DNA of 64,000 nt. It comes from Raja brachyura. Lineage: Eukaryota. Within the stretch, counting starts at the first letter, position 1. Every line of letters starts with the position of its first letter. The notes under the pieces are model-generated. The model saw only the letters and a list, made by a program, of their open reading frames with translations. It was not told the origin of the DNA and did not search any database. The stretch is from assembly GCA_963514005.1 (NCBI GenBank), contig OY740783.1:43214001-43278000 (forward strand). Direction: 5' to 3'. Positions 1 to 64,000 of this stretch are shown here, piece after piece. Both the position numbers and the translations under genes were made by a program.

Positions 1-365
1 TGTGCTTCTAGTTAGGTCAACCAAAGACCAATGTCCTGTTCTCTTTGCTAAGAATTTGATTACACATTATGCTTGGATGAACACACAATGGGGATATTTT
101 ACATGTGAAACCAAACCATTTTGAACAAATATGATTGAAATCCATTCTGCACATGCACAAATAGTTATTTCTGTTTAGTTTCTATTTAAGTATGCTGTCT
201 GCTTTGGGCTGTATATGATGGCTGATCTGACACAGTGCAAACCCACATCATGGCAGTTCGGGTAATGGAAATACCACTGTACGGAATTTACAAAATGATT
301 ACCAAAAGATTTTAGATAGGAAATAATAATTAGTTCTATGGATTTTGTGTGAGAAAAAATAACTT

Positions 366-690
366 GGGCGGCACGGTGCACATGGTGGAGTTGTTGCCTA
401 GCAACCCTTGCAGTGCCGAAAACCCAGGTTTGATCCTGACTATGGATGTTGTCTGTACAGAGTTTGTACGATCTCCCTGTAACTGCGTATGTTTTCACCG
501 AGATCTTCGGTTTCCTCCCACACCCTAAAGACATACAGGTCTCTAGGTAAATTGGCTTGGTATAAGTGTAAATTGTCCCTAGTGTGTGTAGGATAGTATT
601 AATGAGCGGGATCGCTGGTTGGTGCGGACTTTGAGGCCGAAGGGCCTGCTTCCGCACTGTATCTCTAAACTAAACTAAACTAAACTAAAC
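366..690 (+). mobile_element. tRNA-derived V-SINE (HE1-like), full length
   Basis: tRNA-like head, central V-domain (gtttgtacg...ggtttcctcccacac...aaagac), CR1-like 3' end ggccgaagggcctg and (taaac)n tail. Confidence 0.85.
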
Positions 691-889
691 GAACACAAAC
701 TGCAAATGAAAGTACTAATTTTGTAAATTTATGTAAAGGGTATGTGTTCTAGAAAATTACAATAATATTCAAATGGTATATCATTTAATTGCATGGCGAT
801 TCTTCAATTATCTAACAAACAAAATCCGAAAGCTTAGAGGAAAATAAACCAACTATATTTCTTAAATGTGATTATTCACCAATTTAACA

Positions 890-1393
890 TGATGATAGAG
901 TGGTACAGTGTGGAAACAGGCCCTTCAGCCCAATTTGCCCACACGTCCCAGCTACACTAGTCCTACCTGCCAGCATTTGATCTATATCAAAAAAGTTACT
1001 CCTCAGATTTCTATTAAATCTTTTCCCCTTCACCGTAATCCTATGTCCTCTGGTCCTCAATTCACCAACTCTGAGCAAGAGATTCTGTGCATCTACCCAA
1101 TCTATTCCTCCCATGATCTTATACACCTCTGTAAGATTACCCCTCATCCTCCTGCTCTCCAAGGAAGAGTCCCAGCTTACTCAACTTCTGCCAATTGCTC
1201 AGACCCTCTAGTCCTAGCAACATCCTCGTAAATCTTCTCTGTACCCTTTCCAGCTTGACAACATCATTCCAAAACACGGTGCCCAGAACTGAACACAGTA
1301 CTCTAAATGTGGCCTCACCAACGTCTTAGACAACTGCAACATGACCTCCCAACTTTTATACTCAATACTCTGGCTTACGAAGCCCAATGTACC
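890..1393 (-). mobile_element. CR1 LINE 3' fragment
   Basis: ORF2 C-terminal motifs LVRPHLEYCVQFW and RTRGH...RFNRNLRSNFF, followed by the 3' UTR. Confidence 0.9.
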
Positions 1394-1529
1394 AAACGGT
1401 GTTAATGCTAAGTACATCTGAGAATTCTACAATGTCATTCTTAGTTGTAAATGAATCGCTCATCATTTGAAATTTGTAAAAAACTATCCAGGATTAAAAC
1501 ATTAGGAACAGTTGTAAATTAAAAAAAAA

Positions 1530-1730
1530 CTCAGATACTGTAAATCTGACATTTTTAAAAACAAAGAAAATACTGAAACACTCAGCAGGACAGGTAACAG
1601 CTGTGGAATAAGAAACAAAGTTAACATTTCAGGTCAAATACCTTCTAAGAACTGAAATGTTAACCCTTTTTCGCTTTTCACAGTTGTTGTCTACCTGTTA
1701 AATGTTCCCGCAGCTTCTGTTTTTAATAAC
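1530..1730. mobile_element. Older Penelope-derived terminal module as an inverted pair, with decayed hammerhead core
   Basis: aaaatactgaaacactcagcagg...gttaacatttcagg followed by the reverse-complement arm gaaatgttaac...cagcttctgttttt. Related copies near 9765-9860, 11615-11735, 16640-16825 and 22225-22350. Confidence 0.6.
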
Positions 1731-1784
1731 AAAGATTGATTGAGTTCTGATTTGGGATATACTGATTTTAAGTCATTTATTAGT

Positions 1785-1971
1785 AACCATATAACCATAT
1801 AACAATTACAGCACAGAAACAGGCCTTCTCGGCCCTTCCAGTCTGTGCCGACCATTTATTTTCCCCTAGTCCCATCTACCTGCACTCAGACCATACCCCT
1901 CCATTCCCTTCCCGTCCATATACCTACCCACTTTACTTTTAAATGTTAAAATCGATCCTGCCTCCACCACT
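1785..1971 (-). mobile_element. CR1 3' end, (atatggtt)n-tailed subfamily
   Basis: Begins aaccatataaccatataac; homologous to the 3' ends of the copies at 53649-54180 and 60508-60998. Confidence 0.8.
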
Positions 1972-2480
1972 TTTTGACATTTTTACATTTTTGACATTTA
2001 GTGTTTTGACATTGGCTTCCTCAAAGTATTTTTTCCCTTCAATAAATTGCATTCAAGGTTAAACAGATGCATAAATGTGGCTGCATTGAAAAGAAGGCAC
2101 ACCTGCACCAACATGGGGGAGAATGTCATCGCCTTATTTGGAACCAGTGGCACCTTCTAGGATTGTGCAAGCTAGCATCTGAATCTTCCCTTCTGACTCA
2201 GAAAAGGAAGATCTACTGAACCAATGATTAGTCAGCAGTGGAACAGATATCTCTAAATATTTATGCATTCTAGTTATTGCTCACCACACTGACGGAAGTG
2301 TGGCTCACCTGCTAACTCAGAGACATCCACCAGGCTCCAAGAGTGGCAGCATGTTGTGATTTCCCAAGCAAGACAACTGATGGAAGACTGATTAATCAGA
2401 TTAAGTTTTTAATCCTAATTCCAATACTTGCACAGACATAAGCGTGAAATAAAATTCACCTCAGAGGCATTTATGAGAAA

Positions 2481-3125
2481 AAGATAGACACAAAATGCTG
2501 AAGTAACTCAACGGGTCAGGCAGCATCTTTGCAGAAAATGCATAGGTGATGTTTCGGATCGGGACTGAAGAAGTCTGAAGACGGGTCCCGACCCGAAGAA
2601 CGACTGGATAGACTCGGCATGTACTCGCTAGAATTTAGAAGATTGAGGGGGGATCTTATAGAAACTTACAAGATTCTTAAGGGGTTGGACAGGCTAGATG
2701 CAGGAAGATTGTTCCCGATGTTGGGGAAGTCCAGAACAAGGGGTCACAGTTTAAAGATAAGGGCGAAGTCTTTTAGGACCAAGATGAGAAAAACATTTTT
2801 CACACAGAGAGTGGTGAATCTCTAAAATTCTCTGCCACAGAAGGTAGTTGAGGCCAGTTCATTGGCTATATTTAAGACGGAGTTAGATGTGGCCCTTGTG
2901 GCTAAGGGGATCAGGGGGTATGGAGAGAAGGCAGGTACGGGATACTGAGTTGGATGATCAACCATGATCATATCGAAGGGCTGAATGGCCTACTGCTGCA
3001 CCTATTTTCTATGTTTCTATGAAACATCACCTATTCATTTTCTGCAGAGATGCTGCCTGAGCTGTTGAGTTACTCCAGCATTTTGTGTCCATCTTTTGTA
3101 AAAACCAGCATCAGCAGTTCCTTTT
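2481..3125. mobile_element. Penelope-derived inverted-repeat module with hammerhead core, interrupted by a CR1
   Basis: Left arm 2481-2565 is the reverse complement of the right arm, which runs 2572-2597 and resumes at 3021. Confidence 0.8.
2598..3020 (+). mobile_element. CR1 LINE 3' fragment, young
   Basis: YSLEFRRLRGDLIETYKILKGLDRLDAGRLFPMLG; (tttctatg)n tail; nearly identical to the last ~440 bp of the copy ending at 59733. Confidence 0.93.
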
Positions 3126-3451
3126 TATTACTTTTAGCAAGAATAAATTGGTGCAATATATTCATAGTGATACTGTTCACATTATTTTCTAGAAACTGTT
3201 TTTCCAGTGAGAAGAGGAGAATAATCTAAAATGGGCACATATTGAAAGAAACATATCAGCAGCTATAAAATTAAAAACAATATAATCTCCAAATATTTTA
3301 GCTAAATTGTTGACGATGTTAGTTATTATTTATCATTAATTGGATTTTCCACCTTAAAATGATCACCTACATAGAAGATGATCAATTTTATAATTATTTA
3401 TCATTTAACAGACTCAAAAGATGACACAATTTATTCTCCCATGGGACTTAC

Positions 3452-3745
3452 TTGGAGCAAGTGGTGTACGGAATGTGACTTCCTTGCTGTAGTCACTGTA
3501 ATTAGAATTCTTACACCCCTTCACTCTGAAGAGGTAGCTGCTGTTGATGTCGAGGTTGGTTATGACTTTACTTGTTCCGCTCACATCCTCGGTAGACTGC
3601 CAGACAGAGTCTCCACCTTGGTCAAGTTTCCTGTACTCGAGTTTATAGTGGTCGGCAGGAGGGGTGCCTTCGGGCTGCTGCCAACAGATGATTCCTTCGT
3701 CATACAGCCAGCTCTGCTTCTGGTCAATAATCGGTGCATCTGGAA
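3452..3745 (-). CDS. TRIM46: TRIM46/TRIM36-family exon: fibronectin type III domain (294 nt, phase 1 to 1)
   Basis: (V)PDAPIIDQKQSWLYDEGIICWQQPEGTPPADHYKLEYRKLDQGGDSVWQSTEDVSGTSKVITNLDINSSYLFRVKGCKNSNYSDYSKEVTFRTPLAP. Boundaries ttccag|TTCCA and A|gtaagt. Confidence 0.95.
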
Positions 3746-4084
3746 CTGGAACATTAGGCATGAGTTATTATTCCATGTATCGTTTACTCCAAGACAATGG
3801 TTGCTTCACCATAATGGTTGCATTATCCTAACTCACCCATATTACTCCGTCAGTACCTCCTAAACCCAAACCTCTGCTATCCAGAATAGCACGGGCGGCA
3901 AGTGCATAAGAAAACCACCCAACCATGTTCCCCTTGGATTTATATAGCTATTCCTTCATTGCTGCTGGATCTAAATTCTAGAACCTCTTCCCCAACACTA
4001 TTACAGAAGTACCCTCCCCTGAAGGACTGCAATGGTTCAAGAAGATAGCTCACCGCCAACTTGTGAAGGCCAATGAGGAATGGA

Positions 4085-4580
4085 CAATAAATGCTGATCT
4101 TGCCAGGACTAGAGGGTCTGAGCTATAGGGAGAGGTTGAGTAGACTGGGTCTCAATTCCTTGGAGCACAGGAGGATATGGGATGATCTTATAAAATGAGG
4201 TGCATAAAATCATGAGAGGAATAGATTGGGTAATGCACAGAATCTCTTGGGTAATGCACAGAATCTCTTGCCCAGAGAAGGGGAATTGAGGACAAGAGGA
4301 CATGGGTTCAAGGTGAAGGGGAAAAGATTTAATAGGAATCTGAGAGGTAACTTTTTCACACAAAGGGTGGTGGGTGTATGGAACAAGCTGCCAGAGGAGG
4401 GAGTTAAGGTTGGGACTATCCCAACGTTTAAGAAACAGTTAGATAGGTACATGGATAGGACAGGTTTGGAGGGATATGGACCAAGTGCAGGCAGGTGGGA
4501 CTTGTGTAGCTGGGACATGTTGGCTGATGTGAGTAAGTTGGGCCGAAGAATCTGTTTCCACACTGTATCAATCTATGACT
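4085..4580 (+). mobile_element. CR1 LINE 3' fragment, (tatgactc)-tailed subfamily
   Basis: RTRGHGFKVKGKRFNRNLRGNFFTQRVVGVWNKLP; contains an internal 21-bp tandem duplication. Confidence 0.9.
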
Positions 4581-5179
4581 CGATCTTGCCAGTGCCACCT
4601 ACATCTCAGAGAATTATTAAATAGAATTGATAGCCTTAAATCAATGGAAGGGAGATTATTGGAGAGATTCTCAGGGATAGGATCTACTCACATCTGGAAG
4701 AAAATGAACCTTTTAGGGATAGTCAGTGTGGCTTTGTGCAGGGGAGGTCATGTCTTACAAACTTGATTGAGTTTACTAAGGAGGTGTTGATGAAGCTTGA
4801 TGTGGGTATGGCCGTAGACATTGCTTTACAGGGACTTTAGTAAAAGTTTTTACAAACTCTCTCATTGATGATCAAGAAGATTAAGGCACATGCGAACCAT
4901 GGAGACAGTACTCTGGATTCTAAATTAGCTTGGCCGTAGAAGACAGGGGTGATAGTGGAGAGGTTATTTTGACTGTAGGATCATGGCCAGTGATATTCTA
5001 CAAGGAGTAAACTGTTGTTTCTGATATATACAAATGATTTGGATGAAAATGTAGATGGAAAGTTTGCAGACAACAAAAAAAAAATTGCAGTGAGGAAGGT
5101 TATCAGCAAAATGTAACCAGTTGGTGATATGGCTGGAGAAACTCCAGATAGAGGTTAATCCAAACATTGTATGGCGTGT

Positions 5180-6798
5180 GGGTACACAAAAGGCTGGAGA
5201 AACTCAGCAGGTGCAGCAGCATCTAAGGAGCGAAGGAGATAGGCAACGTTTCGGGCCGAAACCTTTCTTCAGACTGATGGAGGGTGGGGGGTGGGGGAGG
5301 GGGGCGGAGAGAAGAAAGGAAAAAGGAGGAGGAGGAGGCCGAGGGCTCAGGAAGAGTTGGGAAGCGGAGGAGACAGCAAGGGTTAACAGAATTGAGAAAA
5401 TTCAATGTTCAAGCCAAGAGGATGCAGACACCGCAAGCGGAATATGAGGTGCTGTTCCTCCAATTTGCGGTGTTGCTCACTCTGGCCGTGGAGGAGGCCC
5501 AGGACAGAGAGGTCGGATACGGAATGGGAGGGGGAGTTGAAGTGCTGAGCCACCAGGAGGTCGGGTTGGTTATTGCGGACCGAGCAGAGGTGTTTGGCGA
5601 AACGATCGGCAAGCCTCCGCTTGGTCTTACCGATATAGATCAGCTGGCATCTAGAGCAGCGGATGCAGTAGATGAGGTTGGAGGAGGTTTAGGTGAACCT
5701 CTGTCGGACCTGGAAGGACTGTTTGGGTCCCTGAAAGGAGTGGAGCGGGGATGTAAAGGGACAAGTGTAGCATCTCTTGCGGTTGCAAGGGAAAGTGCCC
5801 GGGGAAGGGGTGGAGCGGAGGGAAGGGAAGAATTGACGAGGGAGTTGCGGAGGGAGCGGTCTTTGCAGAAGGCAGACAGAGGGGGAGATGGGAAGATGTG
5901 GCGAGTGGTGGGGTCACATTGGAGGTGGCGAAACTGGCGGAGGACTATGTGCCGGCTGGTGGGGTGAAAGGTGAGGACCAGGGGGACTCTGCCCTTGTTG
6001 CGAGTGGGGGAATGGGAGAGAGGGCAGTGTTGCGGGGTATGGAGGAGACCCTGGTGTGAGCCTCATCTATAGTGGGGGAGGGGAATTCCCGTTCTCTGAA
6101 GAATGAGGACATTTGTGATGACCTGGTGTGGAACACCTCATCCTGGGAGCAGATGCGTCGTAGATGGAGGAATTGGGAATAGGGGATGGAGTCCTTACAG
6201 GAAGCAGGGTGGGAGGAAGAGTAGTCCAGGTAGCCATGGGAGTCAGTGGATGTCGGTCAGGAGTGAATCCCCTGCAATGGAGATGGTGAGGTCAAGGAAT
6301 GGTAGGGAAGTGTCGGAAATGGTCCAGGTGTATTTGAGTGCCGGATGGAAGTTGGTGGTGAAACGGATGAAGTTAGTCAGTTGAGTGTGGGTGCAGGAGG
6401 TGACACCAATGCAGTCGTCGCTGTAACGGAGGTAGAGGTCGGGGATGGGGCCCTGGTACGCCGAGAACAAGGATTGTTCGACGTACCCGACAAAGAGGCA
6501 GGCGTAGCTGGGGCCCATGCGTGTGCCCATAGCTACGCCTTGTATTTGGAGGAAATGGGAGGAGTTAAAAGAGAAGTTATTGAGGGTAAGGACCAACTCC
6601 GCTAGGCGGAGGAGCATGTCAGTGGACAGGTATGGGTTGCTCCTATGGTCGAGGAAGAACCGGAGGGCTTTGAGACCATCCTGGTGGGGGATGGTGGTGT
6701 AGAGCGAGTGGACGTCCATGGTGAAGATGAGAGGATGGGGGCCTGGAGAATGGAATGCGCGGAGACAACAGAGAGTGTCTGAGGTGTCTTGAATATAG
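5180..6798 (-). mobile_element. Penelope-like element, 5'-truncated: RT remnant plus terminal hammerhead module, 12-bp TSD
   Basis: ORF 6243..6815 has PLE-type RT motifs MDVHSLYTTIPH, GVAMGTRMGPSYACLFVG, YLRYSDDC and LPFLDL. Perfect TSD tgtatggcgtgt at 5168-5179 and 6799-6810. Confidence 0.92.
5243..5275 (-). ncRNA. Minimal type I hammerhead-ribozyme motif in the Penelope terminus
   Basis: Minus strand agt-CTGAAGA-aaggtttcggccc-GAAAC-GTT-gc; stem II has a mismatch and stem I is very short. Confidence 0.55.
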
Positions 6799-7624
6799 TG
6801 TATGGCGTGTTGCACCTTCGGAGTTCAAATGTAAGACAAAAGTATACAGTAAATGGCAGAACCCTGAGGAGCACTGATTTACACAAAGATTTTGGAGTAC
6901 AAGTCCATAGCTCTCTGAACCTAGCAACACAAGTGAACAGGGTGGTAAAGAAGGCATAAAGCATCCTCACCTTCATCGGGCAGGGTGTTCAAGATAAAAG
7001 AAGGGACGTTTATGAGGTTGCATTTGGAGCATTGTGTACAGTTCTGGTCATTACATTACAGGAAGGAGAAAGAGGTTTTGGAGAGGGTGCAGAAGAGGTT
7101 TACCAGGAATTTGCCTGGATTAGTGGGTATGAGCTATAAGCAGAGCATGGACAAACCTGGATTGCTTTCTCTGGGGCATCAGATATTGAGAGGAGACCTG
7201 ATCGTATATAAAATTATGAGAGACATAGATAGGTTGGATACTCAGTTTTTCACCAGAGCTGAAAGGTCAAATACTGGAGGTCATAGCTTTATGATGAGTG
7301 GGGGAAAGTTGAAAGAAGGTGAATGAGACAGTTTTTTTCTTACATTGAGAGTGGTAGATACCTGGAACACGCCGCCAGATGCAGTGGTGGAAGCAACTAC
7401 AATAACAATGTTTAAGATACATTAAGACATGAAGTGGCAGAGAATTAATTATCAGTTTGCAGTTTAAGTTGGCGTCATAGTCAGCACAAACATTGTGAAC
7501 CAAGGGGACTATTCCTGTGTGGTACTGTGTTTTGTTCTATCTAAAATATACATATATGAATATACAATGTTCCTAATAATTAACAATACAAGAGAGCCAC
7601 AGGGGAACTGCAGAATGATTTACC

Positions 7625-7710
7625 AAAAGTGCTGGAGTAACTCAGTGGGTCAGGCAGCATCTCTGGAGAACATGGATAAGCAACGTTTCGGGTCAGGAAC
7701 CTCTTCAGAT
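7625..7710 (-). mobile_element. Penelope-derived terminal module with hammerhead core
   Basis: gctggagtaactcag...caacgtttcgggtcaggaacctcttcag. Confidence 0.75.
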
Positions 7711-10700
7711 ACATGTTTGGGAATACAAATCAATAATGCAATTCTCTTTTCTTAACTATGGCTTCTAATTAGATTTTCTGTTAGACAAGAATGTAAGAAG
7801 TAATCCTATGAATTGACTGAAGATAATTAAAACTTCTTGAAACACTCTGTTTGAACCTGCATAACATCCAGTATTGTTGATTTCATTAATATTAAATTGG
7901 AAAAGCAATTTGTAAAATGGCAAGATTTAAAATCTGAATTACATGAACAAAATAAAGCAAATTCAATTAAAGAGACCTGTAGCTTGCAAAATGCACATCA
8001 GTATTCATCAGACAGCACAAACGTAACTAGTTTTAGAAGATAAATTAGTGCTCAAGGTTAACAAATGGGACACAAAGAGCTTCCTTCAGTCTGTGCCAAC
8101 ATTTCAGTGGGCGCATTTATTAAGTGGTGCAGTAATAATCTATTCTGACACAGAAGGTCTGAGCTTTGATTCTTGATTTTTAATGTGTTTCCTCAGGGAT
8201 TTTAATGGGTCGGGAGAAAAAGAAACATCACACATCTAGAAAGTATTTGATTTTTTTTAAAGTATCTACTGAATGAGAATCGCACCAGACCCAGCCATTT
8301 ACCAGACATGTGTGCTGTTGATAATGTTGCTACCCTGATCCTCAATAAATCTGCGTCATCCTACATTCCCACGAGTGAATACCGCACTGGACAAAGCTAA
8401 GATTAAGTTAAGGATCACCAGAGGTAAACATTAACCTAAACAGGGCGATTGTAGAAAGGCCTGTGAGTTAATGCAGGGTGTGGATCCACTGTAGGGGCTA
8501 CTATTCTGATAATGATAACTTGTAATGTAACTACCCTAAAAAATCTTGTGATCAGGCATAAATATATGGGGCAAGAGGCACCTACACTGCACAGACTGAA
8601 GAATCAGACTTAAAACGGTGTTTAAAATGATGGCCATCTCATTGGGCCCACTAAAAAAGTAACTTTGCTTGATTATTAAACTTGAAGAAAGATTCAAGGT
8701 CATTCAATGCCAGGAGCTGGTCTTCCCTGGAAGGTTGCTATCAGCACCTGGGCTTATCTCCCAAACCACTGCCAGGGAGTCCAGCAGTGCCCTTCTCATA
8801 ATCTCCATTATCCTTCAGTATTTATCCAACACCAGCCCACCTCTCTCCTTGCCATATATTAACTTGCCTCTACCTCAACAATCATCTCTTCTCCCCCTTC
8901 CTATCATATCCTCTCCAATCTCTCAATCTTCCCCTGAGGCCTTCAATCTCCCCAATTCCCTGAAGCCTGCTTTCTTCTGTCCGATCAAGTCATTCTTTCA
9001 CCTACCAAACCTACCACACACCTCACATGATCATCTCCAACACCTTCCCCCTGCCCAATCACCCTTGCTCTTTTCTCCCCTACCCCTCCACCCCGGCCCC
9101 TCTCCAATCTTCCTTACTATTCCCAAGTGATTGAATCCAAAAACAGCCTTCAATCTTCCCCACACCATTCTTCTTTCTCCATCACTCTGGGTGGTGACAA
9201 CAACAAAGTCAACCACACACTTTGTGTGCAAGGTTGTAATTGACAGTTCTAACATGTTCAAATCTTTGGGCATCATGCTGTTTATGTTTTGGAACCTTGT
9301 GGACTTTTTCAAATCTAGAATGGAACAAACATTTGCCCATCCATCGTTTCACAAGAGGTGAAGCATTCTAAACCACCACTGTATTGGAAGAACCAAGAAT
9401 GGTCTATCCCATCACCTCTGCTACATTAGCTCAGGGGGGCATCTGGAGGGAGGTCCCAGCAAAAGTCTAATAGTCTCCACTGTAACAATAAGTACAAAGC
9501 ATATACTGAACTAAAGCAGCTCCAACCAACAGCCAAAGATAGTGTTTATTTAGCTTATTATTACTGTCACATGTACTGAGGTACAGTGAATAAACTGCTT
9601 CAATGAAAGTAAATATAAAGGATGCCGGAGGGTTCAATAAAACATAGAAACATAGAAAATAGGTGCAGGAGTAGGCTATTTGGCCCTTCGAGCCAGCACC
9701 ATCATTCAATATGATCATGGCTGATCATCCAAAATCAATATCCCATTCCTGCTTTCTCCCCAAAAACAGCAAATAATCAAAATACTCAGCAGGTCAGGGA
9801 CATATGGAGGGAGAAACAGGACTAACATTTTTAGGTCCATGGCTTTCTGCTTTAGAACTAAATATTAGCCAGACTGCAATGTTTCATAAACTAAACCATA
9901 TCATCTTCCAACTATGCACAAGGGTACTTTGGCAACAAATCTAGTCGCTGTCATGAGAGGCTTTTGGACTTTGAAATTTCATTTTACGACAGGAAGGATG
10001 TTGCTACAATTTGAATATCATATAAAATGCGAGGAGCTCAGAAACTACCAGTGGACTTTAAGTGCATCTAAGTACAGAACATTAATATTTTAATTTTTTG
10101 TACAATCAATGCATTATTTAAAAGCCACTCAGTTCCTGAATTCCAGCTCCAAAGGCACAAAGTGCAGCTTAATAACATCCTGCCTCAGCAGCAGCCATTT
10201 CCATGGAGACTGAATCTGGCCTAAATGCCTCATTTATCATCACTCTTAATGCAGTTATTGATCTATTAGAAGTAAGTGAAGCTGACCATTAAGCTACCTA
10301 CAGACTGTTGGAGTCTTTGCCAGTATCAATGAAACTAACATTATATTATTTATTCCACTGCTATCAAACACAGATGTATTATTGTTTAACTAAGAATGGA
10401 TTTAACCCAGGGCATCAAGGAGATTGGCAGCTTTCACAGGTATAATGGACTAAATTTACTAACCCAGCATGCAACGAGGAAGCACAGAACTTCACGGGGA
10501 AAATTGTAGAGCCAACTGCAAGCTGAATCATCTGTGAAATGATTCATTAATACAGAGACAACACCATCACAAGACAGTTTGTTTTTCTGCTTGCTTCATG
10601 CATCATCTGTGTTATGGTTACCCACAGATTTTTCAAGTCAACAATAAATGTTCACTAGGGGTAGGTTGTTGAAAAGTTCAGAAATCTTCTCTGTCAAGTT

Positions 10701-10815
10701 TTGTGTGAAAATTAATCAAATGTACTGCACTCATTCCTTGTGATCTGTTGATTTGCTTCCTGTGGGTACGAGGAATAACGAGGTCACTCCCAGGCACCAT
10801 CTCAAATTTCTTCTA

Positions 10816-11108
10816 ACACGGTGGCGTAGCGGTACAGCACCAGAGACACGGGTTCAATCCTGACTATGGGTGCACAGAGTTTGTACGTTCCCCCCTTGAC
10901 TTGCGTAGGTATTCTCCAAGATCATCGGTTTCCACCCCCACTCCAAAGAAGTACAGGTTTATAGGTTAATTGGCTTGGTATAAATGCATAAATGTAAAAA
11001 TGTCCCTAGTGTATGTAGGGTAGTGTTAATGTGCAGAGATCGTTGGTCGGTGCGGACTAGGTGGGCCGAAGGGCCTGTTTCCGTGCAGTATCTCAAAACT
11101 AAACTAAA
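10816..11108 (+). mobile_element. V-SINE (HE1-like)
   Basis: B-box-like gggttcaatcc, V-domain and (taaac) tail. Confidence 0.85.
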
Positions 11109-12122
11109 TATATCTCTGTACATTGAGCAACTAAGCATTATAGTCATAGCATTGTACAGATCAAAAACAGGCCCTTCAGTCCACCACATCGATGCTGACT
11201 TTTTGTCAGTCTGCATAATCTAATTTACCTGCATTAGGTTGGTATCCTTCTATACCTTGCCGATTGACGTACATGATTAGATTCCTCTAAGTGCAGAAAT
11301 TGGATCTGATTCCAATACTTCCTCTGGCAGTGCATTCCAGTCAGCAACTACTCTTAGTTTGAAAAACCTAACTTTTAGATCCCCTTTCAAGCACCTTCCT
11401 GTCACCCAAAATCAATGTCCTCGTGTTTTTTATAATTCCATCATGGGAAATAGATTTTGACTATCTACTCTCTCTATGGTTCACAATGTTCTTTACCTCC
11501 AGCAGCTTCCTTCTCTCCAGGGAAAACAAGCCCAGTCCATCAAGTTTTACCTCATCAGTGACATCCCTCCTCTCCCACCCTCCCTGCAACTTAACAACGT
11601 TCTTTTGTCTCCTTCCCAGTTCTGAGAAAGATCTTTGATCTGACATGTTTAACTCTGTTTCTATTCCACACAGATGTGATCTGACCTGTTCTGAGTATTT
11701 CCAGCATTTTAGTTCTCTTTCTGGCTTCCAGCATTATCATTTATCTACATGAAGGTGAAGGTGGGGTGCAAAAATAATGCAAAAACTGTTGTGCAGCATA
11801 TTATAATATTTTGTGGTGTCTCATATGTTGTGTTGTATTATTTGTAGTGCTTGTCTCAACATAGTTATTTGTTGCATTTGCTTTCAATAACATTTGGAAA
11901 GGAGATCTGGCTTGGACTGCAGTCTGAGCCCTGCCAATTTATGCCTGATCCAGAGAGGCTTGGGCGACCCTGCCTGCCAGCTACCTGCAGTGGGTGGGGC
12001 AGCGTGTGAACCATGTCAGAGCAGAAAGAGCAACCCAACTTCAGGCTCTCCTTTGAAAAACCTTTTATTTTGACTGAGATTTGGTCCCGTAAGGTCATAA
12101 GAGTTAGATATAGCTCTTAGGG

Positions 12123-13328
12123 TCATAATTTTGGCCAAATTGGAGATGCCAGGACACTAACATTGAGTAAAGGCTTCTGGGCTGCTAGGCCATTTGGTCA
12201 ATTTAAATGTGCCTTCTGCAGAAATGGGACAAGCTGTAGAATGGTGCCAGCTTGTCTAGAGCCTAGATAAGAGTTGCAGAAAGAGAATGGAACATCTGCA
12301 GATTCTGACAATTAGGTGTAAATTGCATGGAACGGATTGGGTGAATGCAAACCAAACATACACATTGTAAATATTGTTACAGTTTTACTTTGCTAGATGT
12401 TGATTGGGTTAAGTGTTGAGCCAACCAAGAATAGTGGAGAGACAGTTGACGGCACGGAAAGACGGCACCTGGGAAAGGCTGGGTTAGCACCCCAGTCTGT
12501 GTCTTTCGTGAGAATGACACCCAACAAAGCTATGGAAAGGCCTAATGAACCATCGTGGCCTAAACATCCACCAGGCGAGAATGAAATGCTCGGAGAAGGA
12601 GAAAGAGGTGCAACGCACAGGCCTTGAACCTTGTGAGACACAGGAGGAGCCCGGCTGGGAGTCACCCCACAGAGCCCAGTCCCTCCATGCACTAGAGTCT
12701 CCCAACCCCTGCAGAGTAGTTATTAAGATGGCTGATCCGTGGGCGGTTGCTGCTGGGACGCAAGTCGGGGCCTGATCAACCCTGGCTGGGTCGCCTGGGC
12801 GAGGGTGTCTGATGTTGTGAGACCCGAAACATCCGATGACCCCAGGTCACATCACTGAGGATGCGTCCCAGCGCATCTAGAAGATGTATATTTTTCACAT
12901 TCACATCTAGAAACTTCGTCGGATACATTATATTAGTCACTGTATTATTGGGTTAGGGAAATGTCTATCATGTACTGTGTTAATCGATATCTGTTATTGG
13001 ACTGTATAGAGACCACGCCCATGAGGTTCGGCCCCTCAAAGTTCGGGGACCTATATAAGGCCGCTCCCACGAGGTCCTGTGTTGATCTTCTGGGAGAAAG
13101 CTTAGGACTGTGTCACCTTCTGGAGTGCCTCTGCTTGCACGAGGCTAGGATGGCTTGGCCAGGCAGATACAAGGATCGAAGACCTTCTACTTCCCACTAC
13201 TGGTTAGGTATATTAGTGGGAACTGTTATTTTGCTTTTCCAAAATAAAGTTTAGATGTGCAAATGCTTGACTCAGTATGTCATTGACTGAAACTAGGCTG
13301 GGGGGGAGCTTAGAACGAGCTATTTACA
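12123..13328 (+). mobile_element. Probable solo LTR, interrupted by the element at 12424-12906
   Basis: Splits a CR1 3' fragment (ctcttAGGG ... AGGGctaatggaatc) with a 4-bp duplication. TATATAA at 13052, AATAAA at 13243, ends in CA. The 5' end is uncertain: 12123 by TSD, or 12366 where tgtaaata mirrors the terminal tatttaca. Confidence 0.6.
12424..12906 (+). mobile_element. Short non-autonomous non-LTR element, copy 1 (Hero-like internal-deletion derivative)
   Basis: Highly similar to and co-terminal with 36880-37357. Mini-ORF 12545..12775 joins RGLNIHQARMKC...ETQEEPGWESPHRAQSL to IKMADPWAVAAGTQVGA*. Confidence 0.65.
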
Positions 13329-13924
13329 AGGGCTAATGGAATCAAGGGATATGGGGAGAATGCAGGAACGGGGTACTAATTTTGGATAACCAGCCATGAT
13401 TATGCTGACTCGAAGGACCGAATGCCAACTCCTGCAACTATTTTGTATGTTTCTATAAGGTGATGTGACAGGAGCAGAATTAGGTCATTCACCCCATTAT
13501 GTCCATTCTGCCATTCAATCATGGGTGACCTATCTCTCCCTCCTAACTTCATACTCCTGCATTCTCCACATAATCCCTGACACCCGTTGGAATACTTCAA
13601 CAGTCATAACAAAAGTATGGTGTAAGCCACGTCCTCTGGCTTAGTGGCTGTCAAAACCACTGAATGTCTGTGAATATATTTGCCATTCACAAATGCTGAA
13701 TAATATTTAAACATATTGAAAAAAAATCAATAATATTAAAAAATACATATATATCAAAAGACATTTAGGCAGGTTCTTGAATAGGAAAGGATTAGAGGGA
13801 TACGAGCCAAAAGTGAGCATTCAGGACTAGTGTGGATGGGATGTATGAGTAAGTTGGGCTGAAGGGCCTGTTGCCATGCTGTGTAACTCTATGACTCTAT
13901 TAAAATTAAAATATTAAACACATT

Positions 13925-14365
13925 TACCAGGACTCGAGGGCCTGAGCTATAGGGAGAGGTTGAGCAGGCCAGGACTTTATTTGATGAGGGGTGATCTTAT
14001 GGAGGTGTACAAGATCAGGAGACTAATAGATAGGATAAATGCACCCCTTTACCCAGAGTTGGGGAATCAAGAACCAGGGGACATATGTTTAAGGTGAGGG
14101 GGGAACAATTTAATAGGTATATGAGGGGTAAATTCTTTACACAAAGGGTGGTGGGTGTATGGAATGAGCTTTTGGAGGAGGTAGTTGAGGCAGTTACTAT
14201 CACAATGTTGAAGAAATATTTAGACAGGTACATGGATAGGACAGGTTTAGAGGGAAATGAGCCAAACACAGGCAGGTGGGACTGGTGTAGATGGGACATG
14301 TTGGCTGGTGTGGGTGGGCAAGTTGGGACGTAGGGCCTATTTCCACACTGTATGACTATGACTCT
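13925..14365 (+). mobile_element. CR1 LINE 3' fragment
   Basis: FKVRGEQFNRYMRGKFFTQRVVGVWNEL; tatgactatgactc tail. Confidence 0.88.
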
Positions 14366-14777
14366 AAATAATTCAAAATGATACAAAACATTTAAAGTCT
14401 TCATTACGTCATATAGAGCTGTAACATCCTGATAGGTAATTACCAATTCGCAGAGAGACAAATGGAGTTGTGGAGCCCCTGGCATTCTAAAATGCAACAG
14501 GATTAGTTCCCAGATTTCCCCTGGGGAATGGCAGGATGGTTAGTGTCCCACCTCCACAAGGTGTCCACTGACAAAACGTGGTGACAATGACAAGGCACTC
14601 TCAGGAGGCAATTGTGTGAGTGGCCCTCTGGAGGGATTTAGATGTCAAACTGGCCCTTCCCACAGAAATGGCATTCATAACACTGGTGTAGTTCCATTCT
14701 CAGTCTTGTGGTGGCTCTACATCATCACTGCTGTTGGGTGGCTACAATTAAGAGTAAGGCAAGTCTATATTGACGGT

Positions 14778-14872
14778 TACACAAAAAGCTGGAGAAACTC
14801 AGCGGGTGCAGCAGCATCTAAGGAGCGAAGGAGATAGGCGACGTTTCGGGTCGAGACCCTTCTTCAGACTGG
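14778..14872 (-). mobile_element. Solo Penelope terminal module with the best-preserved hammerhead core (14838-14870)
   Basis: Minus strand agt-CTGAAGA-a-GGGTctcgACCC-GAAAC-GTC-gc; almost identical to the Penelope terminus at 5182-5275. Confidence 0.8.
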
Positions 14873-16404
14873 TGTGGATATATTGACCATTTCCAATGTT
14901 AACATGGAAATAAGAATTGATAACGAAAGTAGAGGATTGTTATTGCCAATATAGCTTGCTTTGATTATTTTCCACTCAGCCTCAATTTCACACGAGTCAA
15001 GCTTAGTCTTCACTCATCGTGTTCGAATGCCAAAGGGAATGGGGAATTAATTTACATAGATCATTTTAAATTCAAAAATGATTTGTGACCACATTAATTA
15101 ATGAGTGTCAGAAATACCACTGTTTCCTATCCAACAGTCTCCTTTCTCCAGTCTTACGTGACATCAGATTAAACGAACAGAGCATTATATTGGTGGACAG
15201 AAAGGAATGTGATGAATAACTATATAATGGTTTCAATGGAGGGATTGGGACCGGTGATCTGAGGATAGGACATCCTCGCTTTTCAAGTTGAAGAAGCCAT
15301 TTGGATACAGCAACAAAGTTACTAATAGGAGAGTTTGCTGACAAACAGAAGACATTGCAAACCTTGGATGTCACTCTAGGGTTTGCTGGAGTTTGGACAT
15401 AGGTTAATAGAGTGAACAGTTTGGTGGCAAAAGCAGTTCAACATGCAGTAGTATATTCTGTAATTCATTATACCCCTAATAGAAAGAATTGTTGAGCCAC
15501 TCCATGAGATGGGAAGATCAGAGCCACCAAAGGCAATAGAACAGAGACTTGCCATGTGTAGGCTAAAAGGCACAAAGCTTTGTCATTTGCATGAAATGCA
15601 CTGGACAGCCCACTAAAAGGATGCTTTTTTTCTGATTTGCTGCTTCCAATCTGGTGGAGAGGATATCTAGGTCGGAACCCATCCTGAGAAGTGGAGAAAG
15701 TTAGATTATTGCAGAATGGTAAAGAGTCCAGTCAATGGCTGTCAAGATCACAATGTTTGAGGCTGTACCATCAGACATTGTATTTTCATTCTTCACAGCT
15801 CCACATGGTAACCAAAGTATTCCACAATTGGTATCCAACTTCCATTGTTATTGGGTTTTCGTGCTGAATATGGAACAGTTCCAAACTTAAATACACCAGA
15901 GTCATTGATTACCATTAGAGCTATACCACAATAACAACTTTGAGTTGTTTGCTTGAAGTAATGAGGAACTGAAATAATTAGGAGAATGGATTGCAGGAAT
16001 GGAACAAATTCTGTCCTCATCAGCATCAAGTCCTAATCAAACCAATGACTGTGGGTCAGATGCTATGGCAATGAGCGGATCCAATACTACTGAATGAGAT
16101 CAGATTCCATTTGAATCAATAGACTGAAGCTGAATCTGAGCTCCTGTGTATAGATGATACACACTTGTGGTAAATCATTTAGTGAGATGGTCTCCCACAT
16201 GACTATATTGTGGAATAAAGCACAAAGCTGAAATAAAATCCATTTGAAGAATCGCTTGACTGAAACGCTTTGACACAAAATTTCCTGTCAAAACAACAGT
16301 GATGCCAATGGCACTTAGTGCTGTTCATGAGATGTTCACACAGTGACATCAGGCAAGGCCAGATGCACAAATGCAAATATCCAAAAGCTGTCACGTGTCA
16401 AAGG

Positions 16405-16497
16405 CAGACGCAAAATGCTGGAGTAACCAAGCGGGACAGGCAGCATCCCTGGAGAGAAGGAAAGGATGATGTTTCGGGTCGAGACCCTTCTCAGACG
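16405..16497 (-). mobile_element. Penelope-derived hammerhead module, core mutated
   Basis: aaaatgctggagtaac...gatgtttcgggtcgagacccttctcagac. Confidence 0.75.
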
Positions 16498-17888
16498 TCA
16501 CATGTCAGTTAGTTTCATGAACAAAGCTTCCACAGTCAGGCTCACCATTGAACAGTGTGAGGTTGTGTCATTTTCAAGCAAAGGGGGAAAGAACTAAAGA
16601 GAATTGAAGTACCAAATGGAAAGGTTGGAATAGAAGGGAAATGAAATACTGCAGATGCTGGAAATCTGAAATAAAAACAGAAAATGTGGAAACACTCAGG
16701 TCAGGGAACCTTTATGGAATAAGAAAAGGTTAACGTTTTCAATCAATTAAGGGTTTTCAACCATAAAAATTAACACTATTTCTCCCCCCCACTCAGTGTT
16801 TCCAGCATTCTCTGCTCTTATTGAAGGGCCATTCTCTGTGAGGAGGCATAATTGGAGTAGTTTCTATGTACAATGGGTGTGGGAGTAACAGTATATTGTT
16901 GTGAACCAGGAAGCAGGAAGAATGATTTGACTATGGGGCACCAAGGGTTGGGAATTGATGGCATTAAATGTCAATTTCCCAGTTACAGCAGAAAATCACA
17001 TAATTTAAGCTTCAGAAATACATTACCTAAAAGAATTACAAATAGGTAATAGATTAAAAAATGTTTTCTCTGACATTCCTAATAATGCAACAGCAATATG
17101 GTGCCTTCAGCTTTTACATTTCTTAGGCCCTCAAGTCCTGAATTACATAGTTTTATTTTTAATCCATTACAAGTGTTGGAATGTGGGAGCCATAGATAAT
17201 TCACAAAGCTGAAGCAAGTTATTTGTTTTATAATTACAGCTGCTATCAATCAGGGCCTTTGGAGGAGAAGCATTTTTGGTTTGATTCAGATACTGGGCCA
17301 GCTTTTGAGAGTTTTCTAATCGTAACCAATTATTTTAGAGTATTAATTACATTGTGCCTAAATTTACCATGTCAATATTAATCTGCCAGATTTTATCACC
17401 TATTCACTGTAGAATTTATCTAATTTATATTCTATCGGAAATAATAGAAGGAATAAAAGAGATGGACATTTTGCTCTTTTACATTAACTACCTGCCTGGT
17501 AGATTCTTGATTAGTACAGGTGTCAGGGGTTAAGGGGCGAAGGCAGGAGAATGGTTGAAGATTTCAGAGGGAAAGATTGAATGGCGGAATAGATTTGATG
17601 GGCCGAATGCTCCTATAATTATGAACAGCCTTATTGATTATGTGATCAAAGTCATAAACCCTGCATTATCTGCATATTATATTATGGCTGGAGCTTCCTA
17701 TGTACACTGAAGACTAAGACCTCTTATGGGCTGATCCATTTCACGATTCAATTTTCTAAAAGAGAACTACTAAGTACCAGCAAGTCCATGTCACTAGCTT
17801 CCTAAATCTTACTTTATTTATACTGATGTCTACTATTAGCCAGCTTCATTAAAAAAAATCCAGGATTCATCATGGCTGGCAACCAGGC

Positions 17889-18120
17889 TGACACATTAGG
17901 GACAATTTACACTTATACCAAGCCATCTACAAACTTCTACATCTTTGGAATGTGGGAGGAAGCCAAAGATCTCAGAGAAAACCCATGCAGTCACGGGGAG
18001 AATGTACATACTCCGTGCAGACAGCACCTGGAGTCAGGATCGAACCCCGGTGTACAGGCGCTGGAAGGCAGCAACTCTACCTCTGTAGGCAGCAACTCTA
18101 CCGCTGCACCACTGTGCTGC
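17889..18120 (-). mobile_element. V-SINE (HE1-like), 3'-truncated
   Basis: Reverse complement of the SINE head and V-domain; internal 21-bp duplication. Confidence 0.8.
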
Positions 18121-18122
18121 CC

Positions 18123-18482
18123 TTGCCAGGACTTGAGGGCCTGAGCTATAGGGAGAGGTTGAGTAGACTGTGACTGTTCCTTGGAGTGCAGGAGGATGAG
18201 GGCTGATCTTATAGAGGTGTATAAAATCATGAGAGGAATAGATTAGGTAGGTGCACAGAGTCTCTTGCCCAGAGTAGGGTAATCGAGGACCAGTGGACAT
18301 AGGTTTAAGTTGAAGGGGGAAAGATTTAATAGGAATCTGAGAAATAACTTTTTCGCACAAAGGCTGGTGGGTGTATAGAACGAGCTGCCAGAGGCAGCTG
18401 AGGCAGGGACTAGTGCGGCTGGGACATGTTGGCCGGTGTGGGCAAGTTGGTCCAAAAGACCCAATGACTCTATGACTCTATA
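18123..18482 (+). mobile_element. CR1 LINE 3' fragment
   Basis: GLEGLSYRERLSRL; atgactctatgactct tail. Confidence 0.85.
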
Positions 18483-18489
18483 TTCTCCG

Positions 18490-21400
18490 AGGTAATTTAC
18501 CTCTTTTATTCTCGCTGGAGTTTACATTCTCCCCCCCAAGCCTGCGTACGTGAGGCACGAACGCAACTCGCTGACCAGGTAATGAGAGTTGAGAGTGACT
18601 TCCCGGACTCCATGGTCATTGTTTAGTTCACCTTATTCCGACCTACAGGCAGAAACTAAAATCTGCTAAGCCTGTGGTCAGAACAAAAGTGGACAAGCGA
18701 GGGCATTGGAAACCTACAGTCCTGCTTTGACTGCACTGATTGGAACGTGCTCAGGGAAGCAACCACAAGCTTTGATGAATATATAGACACTGTGATAGCA
18801 TTTGTCAGCTTTTGTGAGGACAGTTGCATTCCCACTAGGACCCGGATCTGGTTCAACAACGACAAACCTTGGTTTACAGCAGAACTTAGACAGCTCTGCC
18901 AGTCTGAAGATGAAGCCTACAGGAGCGGGGATGCAGACCTCTAAAGATAGCGGAGTCAGGGAATATGGTGAGAAGGCAGGAACAGGGTACTGATTGTGGA
19001 TGATCAACCATGATCACATTAAATGGCTGTGCTGGCTCGAAGGGCGGAATGGCGGAATGGCCTACACCTGCACTTATTATCTATTGTCTATTGCCAAGTA
19101 CAAGCTCAGAAGAGGAATCAGAGCTGCCAAGGAGGAGCAAGTTGAGGAGCAAGTTCTCAGCTAATGAGTCATCTTCAGTATGAAAGGGCTTGCAAGAAAT
19201 CACCAACTACAAATGGGAAACCTCCCCATTCCTTGGATGATCATCAGCTGAACAACGACCTGAACGAGTTCTACTCCTCCCCAATGATTACTTCAAACCT
19301 ACTCACAGCCTGACTCCAGTCTGCAAAGACTGGACCCTTCCCCACCCACTCCTCCCCAATCACCACTTCACACCCACTTACAGCCTGACTCCAGTCTGCA
19401 AAGACTGGGCCATCGTCCACTACCCACCCCTTCCTTGCTGCCCAACATCAGTATGGCCACTTTTCCATCACTAAAAATAGAAATTGAGGAGGTGGAGAAT
19501 CTATTCAGGAGACAGAAAAGCCGGAAATCTCCAGGACCGGACAATGTCTCCCCTACCTTCAAGCTCTGTGCCGAACAACTGGCACCAGTCTACACGGACA
19601 TTGTCAACCAGTACAGCAAACCTGTACTGAGACTTTGCCTGCTTCAAAGTCTCCACTTTTGTTCCTGTACTCAAAAAGCCACGGATTACTGGTCTTAATG
19701 ATTACAGCCTGTCGCACTGACCTCTGTAATCATGAATACAATAGACAATAGGTACAGGAGTAGGCCATTTGGCCCCTCGAGCCATTCAATGTGATCATGG
19801 CTGATCATCCCCAATCAGTGCCCCGTTCCTGCCTTCTACCCATATCCCCTGACTCCGCTATTTTTAAGAGCCCTATCTAGCTCTCTCTTGAAAGCATCCA
19901 GAGAACCTGCCTCCACCACCCTCTGAGGCAAAGAATTCCACAGACTCCCATTCTCTGTGAGAAAAATTGTTTCCTCGTCACCATTCTAAATGGCTTACTC
20001 CTTATTCTTAAACTATGGCCCCTGGTTCTGGACTCTCCCAACATCAGGAACATGTTTCCTGCCTCTAGCGTGTCCAAGCCCTTAACAATCTTATATGTTT
20101 CCATGAGATGCCCTCTCATCCTTCTAAACTCCAGAGTGTACAAGCCAAGCTGCTCCATTCTCTCAACACATGACAGTCCCGCCATCCCGGGAATTAACTT
20201 TGTAATCCTACGCTGCACTCCCTCAATAGCAAGAATGTCCTTCATCAAATTAGGGGACCAAAACTGCACACAATACTCCAGGTGTGGTCTCACTAGGGCT
20301 CTGTACAACTGCAGAAGGACCTCTTTGCTCCTATATTCAATTCCTCTTGTTATAAACGCCAACATGCCATTCGCTTTCTTCACTGCCTGCTGTACCTGCA
20401 TGCTTACTTTCATAGACTGATGTACAAGGACCCCCCACATCCCGTTGTATTTCCCCTTTTCCCAACTTGACGCCATTTAGATAGTAATCTGCCTTCCTGT
20501 TTTTGCTACCAAAGTGGATAACCTCACATTTATCCGCATTAAACTTCATCTGCCATGCATCTGCCCACTCCCCCAACCTGTCCAAGTCACCCTGCATTCA
20601 CATAGCATCCTCATCACAGTTCACACTGCCACCCAGCTTTGTGTCTGCAAATTTGCTAATGTTACTTTGAATCCCTTCATCCAAATCATTGATTGAAGAC
20701 CCTTGAAAGATTTGTGCTGACCCACCTGAAAAATATCACAATCCCCCTGCTGGACTCCCTGCAGGTTACATATCGGACCAATAGATCAGTCTATTGCCGC
20801 AGTCAACCTAGGCCTGCACCATCCTCCAGCACCTAAACCGCCAGGGGACCTGTGCAAAGATTTTGTTTGTGGATTTTAGCTCTGCATTCAACACCATTGT
20901 GCCAGAGCTACCACACTCCAAACTCTCCCAGTTGACTGTGCCTGAACCCCTCTGTCAGTGGATCATCAACTTCCTGACAGACAGGAAGCAGCATGTGAGG
21001 CTGGGAAAGCACATCTCGACCTGCTGACCCTCAGCATCGGTGCACCGCAAGGCTGCGTACTCCCCCCTCTCCTTAACTCTCTCTGCACCAACGATTGCAC
21101 CTCCACAGACTCCTCTGTCAAGCTTCTCAAGTTTGCGGACGACACAACCCTGATTGGACTGATCCAGGATGGGGAGGAATCTGCCTACAGACAGGAAGTG
21201 ACACAGTTGGTGTCCTGGTGCCATTGCAACAACCTTGATCTGAATTCTCTTAAGACAGTGGAATTGATTGTAGACTTTTGGAGAGCTCCCCCTCCCCTCC
21301 CCCCCCCCCCCCCCCCCCCTCACCATCCACAACACCATAGTTACATCTGTGATCATTTAAGTTCCTTGGAATCATCATCTCCAGGGACCTTAAATGGGAG

Positions 21401-21995
21401 GCCATCATCGACTCCACAGTCAAAAAGGCCCAACAGAGGATGTACTTCCTGCGGCAGCTGGGAAAACACAATCTGCCTCAGGCAATGATGGTCCACTTTT
21501 ATACTACCATCGTAGAGTCTGTCCTCACCTTCTCCATCATGGTCTGGTTTGGCTCAGCCACCAAGCACGACATCCAGAGGCTGCAGCGCATCGTTCGATC
21601 ATCCGAGATGGTTGTTGGCTGCAACCTTCCCCCCATCGATGAACTGTACACTGCAAGGGCCAGGAAGCGAGCGGGTAAGATCATCTCTGACCCCTCTCAT
21701 CCTGGCCACAAACTCTTTGAAGCATTTCCCTCTGGAAGGCGACTCCGGACTGTCAAAGCCGCCACAGCCAGACATAAAAACAGCTTTTTTCCACAAGCAG
21801 TAGCTCTACTCAACAACTCAAAGTCTGTAGCCTCCTTTTGCTCTGGTATTTTATTTCATTCTTCACATGTTTCAATTATAATATTTTATTCTTAATTGTT
21901 TACTGTATATTGTGTTGTTACCTGCGAGCAAAGTAACAAGGCTAATTCCTTGTATGTACAGTATACATACTTGGCTAATAACATTTATTCAGTTC
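18490..21995 (+). mobile_element. Rex1/Babar-like LINE, degraded, with two CR1 insertions (about 18943-19093 and 19737-20694)
   Basis: NNDKPWFTAELRQL, KSPGPDNVS..KLCAEQLAPVYTDI, SIGAPQGCVL.PLL..L.TNDC, KLLKFADDTTLIGLIQDGEESAYRQEV, MYFLRQL...FYTTIVESVLTFSIMVWFGS, SGRRLR..KNSFFPQAV. Confidence 0.88.
19737..20694 (-). mobile_element. CR1 LINE 3' ~1 kb nested in the Rex1-like LINE
   Basis: ORFs 20337..20597 and 19877..20476 (WQMKFNADKCEVIHFG; LVRPHLEYCVQFWSP); tgaa present on both flanks. Confidence 0.93.
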
Positions 21996-23368
21996 AATTC
22001 AGACTGAAGGTGGCTGCACAAGGCTTCTGCTTGTTTTTCCATATAACTGGAGCTAGTGTCCACAACTCAAAATATTGAACCAAGGTAAATTATTCCTGGG
22101 TAACTCAATAGATCTGGGGCTCTGTATGGCTTTCCTTATTGACTCTGAGGGGTCAGAGAGTCTCCATGCTCAATCCCTGGCAGCTTTAATCAACATAGTC
22201 CTAAATGGAAACATAAACTGTTGGAACAGATCTAATGAAAAGTTATCAAACCTAAAATGTTAATTCTCTTTCTCTCCTCTTTGTTGCCTGATCTGTTCAG
22301 TATTTCTAGCACTTTTTATTTTTATTTCACACTTTCAGCATTTGCAATTTTTAAACCTTTTACTTTAGTCCTGATCTTCAGCAGTCAGTTCAGTGATGGA
22401 AACAGCAGTCTCTGCTTCATCTTGGTCCAACGTGAGAAAAGGGGAAAATATAAGCCACCATTTGAACGACTTAGAAATTCCTTGCAAATACTTTTAAAAT
22501 CCTATTATTTTTGCTCAGAATTTGTGTATATAGACCATGAGAAACATAAAACAAAACACACTACCTTGTAAGGATGCCTGTGGCTAAAAGGCTGCTCCAG
22601 GCAGTTAGTGTGTTGTCAGATGCGTTCACATTCTTGTTGTAAGTCATAACTCTGTCTTGAAGTTTTTATTTTCGTGAAATGCACAGAGTGAAGCATGAGG
22701 CACAGGCCAATGGAAACTGTGGCTTTATGTAAATAGTCTAATACTTCTAACTGTGCACGATAGCAAGGCTCAGTTTCTACAGCATAAAAATAAACTTTAA
22801 AACATTGGAAGTGTTATGCTCCATCTGGAATACCTCTCTCAATTCACAGTTTTCTTTCCATTACCATTTATTTTAATGGGGATATGCAAACACTGGAATC
22901 TAGAGCAAAAAATAAACTGCTGGAGGAACTCAACAGGTCGGAAATGAACACTTGCCTTTCTCACCAAGGCCCTTCATCCATTTATTTTAAACTGAAATTA
23001 TGGACTAGCCTGAAATCATGTAACAAAGTGCAATCTAATTCACAACTAATCCAGATTTATGATATGGTTCATGATAAAGTTTCCAAGGATTATAATATGG
23101 TGCATTAGCCGACACATCCCATTTTATTAACATCTGACTTTAAACATAGGTCATCTTAAAATTAGTTCAATTGTTGCTACCTTTATGGATCATGCCATAT
23201 TTCCTAAGCAAAGATCACCCCAAAGCCTAAATGCGTTTTCCCTCCCTTATGTCATTGCCTCCATCTATGCTTCTGGTTGTTGCAGTCCTTTTTTTACTGG
23301 CTGAATACCTAAAGTTCAGAACTACTTATTATTTAAAATAAATAGTTGGTCTAACTCATTGGCCTTAA

Positions 23369-23596
23369 AGGGCCTGTTCCACTTTCATGACCTAATTCAT
23401 GACCTCTGCCGAATTTGCCCTTGACTCGTACTCGCAAGCATGGTCGTCACGAGATCGCAGGAGGTCGTAGGGAGGTCATGATGCAAGTCGTAGGTACTCG
23501 TGGCATCAAGTAGGTTGGGGCGTTTTTTCAACATGATGAAAAATGTCCACGAGTAAAAAAGGTCGTGAATTAGGTTGTGAAAGTGGGACAGGCCCT
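23369..23596. mobile_element. MITE, PIF/Harbinger-like, TAA target-site duplication
   Basis: taa|AGGGCCTGTTCCACTTTCATGACCTAATTCATGACC ... GGTCGTGAATTAGGTTGTGAAAGTGGGACAGGCCCT|taa: imperfect TIR of about 36 bp. Confidence 0.85.
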
Positions 23597-23707
23597 TAAC
23601 GATAATAAAGTGGGAAATGGAACAAATCATACTCATAAAGTAGACGTGTTCCTCTGCATTTCTGGCTGAACTACATTGCTGCAGTAGAGTAAGAAAAAAG
23701 GATCTTT

Positions 23708-23792
23708 ACTGAAGTAACGTCTCGACCCGAAACGTCACTCATCCCTTCTCTCCAGAGTTGCTGCCTGTTACTCAAGCTTTTTGTGTCTCCCT
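23708..23792 (+). mobile_element. Penelope-derived hammerhead module
   Basis: ctgaagta...tctcgacccgaaacgtcactc...ctccagag. Confidence 0.7.
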
Positions 23793-24024
23793 TCGGATTA
23801 TAATTTCATAACAGACAATGGATAGCAAAAGTGAAAGCTTCCATTCCTTTTATTTGGCACAAAAGTAGATGCCCTTTTTTGATTGACAAAAACATATTTC
23901 CTTCTGTAACTTTCTCTTTGACTGATGCAGTGCTGAGGTTGATTAAGCCACAGTTCCAGTTCATGAATGAACACTGATCAAAGATTGCACTGCAAGACAA
24001 CGTTTCTCATACCTTATAGACACT

Positions 24025-24240
24025 GAACTGCAGATGCTGACTTGCAAGAAAAGACAGAATGTGCTGGAGTAACTCAGTAGGTCAGGCTTCATCCCTAAAG
24101 AACATAGATAGGTGATATTTTAGGTTGGGAACCGTTCATCAGACCGAGTTTGAAGAAGGATCCCAATCTGAAATGTCGCTTATCCATGTTCTCCGGAGAT
24201 GCTGCCTGACCTGCTGAGTTACTCCAGCACTTTGTGGCTT
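24025..24240. mobile_element. Penelope-derived inverted-pair module
   Basis: gtgctggagtaactcagtaggtcaggc ... gcctgacctgctgagttactccagcac. Confidence 0.78.
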
Positions 24241-24393
24241 TCTCATAACTTCCTATGTGCAACAAAAATGTATTAAAGTCTCACAACCAGCAATGCAGTA
24301 ATGGCCAGACCATCAGTTCGGATATGCAAGTGAGCACATCCTGATTACTTAAGGTAGAAGGGGGAACAGTTTGTTGTTTGCAGAGGCACTCAC

Positions 24394-24515
24394 CATTTGT
24401 GAAAGACAATTCTTTTAGCAGTTCCTCCTCTCTGGACGCATCCAGAGTGAACTCTGTGAAAGAAGGTTCTGCAGCCGGCTGGAAGGTTTTCAAAGATTCA
24501 GTGGCCATTCGGATC
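24394..24515 (-). CDS. TRIM46: TRIM46/TRIM36-family exon: COS box (122 nt, phase 2 to 1)
   Basis: IRMATESLKTFQPAAEPSFTEFTLDASREEELLKELSFTN. Boundaries tttcag|GATC and G|gtgagt; phases match both neighbouring exons. Confidence 0.95.
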
Positions 24516-24971
24516 CTGAAACACAAATATTATATCAGTCATTGAGTCTTATCTTCATGCAGATAAAGAGAACAAAAGACAAATGGAAAAGAATGCCTTT
24601 GCCAAAGATGTGTAGCACCATGAATACAATGACAAAGAAACAAATGAAAGAGCTTTTCCTTCTGCTGAAAAGGTACGAACGCTCAGGATTGTAAATACAT
24701 TGTATGAAGGCTCGTACAATGGATTTTTCTTTTGTGTCATCGATTTGAATACTGGAGTAAATAAGTCTTACTGCAATTGTGCAAGACCTTAATGCGACTG
24801 CGCCTGGGGTATTGTACACAGTTTTGGTTTCCTTCCCATAGAAAGGATGTACATGGCATAAAGAGAGATCCTTTAGACTGGTTTCGGAAATAAGGGAGAG
24901 ACTGGAACTGCACTCTCGAGAGTTTAGAAAACATGGACATCTAATTGCAACTTACAAAGTTAGTAAAGGGC

Positions 24972-25282
24972 TTTTTTCCCCCAAAATAAACTTTATTCAG
25001 AATAATAAAATTGCATACAAAACAAGAGCAGTGCAAAGACTCTTCCAACCTTGACAGCCATACATATATACGCCAGCGTATTATTTGGTAGTGTTCACAA
25101 AACTATGATCATACCAGGCACCATTTCCACTAATGTGGCCCCCTAGGGTGATATCCCTACCCTTGTTTAAGGGGCATCTCCAACAGACTCTGCCCCATAA
25201 TGTCCAGCAGCAGAAGGACTCCCTTGTTAGACTGAATGCTAGGACTTTGCCTCCTCTGGTCAAGGAGGAACAGTGCAAAAAA
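24972..25282 (-). mobile_element. Poly(A)-type LINE 3' end (L1/Tx1-like?) nested in an old CR1 (about 24740-25860)
   Basis: Minus strand ends aataaagtttattttgggggaaaaaa; decayed CR1 sequence lies on both sides. Confidence 0.4.
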
Positions 25283-25283
25283 C

Positions 25284-25596
25284 AGGCACGGTGGCACAGC
25301 GGTAGAGTTGCTGTCTTACAGCACTTGCAGTGCCGGAGACCTGGGTTCAATCCCGACTACAGGTGCTGTTTGTACGGAGTTTGTATGTTCTCCCCGTGAT
25401 CGCGTGGGTTTTCTCCGAGATCTTTGGTTTCCTCCCACACTCCAAAGACATGCCGGTTGGTAGGTTAATTGGCTTGGTGTATGTGTAAATTGTCCCTAGT
25501 GTGTGTTGGATAAATGCAGGGATCGCAGGTCAGTGAGGACTCGGTAGGCTGAAGGGCCTGTTTCCTTGCTGTTTCTCGAAACTAAACTAAACTAAA
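25284..25596 (+). mobile_element. V-SINE (HE1-like), full length
   Basis: ggcacggtggcacagcggtagag...gggttcaatccc, V-domain and (taaac)n tail. Confidence 0.88.
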
Positions 25597-27574
25597 GGAA
25601 TTTAGAACCAAGGTCACAATGTTAGATAATAGGTGGGTTGGTTGGACTGCGTTGGGGAGCAATTTCTTTACTCCAAAGGGTGATAAATTTTTGGAATTCT
25701 CCACCTCTGAGGCTCAGTTGTTGAGTTCCTACAAAACAGATATTTCTGGACATTAAAATTATCATGGGGTCTGGAGATAGTATAGGAAAATTAGCATTGA
25801 AGTGGAAGTTCAGCCAAAATTTCTATCAAATGACCATTCAGCCTTCTCCTGCTCAAACTTGTTTTTATGGAAGCCATGGTAACAGCAGATAAAGAAAAAT
25901 TATGCTTTTTTTCCACAATTGTCAGTAAAACAATAGACAATAGACAATAGGTGCAGGAGTCAGCCATTCGGCTCTTCGAGCCAGCACTGCCATTCAATGT
26001 GATCATGGCTGATCATCCCCAATCAGTAACCTATTTGTGCTTTATCCCCATATCCCCTGACTCCGCTATCTTTAAGAGCCCTATCTAGTTCTCTCTTGAA
26101 AGTATCCAGAGAACCGGCCTCCACTGAGGCAGAGAATTCCACAGACTCACAACTCTCTGCTTGAAAAACCTTCAGACTCATTCCTTAACGGCTACATTAC
26201 TTCATTAAAACACATGCTGAGCATAGAGTTGCTCACCCATTCACAAAACCAAACGCCCGATGGCACAACAAGGATATACATATTTGTCCTTGTCATGAGG
26301 GTCAAAATAACTATTTGTCACTGTTGTGAAACCAATTACAGAAGACACCAATGGATTCAGCAATGATGGACCAGATTGCTGCTCATTATTCTGGCAGACT
26401 ATAATGAATGAGCTTTATTCTACCTAGAGCATTCATTCTGGCAAAGAACTCCTCCAAATAATGCCAAAGGGAATGTGACATGCAAAGGTGACCTGCAATG
26501 TAATTTTCAATAATGGCAGTCTGAAAAAAACAGTTGTTATTTATGCATAGAACAAACAACTTTCACCAATCCTGCTTCGCTTGATTTAAAGGACAAATAC
26601 TTTGGACAAACTGGTTAGAGTATATAAAATGATGAGATGCATAGATAGGGTAGTTAGAACTTTTTCCCTGGGTGGAAATATCAAAGACATGAGGGCTTAG
26701 TTTTAAGGTGAGAGGGGCAACATTTAAAGGAGATGTGTGGGGTAAGTTTTTTTTATATACATAGAGGGTGGTTGGTGCCTGGAATGTGCTGCTAAAGGTG
26801 GTGGTGGAGACAGATATGATAATGCCATTTGAAAAGCTTTTGGATAGGCATGTGGATATGCATGGGAATGGAGGGATTATGGATCACATGCAGGCAGAGA
26901 GGATTCGTTTAACAAGGCGTCATGTTGGTGAAAGGGTTCCTCACCAGTTCCCCTCTAAACTTCTATCCCCTTACCATAAACCTACCCATTAGCTTCAGAC
27001 ACATTGATGTTCTCCAGTTATTTAACATTCTCCTGTGGCCAGCGAAGATTCAAAAACCTCTGTCCAGATCTGTGAAATCTCCTATGCTTCCTATAGCAAC
27101 CTGGGTTAAATTCTATCAGGCCTAGGGATTTATCCACCTTCAAGCCCACAAAACTTCTAACAACTTCTCATTTTGTTCATTGGCTCCTTCCTGCATTCTC
27201 CACCTACAGTTTTCATCTCCTTCATGAATACATACAAGAAATATTCCTTGAAGTCCTGAACTAAATGCTCTGTGAACTTGGGAAGATCTTGTTCGCAACC
27301 GAATAGCCTTGGACTGACCCAAATTCTGTTTCCACAGCATGGATAGGTAGGAAAGCAGCTTCTAACCCACAGATGTAGCCCTATATCTGTCAGGCAATTA
27401 ACTGATTTCAAAGATGAAAAGAGCCAGAGTAATCAAATAACAATCTACTGACCAGACGTACTGACTAGGTGGTGAAAGTGAAAAATACCCTCCTTTGTGC
27501 ATTGACTGGTAACCTTTTGATCTCTTAAAAGTTTAAATTTCATTTAAAGGCATTTAAAGAAATTTGCAATGAAC

Positions 27575-28310
27575 CCAAATACTCTTGACAAATTTCTATA
27601 CATGCATAGTAGAAAGTATCCTGATTGCTTGCATCATAGCCTGGCACGGCAATTTCAACACAAGAGGCTGCAAAGAGTGGTGGACTCAGCCTGGTCCATC
27701 ACAGGCACAGCCTTACCCACCACCAAAAGCATTTACATTTAGCATTTACAGGTGTTAAAGGTTAAGGGGAGAAGGCAGGAGAATGGGGTTAGGAGGGAGA
27801 GATTGATCAGCCATAACTGAATGGCGGAGTAGACTTGATGGGCCGAATTCTGCTCCTATCACTTATGATCTTATGATCAGGTGCTGCCTCTAAATGTGGC
27901 ATTTATCATCAAGGATCACAACCTTCTGGGCTATGGCTTCTTTTTTGCTGCTAATCTCGGGCAGGATGTACAGAAGCCTAAAGTCCCACACCACCAGGTT
28001 CAGTAAAAGCAACTTGCCTACAACCAACAGGTTCTTGAACTGACCTTCACAGCCCTAATCCTACCTCAATTACAAAACACTATAGACCACCTCTTGCACT
28101 ATTGTGGATTTGTTTTCCAATTGTGTTTTGCACCACTCACATATTCTTGTTTTTGCAGTCATTTTTCTTTTTACTGTCTTGTACAATGTAAATATAATTC
28201 ATGTTTTGCATGTTGGCCGAGTGGATGTGCCTGTGTTGATGCTGCCAGTATGATTCTCAATGTATCCTGTACCTCACTAAACTTGTGCATGTGACAATAA
28301 ATATGATTTG
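27575..28310 (+). mobile_element. Degraded Rex1/Babar-like 3' fragment containing a nested CR1 3' end (about 27745-27880)
   Basis: Resembles 21480-21990 (gtagaaagtatcctga, aggctgcaaagagtggtg, caccaccaggttcag); ends gtgacaataaa. Confidence 0.65.
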
Positions 28311-29574
28311 ACATTAGACATTAAAGACAAAAAACAAGAAAAGGCTTCAACTTTTTGAAAGTTTAGGAAATATTCATATTTTGTAAAGAAAAATAAATTG
28401 CTTCCCAGTTACTCGTCTTTGCTATACTCAGAGTATAAAATCCTATGCAGGCAAATACTGTAGACTCAGCTACTATACCAGAAAGTGGTGGAACAAGCTC
28501 AAGAGACAGAATGGACTGCTGAATAGAATTATAACATCCATCCTGACTGAAAAAAATATTATTAAAGCCATTAACTAGTTCCTGTTACCATATTGATTAA
28601 ACCAGGTGGCTGTGTATAGTTTGCAAAGTTTTTCACCACAGCTTCATTGCAGTTTAGCATCAGCTGTAGCATTAATGCAATCATTCCATTTGTGCGTGTG
28701 TTTGTGTTTGTTTATTTGTGTCTCTGTGTGTGGGATGGGGAACGATGATACAAGAGACCAGGGATAGAAAGGGGTGTGGAGGTGTTGGATGAAAGTTAAG
28801 GCTTTCATGAGCTACTGTTGGCCCTAAAAGCTAAAAGCTTGGTAATTTTCATTCCTAATATAGAATACAGTCATTCCTACCCATGATTGTGCTTTATGCC
28901 ACACTGTGTGTTCTAAACTAATTCTGCTGATGAGGTGGACTCAGTTGGCAGGAAACCAACAATAATTGGATTTCAGTTTTACTGAGAATACTGTATGTGG
29001 AATCAAATATGACTTTTCTTGCTCTAGGCCATTTAAAAATTTTTATGGTCAACTGTGATCTAATCAAGCAAGTTGTTCATAACTGTGGCTCAGTGATCAC
29101 TGTACAGCTGATGTTGGTTGTGCCGTACTCGCCATAACCCCGTGCTCTTCAGAATTCAAGGGGTGGGGGGTTGATGCGTATCTGACAATCTCCCACAATC
29201 TCGATACAGATTTGGCCATCAAGAACTACTGTGCTCCAAATTTTGGCCTTGTTAAGTAGTGGTTGGAAGTCAAGCGCAATCCTTTTTGGGATAGGACTAA
29301 ATACATCAACTTTTCTATAATGAATGTTTCCTCATAAGCTTATTCACAGAAATTACTCCTCCATTTCCATAAACCCAGCTATCTGCACAACGCTCTCTTC
29401 CAACTTATGGATGCACTATTTATGGAAATGGAGAGATTAAACTTATTGTGAGTCATTTAGTATTTACTTAGTTTTCCCATAAAATTTTGAAGGAAAGTTA
29501 GTTTGAAATTGGTGCAATAAAAGTGGGTGCAGCTCGTCAAACGTCCATCTTCACGCCCAGGAACATCACACAAT

Positions 29575-29670
29575 GAAGAAGGGTCTCCATCCGAAATGTC
29601 ACCCATTCCATCTCTTCAGAGATGCTGTCTGTCCCGCTGAGTTGCACCAGCTTTTTGTGTCTATCTTCAC
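29575..29670 (+). mobile_element. Penelope-derived hammerhead module
   Basis: tgaagaagggtctccatccgaaatgtcacccattcc...gagttgcaccagc; cacaatgaa occurs on both sides (possible TSD). Confidence 0.75.
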
Positions 29671-29840
29671 ACAATGAAAAGGATACTCCGCGATGAGCCA
29701 GTGCCACCCTACATACTCTGTCGAGGTATGGTGGTTTCCTTAAAAGTACAGTTCAAGTTACACCCGACAGGAAATGTAAGAGGCACATCCTGGCAGTGCC
29801 ACTTTCAGTGAACTATGGAGAATAAGATTTGTCAACCTAC

Positions 29841-30094
29841 CTGGTGTGCAGTTGCTTTGCTGTCTGAACGAAGCAAGATTGGTCTGTCTCCTTCAGAACC
29901 TCTTGTGCATAACCCACCAATCCACTATTTTCCAGCATTCCCTGGCATTCATCCATTTGGCATTGCAATCTCTCCAACTTTGAGGTACGGCTGTCCTCAA
30001 TCGACTTGATAAGCTTCAGCTTGCGCTGTTCCAAGATGCTGCACAGCTTGTCAATTAAATTAGTGGCATCCGTTCTTGACTTCTCTCCATTTCT
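29841..30094 (-). CDS. TRIM46: TRIM46/TRIM36-family exon: coiled coil 2 and start of COS box (254 nt, phase 0 to 2)
   Basis: RNGEKSRTDATNLIDKLCSILEQRKLKLIKSIEDSRTSKLERLQCQMDECQGMLENSGLVGYAQEVLKETDQSCFVQTAKQLHT(R), within ORF 29837..30190. Boundaries ttgcag|AGA and AG|gtaggt. Confidence 0.96.
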
Positions 30095-30167
30095 CTGCAA
30101 AAAAGTTAAATACAAAAGGGTTGTGTCTTCATGTAATGTTTCACTTAATTTGTTACATCCCATGAAT

Positions 30168-30360
30168 GGCACAAAATGCTGGAGTAACACAGTGGGGCAG
30201 CATCATCTCGGGAGAAGATGATATGGTGATGTTTCTGAAGTCTGAAGAAGGGTCCCGCCCTGAATCGTCACCTATCTATGTTCTCCAGAATTGCTCCAAT
30301 ATTGAGTTACTCCAATATTTTGTGTCTTTCTTTGATATTCTAGCTTCTGCAGTTCTTTGT
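30168..30360. mobile_element. Penelope-derived inverted-pair module
   Basis: caaaatgctggagtaac ... gttactccaatattttg; lies about 75 nt from the acceptor of the coiled-coil-2 exon. Confidence 0.72.
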
Positions 30361-31469
30361 TATTACATTGTTCCATCTTATACGTGCTAGACTGTTACAT
30401 TGGTTGACTTTAGTGCAAACTAAACCCTTCCACCTGAATTTAACTTTAAGACCCATGATATCGCTTGTTTAGACCCATGATATCGCTTGTTTTGTGATGG
30501 AAGTATTATGCCTCTGGCTTATCAATCTTAACAAAGCATTCTTTACACTACAAGTAGACTCAGTTAACGGAGGGCTTTTGTTAAATCTGAGAACCTGGAA
30601 TGTCACTGCTGGGCAGCTCTGAGTCAGCACTGGGTGCATACTTCCCTGAGTAATTAACTGAATTATTTAGTGGGTCTTATTAGTGAGGGATTTATTAACA
30701 CTGCTCTCTTCCTCCACATATAAACCTATTATTTCAAAACTGCATTCCGCCCACACTTTAAAATCAATCAGACTAGGCTATCATGCTCATCAGCATATTG
30801 ATTTTTATCTAAACATTTTCAGAGAAAGATTTCTATACAGTTAGTATGTTGATACTGAATGGGGATAACTGTCATGTTTTTGCTGGTGCTCTATGACAGG
30901 CTTTGCTGCAGTAGTTAATTATCATAACACCAGTATTTCTCCAGCAGCAAATTACTGATGATGCAGGAAACCTGTAATCTGACACAAAGACATAAAATAA
31001 CTCAACTGAGTCTAGGATCATTTTGTGGCTGGAGAAACAGAGGACATTTTAATTCTGATGAAAGAACATTGAGCTGTAATGTTAACTGCCTCTCGCTCCA
31101 CAGAAGTGGCCCAGTTTGCTGAGTAACGCTTGCATTCTCTGCTTAAGGGTTTCCTTCTCATTGAACCACAGATATCCTCAGCCCTGTTTTGAATTATGTC
31201 CATTGATCCTCCTAGGGATCTTTGGCCAACCACTGCAGCAAATGGATAGAACATGCCTGCTTGTGCTTAAAAACGCAATTAGAAAGCTACAACATAGAAA
31301 GTGCTGCACCATGAAAAATGGTTCTTTCTTTATTTCACACCTTTCAACCTGCAGACAGTGAAGAAAGTATCTCATTGTCCTATCTGGGACACATGACAAT
31401 AAAACTCTCTTGACACTTGACTCTTGAAATATAGCTACTTTGGCAGATTACAATTATAGCAGCCAATAT

Positions 31470-31735
31470 GCACACAGCAAGCTTCCACCTACTGCTGTGC
31501 GATGAGAGCCTTTCAGTGAATTTGTGTGAAGGATAAATATTGGCCAGGGCAACAGGGAAAGATGCCTTGCGATTTGTGAAAGAGTGCCATTAGATCTGTT
31601 AGTTCTGCCTGAGAGAGCAGACACTTTACCCCTTTCCAAAACATGCATATTCAGCAGCTCACTACTAGACTGTCCACTAGACTAGATTTCGGTGGTCAAG
31701 TCTCTGAAGTTGGATTTAAATAGGAAGTTTCTGAC
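31470..31735 (-). mobile_element. Ancient Deu-domain SINE (SacSINE1/AmnSINE-like), decayed
   Basis: ggataaatattggccaggg...agtgccattagatct...cctgagagagcagac...tagattt...tcaagtctctgaagt resembles the reverse complement of the DeuSINE consensus as recalled. A second fragment lies at about 33385-33500. Confidence 0.6.
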
Positions 31736-31798
31736 AGAAACATACATCTACCAATGGAGACGTGGCTCACACACTTTAAATTCAAACAGATAAGCATC

Positions 31799-31992
31799 CA
31801 GTCTGAAGACATGTCTCAACATGAAACATCTGAAGAAGGGTTTCGGCCGGAAACGTCGCCCATTCCTTCTCTCTAGAGATGCTGCCTCACCGGCTGAGTT
31901 ACTCCAGCATTTTGTATCTACCTTCGATGAAATGTCATCTACCCATCTACCTCCACAGACGTTGCTTGACCTGTTGAGTTCCTCCAGCAATA
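31799..31992 (+). mobile_element. Two nested Penelope-derived hammerhead modules
   Basis: Outer CTGAAGA at 31803; inner CTGAAGA at 31830 with GAAACGTC at 31850; outer module resumes at 31927. Confidence 0.75.
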
Positions 31993-32159
31993 TGTTTAAT
32001 ACTCAGCCACCCATTGAAAGGCCTTCCTAAATATTACACCTGGACAGACCTTGAAAATCAATAGTCATGGGTCCATTCCTCCTCCTCCTCACTCCCCAGC
32101 TGAAATGTAACCACAGGCCTTAAGGTTTTTCAAGTGAGAAGTGGGTAGCCAGAACTATA

Positions 32160-32598
32160 GAATCTACATCGGCGAGACCAGGTGCAGGCTTGGCGATCGC
32201 TTCGCCCAACACCTACACTCAGTTCGCACTAATCAACCTGATCTCTGGTGGCTCAGCACTTCAACTCCCTCTCCGAATCTGACCTTTCTGTCCTGGGCCT
32301 CCTCCATGGCCAGAGTGAGGCCCAGCGCAAATTGGAGGAACAGCACCTCATATTTTGCTTAGGTAGTTCACACCCCAGCGGTATGAACATTGACTTCTCT
32401 AATTTCAGATAGTCCTTGCTTTCTCCCACCTTCCCCTCCCCCTTCCCAGCTCCCCCACAAGCCTACTGTATCCGCTTCGTCCTTTCTACCCCCCCCCAAT
32501 TGTCTGAAGAAGGGTCGGACCCTGAATCGTCACCTATTCCTTCTCCTCATAGACGCTGCCTTACCCACTAAGTTTCTCCAGCATTTTTGTCTACCTTT
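32160..32598 (+). mobile_element. Penelope-like 3' fragment: GIY-YIG endonuclease remnant plus terminal module
   Basis: IYIGETRCRLGDRFAQHLHSVR; CTGAAGA at 32504 (GAAA mutated to GAAT). Confidence 0.88.
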
Positions 32599-32629
32599 AG
32601 AATCAACCCCATCATTCTTATTTTACAGT

Positions 32630-32953
32630 AGTTTAGTTTAGTTTACTTTAGTTTAGTTTAATTTAGTGATACAATCAAAGCAAAAACATGCTATTCAGCC
32701 CATCGAGTCCACGCTGACCAGCAACCCCCGCACATTAACACTACCATACACACACTAGGGATACTTTAGTTATACCAAGCTAATTAGCCTACAAATCTGT
32801 ACATCTTTGGAGTGTGGAAGGAAACTGGAGATCCCGGAGTAAACCGACACAGGTCACTGAGAGATCGTGCAAACTCTGTACAGACAAGCCCCCGTAGTCT
32901 GGGTCTCTGGTGCTGTGAGGCAGCAATTCTACCTCTGCGCTACCATGACGCCC
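32630..32953 (-). mobile_element. V-SINE (HE1-like)
   Basis: (gttta)n tail followed by the reverse complement of the SINE body. Confidence 0.82.
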
Positions 32954-33761
32954 TAATGATGCCATCATTAAAAATTAGTAGTCTCCTTCAAGCCTGGATG
33001 TGATGGATAGTGTTGACATTGTTGAGCTATGAGTGGGATTGGTGGAGGCGAGTGGCTTGTGATGGTCACATGTCTTTGCTCTCTGGATACTTTCAAGAGA
33101 GAGCTAGATAGGGGTCTTAAAGATAGCGGAGTCAGGTGATATGCGGAGAAGGCAGTAATGGGGTACTGATTGGGGATGATCAGCCATGATCACATTGAAT
33201 GGTGTTGCTGGTCAAAGGGCCAAATGGCCTACTCCTGCATCTATTGTCTATTGTCTATTGTTAAATGACAAATCAACCAGGTGTTTTATTGAGAGCAACA
33301 TTGAAACATAATTACTACAGATACAGCCAAGCCTGCTTTTGCAGAACTTCAAAGAGTGTCCATTTTATCTACCCATAATTCAAGAGGTGAGGTGCTAATG
33401 TGCACACCGCAAGGTTCCACCAACTACTGTGTGATGAGAGTGGAGTCTTTCAGTGAAATTGTGGGAAGGATAAATATTGGCCAGGGCAACAGGGAAGAGG
33501 TGAGTGAGAAATTGGTTACATGCAAGGCAGCTGCTGTTGCCAGATCAGAGGACAGAGCTCTATGAAAGACCCTTAAGAATTATCAGCCCTCGTGGTACCC
33601 GTTCCAAGTCAAATTGAATAAGAGTACAGAAAACAGAGAAAAATAAATTAAATGACTGATTGGTCTCCAATCAGAACAAAACACAAAATGCATTAATTGG
33701 ATTTTCACTCTTCAATTTCCACCAAATCGCTGAAGAACTCAACAAAGTACTGGAATGACAG

Positions 33762-34765
33762 CCAGTGACTAGTGGGGTACCACAAGGCTCGGTGCTGGGA
33801 CCGCAGCTATTTACAATATATATCAATGATTTAGATGAAGGGATTCAAAGTAACATTAGCAAATTTGCAGCTGACACAAAGCTGGGTGGCAGTGTGAACT
33901 GTGAGGAGGATGCTATGAGAATGCAGGGTGACTTGGACAGGCTGGGTGATGCATGGCAGATGCAGTTTAATGTGAATAAATGTGAGGTTATCAATTTTGG
34001 TAGCAAAAACAGGAAGGCAGATTATTATCTAAATGGTGCCAAGTTGGGAAAAGGGGAAGTACAACAGGATCTGGGAGGTCCTTATTCATCAGTCAATGAA
34101 AGTAAGCATGCATTTACAGTAGGCAGTGAAGAAAGCGAATGGCATGTTGGCCTTCATAACAAGAGGAGTTCAGTAAAGGAGCAAAGAGGTCCTTCTGCAG
34201 TTGTACAGGGCCCTAGTGAGACCACACCTGCAGTATTGGTCCCCTAATTTGAGGAAGGACATTCTTGCTATTGAGGGAGTGCAGTGTAGGTTTACAACGT
34301 TAATTCCCGGGATGGCTGGACTGTCATATGCTGAGAGAATGGAGAGGCTGGGCTTGTATACTCTGGAATTTTGAAGGATGAAAGGGGATCTTATTGAAAC
34401 ATATAAGATTATTAAGGGTTTTGACACGCTAGAGGCAGGAAACATGTTCCCGATGTTGGGGGCGTCCAGAACCAGGGGCCACAGTTTAAGAATAAGGGGT
34501 AAACCATTTAGAATGGAGATGAGGAAACACTTTTTCAGACAGAGAGTTGTATCTGTGTAATTCTCTGCCTCAGAGGGCAGTGGAGGCCGGATCTCTGGAT
34601 ACTTTCAAGAGAGTGCTTGTTAGGGCTCTTAAAGATAGCAGAGTCTGGAGATATGGGGAGAAGGCAGGAACGGGATACTGATTGGGGATGATCAGCCATG
34701 ATCACATTGAATAGCAGTCCTGGTATGAATGGCCGAATGGCCTACTCCCCAACCTATTTTCTCTT
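33762..34765 (+). mobile_element. CR1 LINE 3' ~1 kb with RT remnant
   Basis: SGVPQGSVLGPQLFTIYINDLD...ISKFAADTKLGG; stops and frameshifts present. Confidence 0.93.
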
Positions 34766-35423
34766 GTCCATAAAACTCTAATAATCTTCTGTCCCATTTT
34801 TTTGAATTGCCAGAGGTTCAGAACCTGTCTTGCCAGCTGGTGCTTCCTGTTAAACTCACCAGGGCCTACTTCCTGCATTCCTATGAAATTCAGTTTTTGC
34901 ATTCCCTTTAAATTTACACAAATGGGTCAGTGGAAAATGTTTTACACCACGGTGTAATCTTAAAACAAAAGTCAATTGGTAGTGTATTATGATATAACTG
35001 CAATAGGAATAACATACAATAATCTAGAAAATCTACTGAGTACCAAAGTCCTGAGAGTGCTGGAAATTTACTGTAGATGAATGATACACCTTGTGGCAAT
35101 CAAAGGTGGAACTCACTGTGTCTACCAGCTCTGAATCAAAGAGCCATGTGTTTAAGCCCATGGGATTCCAGTACAAAATTAGTAGCAAAACCAGAGCTTG
35201 CTGCTAATGGCAAACTGCCCACACTTGCCACTAGCCTAAAATGAAAGAACAAGCTTAACCTTTATAAATGCACAGTTATGACATTGTGCGCTCAGAGTAC
35301 CTTGGTCTTCAATGGTGAGGCTGCACAGAGTTCCTCTTAAGACAGTTGCTCTTGGGTAAGAACGAGTTACAGCCTCAGGCTAAAGAAATTCCTCCTCATC
35401 TCCTTTCTAAAGGTATATCCTTT

Positions 35424-35665
35424 GGGAGAACCGCTGTGAGGGAGGTGGGGGGAGAACAATGGTCAATAAGGGGAGGGGGGCGACACAGTATAATGAGGAG
35501 ACGGCATGGGGGAATCCCTGTGGATGGGGGGGTGGCAAAAGGAGGGGCCGACGTGTTTTGTAACTTTGCCAGCCTTGTAGGTGGCTGCTATTTGGATACA
35601 TTGTGTATGCAAGCAAAGAATCTCATTGTGCCTAGTCACATGTGACAATAAAGTATTCCTATTCC
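35424..35665 (+). mobile_element. Short retroelement with Rex1-type tail inserted in a CR1 fragment
   Basis: tatccttt occurs on both sides (8-bp TSD); ends catgtgacaataaagtattcctattcc. Confidence 0.6.
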
Positions 35666-36630
35666 TATCCTTTTATTCTCAGGCTGAGCCCTCTGGTCCT
35701 GGACTCTCCCACTACTGGAAACATCCTCTCCACATCCACTCTATATAGGCCTTTCAGTATTCGGTAATTTCAATGAGATCCCCCCTCGTCCTTCTAAACT
35801 CCAGCGAGTATAGGCCCAGAGTTATCAAACGCCCTTCATACATTAGACCAATCATCTCTAGGATCATTCTTGTAATCCTTGCTTTTATATTTTGGCCCTC
35901 TCGAAATGAACTAACATTCCATTTGCCTACACCTTTATTCATTCTACTAAAATGCATGACCATACACTTAGCTACGCTGTATTCCCATGACCACTATTTT
36001 GCCCACTCTCCCAACCTGTCCAAATCCTTCTGCATTACCTGCCCCTCCACCAATCCTCATATCATCTCCACGAAGCCATCAATTCCATCATCCAGATCAG
36101 TAACACACAGCACGAAAACAGCCCCTTTGGCACAACTTGCCCACACCAACCAACATGTCCTATCTACACAAATCCCACATGCTTGCATTTGGCCAATATC
36201 CCTCTAAACCTATCCTATCCATATACCTGTCTAAATGTTTCTTAAATGTTCCAATAGTACCTGCCTCATCTACCTTCTCTGGCAGCTCATTGCATACACC
36301 TTGCTGTTAAAAAGTTACTCTTCAGGTTCCTATTAAGTCTCCCCACCCCCACCTTAAACCTATGTCCTCTGGTTCTCAATTCCCCTAATCTGAGCAAGAG
36401 ACTATTTGCCTTTACCTGATCTATTCCTCTCATGATTTTGTACACCTCCATAAGATCACCCTCTCATCCTCCTTTGCTCCAAGGAATAGAGACCTAGCCT
36501 GCTCAACCTCTCCCTACAGCTCAGGATCTAGAATCCTGGCAGTCTTCGTAAATCTTCTCCGCACCCTTTCCAGCTTGACACCATCTTTCCTTTGACATGA
36601 TGACCTAACAGCTCAATACGCCAAATGTGG
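35666..36630 (-). mobile_element. Cluster of CR1 fragments
   Basis: LGLYSLEFRRTRGDLIE (ORF 35754..35963); a second subfamily fragment at about 36100-36630. Confidence 0.8.
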
Positions 36631-36879
36631 CCTTTTATCTTGTTTATGTGCCTTACGTGCGGAATCGTATCAAAGGCCTTATCTGCCTGATTAGTTTACA
36701 ACTCCATGGCATGAACATTGAATTCTCCAATTTACTGCAACCCAAGACCATCTTTCTTTTTTTCGGTCCTCGTATCCACCTCCCCCTCCCCCTCTCCCCA
36801 TGCACAACTGCTCACTCCTCCTCTGTTGTTTCCATCTGCCACTTTCCCTTCTAATATACAGTAGTTCCACTGTTCACAC

Positions 36880-37357
36880 ACCAAGAATAGTTTGGTGACT
36901 ACTGGAGAGACAGTTGACGGCACGGAAAGATGGCACCCGGGAAAGGCTAGGTTAGCACCCCAGTCTGTGTCTTTCGTGATAAAGACACACAACAAAGTTA
37001 CGGAAAGGCCTAATGAACCATCGTGGCCTAAACATCCATCAGGCGAGAATGAAATGCTCGGAGAAGGAGAAAGAGGTGCAGCGCACAGGCCTTGAACCTG
37101 GTGAGATGCAGGAGGAGGCCGGCCGGGAGTCACCCCACAGAGCCCAGTGCTAGAGTCTCCCAACCCCTGCAGAGCAGTTATTAAGATGGCTGATCCGTGG
37201 GCGGTTGCTGCTGGGACGCAAGTCGGGGCCTGATCAACCCCGGCTGGGTCGCCTGGGCGAGGGTGTCCGATGTTGTGAGACCCGAAACACCCGATGACCC
37301 CAGGTCACATCACTGAGGATGCATCCCAGCTCATCTAGAAGATGTATATTTTTCACA
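36880..37357 (+). mobile_element. Short non-autonomous non-LTR element, copy 2 (Hero-like derivative)
   Basis: Starts ACCAAGAATAGT and ends gatgtatatttttcaca, the same ends as copy 1 at 12424-12906. Confidence 0.65.
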
Positions 37358-37459
37358 CTTTGCTATCAGATTCCTGAATCTGCAGCCTTCGCCTTCCCGC
37401 CTATAATCTGACATCTGAATTTCCCCTGAAAAGGGGATTAATATAGTAACTTATTAAAG

Positions 37460-37534
<75 letters not shown>
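37460..37534 (+). repeat. (TATC)n tetranucleotide microsatellite
   Basis: Perfect run of about 18-19 units. Confidence 0.97.
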
Positions 37535-37535
<1 letters not shown>

Positions 37536-37639
37536 ACCTTCCAGTTTCCATTGCTATCTCTACTCTTCCATCCCCCACCTGACTGTTATTTTCCAATCAA
37601 CCCCGCCTCACCTATATTCACCCACCACTTGTGTAGGAG

Positions 37640-37818
37640 GTAGACACAAAATGCTGGAGTAACTCAGCGGTACAGGCAGCATCCCTGGAGAGAAGGAATG
37701 GGTGACGTTTTGGGTTGGGTCTGGAGGAATGGTCTCGGCACAAAACGTCACCTATTCCTTCTCTCTAGAGATGCTGTCTGTCCTGCTGAGCTACTCCAAT
37801 ATTTTGTGTCTACCTTCC
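37640..37818. mobile_element. Penelope-derived inverted-pair module inside an older related element
   Basis: gtagacacaaaatgctggagtaactcagc ... gctgagctactccaatattttgtgtctac. Confidence 0.78.
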
Positions 37819-38992
37819 ACCTATCACATTGCTGGCTCCTATCACGACCCATTCCTTCTCCTCCTCTTTACACTGGCTACTTGCCCTCCGATCTCTCTTG
37901 AAACATTGGCCCTCAATAGATGTTGCCAGACCCACTGAGACCGTCTAGCAGCTCTCCTTTTTTGGTTCCACATTCCAGCATCAGCAGTCTTGTGTGCTTT
38001 GACCAAGTTTGCATTCCACTACTGGGCTCCAGGGATTCGAAAGGGAGTCATCATCAAAGAACAGTCCACCAAGTTGGTACTTTTACTCTCCCTTGAGAAA
38101 TCCAAACTTGGTGGCACACACGTTGGGAAATTCCAACAGTTTCCTGCAAAATCCAACCCATAATCTAGTCATTTACATTATTGCATATGTATAAATTGCA
38201 ATTCCTTACAACAGTAACTACAGTTAATTTGTGTTAACTGCTTTAGGAAGGAAAAAACTATTACTGAAAGTTTTTCTTTTAGCTGGTCAGAAACCCTTCA
38301 AATTTGACATCAATGACCTTTCATCAGTTAATGAAAACTGCAAGTTTAAAACCTGAAATAAGCAGGGCAGGCTTCATTCGTTCATTTCCAACACATTCAG
38401 TTTTCATAGGTCTGTGATCAGAAGAATAATGCCTGGGGAAATAAGATTCCTCACTACATTAAAGGTTTCATGTGGAGGTCAACATTGACATAGTGCCAAT
38501 GCAAAATAGAGTTGGGGCTCCCAACTCAAAATGAAGATTAGTATTAAGTACAAGAGTACTTAATGACTCAGCTTAACATAGATAGGCTACAGCCTTGTAA
38601 TTGTTGATGTCAGTGTTGTGATTAAAACTAATCATTTGAAATTCTTCTGGGTAATTTTATTAAGGGTGTTATCCATTTATAAGGTATTGTGCAATTAAGG
38701 GAGTTGCCTATTTAAGAGCTGCATTGCAATAAGGTTAAATGTACCTTTGGAAGGCAGCATGTCATGTGAAAGAGATGCAAGGTGCCTTGACATGAATGTT
38801 ATGGGATGGACTCAGCTTCAGAATTTCCTGTCAATTTGGCCATTGCTACGAATATTACTAGTTGAGCAAACTACATACGGAAGCAGAATCCCGAAGAATA
38901 TAACTGCCAGTAAGGATGGTAGCCACAAGTCACAGATAGAGGGAGCAAATTTGTATGACAGTGCTACAGTGATCAAACTCCGAAGAGATGAA

Positions 38993-39148
38993 TGGACACA
39001 AAGTGCTGGAGTAAGTCAGCGGGGTCAGGCAGCATCTCCGGAGAAAAAGCATGAGTGACGTTTCAGGTCAGGACCCGAAACGTCACTCATCATTTTACCC
39101 CAGAGATGCTCCTTGACCTACTGAGTTACTCCAGCACTTCGTGTCTAT
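38993..39148. mobile_element. Penelope-derived inverted-pair module
   Basis: gacacaaagtgctggagtaa...gagtgacgtttc / gaaacgtcactc...ttactccagcacttcgtgtc. Confidence 0.8.
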
Positions 39149-40774
39149 GTTTGGGATAGACTAATGGATAGACTAAATAGTGCTGAATGTAATCCACTGC
39201 ACATGCAAGGAGCATCATAACAACAGTACATTCAAGGCCCACTGTATCCAATGAGAAAGCGCCTATGAATATACGCTATAATACTATGCCTTTGTAGGCT
39301 AGAATTTATATGGGAAATACTGCAGGCTCTTTTCATTTATTACATTTTTCAAAAGGGAAATAATATAATTTGTTAGTGTCTCTTTAAGAACAGAGTGCAC
39401 CATCATTGTACCAGACACCGCCTGCAATAATGGTTGTTCTGTTGGTCGCTCTGTCATTAGCTCTAGTGACCAGCAACATGAAAGAGCCTCGAGGCACACG
39501 GGGGATGTTAAGCAATTAAAATAAATAGGTTAATACCTCTATTATCAGAATTTTATGGGATATCAGCATCTATCTAGTTACTGGTAGCATTATCATTCTT
39601 ATCCAGGCATATATTTGGCTGCTGCTGACATCAGCCCATGTTCTGTTCGTGCTTTCGACTGAAATGGATTATCTGCTTTCTCCTGTTGCTTCAAAGAATA
39701 TTACATTTGCCAAAAACAGTAAAGCAAATGCTACAGGGCTACCACATTCTCTGGGTTGCCCCCCGCAGTGAGAATGACAGAGGACATTTTACTGAAAACG
39801 ATCCTTAACAAAGCAGACTGCAAGCTGCTTACGGAGTTAAGAAGCGTACTGAAAATAATCTGCATATTTTTTTCCTCTTTGACACCTTTGCATTACTAAT
39901 TGAAATAATACTTTGGTGATTAATTGATGCTAAGTTAAAACTTACACTAATTAGAAAGTGTTGGGCACATTAACCATGGTAGATAAGTACACAACAGAGT
40001 AGAATTAGTACCAAATAATTGTATCTAAACACACAATGGAACTACCACAGAGAAATACCAGGATCAGACAGATTTTTTAGAAAATGTGATTCTGCACTAT
40101 TCGATGCAGAAAGACATTTAAAACTAGAAACTTCCATTTCATTCCCTTTCCATGGATACAGCCGGACCTGTTGTGTTTTCATATTTTTGAGTCAGTTATT
40201 CAGCATTTATAGTTCTTATTTGCATTTTGAGTGAAGATAAAATTACTGTTCTTCCTTTCTGACAGGAGGACGAAGGAGCAGTTAAATTGGAATGAGTGAT
40301 TTACCCACTCTTTTCCAATCAGACCCACTGCAACCTAACACCTCTTGTAGTATTTATAGCATTGAATCAGGTGATTGAAAGAAGATGGATCCTACTTAAT
40401 ATTTCAGTGAGGATATCAATGCTGCAACATAACACTAACTTCATGAATGAGAGAGTTCTGAGTATACCTGCAGCTGGCACCAGACCCATGGCACAAGGGC
40501 CACCGACTAAAATAACCTAGGATTAGTTAAAAACTATCCAGAGTCTGTCCAAACTCCTTGCAGACCAACAGACGTGTCCCAGAAAAGAGTCATTGGGCTC
40601 TCTGATATCAGTAATCAAAGGATTCCTGTAAATCCTAAAATCTGGCTTTCCACTGGTCATGATGGGCCTAGACCAACCTGATCCCAGTCTGCCTCCTACC
40701 CACTGCCACAGATGCTCAGCCACAAACTCCTGTTGCTACATTCCTGTTCTCACCTGGCTGGCAAGTAGTATATT

Positions 40775-41248
40775 GACCTTTATGTCCTGGGCCTCCTCCA
40801 CAGTCTGAGTGAGGTCCAGTGCAAATTGGAGGAACAGCACCTCATATTTCACTTGGGCAGATTACACCCCAGCGGTATGAATATTGACTTCTCTGACTTC
40901 AAGTAACCCTTGGTTTCCCTCTCTGTCTATTCCTCCCCCTCCTAGTTCTCCAACCAGTCTGATTGTTTCCCTGATTACATTTTATCTCTGTATGCTCCGA
41001 TGTCACCTTCTCCTTGCTAACAATGATCCATTCTCCATTTTCATTGAACTACACCCCCTTTCAATGTCTCATATTCACACCTCACCCTTCCTTATCTCAG
41101 TATCTTCCTCTCCCCCGACTCTCAGTTTAAAGAGCGTCCAAAACGTCACCCATTCCTTCTATCCATAGATGCTGCCTGTCCCGCTGAGTTACTCCAGTAT
41201 TGTGTGTCTATCTTTGGTTAAACCAGCATCTGCAGTTCCTTCCTGCAC
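40775..41248 (+). mobile_element. Penelope-like 3' fragment
   Basis: tcctgggcctcctcca...aattggaggaacagcacctcatattt is shared with 32290-32400 and, on the minus strand, 5410-5510; terminal module present. Confidence 0.82.
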
Positions 41249-41771
41249 AAGTAGTAAATCTGCTCAAGTGAAAGCAGGGAACTTTCATTTACATGTGACA
41301 GCTAAGTGAGGTGTTAGACAGGATCTCCATACCCTGGAACACTCTGGCTCAGTTAGGTCCTTACTTTGAACCTCCCATGCACCATTCACAACTTCCTTTC
41401 AAATGCTTGGCTATATTCATCCTCAACTACTGAATAATATATGAGATAATTTGATCATAAGAAGGTGCTCAAAACCCTCACATAGGTATATAAATGTGAA
41501 CAATATACAACCTTAGGCATATTCTACTGGATTATAAAATATCTTGGGCATGCTAATACAACATGGCAGGCTTGGTTGAAAACAATAGACAGTAGGTGCA
41601 GGAGTAGGCCCTTCGGCCCTTCGAGCCAGCACCGCCATTCAATATGATTATGGTTGATCATCCCCATTCGGTACCCCAAAACCCAATTCGATCTTTGAAT
41701 TCCCACACTGAGAGATGATTATTATCTTTAATCAATGCTCAGTTGCTCAATAGATGAGACTTATTTGCTCA

Positions 41772-42609
41772 GCAGGGTGGCATAGTGGTATTGTTGCTGC
41801 CTTACGGGCCTGTCCTACTTAGGCGATTTTTTCGGCGATTGTCATAGTCGTAGCAGGTCGCACCGAAAATCGGTGACTGGACCACACCCTACGACAATGT
41901 CTTCGACAATGTCTTCGACAATGTCTTCAACAACCTACCTCCTAGTCGACGTCAAGCTAAGGCAAGCTACTGACAACCAGCGACTATTAGGACGTCCACC
42001 TACGACCACACCGCGACAAGCTACGACAATTCAGTCGCCGGTACCTGTCGCCGGTTGACGTAGGTAGTTGCCAATGGAATTCACCAAAATCAGCACCGGC
42101 GACAACCGTTATCCTGGCGACAACCTACCCAGGTCAGGAGAAGTCAAGATACGCTCATATGTGTCAAACCCACTGATGCCGAAAACACGTTGAAAATCTA
42201 GCGGCGACCAGAAAGACGCTACGACTCTTTGCGTGGTTGAGGAGACTACTCACGACCATACAGACGATACAACAGCGACCATGTGGCGACAGCCAATTCG
42301 CCTGTAGTCGCCTAAAAAATTGCCTAAGTGGGACAAGCCCATAACAGCACTGGAGATCTGGATTGAAACCCGACTACGGGTGCTGTCTGTACAGAGTTTG
42401 TACGTTCTCCCTGTGACCGCGTGGGTTTTCTCCAGGTGCTCCGATTTCCTCACACATACGTACAGGTTTGTAGATTAATTGGCTTTGGTAAAATTGTAAA
42501 GAAATTGTCCCTAGTGTAGCATAGTGTTAGTCCATTGGGTGATCGCTGGTCGGCGTGGATGCAGTGGACCGAAGAACCTATTTCCCTGTTATCTCACAAA
42601 AAATCTAAA
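41772..42609 (+). mobile_element. V-SINE interrupted in its tRNA-like head by a MITE
   Basis: Head ...gttgctgcctta stops at 41804 and resumes at 42345 (cagcactggaga), followed by V-domain and tail. Confidence 0.82.
41805..42341. mobile_element. MITE, PIF/Harbinger-like
   Basis: TIR GGGCCTGTCCTACTTAGGCGATTTTTT / AAAAAATTGCCTAAGTGGGACAAGCCC; flanks tta and taa; interior rich in CGAC/GTCG motifs. Confidence 0.85.
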
Positions 42610-43889
42610 GGTAAGTGTTCCACGTTACATCATTCCATGCCATGTTCCCTTTACTTCAGCATCTTGAACATAGTTGAGTCAGGGGATATGGGGAGAAGTC
42701 AGGAATGGGGTACTGATTGCGGATGATCAGCCATGATCACATTGAATGGCAGTGCTGGCTTGATGGGCCGAATGGCCTACTCCTGCACCTATTGTCTATT
42801 ATCTATTGTCAATCTCATCCCAGGATGAGTAAAATGGGAATAAAGAGTTAAGCCCTTGTGAACATAATTTCTTATCTACCAATGTGGTTGATAAACTACC
42901 CTGTGCTGCTGTCTAAAAGCAAAGTTGTGATAAATGCTGCCTTGCTCATTATTCCAATTAGCCGTTTACATCGATGCCCTCAGTAATATTGTTTTACATC
43001 CAATCCTGGACTAGATCATAACCAGATCGATATGCACAGTGTATTGCAAGTCCCATAATTCCATTACTGACAGGTGTTGCTGAATCAGCTGGTAGATTTA
43101 TATCAAGTTAGAGTATGAAACAAAATCCATTTAGGAGAAGACAAAGCATTCGTGTCCCTCAGTAACAAAGGACGGAATCTAATTACTGTCAGAGGCAAAG
43201 ACACAAATTGCTCTGTTTTAGTTCAGGCCATGCATTGAGTCTGAAATTTATACAATTCACAATACTGTCATTGTGCAAATTAAAATAACCAATTCAATTC
43301 CACTAAATTTGAGAAAAGTGCTTTTAACCAGATATAAATATCTTTGTTTTTACACAGAGTGGTGAGCTCATTTAGTTTGCCTCTTGTGTTCCCCCTGAAC
43401 ACCCAGGCATGGCCTTTGCCCCCTAGTTCAGATCTTGGACACTGTTGCACTTGAGCAGACCCCTCTCTCCATCAAGTGGCAGGGCTGCAACCTCTGAACG
43501 GTGAGACAGGAAACCTCACAGAAATATTTAAACAATACCGTTTCTGGCATATTGGACCTCAACATAAGCCTTAAAATGATCTTCTTTCAAAGGTACCAAT
43601 ATTTTAAGTCAGAAAAGGAATGCAATTGAACATCACTGGATCCAACTACTTTCACCGAGTGTCCAACTGCAGCTATTGATGAGTAACACCGACCCCACTC
43701 ATCACTAATCCAAATCCTTTGACCTAATGAACAGTTTTTTTTAGTTTTGGGCAAGGAATTTTAAGAGAAGTGGTGGAGACCTGTAGTGCACCTGTAGTTG
43801 AGATATCACTGTATTTTTCACTTGTGGGCACTGTGATGCAAACTTCAGTTGTGAGAAGGGCACCAGGATTGTTGTTGCACATTTGTAGA

Positions 43890-44090
43890 AAGGAACTGTA
43901 GATGCTGGTTTATACTGAAGATAGACACGACATGCTTGAGTAACTCAGTGGGTCAGGCAGAATATCTGGAGAAAAGGAATGGGTGACTTTCAGTCTGAAG
44001 AAGGGTCCTGACCAGAAACGTCAGTCATCCTTTTTCTTCAGAGATGCTGCCTGACCCGCTGAGTTACACCAGCACTTTGTGTCTATCTTT
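43890..44090. mobile_element. Penelope-derived inverted-pair module with near-intact hammerhead core (about 43990-44025)
   Basis: agt-CTGAAGA-agggtcctgacca-GAAAC-GTC; arms aagatagacac ... gtgtctatctt. Confidence 0.8.
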
Positions 44091-44934
44091 TGTTGTTGCA
44101 CATTTTCAGTATTAGATGTATGGTCCAGTAGTCTGGTCTGGGGCAGGGTTTGGGGAGCATGGGAGATAGAGTTGCATTAGCCAGTTGCTGTATGGCTAGT
44201 CAGGACTTATGCAGTGGGATGAAATGACCAGAAAAGTTGCATAGGAAATGATCTCTTCCATCCACAGTAATTCTAATCTTGCATCGAGATGCAGAGTTGA
44301 TACACACTCAGAAACACTGTGATGGATTTTTGCAGTGATGTTAAACAATCTGGAACGAAGCACATTATTGTGCTTCGCTTCAGAAGACAATAACTTTTCT
44401 CAATTGCATAATGCTGAAAAACAGAGCTGTGCAAATTGAATTTCCAGGCAAGTGAGTCATCCAGATGATGACTGAGTTCTGATGGCTGGTAAAGGTCCAG
44501 CAATAATATATTTTCTTCCTTCTGAACTTGATCAAGCTGCTCTAAGGTTTGCAAAACTCTCTGGTGCATGTAGATTAAAGAACGCTGTTGCAGATTAAAT
44601 TCATCATCAAATAAGAAACAGAGGAATAGCTTCAAATACATTACTTTGACTATGCTAGTCTTGGTTATTCTCTTGGGCTTGAAGTGAAAACTACTGTTGA
44701 ACCACCAGTCTGAAGGAAGGATCTCAACACAAAACGTCGCCTGTCCATTCAATCCCCAGATGCTGCCTGACCTACTGAGATCCTCCAGCACTTTGTATTT
44801 GCCTCCATAAAACTATTGTTATTGCAAACACATCAAATGATAGAGAATGGAATTGTGCCTTTCAGTAGATCCAGTGTGCTGAGTTTTGTGTGGATTGAGC
44901 TATATGCCTCCACTAAGGATCTTACACTTTATTA

Positions 44935-45575
44935 AACATAGAAACATAGAAAATAGGTGCAGGAGGAGGGCATTCGGCCCTTCGAGCCAGCACCGCCATT
45001 CATTGTGATCATGGCTGATCGTCCGCTATCAATAACCCGTGCCTGCCTTCTCCCCATATCCCTTGACTCCACTAGCCCCTAGAGCTCTGTCCAACTCTCT
45101 CTTAAATCCATCCAGTGATTTGGCCTCCACTGCCCTCTGTGGCAGGGAATTCCATAAATTCACAACTCTCTGGGTAAAAAAGTTTTTTCTCAGCTCAGTC
45201 CTGAATGACCTCCCCTTTATTCTAAGACTGTGGCCCCTGGTTCTGGATTCATCCAACATTGGGAACATTTTTCCTGCATTTAGCTTTTCCTGCATCTAGC
45301 TTGTCCAGTCCTTTATAATTTTATATGTTTCTATAAGATCCCCCCTCATCCTTTTAAACTCCAGTGAATACAAGCCTAGTCTTTTCAATCTTTCCTCATA
45401 TGACAGTCCCGCCATCCCAGGGATCAATCTCGTGAACCTACGCTGCACTGCCCCAATCACAAGGATATCCTTTCTCAAATTAGGAGACCAAAACTGTACA
45501 CAATACTCCAGATGTGGTCTCACCAGAGCCCTATACAACTGCAGAAGAACCTCTTTACTCCTGTACTGAAATCCT
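44935..45575 (-). mobile_element. CR1 LINE 3' fragment, young
   Basis: ORFs 45296..45643 and 45029..45295; near-identical to 61794-62280 in the opposite orientation. Confidence 0.93.
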
Positions 45576-48019
45576 CTACTGTACTGTACTACAAATCCTG
45601 TACTGGAAGTACTGACCACTTGGTGGTAATTAATAACACTCACATCTTTTGCTCTCTAATGTTTTCTCTTCTCATATGGGTAGTGCATCACTTTTCACTG
45701 CTTTTTTTGTGGTTCCAATGACAAATGACTTCTACTACAAGTACATGAAAAGCCATTTTCATCAGCTGAGACATAGCCAGATGTGACGTTCAGTACTTCA
45801 GTACTCCACATCATACATCACTAACATGCAGTAATATCTGAAAAGTAAATGTCTTGTTTTTAATTTAGCAAAACTCATTACAACCGAGGCTGTATTTGCT
45901 ATTTGGAAAGAAGTCCCTAAATTCCACAGTGAGAAGAAGAAAACTTTCAAATTAGCTCATTGCTGAGGCAAAGACAGCTGATACATTGATACCAGGAAAC
46001 AATTGTATTCATTTAAAAGCAAAATTGCAACCACTATTGAAGAAAATAATATCTAAAAGCCACTTATCTGCCTTCACCACCACCCCTGGCAGTGTGTTAC
46101 AGGCACCCACCACTCTCTGGGTAAAGATCTTGCTCCACACATCTCTTAAATTTTGCCCCTCCCACCTTCAAACTATGCCCTCTAGTCTGTGACATTTCCA
46201 CCCAGGGAAAAAGATTCTGACTGCCTACCATATCTATGCCTCTCATAATTTTACAAACTGCTATCAGGTCTCCAACATTCCAGAGAAAACAATTCAAATT
46301 TGTCCTACCTCCATATAGTTAATACATTCTAATCCAGGTACTATATAAATATGAAGCTGAGAACAAATTCAATTTATTATGTGATATGCTGTTACATTTA
46401 GATTATGACTCAGTATAACTTACTTAACTTGCCCCAAGATTAATATGTCCTTCATAAACTGAGGCATCGATCTGAGTGCAATATTCCAAATGCGTCTCAC
46501 TGGCATTTATGTAACTGTAACAGGACTTTGTTATGAAAGTATTCTGTGGGAATAGTCTTCATGGGAAGCCAATCAGAAGACAACATATCTACCAAAGCCA
46601 TTTACCCCATCCGTTTAAAAAAACATTTTCCAGCTTTTGTAATAATTTATTTTGCTGCTCAAAGATTACCTACAAATATAATATTACTTCAGATCAATGT
46701 TCATAAAATGTTAGGCAAGATTTTTTTATGTAGCCATCCCACAGCCTTTGATATGCCAGAAGACTTTGATCAAACATGAACTTCGTTCTCAAGGAAATTG
46801 AATTGTTAACCTCCACACTAATTATCTAAATTGCAGCTGTTCTTTCATGAAATTTGAACGCCCCCTTCACCAGCATGTCTCACAAAAAATAAACATGCTA
46901 ATTACCATCTTGCAATCATCACATTGTCAATGTTGATTGTACGACCATGAACATTGCTTCTAAATAAACATTGACTGTCATATTTGTTCCTTGTTTCGAA
47001 TTTATCAGCTGAAATTTCCAGCAATAGATTAATGGTATCATTGTTCCACATGGAATATTCGTCCAAAGGGTTAGAACCCACGGGATTCAAGGCACGTTGA
47101 CAAATTGGATTCAGAATTAATTTAGTAATAGGAGGCAGAGGATGATGGTTGAAAGTTGTCTTTGTGATTGGAAACCAGTGACTAGTTGTGTATAACTAGG
47201 ATCAGCCCTGGAACTCTTAATGTTTGAAATAAACACATGAACAATTTAGGCGTAAATATAAGATGTGCAACCAGTAAATTCACAGATTACATGAAAATTG
47301 GTGGTGTCATTGATTGTGATAAGAGTAGCCTTGGTTTGCATAATAATATTGATTAATGATAAGATGCGCAGACCAGTGGCAGATGGAACTTACTTCTGAA
47401 ATGTCGGAGGCAATGTATTTTGAAAGGGCTATCAAGAGTAGATACACAGGACACATAAAAGGCCAGAATGGACACCATCAGGTCCTGCCGCGACTTACCC
47501 TAATGCAAGTTCAGATGTGCTCCCCTTACAACTCTCCTCTGGACTGGAAAGATATGTGTATTTTAGTCGGCACTTGTTTGCAAAGTTAATATAAAAGAGG
47601 TCCAGGGCAATTACTAAAACATCATGGAATCTATTCTAAAAATACATGCTGCAAATTGTGATAGGTATATAAGATGCAAAACCTACTCAAATGTTATGGG
47701 GCAGGTATTTGCATAATTATTCAAAGATTCAAAGGTCTTTGAATAATTATGCAAATACCTGCCCCCACAACATTTGAGTAAATTCAAAGATTCAGTTGGA
47801 CATTTGGGCAGACACAAGAAACAGCTGTCTTGTGAATCCAAAATAGAGCACATCCAAACCTTGAAAGATTGAAGATTTCTACGCATTATTGCATCTAATT
47901 TATATACATTGCAAAACCATTTGATTTGTCCCAACAGGTCCAAGTCAGTGTTTATGCTGAATACATTTAAATTAAGAGTATTTGTGTAGAAGATGAAATT
48001 ACAAGATGAGGGTTTTTGA

Positions 48020-48845
48020 AGGTAGACACAAAAAGCTGAAATAGCTCAGCGGGACAGCAGCATCTCTGGAGAGAAGAATAGGGTGACGCTTCGGGTCAAG
48101 ACGCTTTTTCAGCAGCCCAAAATGTCACCCATTCCTTCTCTCCAGAGATGCTGCCGGTCCCACTAAGTTACTCCAGCTTTTTATGTCTATCTTCAGTTTA
48201 AACCAGCATCTGCAGCTCCTTCTTACACATGGGAGTTTTTGAGGTCAGTATGTTTTCAAATCAACTCGTAAACTGGCTGTAGAAATAAAGAACTACAGAT
48301 GATGGTTTATATCGAAGATAGACACAAAGTGCTGTAGTAATTCAGCAGGTCAGGCAGCATCTCTGGAGGAAAAGGATAGATGGCGTTTTGGGGCAAGACT
48401 CTTCTTCAGACTGTAGGGGGATGGGAGGCTAAAGAGCTGGTGGTGAGAAAAGACCAGATCTGATAAGGGCCAGGAATAAATGACCTCGAGCAGGGTGGTG
48501 CCCTGGAAGGCCCGTTGTTTGCTGGGGAAAGTGTGATCTCAGGAGGGAATGTGGTGAACTGTGGAACTGGTTAAATGCCTAGGGTAGTGGAAGGGGGAAA
48601 GGGGGGAAGGGAGGGGTGTAAGTAGAAGTTACTTAAAATTAGAGAATTCAATCATGACCCGAAACATCATCTATTCCTTTTATCCAGAGGTGCTGTGTGA
48701 CCCACTGAGGTACTCCAGCTTTTTATGTCTATCAATGTTCATACCACTGGGTTGTAAGCTCCCTAGTGACCATGGGGTGCTGTTTCTCCAATTTGTATAT
48801 GGCCTCACTCTGGCAATAGAGGAGACCCAGGGCAGAAAGGTCAGT
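48020..48845. mobile_element. Cluster of Penelope-derived modules: inverted pair 48020-48230 and longer remnant 48285-48845
   Basis: Repeated gacacaaa..gctg..gtaa.tcagc and gttactccagc arms; PLE 3' sequence gctgtttctccaatttg. Confidence 0.75.
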
Positions 48846-51339
48846 ATTTGTGGAAAACAAACCTAGCATTGGAGAAATTAACAAGATTGAAAAGCAGATA
48901 CATCCCCGGGATCTGATGACCTACATACAGGATTTTGGGGGAGAGAAGTGTGAAAATAATGAAAACACTATTTGTCATCTTCAAATTCCTCGTGATTCTA
49001 AAATCGTTCCCACAGATTGGAAGATAGCTGATATAATCCCACAATTTAACTAAGGGCTGAGAGGAAACAGTGAACTATAGACAATTTGTCTGACATTAGA
49101 AGAGATAATATTAAAACTCATTTTTACTGATGTGCCAACAAAGTAATAGGAAAATGATAAAAGAATTGTGGAATGCCAATGTAGAGTCAGGTTTGGAATA
49201 CCCATTGGACTTGTTTGAGAATGTAATAGGCAGATAAGAGTAACTAGTTGATGGACTTTCAGGATGCCTTCAGAAAGGTGCATGCAAGAAATGATTAAGC
49301 AAACTTAGAGCATATGGCATTGGGAGTAATGCTGGAGTGGATTGAGAAATGTGTAATGAACTGAAAATAGACAGTAAGAATAAAAATCATTTTAGAGTTA
49401 GGAAGCTGTGATCAGTCATGTGTCACAGGTATCAGCGCAGGGGACTCATTTGCTCATAATCTATATCAATAGTTTGGGTGAGATAATTATTTCTAAAAAT
49501 AAAATTTGCATTAAACTTAAATGTATGTGCAAGTTATAAATAGTACCACCACTAATGGTAACCCTGAAAATACTGATATCTGTGGAAAACCAACCTGGTT
49601 CACTCTAATATCCTTCAAGGATTTGGCCTGGCCAGATCCACCAACGTGACTGACTTTTAGCTGCCTCTTCGATTCGGGGGCAATTGGGTTTGAAGAACAA
49701 CGGCAGATGTTGCCAGCAACACCCATATACCATGAAATAATAAATTAAACTAATACAGCAGTAGATGTGTACAACCAAGGGGAGGAACATCAGGACAAAA
49801 CATTAGAAGCTATCGTTTCTACTTTGAGTCACTAATCATTTAGAACATGATGAATAGTGTAGATAACTCACATTAACTCCAAACCTGTATTAAGCCACAA
49901 AACATTAAGGACACTTTCCAACTTTAGGATTTATTACCAAATCTAACAAGAAAGCTTGTGTCTTGAACTGATCTCTCCATCCACACTCTCCCACCCCAGC
50001 CGACAAACAAACCCGTCTTCATTTTCCAGTTGGCTCCATTACATGGAAGAAAAACACATTGCACAACAGGCCCATTTATTCCTTTTCCACTTCATAAATA
50101 CTCCTCGTTACCCTGCAAGGGATTTTATGGAACTTCAATTTTATGGCGTATTCAAATTGAGTATAAAATAATAATTCCAAACATCATGATGGTGTGCAAC
50201 ATATATTTACTAAATGTAACCCTTGCTGCTTCAGAAACCAGATTAGTATTTCCACAGGCAGTTTCGTATTGTAGGGTAATTTAAAAAAACAAATGTAATT
50301 TTAGATTTGAATTTGGACAAAGCTTTATTTCTCAGGTCAGCGGATAATGATATTGCAATATTGAGGATAATGATACAGCCAGAATTAGTTGTCAAAGGAG
50401 AATCGGGCTCAATTTAACTTCCATTTCCCAGTGGAAAAGCGGAACTAACCCACTTTGTGTTCGCACTAACCTGACCAAAACTAATTGTGACTGATAGCTG
50501 TCCGAAATAGGTAAGATGCAGTTATTGAAAAGGTTAATCTGATGATTCACCACGCCCACCAGCTATTTTCCTCGAAGCAGAATGCTGGTGGCTGGGCTTC
50601 CAGGCTCAAGCTGTAGGGATTTCAATCGGGCTGACGTGTACATTGGTTAATGTCTGACAGATTTCCATGGCCTTCAGCTGGCCTGAATGTACATCAAACT
50701 ACCCCAACCCTCTCCATAATAATCGTGAGTAACCAAGCATTCAGTGGGTTCCTCTGATGCCATGGATCGCTCCATGGAGCTCGTGACAGCCACCATGCTG
50801 CTCCATTTTAATTAACACATAACTGTTCCACACCAATTTCCATCTCATTTTGGATCAGTTAGTAACGAGGCTTGGTCGTAAATTTGGCTGAGGTCCCACA
50901 TAAGATGGGTTATTATCTGGTTCAACTATATTGACAATACGGCCAAGAAAATATTTCAAAGCCTCTGTCCTCAGAAAACTGAGGAAAATTGATGTCCCAA
51001 ATGACTCTGACCATTTTCCATCGATGCACCGTAGAAAGCATTCTATCAGGATGCATTACAGTTTAGTATGGCAATGGCTCTGCCCAAGACTGCATGGCAC
51101 TGCAGAGAGTCATGAGCACAACCCAGTTTATCACACAAACCAAACTCTTACCCATTGACACCATCGACATTTCACACTGCCTCGGAAAAGCAGCCAACGT
51201 AATCAAAGGCCATTCATACCCCAGTCATTCCCTCTACTCCCCCTCCCGTCAGCCAGAAGATACAAAATCCTGAGAGCACACACCACCAGATTCAAGAACA
51301 GCTTCTTCCCTGCTGTTATCAGTCTCTTGACTTGACTTG

Positions 51340-51940
51340 CATGGAAACATCGAAAATAGGTGCAGGAGTAGGCCATCCGGCCCTTCGAGCCAGCACCGCC
51401 ATTCAATGTGATCATGGCTGATCATCCACAATCAGCCCCGTTCCTGCCTTCTCCCCATATCCCTTGGTTCCTCTAGCCGTAAGAGTATCTAACGCTCCTT
51501 TGAATGCATCCAATGAATTGGCCTCCACTGCCTTCTGAGGCAGAGAATTTCACAAATTCACAACTCTCTGGGTTAAAAAGTTTTCATCTCAGTTCTAAAT
51601 GGCTTACCCCTTATTCTTAAACTGTGGCCCCTGGTTCTGGACTCCCCCAACATTGGGAGCATGTTTCCTGCATCTAGCTTGTCCAATCCCTTAAGAATTT
51701 TATATGTTTCTATAAGATCCCCTCTCATCCTTCTAAATTCCAGTGAATACAAGCCCAGTCGTTCCATTTTTTCATCATATGACAGTCCCGCTATCCCGGG
51801 AATTAACCTTGTGAACCTACGCTGCATTCCCTCAATAGCAAGAATGTCCTTCCTCAAATTAGGAGACCAAAACTGCACACAATATTCCAGGTGTGGTCTC
51901 ACCAGGGCTCTGTACAACTGCAGAAGGGCCTCTTTGCTCC
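51340..51940 (-). mobile_element. CR1 LINE 3' fragment
   Basis: ORF 51573..51962 LLQLYRALVRPHLEYCVQFWSPNLRKD. Confidence 0.92.
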
Positions 51941-52619
51941 TCACATACTTCTCACATACCAAGGATATATTCCTGATCTTTCAATCAACCTCATTGTGGC
52001 ACTTGCCCTTTTTTCACCTGCACTTTCTTATAACTGTAACACTATATTCTACAAACACAAGCAACTGCAGATGCTGGGTTACTGAAAAAGACACAAAATG
52101 CTGGAGTAACTCATCAGGTTCGGCAGCATCTCTGGAGAACATGGATAGATTATGTTTCAGATAGGGACCATCCTTCAGAGTGATTGTAAAAGGGGTGGGA
52201 GAAAAAGTTTGGAGGGGATGTCAGAAGGTGATTCATATCCAACATGATACTTAGGCTCTGATCTGCCCATTAGGTACACAGTAGCTGTGAGCTTGGTCCA
52301 GTTGAGTTTCCAGACAATGTTGAGCAGGCACCCAATCAATGGTGGGGGATTTGACATTGGTAATGCCATTGGATGCCAAGAATAAGTAATTTGACACTCT
52401 CTTGCTGGAAATGTTAATTGGCTGGCAGTTTGGTGGTGTGAGTGTTAGTTGTAATATGTCAGTCCATGCTTAATTGTTGTTTAAGTCTAGTTGAATGCAG
52501 GCATGGAATTTTTAATTTGTTCTGGTTTAGGTTTAGATTTATTAATATCACATGTACTCAGGTACCGTGAAAAGCTTTATTTTGCATGCTATCCAAATTG
52601 CTCAGATATGCCACCTGAA

Positions 52620-52756
52620 CACAAGTCGTGGTCTGATCAACCACGGCTAGGTCGCCTGGGTGAGGATGTCTGACATTGAAAGACCCGAAACACCCAATGA
52701 CCCCAGGTTACATCACTGATGATGTGTTCAGGAGCATCTATAGATGTATTTTTTTA
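52620..52756 (+). mobile_element. 3' end only of the Hero-like element (third, more diverged copy)
   Basis: caagtcgtggtctgatcaacc...gggtgaggatgtctga...gacccgaaacacc...catcactgatgatgtg...gatgtattttt aligns with 12760-12895. Confidence 0.7.
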
Positions 52757-52874
52757 TCAATCAAGATACAAATAGTTCAAACTAATTAAAAATAGAGAGA
52801 GCAACAGGGAAGATACAGAGTGCAGAATATAGTTCTCAGGATTGTAGCGCATTGTAATGCACCAGTTTTTTAAT

Positions 52875-53183
52875 TTTGTTTTTAGTTTTAGCGATACAGC
52901 GTGGAAACAGGCCATTAGGCCTAATGAGTCCGCACCGACCAGCGATCCCCGCACCCTAACACTATCCTACACCCACTAGGGAGAATTCACAAGTTTACCA
53001 AAGCCAATTAATCTACAAACCTGTACGTCTTTGGGGTATGGAGGAAAACAGAACTTCCGGTGAAAACCCATGCAGGTCACAGGGTGAACGTATAAACTCC
53101 GTACAGACAGCACCCGTAGTCAGGATCGAACCCAGGTCCCCGGAAATGTAAGGAAGCAACACTACCGCTGCACCACCGTGCTG
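52875..53183 (-). mobile_element. V-SINE (HE1-like), full length
   Basis: Reverse complement of head (caggatcgaaccc), V-domain and tail. Confidence 0.86.
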
Positions 53184-53648
53184 TTCCTTAGACAATGTGC
53201 AATGTCCTCAATGGGGTAGAAGTGAATCGAACCATACTCTAGCTTATGGAACCATTCAGAAGCATGATAAGGAGGGAAAAAAGCTGTTCCTGAGCCTGTT
53301 GGTGCGCACTTTCAAGCTTCTGTACCTTTTGCGGCATGGGAGTTGAGAGAAGAGGAATGACTAGAGTGGGACGAGTCTTTGATTATGTTGGCTGCTTTTT
53401 TGAGGCAGCGTGAAGTGTAGATGGAGTCAACAGTGGCAAGGCTAGTTTGCGTTTCGGTCAAGTGCAACTAACAACAAACCCACCACAATTCTCTTCTTAA
53501 GATGTAAGTAAGATCATTGATGAAGTGCCTGTAGATGTTTGGGCCAAGGACACTGCCATGATGCTCTGGGGCTAGGATTTCTGACGACCACAACCATCTT
53601 CCTTTGGGGTCGACTCTCACCATTGTAATTCTTTCTTTTGATGTCCAT

Positions 53649-54180
53649 AGACCATATAACCATATAACAATTACAGCACGGAAACAGGCCATCTCGGCCC
53701 TTCAAGTCCGTGCCGAACAACTTTTTTCCCTTAGTCCCACCTGCCTGCACTCATACCATAACCCTCCATACCCTTCTCATCCATATGCCTATCCAATTTA
53801 TTTTTAAATGATACCAACGAACCTGCCGCCACCACTTCCACTGGAAGCTCATTCCACACCGCTACCACACTCTGAGTAAAGAAGTTCCCCCTCATGTTAC
53901 CCCTAAACCTCTGTCCCTTAATTCTAAAATCATGTCCTCTTGTTTGAATCTTCCCTATTCTCAAAGGGAAAAGCTTGTCCACATCAACTCTGTCTATCCC
54001 TCTCATCATTTTAAAGACCTCTATCAAGTCCCCCCTTAACCTTCTGCGCTCCAGAGAATAAAGACCTAACTTATTCAACCTATCTCTGTAACTTATCTGT
54101 TGAAACCCAGGCAACATTCTAGTAAATCTCCTCTGTACCCTCTCTATTTTGTTGACATCCTTCCTATAATTGGGCGACCA
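53649..54180 (-). mobile_element. CR1 LINE 3' fragment, (atatggtt)n subfamily
   Basis: WSPNYRKDVNKIERVQRRFTRMLPG...RGNFFTQSVVAVWNELP. Confidence 0.92.
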
Positions 54181-54884
54181 AGTTTTCCCAATTGATGTCA
54201 CACCTTGATATCGAGCTGTCACACTCACCTTATCTCTGGAATTTAGCTCATTGATCCATATTTGAACTAAATTATTAGTGTTCCTGGCAAAACCTAAACT
54301 GGGCATCGGTGAGTAGGTTACTGGTAAGTGAGTGCCATTTGAATAACTCGGCTGATTACAGTTTACCCTCTCTTTTTTGGTCATTAAGTGGAGACTAATT
54401 AAATGGTAATTAGCCAGATTGGATTTATCCTACTTTATTTGCGAACTAGACACATCTGAGTAATTTTCAACAGTAATGGGAAGTTAGCAGAATAACTGTA
54501 GTGAAACAGTTTGGCGAGAGACACAGCTTATTTCAGAGTGTACATCTTTGATACTACATTTGGATTGTTGACTGTCCCACAGTCATTAGTGTATCCCTTA
54601 ATCTCTGCTATTTCTTGATATACCTGAATTGGCTGAAGACTGACTCTGTGGTAGTGAGCATCTTATCTATTCAGTACTTCTGGATGAAAACCATTGCAAA
54701 TGTTTCAGCCAAGTCTTTTAATGCATTGGGCCACGCCAATCATTTGCAATCTTTAGTCAATAGTTTGGGTACATTAATGTTCCAACTGGAATAATTCCAG
54801 AGAAAAACAAAACCCTCCTCCTTCTTACATTGCATTGCACTGTGTTATAGCTAATCACAGGCTGTGAATAACTGCCGTTCCTAC

Positions 54885-54980
54885 CTCTGTCTGGTCAATC
54901 ATGTGTTCTAGTTGAAAGATTTGAGTTTTCACTTGGTCCTCTTTGCTGATGAGGTAACCGATACTCTTAGACAGCTTCTC
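54885..54980 (-). CDS. TRIM46: TRIM46/TRIM36-family exon: coiled coil 1 (96 nt, phase 0 to 0)
   Basis: Translated by hand as EKLSKSIGYLISKEDQVKTQIFQLEHMIDQTE. Boundaries caacag|GAG and GAG|gtagga; 96 nt is the typical size of this TRIM exon. Confidence 0.95.
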
Positions 54981-55334
54981 CTGTTGGCATGACAACAAAA
55001 CATATTGCAGGATGAAACGAGAGAACACCATTCAAACCTCACCAGCTGTCAACAGAACCTCAATATCTCACTTTACACATAAACAAAGCAGTGAAAAAAT
55101 CTGACAATTAATGAAACCAAATCTATGTAAATGAATAAACAGAGAATGAGTGAGGCCGGCAAACAGACAAGTCACTGATACACTGAAGTCATTAGGAATT
55201 TAAGAATCAACTGTGTACAAGAGTAATGGGAGAGGGATATACTGAAGTGTTTGGATGTCCTGCAATTTGAGAACATAATGAACATCTTTGAAAATGAAAG
55301 CAGTCAATAGCTCTTATGCTTTAACTTAACCTAC

Positions 55335-55481
55335 CTTGAGTATTTTGTAGGCACTGCTCATAGAAGTGACTTTGTGGTTAGCATGTGATCCACCGAGCTT
55401 ACAGAGGTGACACACGGGCCTCTTGCACACCTCGCAGTACATGGTCACTTTTTCCATTTCATGCTCAGGACACATCAAAAC
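55335..55481 (-). CDS. TRIM46: TRIM46/TRIM36-family exon: B-box2 (147 nt, phase 0 to 0)
   Basis: Not in the ORF track; translated by hand as VLMCPEHEMEKVTMYCEVCKRPVCHLCKLGGSHANHKVTSMSSAYKILK. Boundaries ctccag|GTT and AAG|gtaggt. Confidence 0.96.
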
Positions 55482-56516
55482 CTGGAGGCGTTTTGGAGGG
55501 GATAGTGGGAAGTTGGGGTTAGAGGGTGGGTGGGGGGGGGGAGAAGAGTCGGGGTAGGTGTGAATGAAGGGGTGGAGTTGTGGTTGTGGGGTGATGGGAA
55601 AGTAGGGGAAGGATTAAAAAGACGTTAAAACGATTGTCATTCCAAAATCAAGGACACTTCATGTTACACATTTCATATCACGCCAACACTCGCAGAAATC
55701 ATCATCAATTTCTTTACCCTACTAAACTGTTCAAAGAGCAAGATCCCCTAGAAGTGGTAACATTCAGAAATTTGTTGTTGTTCTACAATTACCTTCCTCA
55801 ATTATTTTCCAATTTATGTTCAGTCCCAAATTAAATATCTAAGCAGGAAAATATGGACCTCAGTGCACCCCCTGTTGACAAATATGGCTTAAGAAAGTAC
55901 ATCATTGTTGATAGCACATCTGAATGAAGAAAAGCCTAACCAGGTAGTGGGCACCCAATTATTACCTTGTAAATAACTAAAATAGGTATGAAAGGAAAGG
56001 CCTTCAACCCATATTAGGTTTCTTCCACTGAGTAGACATGTAGTCCAGGCCTCGGACTTAATAAATCTATACCTGTGAAAAATTCCTTATGCAGCCTTCT
56101 TTTTATTATTGAGCACATTGTCATTTTTTTGAAGTTTGGTATTTAAGAACAATGGTCAATAGTCACTCCCTCTCTATCTTTCTAACCTCATCTAACATTC
56201 TCTCTAATTTGCTCGTTCTTATACTCATTTTCCCTTTATTCCTTGCTCTTATTAATTACTGCATTACCCTTTAGTACTCTCACTCTTTCTATTTCCATTT
56301 GTTATTCTCTTTGATTCTGTTTTCATTCAAATAAATAACTTTCTTTCTTGTTCACTTCTGCTGACCATATTTTTAATTTTCTGATTTTCTTCCCCACTCT
56401 ATTTCCTTCCTAGTATCTTTTCCTCTTGCATTCCTTTCTCATTCCATTTCCCGTGTCTTAATTCCTGCTTCCTTTGCCTCCTTACTTAGTTTCAAAGCGT
56501 AGAGACTAAGCTAGAG

Positions 56517-56676
56517 ACGCCAAAGACGTACAGGTTTGTAGGTTAATTGGCTTCGGTAAAATTGTAAATTGTCCCTAGTGTGTGTAGGATAGTTAGCGTG
56601 TGCGGGGATCACTGGTCGGTGTGGACTCAGTGGGCCGAAAGGCCTGCTTCCACGCTGTCTCTCTAAACTAAACTAG
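56517..56676 (+). mobile_element. V-SINE 3' half
   Basis: ccaaagacgtacaggtttgtagg...gggccgaaaggcctg...ctaaactaaacta. Confidence 0.82.
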
Positions 56677-57730
56677 ACCTGATATTCAACTTGTATTCTA
56701 AGGAAAAGGAAAACATGAAAAATGTTTCCAAATAAAAGTAGCAAGTATTTTCAACACGAGGATCTTTTTTAGTTTGTCACTTCATCCATTCCATGAGATA
56801 TGCACACAATCTTAAGAGAATGCGCAGCTGTTAAGTATGAGCATGGATAAAATGACTGCATCATCTGTCGCATTTATATCAGCACATATGATAATCATGC
56901 CATAAGTTGTATTTTATTTCTAAGACAGAATGTGGCTTTGTCTGATCGAATGTTATGTCCTTTTAAGGAATGGAAAGGCTGAAGGCTATATATTGATAAT
57001 CACTCAACCTAGTCTTGTGATATGTACAATTAATGATTGGACTATTCAAATGGGCCTGTTAAAGTTAGGAAGTTGATGTAACTAACAACATAAAAGCCAC
57101 ATATATATTTGAAGTCAATTTCCTCTGAATATTCAAGTTACTTCCATTTACTGATTCACATTGGTATCCTCAAGGGAAATGCTGACCTTTTGGTTGTTCC
57201 ATTCATATGTGGCAGAGTGAATAAGCAAGATTAATTAATTCAACCATGCAACCAACTCAAATGGGGGTTTCAATTTCATCTTAATTATGAAAACACAATT
57301 CTGCTAATTTAATCAATACAAATATATTTTGAATAATGTGACTATATCTTAAGTATTCCAATACATATAATGGGTAGAATGCATCTTCACTCAAATGTTA
57401 CCTGATGTATAAGTTAGACAAGCAGATACTGTGCACTAGTAATTCAATCTCATTCTTTGGCTTAGCTGACTGAGCTATTGAGCTCCAAACAAATTAATTA
57501 TTAATTGAGTGCTAATGTATTTTATAATGATTTTTGCATGTATATGTTAGAAGTGATGAGACCGTATATTTACACCTTCACAGGAAATCTCTGGGAAGAA
57601 AGAGAAAGTATTCTGAAAACTATATATTTTTAATCATATTGCTTCCCATTTAAAAGAAGTCTGATGATACAAATGGAAATGCCTATCTGGAATATATTTC
57701 ATAAAAGAGGCAGTAAAACGAGCTCCGTAC

Positions 57731-58074
57731 CTTGGGTCTGAAGTTGGTGGTTGGTCCGCCATACTCATGTTGAGCCTTTGGAGTCCCCCAGGGATGGTGA
57801 ATTTTGTAGCATTCATTACAATAGCTGGCTTTGCAGTCCATACAACTCTTTGTAGCCTCGCTGGGCGGTGACTTGCAGAGGTTGCACATGATGGCCACCG
57901 CAGCTCGGGCGGCCTGTCTGTATCTCTCTACAATCGCTTCCAAAGTGAAGTTTCGGAACAGACCACTGATGCCTCGTTCTCCGAGATCTATGTCACGTTT
58001 ACAGCTAGGACAAGGGAAGGTGGTGACTCCTTGACTGTGGATAGTCCGTTTCCAGCCTGGATGGGCAGCAGATC
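57731..58074 (-). CDS. TRIM46: TRIM46/TRIM36-family exon: end of RING region plus B-box1 (344 nt, phase 1 to 0)
   Basis: Reads (G)[114 protein letters not shown]. Acceptor aaaaag|GATCTG, donor AAG|gtacgg. An in-frame alternative acceptor would start the exon at 58056. Family assignment is secure; TRIM46 versus TRIM36 is less certain. Confidence 0.93.
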
Positions 58075-58340
58075 CTTTTTAGTCAACCAATACATGAAAG
58101 AATTGAGGGAAAGACAGAGAGAGGACAGACAAGGGAAAGTAGAAAAAGAAAATTGAAAGAGCAGTAAAGTTATATACTTTATTGGAATGGTAGAGTAGTA
58201 CAATAGAGAAGAAACATTTAGAAGTTCAATTGAAGAGCAATCTCAGTTGAATCATTCTCCAATTCATTTACTTAACCCTGCAATCCATTCTCTTCCAATT
58301 ATTTATCCAATTTATTTTTGTAGATCGCTCTTGATCTGTA

Positions 58341-59733
58341 CAGACCAGTTAGTCTAACATCGGTAGTGGGGAAACTGTCAGTTATTAAAGATGGGATAGC
58401 AGCACATTTGGAAAGTGGTGAAATCATTGGACAAAGTCAGCATGGATTTACGAAAGGTAAATCATGTCTGACGAATCTTGTGGAATTTTTCGAGGATGTA
58501 ACTAGTAGCGTGGATAGGGGAGAACCAGTGGATGTGGTGTATCTGGACTTCCAGAAGGCTTTCGACAAGGTCCCACATAAGAAATTAGTATATAAACTTA
58601 AAGCATATGGCATTGGGGGTTCAGTATTGATGTGGATAGAGAACTGGCTGGCAAACAGGAAGCAAAGAGTAGGAGTTAACGGGTCGTTTTCACAATGGCA
58701 GGCAGTGACTAGTGGGGTACCACAAGGCTCAGTGATGGGACCCCAGCTATTTACAATATACATAAATGATCTGGATGAGGGAATTGAAGGCAATATCTCC
58801 AAGTTTGCGGATGACACTAAGCTGGGGGGCAGTGTTAGCTGTGAGGAGGATGCTAGGAGACTGCAAGGTGACTTGGATAGGCTGGGTGAGTGGGCAAATG
58901 TTTGGCAGATGCAGTATAATGTGGATAAATGTGAGGTTATCCACTTTGGTGGCAAAAATAGGAAAACAGACTATTATCTAAATGGAGGCCGATTAGGAAA
59001 AGGGGAGATGCAGCACGACCTGGGTGTCATGGTGCATTGAAAGTAGGCATGCAGGTACAGCAGGCAGTGAAGAAAGCGAATGGTATGTTAGCTTTCATAG
59101 CAAAAGGATTTGAGTATAGGAGCAGGGAGGTTCTACTTCAGTTGTATAGGGTCTTGGTGAGGTCACACCTGGAGTATTGCGTACAATTCTGGTCTCCAAA
59201 TCTGAGGAAGGACATTATTGCCATAGAGGGAGTGCAGAGAAGGTTCACCAGACTGATTCCTGGGATGTCAGGACTGTCTTATGAACAAAGACTGCATAGA
59301 CTCGGTTTATACTCTCTAGAATTTAGGAGATTGAGAGGGGATCTTATAGAAACTTACAAAATTCTTAAGGGGTTGGACAGGCTAGATGCAGGAAGATTGT
59401 TCCCGATGTTGGGGAGGTCCAGGACAAGGGGTCACAGCTTAAGGATAAGGGGGAAATCCTTTAGGACCGAGATGAGAAAGAATTTTTCCACACAGAGAGT
59501 AGTGGGTCTCTGGAACTCTCTGCCACAGAGGGTAGTTGAGGCCAGTTCATTGGCTATATTTAAGAGGGAGTTAGATGTGGCCCTTGTGGCTAAGGGGATC
59601 AGAGGGTATGGAGAGAAGGCAGGTACGGGATACTGAGTTGGATGATCAGCCATGATCATATTGAATGGCGGTGCAGGCTCGAAGGGCCGAATGGCCTACT
59701 CCTGCACCTAATTTCTATGTTTCTATGTTTCTA
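58341..59733 (+). mobile_element. CR1 LINE, 5'-truncated 1.4 kb with nearly intact RT domain
   Basis: ORF 58366..59040 (SQHGFTKGKSCLTNL, YLDFQKAFDKVPH, SGVPQGS, KFADDTKL) and ORF 59037..59636 are separated by one frameshift; (tttctatg)n tail. Confidence 0.96.
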
Positions 59734-60507
59734 TCACTCTGACAGATGTGGATTCAAATCATAATCTTTGCTGCAAAAAAATATTTTCCCTGTACCAGTT
59801 GAACTGTTGCCCCAAATATTGATCCTTCAGCTATTTTTTGTTTTCCCCCAATATCAATTCTGTATAATTATAAACATCTTTATGCATTTTGATCTTGGCT
59901 TTCTCCAAATCTACTCAGCATCTTCAAGTGGCAAGATAACTATAATATCTTATATGCACATTAATTCTAATAACTCCCTTCTATACCTCACCAAAGTCTC
60001 TGCAACCTACTACAAGTAAATTGCACAGAAATTGATAAGATGCTCAATTGGTATTGACCCAGCATTTTATACAGGTTTAGCATGGGTTCGGGGCTTTTGT
60101 ACTCATGAATATTTCAAATTATTTTAATAAAGCCAAACGCTATATAAATTACTCAAGGAGTTGTGAAAACACTTCATTCTGTGTTCTTGTATCCCAGTTA
60201 AAATAGTTCCCCATTTAACTTGTAACTCTAAATATGCTAATTGCATTATATGTATTAGTGTACCCATTTACCATGCAATGTAAACTTATTTCTAATAGTA
60301 ATACAAATTCCATCTGATTATGAAATAATAGGGGTTTATAGGGGTTACCGAAGATAAACATCTACCTTCGATCTGAAGTCAACAGGACAAAATGTTTGAA
60401 ACAGGTAAAATGTAGTGTTACTCTTACATGTGTGCATTTAATGCAAGTGACCCAAGAAGAATTTTCACCATCATGCCTTGGGCAATGATGTCAACAAAAC
60501 AGAGAGG

Positions 60508-60998
60508 ACAGAGGAGATTTACTAGAATGTTGCCTGGGTTCCAGCAACTAAGTTACAGAGAAAGGTTGAACAAGTTAGGTCTTTATTCTTTGGAGCGCAG
60601 AAGGTTAAGGGGGGACTTGATTGGTCTTTAAAATGATGAAAGGGATTGTCTAGTTGACGTGGATAAGCTTTTCCCATTGAGGGTAGGGAAGATTCAAACA
60701 AGAGGGCATGACATGAGAGTTAAGGGACAGAAGTTTAGGGGTAACTTGAGGGGGAACTTCTTTACTCAGAGAGTGGTGGCTGTGTGGAATGATCTTCCAG
60801 CAGAAGTGGTTGAGGCAGGATCGATTTTAACATTTAAAAGTAAGTGGATAGGTATATGGACGGGAAGGGAATGGAGGGGTATGGTCTGAGTGCAGGTAGA
60901 TGGGACTAGGGGAAAATAAATGGTCGGCACGGACTGGAAGGGCCGAGAAGGCCTGTTTCCGTGCTGTAGTTGTTATATGGTTATATATGGTTATATGA
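60508..60998 (+). mobile_element. CR1 LINE 3' fragment, (atatggtt)n subfamily
   Basis: QRRFTRMLPGFQQLSYRERLNKLGLYSLERRRLRGDLI; same subfamily as 53649-54180. Confidence 0.92.
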
Positions 60999-61793
60999 TG
61001 TAAATCATCAACAAGGTATTGCTAGATGTTTTGTTATACAAAATGTGGAGATGGTAAATGATTTAAATGTTGGCAATTTTCTAATTTCACAGTTAATTAT
61101 GTTTTCTATTATTATGGATGCTGAACCTTGCATTTGGCTCCATTTGGGAAGTGTCACCACTCGTTAAGTCTAGGCCAATAACTGGGCCAATAGGCCAATA
61201 ACTGGAATGGTGCAAGCCGAGAGGAATAAATGGAATTTATTGAGATGAATTCACCTAAGTTAATGAAGCATCTGTTCATTTAGAAAACTTTAAATACCTG
61301 TAAGTCTGGAAGTACAATAGATAGCCAACCACAAAGCTAACTTGTTAGACTTGGTTTGGAGCATTAACGATGAAGCCACACTTACACAAGATATTATCCA
61401 AGGGGAAATACACTGCAATCTGAAGCTTTGGAATGAGTCTATGTGGCATGAAGATATTTGTGGAATAGTTATAATTATTTATAATTTAAAGGACTTTAAT
61501 ATTATAAAATACACTGGAACGACAGTGGTCATTTTGATTTTGTTTGTCTTATTTACTCCTTAGTTCTATGTACCTTCAGCATTATGCCTGCCCCCCTCTC
61601 CCACCCCCTTCATTTCCTGTGCATTGAAGGTTTCTCCCTTTATCAGTCCTGAAGACTGTGCACAATTCAAGAGGTTATGGCGGTCGGGTCCTGTTCCAAA
61701 CAGCCACTTTTCAACTTTGGTTTTCAAGACAGTTGTCTTTTATACATTTAATACATTGTCTTTTCAAGACAGTTGGTACAACATGTTGTGAAC

Positions 61794-62280
61794 GTAGGTT
61801 CACGAGATTGATCCCTGGGATGGCGGGACTGTCATATGAGGAAAGATTGAAAAGACTAGGCTTGTAATCACTGGTTTAGAAGGATAAGGGGGGGATCTTA
61901 TAGAAACATATAAAATTATAAAGGACTGGACAAGCTAGATGCAGGAAAAATGTTCCCAATGTTGGGTGAGTCCAGAACCAGGGGCCACAGTCTTGGAATA
62001 AAGGGGAGGTAATTTAAGACTGAGCTGAGAAAAAACGTTTTTACCCAGAGAGTTGTGAATTTATGGAATTCCCTGCCACAGAGGGCAGTGGAGGCCAAAT
62101 CACTGGATGGATTTAAGAGAGAGTTGGATAGAGCTCTAGGGGCTAGTGGAGTCAAGGGATATGGGGAGAAGGCAGGCACGGGTTATTGATAGCGGATGAT
62201 CAGCCATGGTCATATTGACTGGCGGTGCTGGCTTGTAGGGCCGAATGGCCTTCTCCTGCACCTATTTTCTATGTTTCTAT
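61794..62280 (+). mobile_element. CR1 LINE 3' fragment, young
   Basis: RFTRLIPGMAGLSYEERLKRLGL; near-identical to 44935-45445 in reverse complement. Confidence 0.92.
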
Positions 62281-64000
62281 ATCAAAAAAAATATGCAGCC
62301 AGAATAGATAGAAAATCCTTCCAGCATTGAAGGAGACATCTGTGCTCAAACTTCATAGGTATGCCTGAAACATATTCAAAACCATAAATTTTATCCCAAC
62401 GTCCACTAGCATGGAATACATGCCCTTCTTTAGTTAAGATAATCCTTATATGGTGTACATCTGGAAAAAAATGGATGTCATATAGGACAGGAAGCTCAGC
62501 AAGCATTCCCCATCCTAGTTCTTGGCAAAATGGTGAAAATCAGTCAACACAACACTTACAGCTTGTTGATTGGAAACTCTGCTTCTTTTTCATCAATATT
62601 ACATTTGTTGACACTAACCAGTGAAATTATCTACTTATCCAATGAAGGACATTTTAGGAAAATTAGATGAGTTGCATCCCATAATGCTTAGATTCTTATT
62701 TTTTCTTTAAAATAAATAATTTATAGAAACTAGCATTTATCTACTATCTATCCCTTGCTGATGATAAAATGCTTCAACTGCAATTACATACTTCAAGGTT
62801 TATTTTTTATTGTAATGCAAGTATACCTTTAATAGTTAAATTATCCAAAATTAATTACTAGGAATCAGAAATCATTTCAAATAACTGAAAATATTTAACT
62901 ATTTGGATTTTCTTAAATTCAGTTTTTCCTGAAAATAAAGTAAGTTGAGTGTAATCTTATTATTAATTTTATTAATTATTTTCAAAGATAGTGTGTAGGT
63001 ATACTTTCAGTATTTTTGCTTTGGCATAGAAGTTAGTCAAGGTTGAAAATTGTTAAATTCTGCACGAAAAAACATGTTCCATTCACCTTCAAAATCTGAA
63101 ATATCTCTAATGGTATTTAGCTGTGTTAATATGTATCTTAATATGAAAGATGATCAGTGGAAAGGGAGCAAAGGGCATAGAGCTCAACAAACAAAAGTGA
63201 AATGGAATGAAATGTATTACAGGTCAAACTATGATCAGCATGTCATAAATTTGGAAGCTCTGTAATTGGGTCAATAGCAGCATAAAATATTATTGCTTTG
63301 TATTTCACAATATTAAATGACTTGCTGATTCAAATACTTTACACTGGCCTGTACTGACAAGTTAGCAAACTAAATCTTAACTATTTGCTTTAATAAAAAT
63401 AGGTTTATATCTGCCATTTGATTCCCAGGCATATAAGAAGGTATCAGAAAATACATTAGCACAAACTTGTTGAATTTAGTGACAATTCCTGAGGCAACGG
63501 AGACAGCAAGAAAGCCTGATTGCCATGTCTGAATTATTTAAAGAACACTGACTATGATCTGAACAGTTGCTGGCCTTAACTTTAAATAGGACTGCCATTG
63601 ACTTTGACTGTAAGCCACATTAAGGGAATTGATAAAACTCTGCATCCAACACAAAAAGCAATTGAATCCATGTTAACAGATATATATAAACCATTCAAGT
63701 TAAAACACAGGGAAATTGTAATTCTGATCATAAATAGGATGAACTGACAGAGTATTGTATCAATTAAGGTTTTAGCCATTGTTTATATTTAATCCTACAC
63801 AAAACATTTTATTCCCGCTTTCAAATTATATCGTGCTTCCCCTTCACATGACAACTTCTTTAGCCCTACAGATTTTTATCTGATTTAAAAAATAATTTTT
63901 ATCAATGTGAACATTTATACAGGTTTGAAATAATAGTTTCTTGCAACTTAAAATAGCAGACAAGGGAGCCAGAGTTTTAACTACCAATATGATTCACACC

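Follow-up and report, generated by a model that had tools for sequence, protein, structure and literature searches.

The TRIM36 locus and its repeat modules

The window, a 64-kb stretch of the genome of the cartilaginous fish Raja brachyura, carries TRIM36 on the minus strand (3453..58072; exons at ~58072-57728, 55490-55335, 54983-54882, 30097-29840, 24517-24395 and 3746-3453), and its repeats turn out to be small, degenerating copies of the head of a Penelope-type element that is abundant. An iterated nhmmer search seeded with the copy at 14766-14875 returned 35 matches (best E ~3e-25); with the core-only head at 2572 added, 36 copies were scored, 20 on the plus and 16 on the minus strand. 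All 18 positions that a preliminary description had cited for a recurring hammerhead-bearing unit coincide with such a copy or head. The "dense family" of that description did not hold up, the density being ordinary (29 matches in 64 kb vs 145 in 330 kb of loci chosen by position). Decay varies as described, and it has left most copies broken: all core nucleotides are intact in 5/36, and a single copy also retains all four stem II base pairs. This copy, with its core at 14840-14867, is the youngest solo module (14774..14870, minus strand, short 3’ end). It is 98% identical to the head of an intact element, bears a 9-bp target duplication (14766-14774 and 14879-14887) and lies in a TRIM36 intron. 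As had been claimed, minus-strand copies such as this one are in the sense of the TRIM pre-mRNA.

The module forms the terminus of two larger Penelope-like element (PLE) remnants, in agreement with the earlier assignment. The first (5180..6798, minus strand, module 5180-5276) is a 5’-truncated PLE comprising the C-terminal part of the RT with an RVT_1 match, a zinc-finger linker and GIY-YIG in broken frames; it is 91% identical over 1441 bp to the intact element L072 and has a 14-bp target duplication with one mismatch. The second (32161..32593, plus strand) is an older PLE 3’ end, 76% identical, in which a GIY-YIG fragment is followed by a pyrimidine tract and then by the module (32502-32593).

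Head-to-head pairs, absent from the preliminary description, occur at seven sites. The pair at 43886..44089 joins a tailed minus arm to a short plus arm within one 16-17-bp target duplication and is predicted to fold into a long hairpin (z = -8.6), while that at 48016..48230 combines a short minus arm with a tailed plus arm. At 24008..24244 the target duplication measures 13 bp with one mismatch; at 2481..2600 the plus arm is only the head at 2572; and at 38990..39150 the centres overlap and a full core is missing. Target duplications were looked for at the two decayed pairs, 30165..30372 and 37637..37817, and none was found.

The other solo modules are those at 29574..29667 (plus; beginning at U4 of the core, 13-14-bp target duplication), 7620..7709 (minus; older subfamily), 44704..44797 (plus; old subfamily) and, with broken cores, 16408..16496 (minus) and 23709..23792 (plus). 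Tailed modules lie at 41137..41242 (plus; 3’ of PLE 3’-UTR-like sequence), 48283..48413 (minus) and 52059..52182 (minus; older subfamily), and head-less ones at 48652..48728 (plus) and 3020..3127 (plus; tailed, first bases GAAA). The cluster at 31798..31995 (plus) consists of a decayed head duplicate (31803), a module (31830-31928) and an older head-less module (31928-31995). The head at 31803 was considered as a subfamily with a compensated stem and rejected because its stem variant has only 6 genome matches; this head is a degenerated duplicate situated just 5’ of 31830.

The hammerhead core

The core was correctly recognized as the minimal type I hammerhead found in the pseudo-LTRs (pLTRs) of PLEs, with a palindromic ACGU replacing stem III, an extra base after A9, and G10.1-C11.1 (PMC4209133). 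At 14840-14867 the elements CUGANGA..GAAA..UH are all present; they are invariant across seven subfamily majorities and sited in the PLE pLTR. The 28-mer core has 50,608 exact matches in the genome vs 0 for the reversed pattern, far above chance expectation. An Rfam scan of the window matched no hammerhead family and gave only chance miRNA-like hairpins, at the pairs.

Excess conservation of the core over its flanks, proposed earlier as a check together with stem covariation, was found: among the seven majorities 0/16 core and stem II columns differ vs 10/18 just downstream, although columns +51..+85 are well conserved, too (8/36 differ). Compensatory covariation of the stems did not exceed that in shuffles, 149-408 of 500 of which equalled or surpassed the values observed in 34 copies. 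Counted per copy, the mismatch rate reaches its minimum in the core (0.052, against 0.078-0.099) and its maximum in stem II (0.141); decay is therefore non-uniform. A one-sided stem variant, U-A to U-G, occurs in 5,585 genome copies. The CUGAUGA variant was rejected as a coherent group, its 767 matches being scattered and their stems mixed. Folding predicts a helix between tail and core with a pairing probability of 0.98, but with z = -1.4, and formation of stem II in a 98- or 136-nt context with a probability of <=0.01.

The parent Penelope-like element

The module corresponds to the ~95/130-nt head of an intact ~4-kb PLE in the same genome (3,971-bp unit), in which it stands 163 bases 5’ of the first ATG and recurs at the 3’ end. 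Three intact pLTR-ORF-pLTR elements were found (L071, L072, L079). The single 1203-aa frame encodes an RT together with a GIY-YIG domain at its C terminus, with Pfam RVT_1 and GIY-YIG matches whose E-values (3e-4 and 1.5e-3) both fall short of the curated cut-offs, and contains the motifs DKG, YIDD, CxxxxCxxC and YIGET. A zinc-finger-like linker, CNRKRCYTC, lies at residue 1070 and YIGET at 1120. A CX2-5CxxC zinc-finger-like linker before GIY-YIG characterizes the Neptune clade and is shared with Nematis (PMC8557442); the element carries such Neptune-type motifs and is provisionally assigned to this clade by its linker. The family also displays the partial tandem pLTRs, inverted copies and optional 30-40-bp tail of EN+ PLEs. 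The candidate tandem PLE array in contig C890 was rejected, as it is a 4.27-kb satellite with PLE fragments inside.

For subfamilies 6, 7 and 9 (94 copies), endonuclease remnants were missing within 500 nt, and a distance of 1,500 nt yielded a single one in each subfamily; the endonuclease linkage of cluster 1 is inflated by the RT-selected loci L071-L090. Older subfamilies may have had non-autonomous masters, because the autonomous parent is seen there only sporadically.

Ends of young copies

The 148 young copies in which ends were scored all have their anchor 3’ of the cut site, and most come from contig 1, within its first 4.3 Mb; the RT-selected loci L051-L090 were excluded from the end and target-duplication counts. 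More than half of the 5’ ends (79/148) fall at -6..+3 of core C3, that is, at the 5’ edge of the ribozyme, while 39 copies continue into the pLTR, 7 begin at -39..-7, 18 at +4..+27 and 5 at +28..+30. A small cluster (6/148) occupies +18..+23, the base of stem II. A further count of 5’ ends revealed no accumulation at the cut site (109, against 112 for the control position +33). The 3’ ends fall at two fixed positions, 96 short and 41 tailed, with 11 others. Genome-wide, in counts that pool solos, pair arms and other subfamilies, 9,886 of the 50,608 28-mers extend 10 nt upstream, and identity is lost just before -2 in 6,473 and just before -1 in 9,709. The main pile-up is spread across ~9 bases.

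Target duplications flank 44/81 solos, vs 1.2% in shuffled pairings, and 24/29 head-to-head pairs, with one duplication per pair. The fillers that separate a module from its target duplication are short, and no two are alike. A G precedes the start in 48/100 (background 36.5%, p=0.012) and 60/100 (33.5%, p=5e-8) of the first 100 matches listed in each case, and in 17/27 when only solos are counted (p=0.002); at -2 the excess is modest and disappears in solos only (8/21), and the pLTR-truncation control for it is invalid because of subfamily indels. RNA contig depth over the module simply tracks copy number. Initiators follow the consensus YYA+1NWYY, which CCAGTCT at the 5’ pile-up fits.

Origin of the modules

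We propose, with a probability of about 0.7, that the modules are dispersed, decaying pLTR heads of autonomous PLEs, generated as by-products of reverse transcription from uncut RNA with run-off at the RNA 5’ end. The reverse transcriptase would begin within the initial ~95 or ~130 bases of the element’s own uncut RNA, and the cDNA would run off where this RNA has its 5’ end, immediately before the hammerhead. Initiation at two internal sites, extension of both strands and uncut RNA as the main substrate have been reported (PMC11167929), as have inverted copies and tails often present at one end only (PMC8557442, PMC3846280). That the 5’ pile-up marks the transcription start has about an even chance of being right; the excess G before the start could then stem from cap-linked or untemplated C addition. 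The ribozyme was probably selected in master elements only, where it would mostly be held off by the predicted tail-core pairing and cut rarely. Inserted solo copies, lacking an upstream promoter and a dimer partner, would be inert.

The same PLE origin can be combined with a different view of the 5’ pile-up, namely that the polymerase was stalled by structure or bound protein, or that a splice acceptor (with a pyrimidine tract and CAG) lies at this site, a tentative explanation that we rate below an origin by run-off. Stalling is in line with the predicted closing of a helix between the 5’ strand of the core and the tail, and with the minor cluster at the foot of stem II. Splicing finds a parallel in D. 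virilis, where helix I marks the end of an intron (PMC4209133), with the start site 46 bp upstream of this intron (PMC2377424), yet the diversity of the fillers and the absence of a constant 5’ exon speak against it here. The extra G or GG, on the other hand, is consistent with run-off at a real RNA end rather than with either variant.

Head-to-head pairs and their proposed origin

One short and one tailed arm were found in 28/29 rows, the remaining row being unscorable; because two rows represent one duplicated insertion, this corresponds to 27/28 pairs (P ~7e-11 under independent draws). Paired arms have 11 variants in common, vs a mean of 1.6 and a maximum of 5 after shuffling, and the junctions vary between insertions. 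At variable sites, the arms disagree in up to four pairs. We slightly favor twin priming, in which the two start sites of a single RNA would be primed by both target nicks and the products joined at the centre.

A less likely route is self-priming by fold-back at the near-palindrome CAG-T-CTG, in which resolution by the endonuclease would determine the length of the shorter arm. It would account for the variants common to both arms and for the 1,042 genome pairs with an exact palindromic centre, and self-priming has been put forward to explain inverted junctions of PLEs (PMC3846280) and the tail attributed to endonuclease resolution (PMC8557442). However, 18/29 centres are not exact palindromes, many of them containing filler DNA; short-primed copies make up 70% of non-pair copies (78/111), yet no short/short pair was seen; and later work traced the tail to two RT start sites and saw both strands extended in vitro (PMC11167929).

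Cut-site scars and a 66-bp tandem derivative

Pure oligo(A) stands exactly at the predicted cut site in 5 copies vs 0 at four control positions, and single-base inserts at this site number 9, none of them A (control position, 0). The wider pattern of AAAA joined to the cut site whatever the upstream sequence (5 vs 1) was too rare to be retained. The oligo(A) scars hint that the ribozyme sometimes cuts in living cells.

Elsewhere in the genome a young 66-bp derivative (29,361 junctions, none in the window; 13 arrays examined) has spread recently, both in tandem and dispersed. It is devoid of the enzyme half, CUGANGA and stem II being missing. In our literature searches neither the scars nor the derivative turned up; Fig. 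S2 of PMC11167929 and the 2026 preprint tables may already contain some of these patterns. In a joint reading that we consider improbable, the genome would preserve the entire PLE cycle as a fossil record: the hammerhead at the capped mRNA 5’ end would be locked by the tail, occasional in vivo cuts would leave oligo(A) scars where the polymerase bridged cut pieces, and a 66-nt parasite, consisting of palindrome and cut site only, would be processed in trans by PLE hammerheads, circularised and rolling-circle copied to ~29,000 junctions, as a retrozyme without its own ribozyme.

Still less credible is the earlier proposal that the unit itself propagates as a retrozyme-like non-autonomous element via cut, circular RNA. 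It is compatible with the missing upstream PLE sequence in most young copies, the scarcity of linked endonuclease remnants in older subfamilies and the derivation of vertebrate retrozymes from pLTRs (bioRxiv 10.64898/2026.07.22.740005), and the recent spread of the 66-bp tandem derivative lends it partial support outside the window. For the window copies it gains no support: young copies cross the cut site uncut, 5’ ends at that site are not above control, the 3’ ends are fixed PLE positions with heterogeneous junctions, and identical variants occur in solo, pair and pLTR-linked copies. Non-LTR retrozymes consist of tandem units with a complete hammerhead each, whereas the head-to-tail arrangement was seen here in 1/148 young copies, as a partial head duplication, and the 66-bp derivative falls outside their definition because a complete hammerhead is missing.

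Latent self-cleavage of the TRIM36 pre-mRNA at sense copies, also suggested earlier, is very improbable: the one intact core among 36 is indeed intronic and sense, but sense copies are not depleted (16 vs 20, p=0.62), stem II is predicted not to form, minimal PLE hammerhead monomers are inactive in vitro (PMC4209133) and the lizard PLE ribozyme required its protein (PMC11167929).

Relation to known systems

Minimal hammerheads in solo and inverted PLE ends have been published, including those in the Xena, Poseidon and Neptune elements of fish (Cervera and De la Pena 2014, PMC4209133); the finding as such is ordinary, because motif and insertion shapes were already known. The motifs described there share CUGANGA, the extra base after A9, G10.1-C11.1, the palindromic 15.2-16.2 without loop 3, and the predominance of solo motifs with some opposite-strand pairs. 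Our stems are shorter than those of the schistosome families (stem II 4 bp, stem I 2-3 bp), and the 50,608 exact cores exceed the ~2,000-9,000 motifs reported per genome (PMC4209133). EN+ PLE insertion units likewise show partial tandems, head-to-head inversions, a 35-nt tail at one end and 9-19-bp target duplications (PMC3846280, PMC8557442), but here most insertions comprise the ~95-130-nt head only, sharply delimited on the 5’ side at the ribozyme edge, and a tail described there as ‘often only at one end’ becomes a counted rule (27/28).

Poseidon_Ac of Anolis, studied in vitro (Frangieh et al. 2024, PMC11167929), likewise has a tail delimited by two internal RT start sites, with uncut RNA as the main template and insertion without need for the ribozyme. 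In contrast, the frame of our element begins 163 bases past the core, not in stem II, and a zinc-finger linker is present; no RNA reads were found at the cut site there, while five genomic copies here carry oligo(A) exactly at it. Non-LTR retrozymes (PMC7229834; bioRxiv 10.64898/2026.07.22.740005) also have a PLE-related hammerhead, and the 66-bp derivative is tandem and dispersed as they are, but the window copies are non-tandem.

In summary, tens of thousands of near-identical young insertions, together with intact elements, permit counted tests of the role of the PLE hammerhead in vivo and of the formation of inverted pLTRs, questions left by previous work (PMC4209133, PMC11167929). These tests point to uncut RNA as the template, one source for both arms, a fixed short/tail split and few scars at the predicted cut site. 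Should the scars and the 66-bp parasite be borne out, genomic evidence would exist of in vivo cutting and of the use of the PLE ribozyme in trans.

Results

The module family is real. An iterated profile search recovered 35 copies in the window, and with a core-only head at 2572 we scored 36 (20 plus, 16 minus). Each position named in the preliminary description corresponds to one of these, and head-to-head pairs occupy seven sites. All core nucleotides are kept in five of the 36, and a full core with a fully paired stem II is found only at 14840-14867 on the minus strand. Their host gene, encoded on the minus strand, is TRIM36 (best matches from sharks and rays), so that minus copies are intronic and, as had been proposed, in the sense of its pre-mRNA. 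The further suggestion of latent self-cleavage sites in these introns fares poorly: as a single core is intact and the window copies show no strand bias (p = 0.62), an effect of the modules on TRIM36 is unlikely. Module density is not unusual: the 64-kb window gives 29 matches, and loci chosen by position give 145 over 330 kb. Extrapolated, this amounts to roughly a million copies; exact matches to the 28-base core number 50,608 genome-wide. The window also holds a (TATC)n microsatellite (37460-37535) and numerous truncated copies of further abundant repeats carrying RT-like frames (2595-2980, 19877-20645, 33759-34771, 51573-51980, 58324-59726, 61836-62290 and others), presumably CR1/L2-type LINEs.

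A query with the RT fragment at 6243-6824 brought up numerous close relatives, among them some whose frames exceed 1,000 residues. In three intact parent elements elsewhere in the assembly (L071, L072, L079) a frame is flanked by two pLTRs (pLTR-frame-pLTR); the unit measures 3,971 bp, and the frame of L071 and L072 is 1203 residues long. The parent frame contains DKG, YIDD, a CxxxxCxxC linker and YIGET and matches RVT_1 and GIY-YIG, both weakly. A zinc-finger-like linker before the endonuclease is given as the mark of Neptune/Nematis in PMC8557442, and the linker motif thus suggests a Neptune-type element. The module corresponds to its first ~130 bases from the hammerhead, lies 163 bases upstream of the first ATG and is repeated at the element's 3' end. 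Identity to the parent is 91% for the window piece at 5180-6798 and 98% for the copy at 14774-14870. On contig G000:C890, a 4.27-kb tandem satellite (L344, L345) holds PLE 3' ends and solo modules.

The hammerhead fits exactly the minimal form described in PMC4209133 and lies within a PLE pLTR, which identifies it, by sequence and position, as a minimal PLE hammerhead. That the core would be more conserved than its flanks held only nearby: among seven subfamily majorities, 0/16 columns differ in core and stem II vs 10/18 just downstream, but further downstream 28/36 are invariant too. Stem covariation stays within the range of shuffles, and 5,585 copies carry a stem variant in which U-A has become U-G. 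In its context, stem II is predicted not to form, and the tail to pair with the 5' strand of the core (z only -1.4). For the tailed head of L072:2740-2875, a closed fold is predicted that joins the tail to this 5' strand and to the conserved AGAUGCUG and places the two RT start sites immediately 3' of a predicted helix; the predicted pairs are conserved and show no covariation.

Young copies (148, most of them within the initial 4.3 Mb of contig 1) were picked by a 35-mer which, lying 3' of the cut site, does not require the ribozyme. Counting from core C3 as +1, 79 start at -6..+3, 7 at -39..-7, 18 at +4..+27 and 5 at +28..+30, and 39 extend into the pLTR by 40 bases or more; 3' ends are short (about +94) in 96, tailed (about +130) in 41 and other in 11. 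Genome counts, which take in other subfamilies and pair arms, agree: divergence sets in just before -2 in 6,473 cores and just before -1 in 9,709, and ten further upstream bases are present in 9,886 of 50,608. The cut site accounts for 109 starts, no more than a control position four bases further along (112), and the template RNA was therefore uncut when copied. Target duplications flank 44/81 solos vs 1.2% of shuffled pairings. G precedes the start above background in hand-counted listings (48/100, p = 0.012; 60/100, p = 5e-8) and in solos beginning at -1 (17/27, p = 0.002), with no excess in those beginning at -2 (8/21). In duplicated heads (L101, L209, window 31798-31830; joints in run X19), the first 28-36 bases are repeated ahead of the module, frequently separated from it by a G, as though the polymerase had jumped to a second RNA upon reaching the 5' end.

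A single shared target duplication encloses 24 of 29 pairs. Short and tailed arms are joined in 28, the remaining one being unscorable; as a duplicated insertion accounts for two of the 29 rows, the rule holds in 27/28 (P about 7e-11 under independent draws). The arms share 11 variants vs 1.6 expected and so have, in most cases, a common source. The centres differ between pairs; an exact near-palindrome lies there in 11/29 of this partly selected sample and 1,042 times genome-wide. Unrelated filler DNA of 15-150 bases is captured between the arms at L110/L111 (G000:C1:1207515-1207796) and L078:9108-9124.

Discussion

Frangieh et al. (PMC11167929) showed for a lizard PLE that reverse transcription has two internal start sites, one at either boundary of the tail, that both nicked strands are extended and that uncut RNA is used. 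Applied here, priming within the 3' pLTR of an RNA longer than one unit would yield truncated copies of the ordinary kind. On an RNA of unit length, priming within the head would run off at the 5' end after only about 95-130 bases and leave solo modules, and pairs would result when both nicks prime at the two sites on one RNA. We put the odds that the 5' end of the copies is the transcription start at about even; a splice acceptor, which has a Drosophila precedent (PMC4209133, PMC2377424), and stalling of the polymerase are possible alternatives. For the pairs, fold-back self-priming (PMC3846280) rivals such twin priming. The earlier reading as a self-spreading, retrozyme-like unit finds no support in the window's copies. 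By the definition of non-LTR retrozymes as tandem units each with a complete ribozyme (PMC7229834; bioRxiv 10.64898/2026.07.22.740005), the module is not a retrozyme.

Five pLTR-linked copies (L312-L316), which differ in site and flanks, have pure oligo(A) exactly at the predicted cut (A3 in four, A6 in one). Two of the five were known before the test was drawn up, and a single master could have given rise to the four with A3. No pure-A insert occurs at four control positions (0, 0, 0 and 2 duplications). Without restriction on sequence, 16 inserts of 2-12 bases occur at the cut site, of which 4 are A3 and most of the others duplicate local sequence; one control likewise has 16, essentially all of this latter type. 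A poly(A)-signal and A12 end at L307:1460-1520, and an internal PLE piece with A4 at L306, are fused without any gap to the base that follows the cut.

From GAAAC on, the module also forms a 66-bp head-to-tail repeat with 29,361 exact junctions, none of them in the window, in young, dispersed arrays (L090, L126, L134, L137, L144, L372-L401; e.g. G000:C1:2395117-2395944) often embedded in older modules. The 54 inner units of 12 arrays differ by 1.5% from one natural unit. Thirteen arrays end at varied phases and show no target duplication; five start with an old head and four end in an old tail. Because the palindrome and cut site are kept with GAAAC and the enzyme half (CUGANGA and stem II) is missing, the repeat could be cut in trans in dimer geometry; a plain minisatellite spread by conversion would be simpler. 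Literature searches on twin priming in PLEs, skate or shark Neptune elements and trans-cleaved PLE minisatellites, which covered mainly open-access papers, yielded none that reports these findings.

What the first reader, a model, noticed from the sequence alone, without database searches (positions are those of the whole stretch)
12424..12906. Candidate SINE-like family derived from a Hero-type retrotransposon by internal deletion
Seen: two ~480 bp copies (12424-12906 and 36880-37357) share the same 5' start (ACCAAGAATAGT) and 3' end, and a 3'-only relative lies at 52620-52756. There is no tRNA head, TIR or RT. The mini-ORF reads NHRGLNIHQARMKC...ETQEEPGWESPHRAQSL followed by IKMADPWAVAAGTQVGA*. 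From memory these resemble the extreme N- and C-termini of Hero-clade (restriction-like endonuclease) non-LTR ORFs of fishes, and the 3' UTR resembles theirs. Inference: a bipartite element (5' end fused to 3' end) amplified in trans, analogous to R2-derived SIDEs, and possibly unnamed.
Basis: partly seen in the sequence, partly recalled or inferred. Interest (0 to 1): 0.7.

Follow-up and report, generated by a model that had tools for sequence, protein, structure and literature searches.

The report
Miniature Hero retrotransposon derivative (SIDE)
Two 480-base copies in different introns of one vertebrate gene are a Hero retrotransposon with its middle removed at two shared points, likely re-copied by an intact Hero's enzyme, which would add Hero to the few retrotransposon groups reported to spawn such miniature parasites.

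Summary
Observation confirmed, with one correction. Copies A (12424-12899) and B (36880-37357) are 95% identical, have unrelated flanks and are separated by a host exon. Their pieces match the start and last 16 residues of ~1080-aa fish RT/endonuclease proteins, which are 63-64% identical to the Tetraodon protein matching published HEROTn. The element has three pieces, not two. A ~3-kb deletion removes RT and endonuclease. A second deletion of ~125-135 nt removes half of the N-terminal zinc finger. Both copies share both junctions and both ends. It is not a SINE: there is no RNA-derived head. [quoted passage not shown] Copy C (52609-52755) is a 5'-truncated 3' end, 82-83% identical, lacking the junctions and probably from another Hero subfamily. 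SIDEs are reported for RTE, Ingi, Vingi, R2 and CR1; ten literature searches found none for Hero. Repbase/Dfam, genome copy number and the partner element could not be checked. Verdict: a real, modestly interesting new member of a known kind.

The parts
12424..12899 (+). Copy A, whole element (476 nt)
12424..12549 (+). Copy A piece 1: 5' region of a Hero element, upstream of the zinc finger; A lacks 12 nt that B and relatives have
   Evidence: Translations match upstream extensions of Hero proteins: P0010 aa 11-42, E 9e-12; best of 60 shuffles (of copy B's 5' region) E 0.015. P0110 aa 78-104, E 1e-8
12547..12549 (+). Junction 1: about 125-135 nt of the parent missing, including the CxxC half of the N-terminal zinc finger; GAA is a likely microhomology (inferred from protein only)
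   Evidence: 12 of 14 relatives carrying both anchor motifs have 39-44 residues here that the window lacks; same junction in B
12548..12721 (+). Copy A piece 2: 58 codons of the Hero ORF N-terminus
   Evidence: 42 of 58 identical to P0002 aa 17-74; 81% to P0001
12721..12722 (+). Junction 2: about 990 codons (~2.97 kb; RT, CCHC finger, endonuclease) missing
   Evidence: P0002 aa 74 joined to aa 1065; same junction in B, 37179/37180
12722..12899 (+). Copy A piece 3: last 17 codons, stop (12773-12775) and ~124-nt 3' UTR with a predicted terminal stem-loop
   Evidence: 14 of 17 identical to the P0002 C-terminus. A second frame matches read-through C-termini of 18 listed Hero-type proteins, 16 of them at the last residue, including Takifugu Q76IN2. 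Fold not better than shuffles, z -1.16
12545..12775 (+). 76-aa fused mini-ORF, open only in A; probably an accident of the two deletions
   Evidence: frameshifted in B; no fused homologue found
36880..37357 (+). Copy B, whole element (478 nt): piece 1 36880-37015, piece 2 37016-37179 (10-nt private gap), piece 3 37180-37357
36873..36879 (+). TTCACAC, repeated at 37352-37358: candidate 7-bp target-site duplication of B (ambiguous)
   Evidence: chance 0.15% for random positions, but 6 of the 7 bases also end copy A
52609..52755 (+). Copy C: 5'-truncated Hero 3' end (last codons plus 3' UTR), probably another subfamily, inserted in an older host repeat
   Evidence: 82-83% to A and B; boundaries; flanks match other window repeats

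Best explanation
This is a Hero-clade non-LTR retrotransposon cut from about 3.6 kb to 0.48 kb by two internal deletions, and the two copies are likely separate insertions of one deleted master, reverse-transcribed in trans by an intact Hero protein (a SIDE). Shown: the three pieces, their order, the loss of RT and endonuclease, the shared junctions and ends, and unrelated flanks. Inferred steps: (1) the deletions arose once, probably by template jumps during reverse transcription, junction 1 at a GAA microhomology; (2) the master was transcribed by RNA polymerase II from the retained 5' region or from upstream sequence; (3) an autonomous Hero protein bound the retained 3' UTR and inserted full-length copies by target-primed reverse transcription at non-specific sites; (4) the copies then decayed neutrally. 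No host function is indicated.
For: Both ends of the same full-length proteins are hit: P0002 aa 17-74 and 1065-1080, and likewise P0003 and P0004. Of 120 long relatives, 54 match the N-terminal piece, 42 match the C-terminal piece at their very end, and 25 match both. Clade: P0002-P0004 are 63-64% identical to Tetraodon Q7T1J8 over ~1100 aa (75% in the RT core, 289 of 387), and that RT differs from the printed HEROTn RT at about 6 of 388 positions by eye. One origin: both junctions and both termini are identical in A and B. Separate insertions: no similarity in 500-nt flanks (best E 0.1); in 2-kb flanks only an unrelated common repeat 1.9 kb away. A host exon with AG/GT splice sites lies between them (~29842-30097, minus strand). 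B has a 7-bp direct repeat at its ends. Neutral decay: 16 of 22 substitutions are transitions, about 9 at CpG-type sites, and B is frameshifted.
Against: Only two junction-bearing copies are in hand, 24 kb apart, same strand, same gene, so a local DNA-level copy is not excluded. A has no target duplication. B's is ambiguous: TTCACA also ends A, and B's 5' flank resembles the 5' end of a distant Hero (alignment), although that alignment is not significant alone (2 of 200 shuffles as good). No poly(A) tail. No fused short protein from further copies was found: 1 candidate, and none of the 78 hits carries the C-terminal motif. The 3' UTR folds no better than shuffles (z -0.55 to -1.16), and is not significantly better conserved between A and B than the rest (5 of 178 against 17 of 288 differences, p 0.18). 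No autonomous partner from this genome was found.
Confidence: 0.8

Rival explanations
1. One Hero insertion decayed by deletion in place and was then copied once, at the DNA level, into a nearby intron (templated break repair or a gene-conversion patch). There is no family and no trans-mobilisation.
For: Only two copies, 24 kb apart, same orientation, same gene; no target duplication at A; no further fused copies in the protein sets.
Against: Similarity starts and stops at the element's own ends with no flank carried along. The start lies within a few codons of where similarity among unrelated Hero relatives begins, and the end just past where it stops. B has a 7-bp terminal repeat.
Confidence: 0.12
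2. The junctions are splice junctions: an autonomous Hero transcript is cryptically spliced and reinserted, so each copy comes straight from the parent and no deleted master exists.
For: At junction 1 the parent's preceding residue is Lys in most relatives, so an AAG codon could supply an acceptor AG (inferred from protein). Splicing would also give identical junctions.
Against: At junction 2 the preceding parent residue is Trp (TGG), which gives no AG acceptor. Junction 1 is as well explained by a GAA microhomology. A and B share an Arg-to-Met change next to junction 2, which suggests a common master if the parent had Arg.
Confidence: 0.05
3. It is a true SINE transcribed by RNA polymerase III, with a Hero tail.
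For: Size and lack of RT; one loose A-box-like match in B.
Against: No tRNA; no Rfam match at gathering score and only a 12-nt chance hit at E 2.6 in B; no B box in either copy and no A box in A. The whole length is accounted for by Hero sequence.
Confidence: 0.02
4. The two copies are independent deletions of separate full-length insertions, or an assembly artefact.
For: Recurrent deletion at microhomologies is reported for the CR1 SIDE Persaeus (PMC6740152).
Against: Two junctions and both ends would all have to recur to the base. The copies differ at 22 sites plus two gaps and have different flanks, so they are not one sequence assembled twice.
Confidence: 0.01

Closest known systems
R2 SIDE of Drosophila willistoni (R2Dwi_SIDE, 529 bp; PMC3414825, abstract and section 5 read)
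   Same: About 0.5 kb; 5' end joined to 3' end of a restriction-like-endonuclease retrotransposon of about 3.5 kb; RT and endonuclease gone; presumed copying by the parent protein.
   Different: R2 SIDE inserts in 28S rDNA, has a tested HDV-like ribozyme, a poly(A) tail and an unrelated 197-bp middle. This element sits in introns, shows no recognisable ribozyme or poly(A), and its middle is Hero coding sequence between two junctions.
Bipartite non-autonomous LINEs of RTE, Ingi (RIME, NARTc) and Vingi, and the CR1 SIDE Persaeus (PMC5786205, PMC6740152; passages)
   Same: Dispersed, made only of parent LINE ends, no polymerase III head.
   Different: Different parent clade (Hero). Three pieces rather than two; 58 N-terminal and 17 C-terminal codons are kept. 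Family size here is unknown.
HEROTn of Tetraodon (UniProt Q7T1J8; the name Zebulon for it is recalled) and Takifugu Q76IN2 (its identity as HEROFr is recalled)
   Same: The window pieces align to the N-terminus (28 of 58) and C-terminus (7 of 17) of Q7T1J8; a second frame over the stop and 3' UTR matches the Q76IN2 C-terminus. Not site-specific, as stated for HEROTn, HEROFr and HERODr (PMC3636483).
   Different: Those are autonomous. The nearer sub-lineage is that of P0002/P0003/P0004/P0092/P0098 (cichlid, cavefish, killifish, pipefish, medaka; FastTree support 0.845 on only 75 placed residues).

Membership tests
SIDE / bipartite non-autonomous LINE | Carries the 5' region of an autonomous LINE | tested here: met
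   Piece 1 matches upstream extensions of Hero proteins, E 9e-12 against best shuffle 0.015. The parent's true 5' end may lie up to a few tens of bases further upstream.
SIDE / bipartite non-autonomous LINE | Carries the 3' end of the same LINE | tested here: met
   Last 16 residues, stop and 3' UTR match the same proteins.
SIDE / bipartite non-autonomous LINE | RT and endonuclease removed by internal deletion | tested here: met
   P0002 aa 75-1064 absent; Pfam RVT_1 lies at aa 336-585.
SIDE / bipartite non-autonomous LINE | Multiple dispersed copies share the junction | tested here: met
   2 of 3 related stretches in the window share both junctions, with unrelated flanks. Minimal evidence: n = 2, one locus.
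SIDE / bipartite non-autonomous LINE | Hallmarks of target-primed reverse transcription (target duplication, variable tail) | tested here: inconclusive
   7-bp repeat at B only, overlapping a motif shared with A; A has a doubled TTCACA and no duplication.
SIDE / bipartite non-autonomous LINE | Autonomous partner in the same genome, active at the same time | not testable with these tools
   No genome available; no Hero RT in the window. Copy C shows only that a related Hero inserted here.
R2 SIDE (strict) | Insertion in the 28S rDNA target | tested here: not met
   No rRNA in the window; the copies lie in introns.
R2 SIDE (strict) | 5' HDV-like ribozyme | tested here: inconclusive
   No Rfam hit; own descriptor found 0 hits but had no positive control; 5' fold z +0.1 to +0.4.
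Hero clade (parent) | Single ORF: RT followed by CCHC finger and PD-(D/E)xK restriction-like endonuclease | tested here: met
   Tested on the nearest full-length relative P0002: RVT_1, CCHC at aa 858, PD...E motif seen by eye (the script pattern missed it); best solved-structure matches are R2 proteins. The element itself lacks these domains.
Hero clade (parent) | RT groups with reference HERO elements | tested here: met
   P0002 RT core 289 of 387 identical to Q7T1J8, which matches the HEROTn RT printed in the supplement of PMC7650587. Judged by identity; no tree with other clades was built.
SINE | Head derived from tRNA, 5S or 7SL RNA with a polymerase III promoter | tested here: not met
Named Repbase/Dfam family | Match to an existing consensus | not testable with these tools
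   No repeat library on hand.

The most novel reading that the evidence does not exclude
This is a genome-wide, high-copy SIDE family from the Hero clade, the first from a non-site-specific restriction-like-endonuclease retrotransposon and apparently without an HDV-like ribozyme. Its 480 nt would mark out the minimal RNA that a Hero protein needs for insertion. If the host is a skate or ray, as its repeats suggest from recall, the closeness to bony-fish Hero would also point to a horizontally acquired parent.
Probability: 0.35. Interest if true: 0.6.

Novelty: new member of a known kind. Interest (0 to 1): 0.4.

Why it matters
Kojima 2018 (PMC5786205) states that only RTE, Ingi, Vingi and R2 were reported to produce ORF-less bipartite derivatives, notes that three of these clades carry 5' self-cleaving ribozymes, and leaves open whether this is sampling bias or a transcriptional requirement. 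Wang 2019 (PMC6740152) adds CR1 and calls SIDEs rare. A Hero SIDE would extend that list and test the ribozyme link. It is also a natural deletion experiment on a little-studied clade: the RNA kept would bound the cis signals of a non-site-specific R2 relative, in a group now mined for gene-insertion tools (PMC13580325). It changes no principle, since such derivatives are expected from the R2 model.

Tried and rejected
Segmental duplication: rejected; flanks unrelated and a single host exon lies between the copies. MITE: rejected; no terminal inverted repeats. An 11-nt inverted pair near A (12390-12400 / 12903-12913) lies outside the element and is absent at B. Functional mini-protein: rejected; frameshifted in B, half the zinc finger gone, no Pfam match, no fused homologue, no usable ESM Atlas hit (a blank that shows neither absence nor novelty). 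Ribozymes: no Rfam, hammerhead-core or HDV-descriptor hit; weak negative. Parent DNA in the GTDB collection: a 3' UTR motif scan found 0. A protein scan found 3 loci among 27 stretches: two short internal RT fragments and one distant decayed Hero (L003). L003 supports piece 2 (0 of 200 shuffles as good) and piece 3 (0 of 200) at DNA level; piece 1 is not significant (7 of 200). The cluster look-up could not be made, so the species behind the unnamed close hits (P0010-P0012) stay unknown. An IQ-TREE run timed out; FastTree on 28 of the 120 long relatives was used. Literature: searches returned 0 papers; searches listed none that, by title, abstract start or the passages read, describes a Hero-derived non-autonomous element. 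HERO strings were not found in the supplements of PMC4640811. The Zebulon paper is not held. Metagenome and viral contig collections, Repbase, Dfam and any eukaryote genome were not searched.

Full report
Observation. Self-comparison of the window shows copy A (12424-12899) and copy B (36880-37357) and a shorter relative C. A sensitive nhmmer scan finds no fourth copy. A and B agree at 444 of 466 aligned bases, with 22 substitutions (16 transitions; about 9 CpG-type by a rough script count, two of them beside gaps), a 12-nt gap in A and a 10-nt gap in B. They start at the same base and end at the same base. The 500-nt flanks share nothing (best E 0.1); the 2-kb flanks share only a common host repeat 1.9 kb away. 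The window holds exons of a TRIM gene on the minus strand: a B-box near 57.7-58.1 kb, a coiled-coil-like exon at ~29842-30097 with AG/GT ends, and an fn3 exon near 3.4-3.8 kb. The best solved-structure match is Midline-1; the name TRIM36 is recalled. A and B therefore lie in different introns, antisense to the gene.

What the pieces are. The 85-residue frame of A found 8 proteins among 48 candidates. Six are named, all from ray-finned fishes, and five carry an RT domain. The full-length ones end in the same residues as the mini-ORF. Against P0002 (1080 aa, cichlid), 12548-12721 matches aa 17-74 (42 of 58) and 12722-12772 matches aa 1065-1080 (14 of 17). About 990 codons are missing, including RT (aa 336-585), the CCHC finger (aa 858) and the endonuclease motif (seen by eye). 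Of 120 long relatives, 54 match the N-terminal piece, 42 match the C-terminal piece at their very end, and 25 match both. A second frame over the stop and 3' UTR matches C-terminal read-through in 18 listed proteins.

Clade. P0002-P0004 are 63-64% identical over ~1100 aa to Tetraodon Q7T1J8 (P0120) and 75% in the RT core. That RT differs from the HEROTn RT printed in the supplement of PMC7650587 at about 6 of 388 positions, compared by eye. The closest solved structures are R2 proteins. The parent is therefore a Hero element. A FastTree of 28 selected relatives places the 75 residues beside P0002, P0003, P0004, P0092 and P0098 (support 0.845), a weak placement on little sequence.

The first 124-136 nt match the region upstream of the Hero zinc finger: P0010 aa 11-42, E 9e-12, against a best E of 0.015 in 60 shuffles; also P0110 and P0125. 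Relatives then carry 39-44 residues (12 of 14 with both anchor motifs; the other two 24 and 56) before the point where the window resumes. About 125-135 nt are thus missing, with the CxxC half of the zinc finger. The join creates the ATG of the 76-aa mini-ORF. GAA at 12547-12549 can be read from either side, a likely microhomology inferred from protein. Both junctions are identical in A and B. Adding the pieces gives a parent of about 3.6 kb, of which 13% is kept. A distant decayed Hero found in a genome-collection contig (L003) shows similarity in the same order at DNA level: pieces 2 and 3 beat all 200 shuffles, piece 1 does not (7 of 200), and its 3' UTR match lies 2.3 kb beyond its ORF end.

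Copy C matches only the last codons and 3' UTR (82-83%), starts near 52609, and its flanks resemble other host repeats. It is further from A and B than they are from each other and holds neither junction. I read it as an ordinary 5'-truncated copy of a different Hero subfamily.

How it likely works. Shown: anatomy, shared junctions, separate sites. Inferred from the R2 model (PMC3414825, abstract and section 5): a deleted master is transcribed, an intact Hero protein recognises the kept 3' end, nicks a non-specific target and reverse-transcribes the RNA there. Direct hallmarks are thin. B is bounded by TTCACAC on both sides (0.15% by chance), but TTCACA also ends A, where it is doubled and where no upstream copy exists. 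The 3' UTR can form a terminal stem-loop but folds no better than shuffles. No ribozyme was detected, by tests of limited power. Two unnamed relatives (P0110, P0138) read from 3' UTR sequence straight into the 5' region. That fits head-to-tail Hero arrays, as I recall was reported for Zebulon (paper not held), or circularised contigs. A and B have no such upstream 3' UTR, so how the master was transcribed stays open. Confidence: Hero origin by deletion about 0.97; trans-mobilised family about 0.8; large genome-wide family about 0.55.

Against this reading: two copies only, in one gene; no further fused copies in the protein sets (1 candidate; none of the 78 hits carries the C-terminal motif); no partner found. 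By hand count about 89 of the 120 listed relatives are named, all ray-finned fishes but two lancelets (only the best 120 of 336 were listed, ranked by a cichlid query).

Comparison. It works like an R2 SIDE or an RTE/Ingi/Vingi bipartite LINE and meets the general SIDE tests that could be run. It is not an R2 SIDE (no rDNA target) and not a SINE (no RNA head). Kojima 2018 lists four clades with ORF-less bipartite derivatives and never mentions Hero (passages); Wang 2019 adds CR1, also with no Hero mention (passages). Ten searches showed no Hero-derived case. They cover only openly licensed PubMed Central papers and bioRxiv main texts; preprint supplements, Repbase Reports and Dfam were out of reach and may hold this family, for example as an automatic LINE/R2-Hero consensus. 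Other papers were seen as passages only: PMC4640811 (supplements searched), PMC7650587 (supplement passages), PMC9004415, PMC13580325, PMC2684134, PMC4455052, PMC7245038, PMC11481361, PMC10294476, PMC3636483. The original Hero description (Kojima and Fujiwara 2004) was not seen.

Verdict. New member of a known kind (SIDE) from a parent clade for which I found no report. Interest 0.4; 0.6 if it proves a large family absent from repeat libraries.

Noticed in passing
window 57683-58078, ~29842-30097, 3414-3764 (minus strand): Exons of a TRIM gene of the Midline-1 type: B-box, a coiled-coil-like exon and fn3. Looks like TRIM36 from recall. All three Hero-derived inserts are intronic and antisense to it.
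   Followed up: partly
whole window; window 12548-12721: The repeat content (abundant CR1-type LINE pieces and a ~75-180-nt repeat with many copies) looks like a skate or ray genome from recall; untested. If so, 81% protein identity of decayed copy A to a cyprinid Hero N-terminus would suggest horizontal transfer between bony and cartilaginous fishes.
   Followed up: partly
L003 (CAXXGD010000016.1, labelled Rhodospirillales MAG), 3746-7290 and 9604-9672: A 539-kb contig in a bacterial MAG holds a decayed full-length Hero in 35% GC DNA with long (TA)n runs: probably animal DNA mis-binned as bacterial.
   Followed up: partly
L001, L002 (NZ_QPMK01000093.1, NZ_QYYA01000148.1): Short contigs in two marine bacterial assemblies encode Hero RT fragments 86-90% identical to a fish protein: probably fish DNA contamination.
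   Followed up: no
proteins P0110 and P0138, N-terminal 75 residues: These ORFs read through Hero 3' UTR sequence directly into the Hero 5' region, which suggests head-to-tail arrays or circularised contigs. It bears on where the Hero promoter lies.
   Followed up: partly
window ~12942-13317: About 375 nt just right of copy A begin TGT and hold a TATA box (13052) and AATAAA (13243), like a solo LTR; single copy in the window.
   Followed up: no
window 58324-59636, 19738-20693, 33754-34771, 51340-51941; 20946-21895; 6243-6824: Decayed reverse-transcriptase fragments of other retroelements. Pfam RVT_1 was found in the three scanned (58324-59037, 20946-21485, 6246-6824); CR1-type, L2/Rex-type and Penelope-type labels are recalled.
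   Followed up: no
window 37459-37535: A (TATC)n microsatellite about 100 nt downstream of copy B; not part of the element.
   Followed up: no
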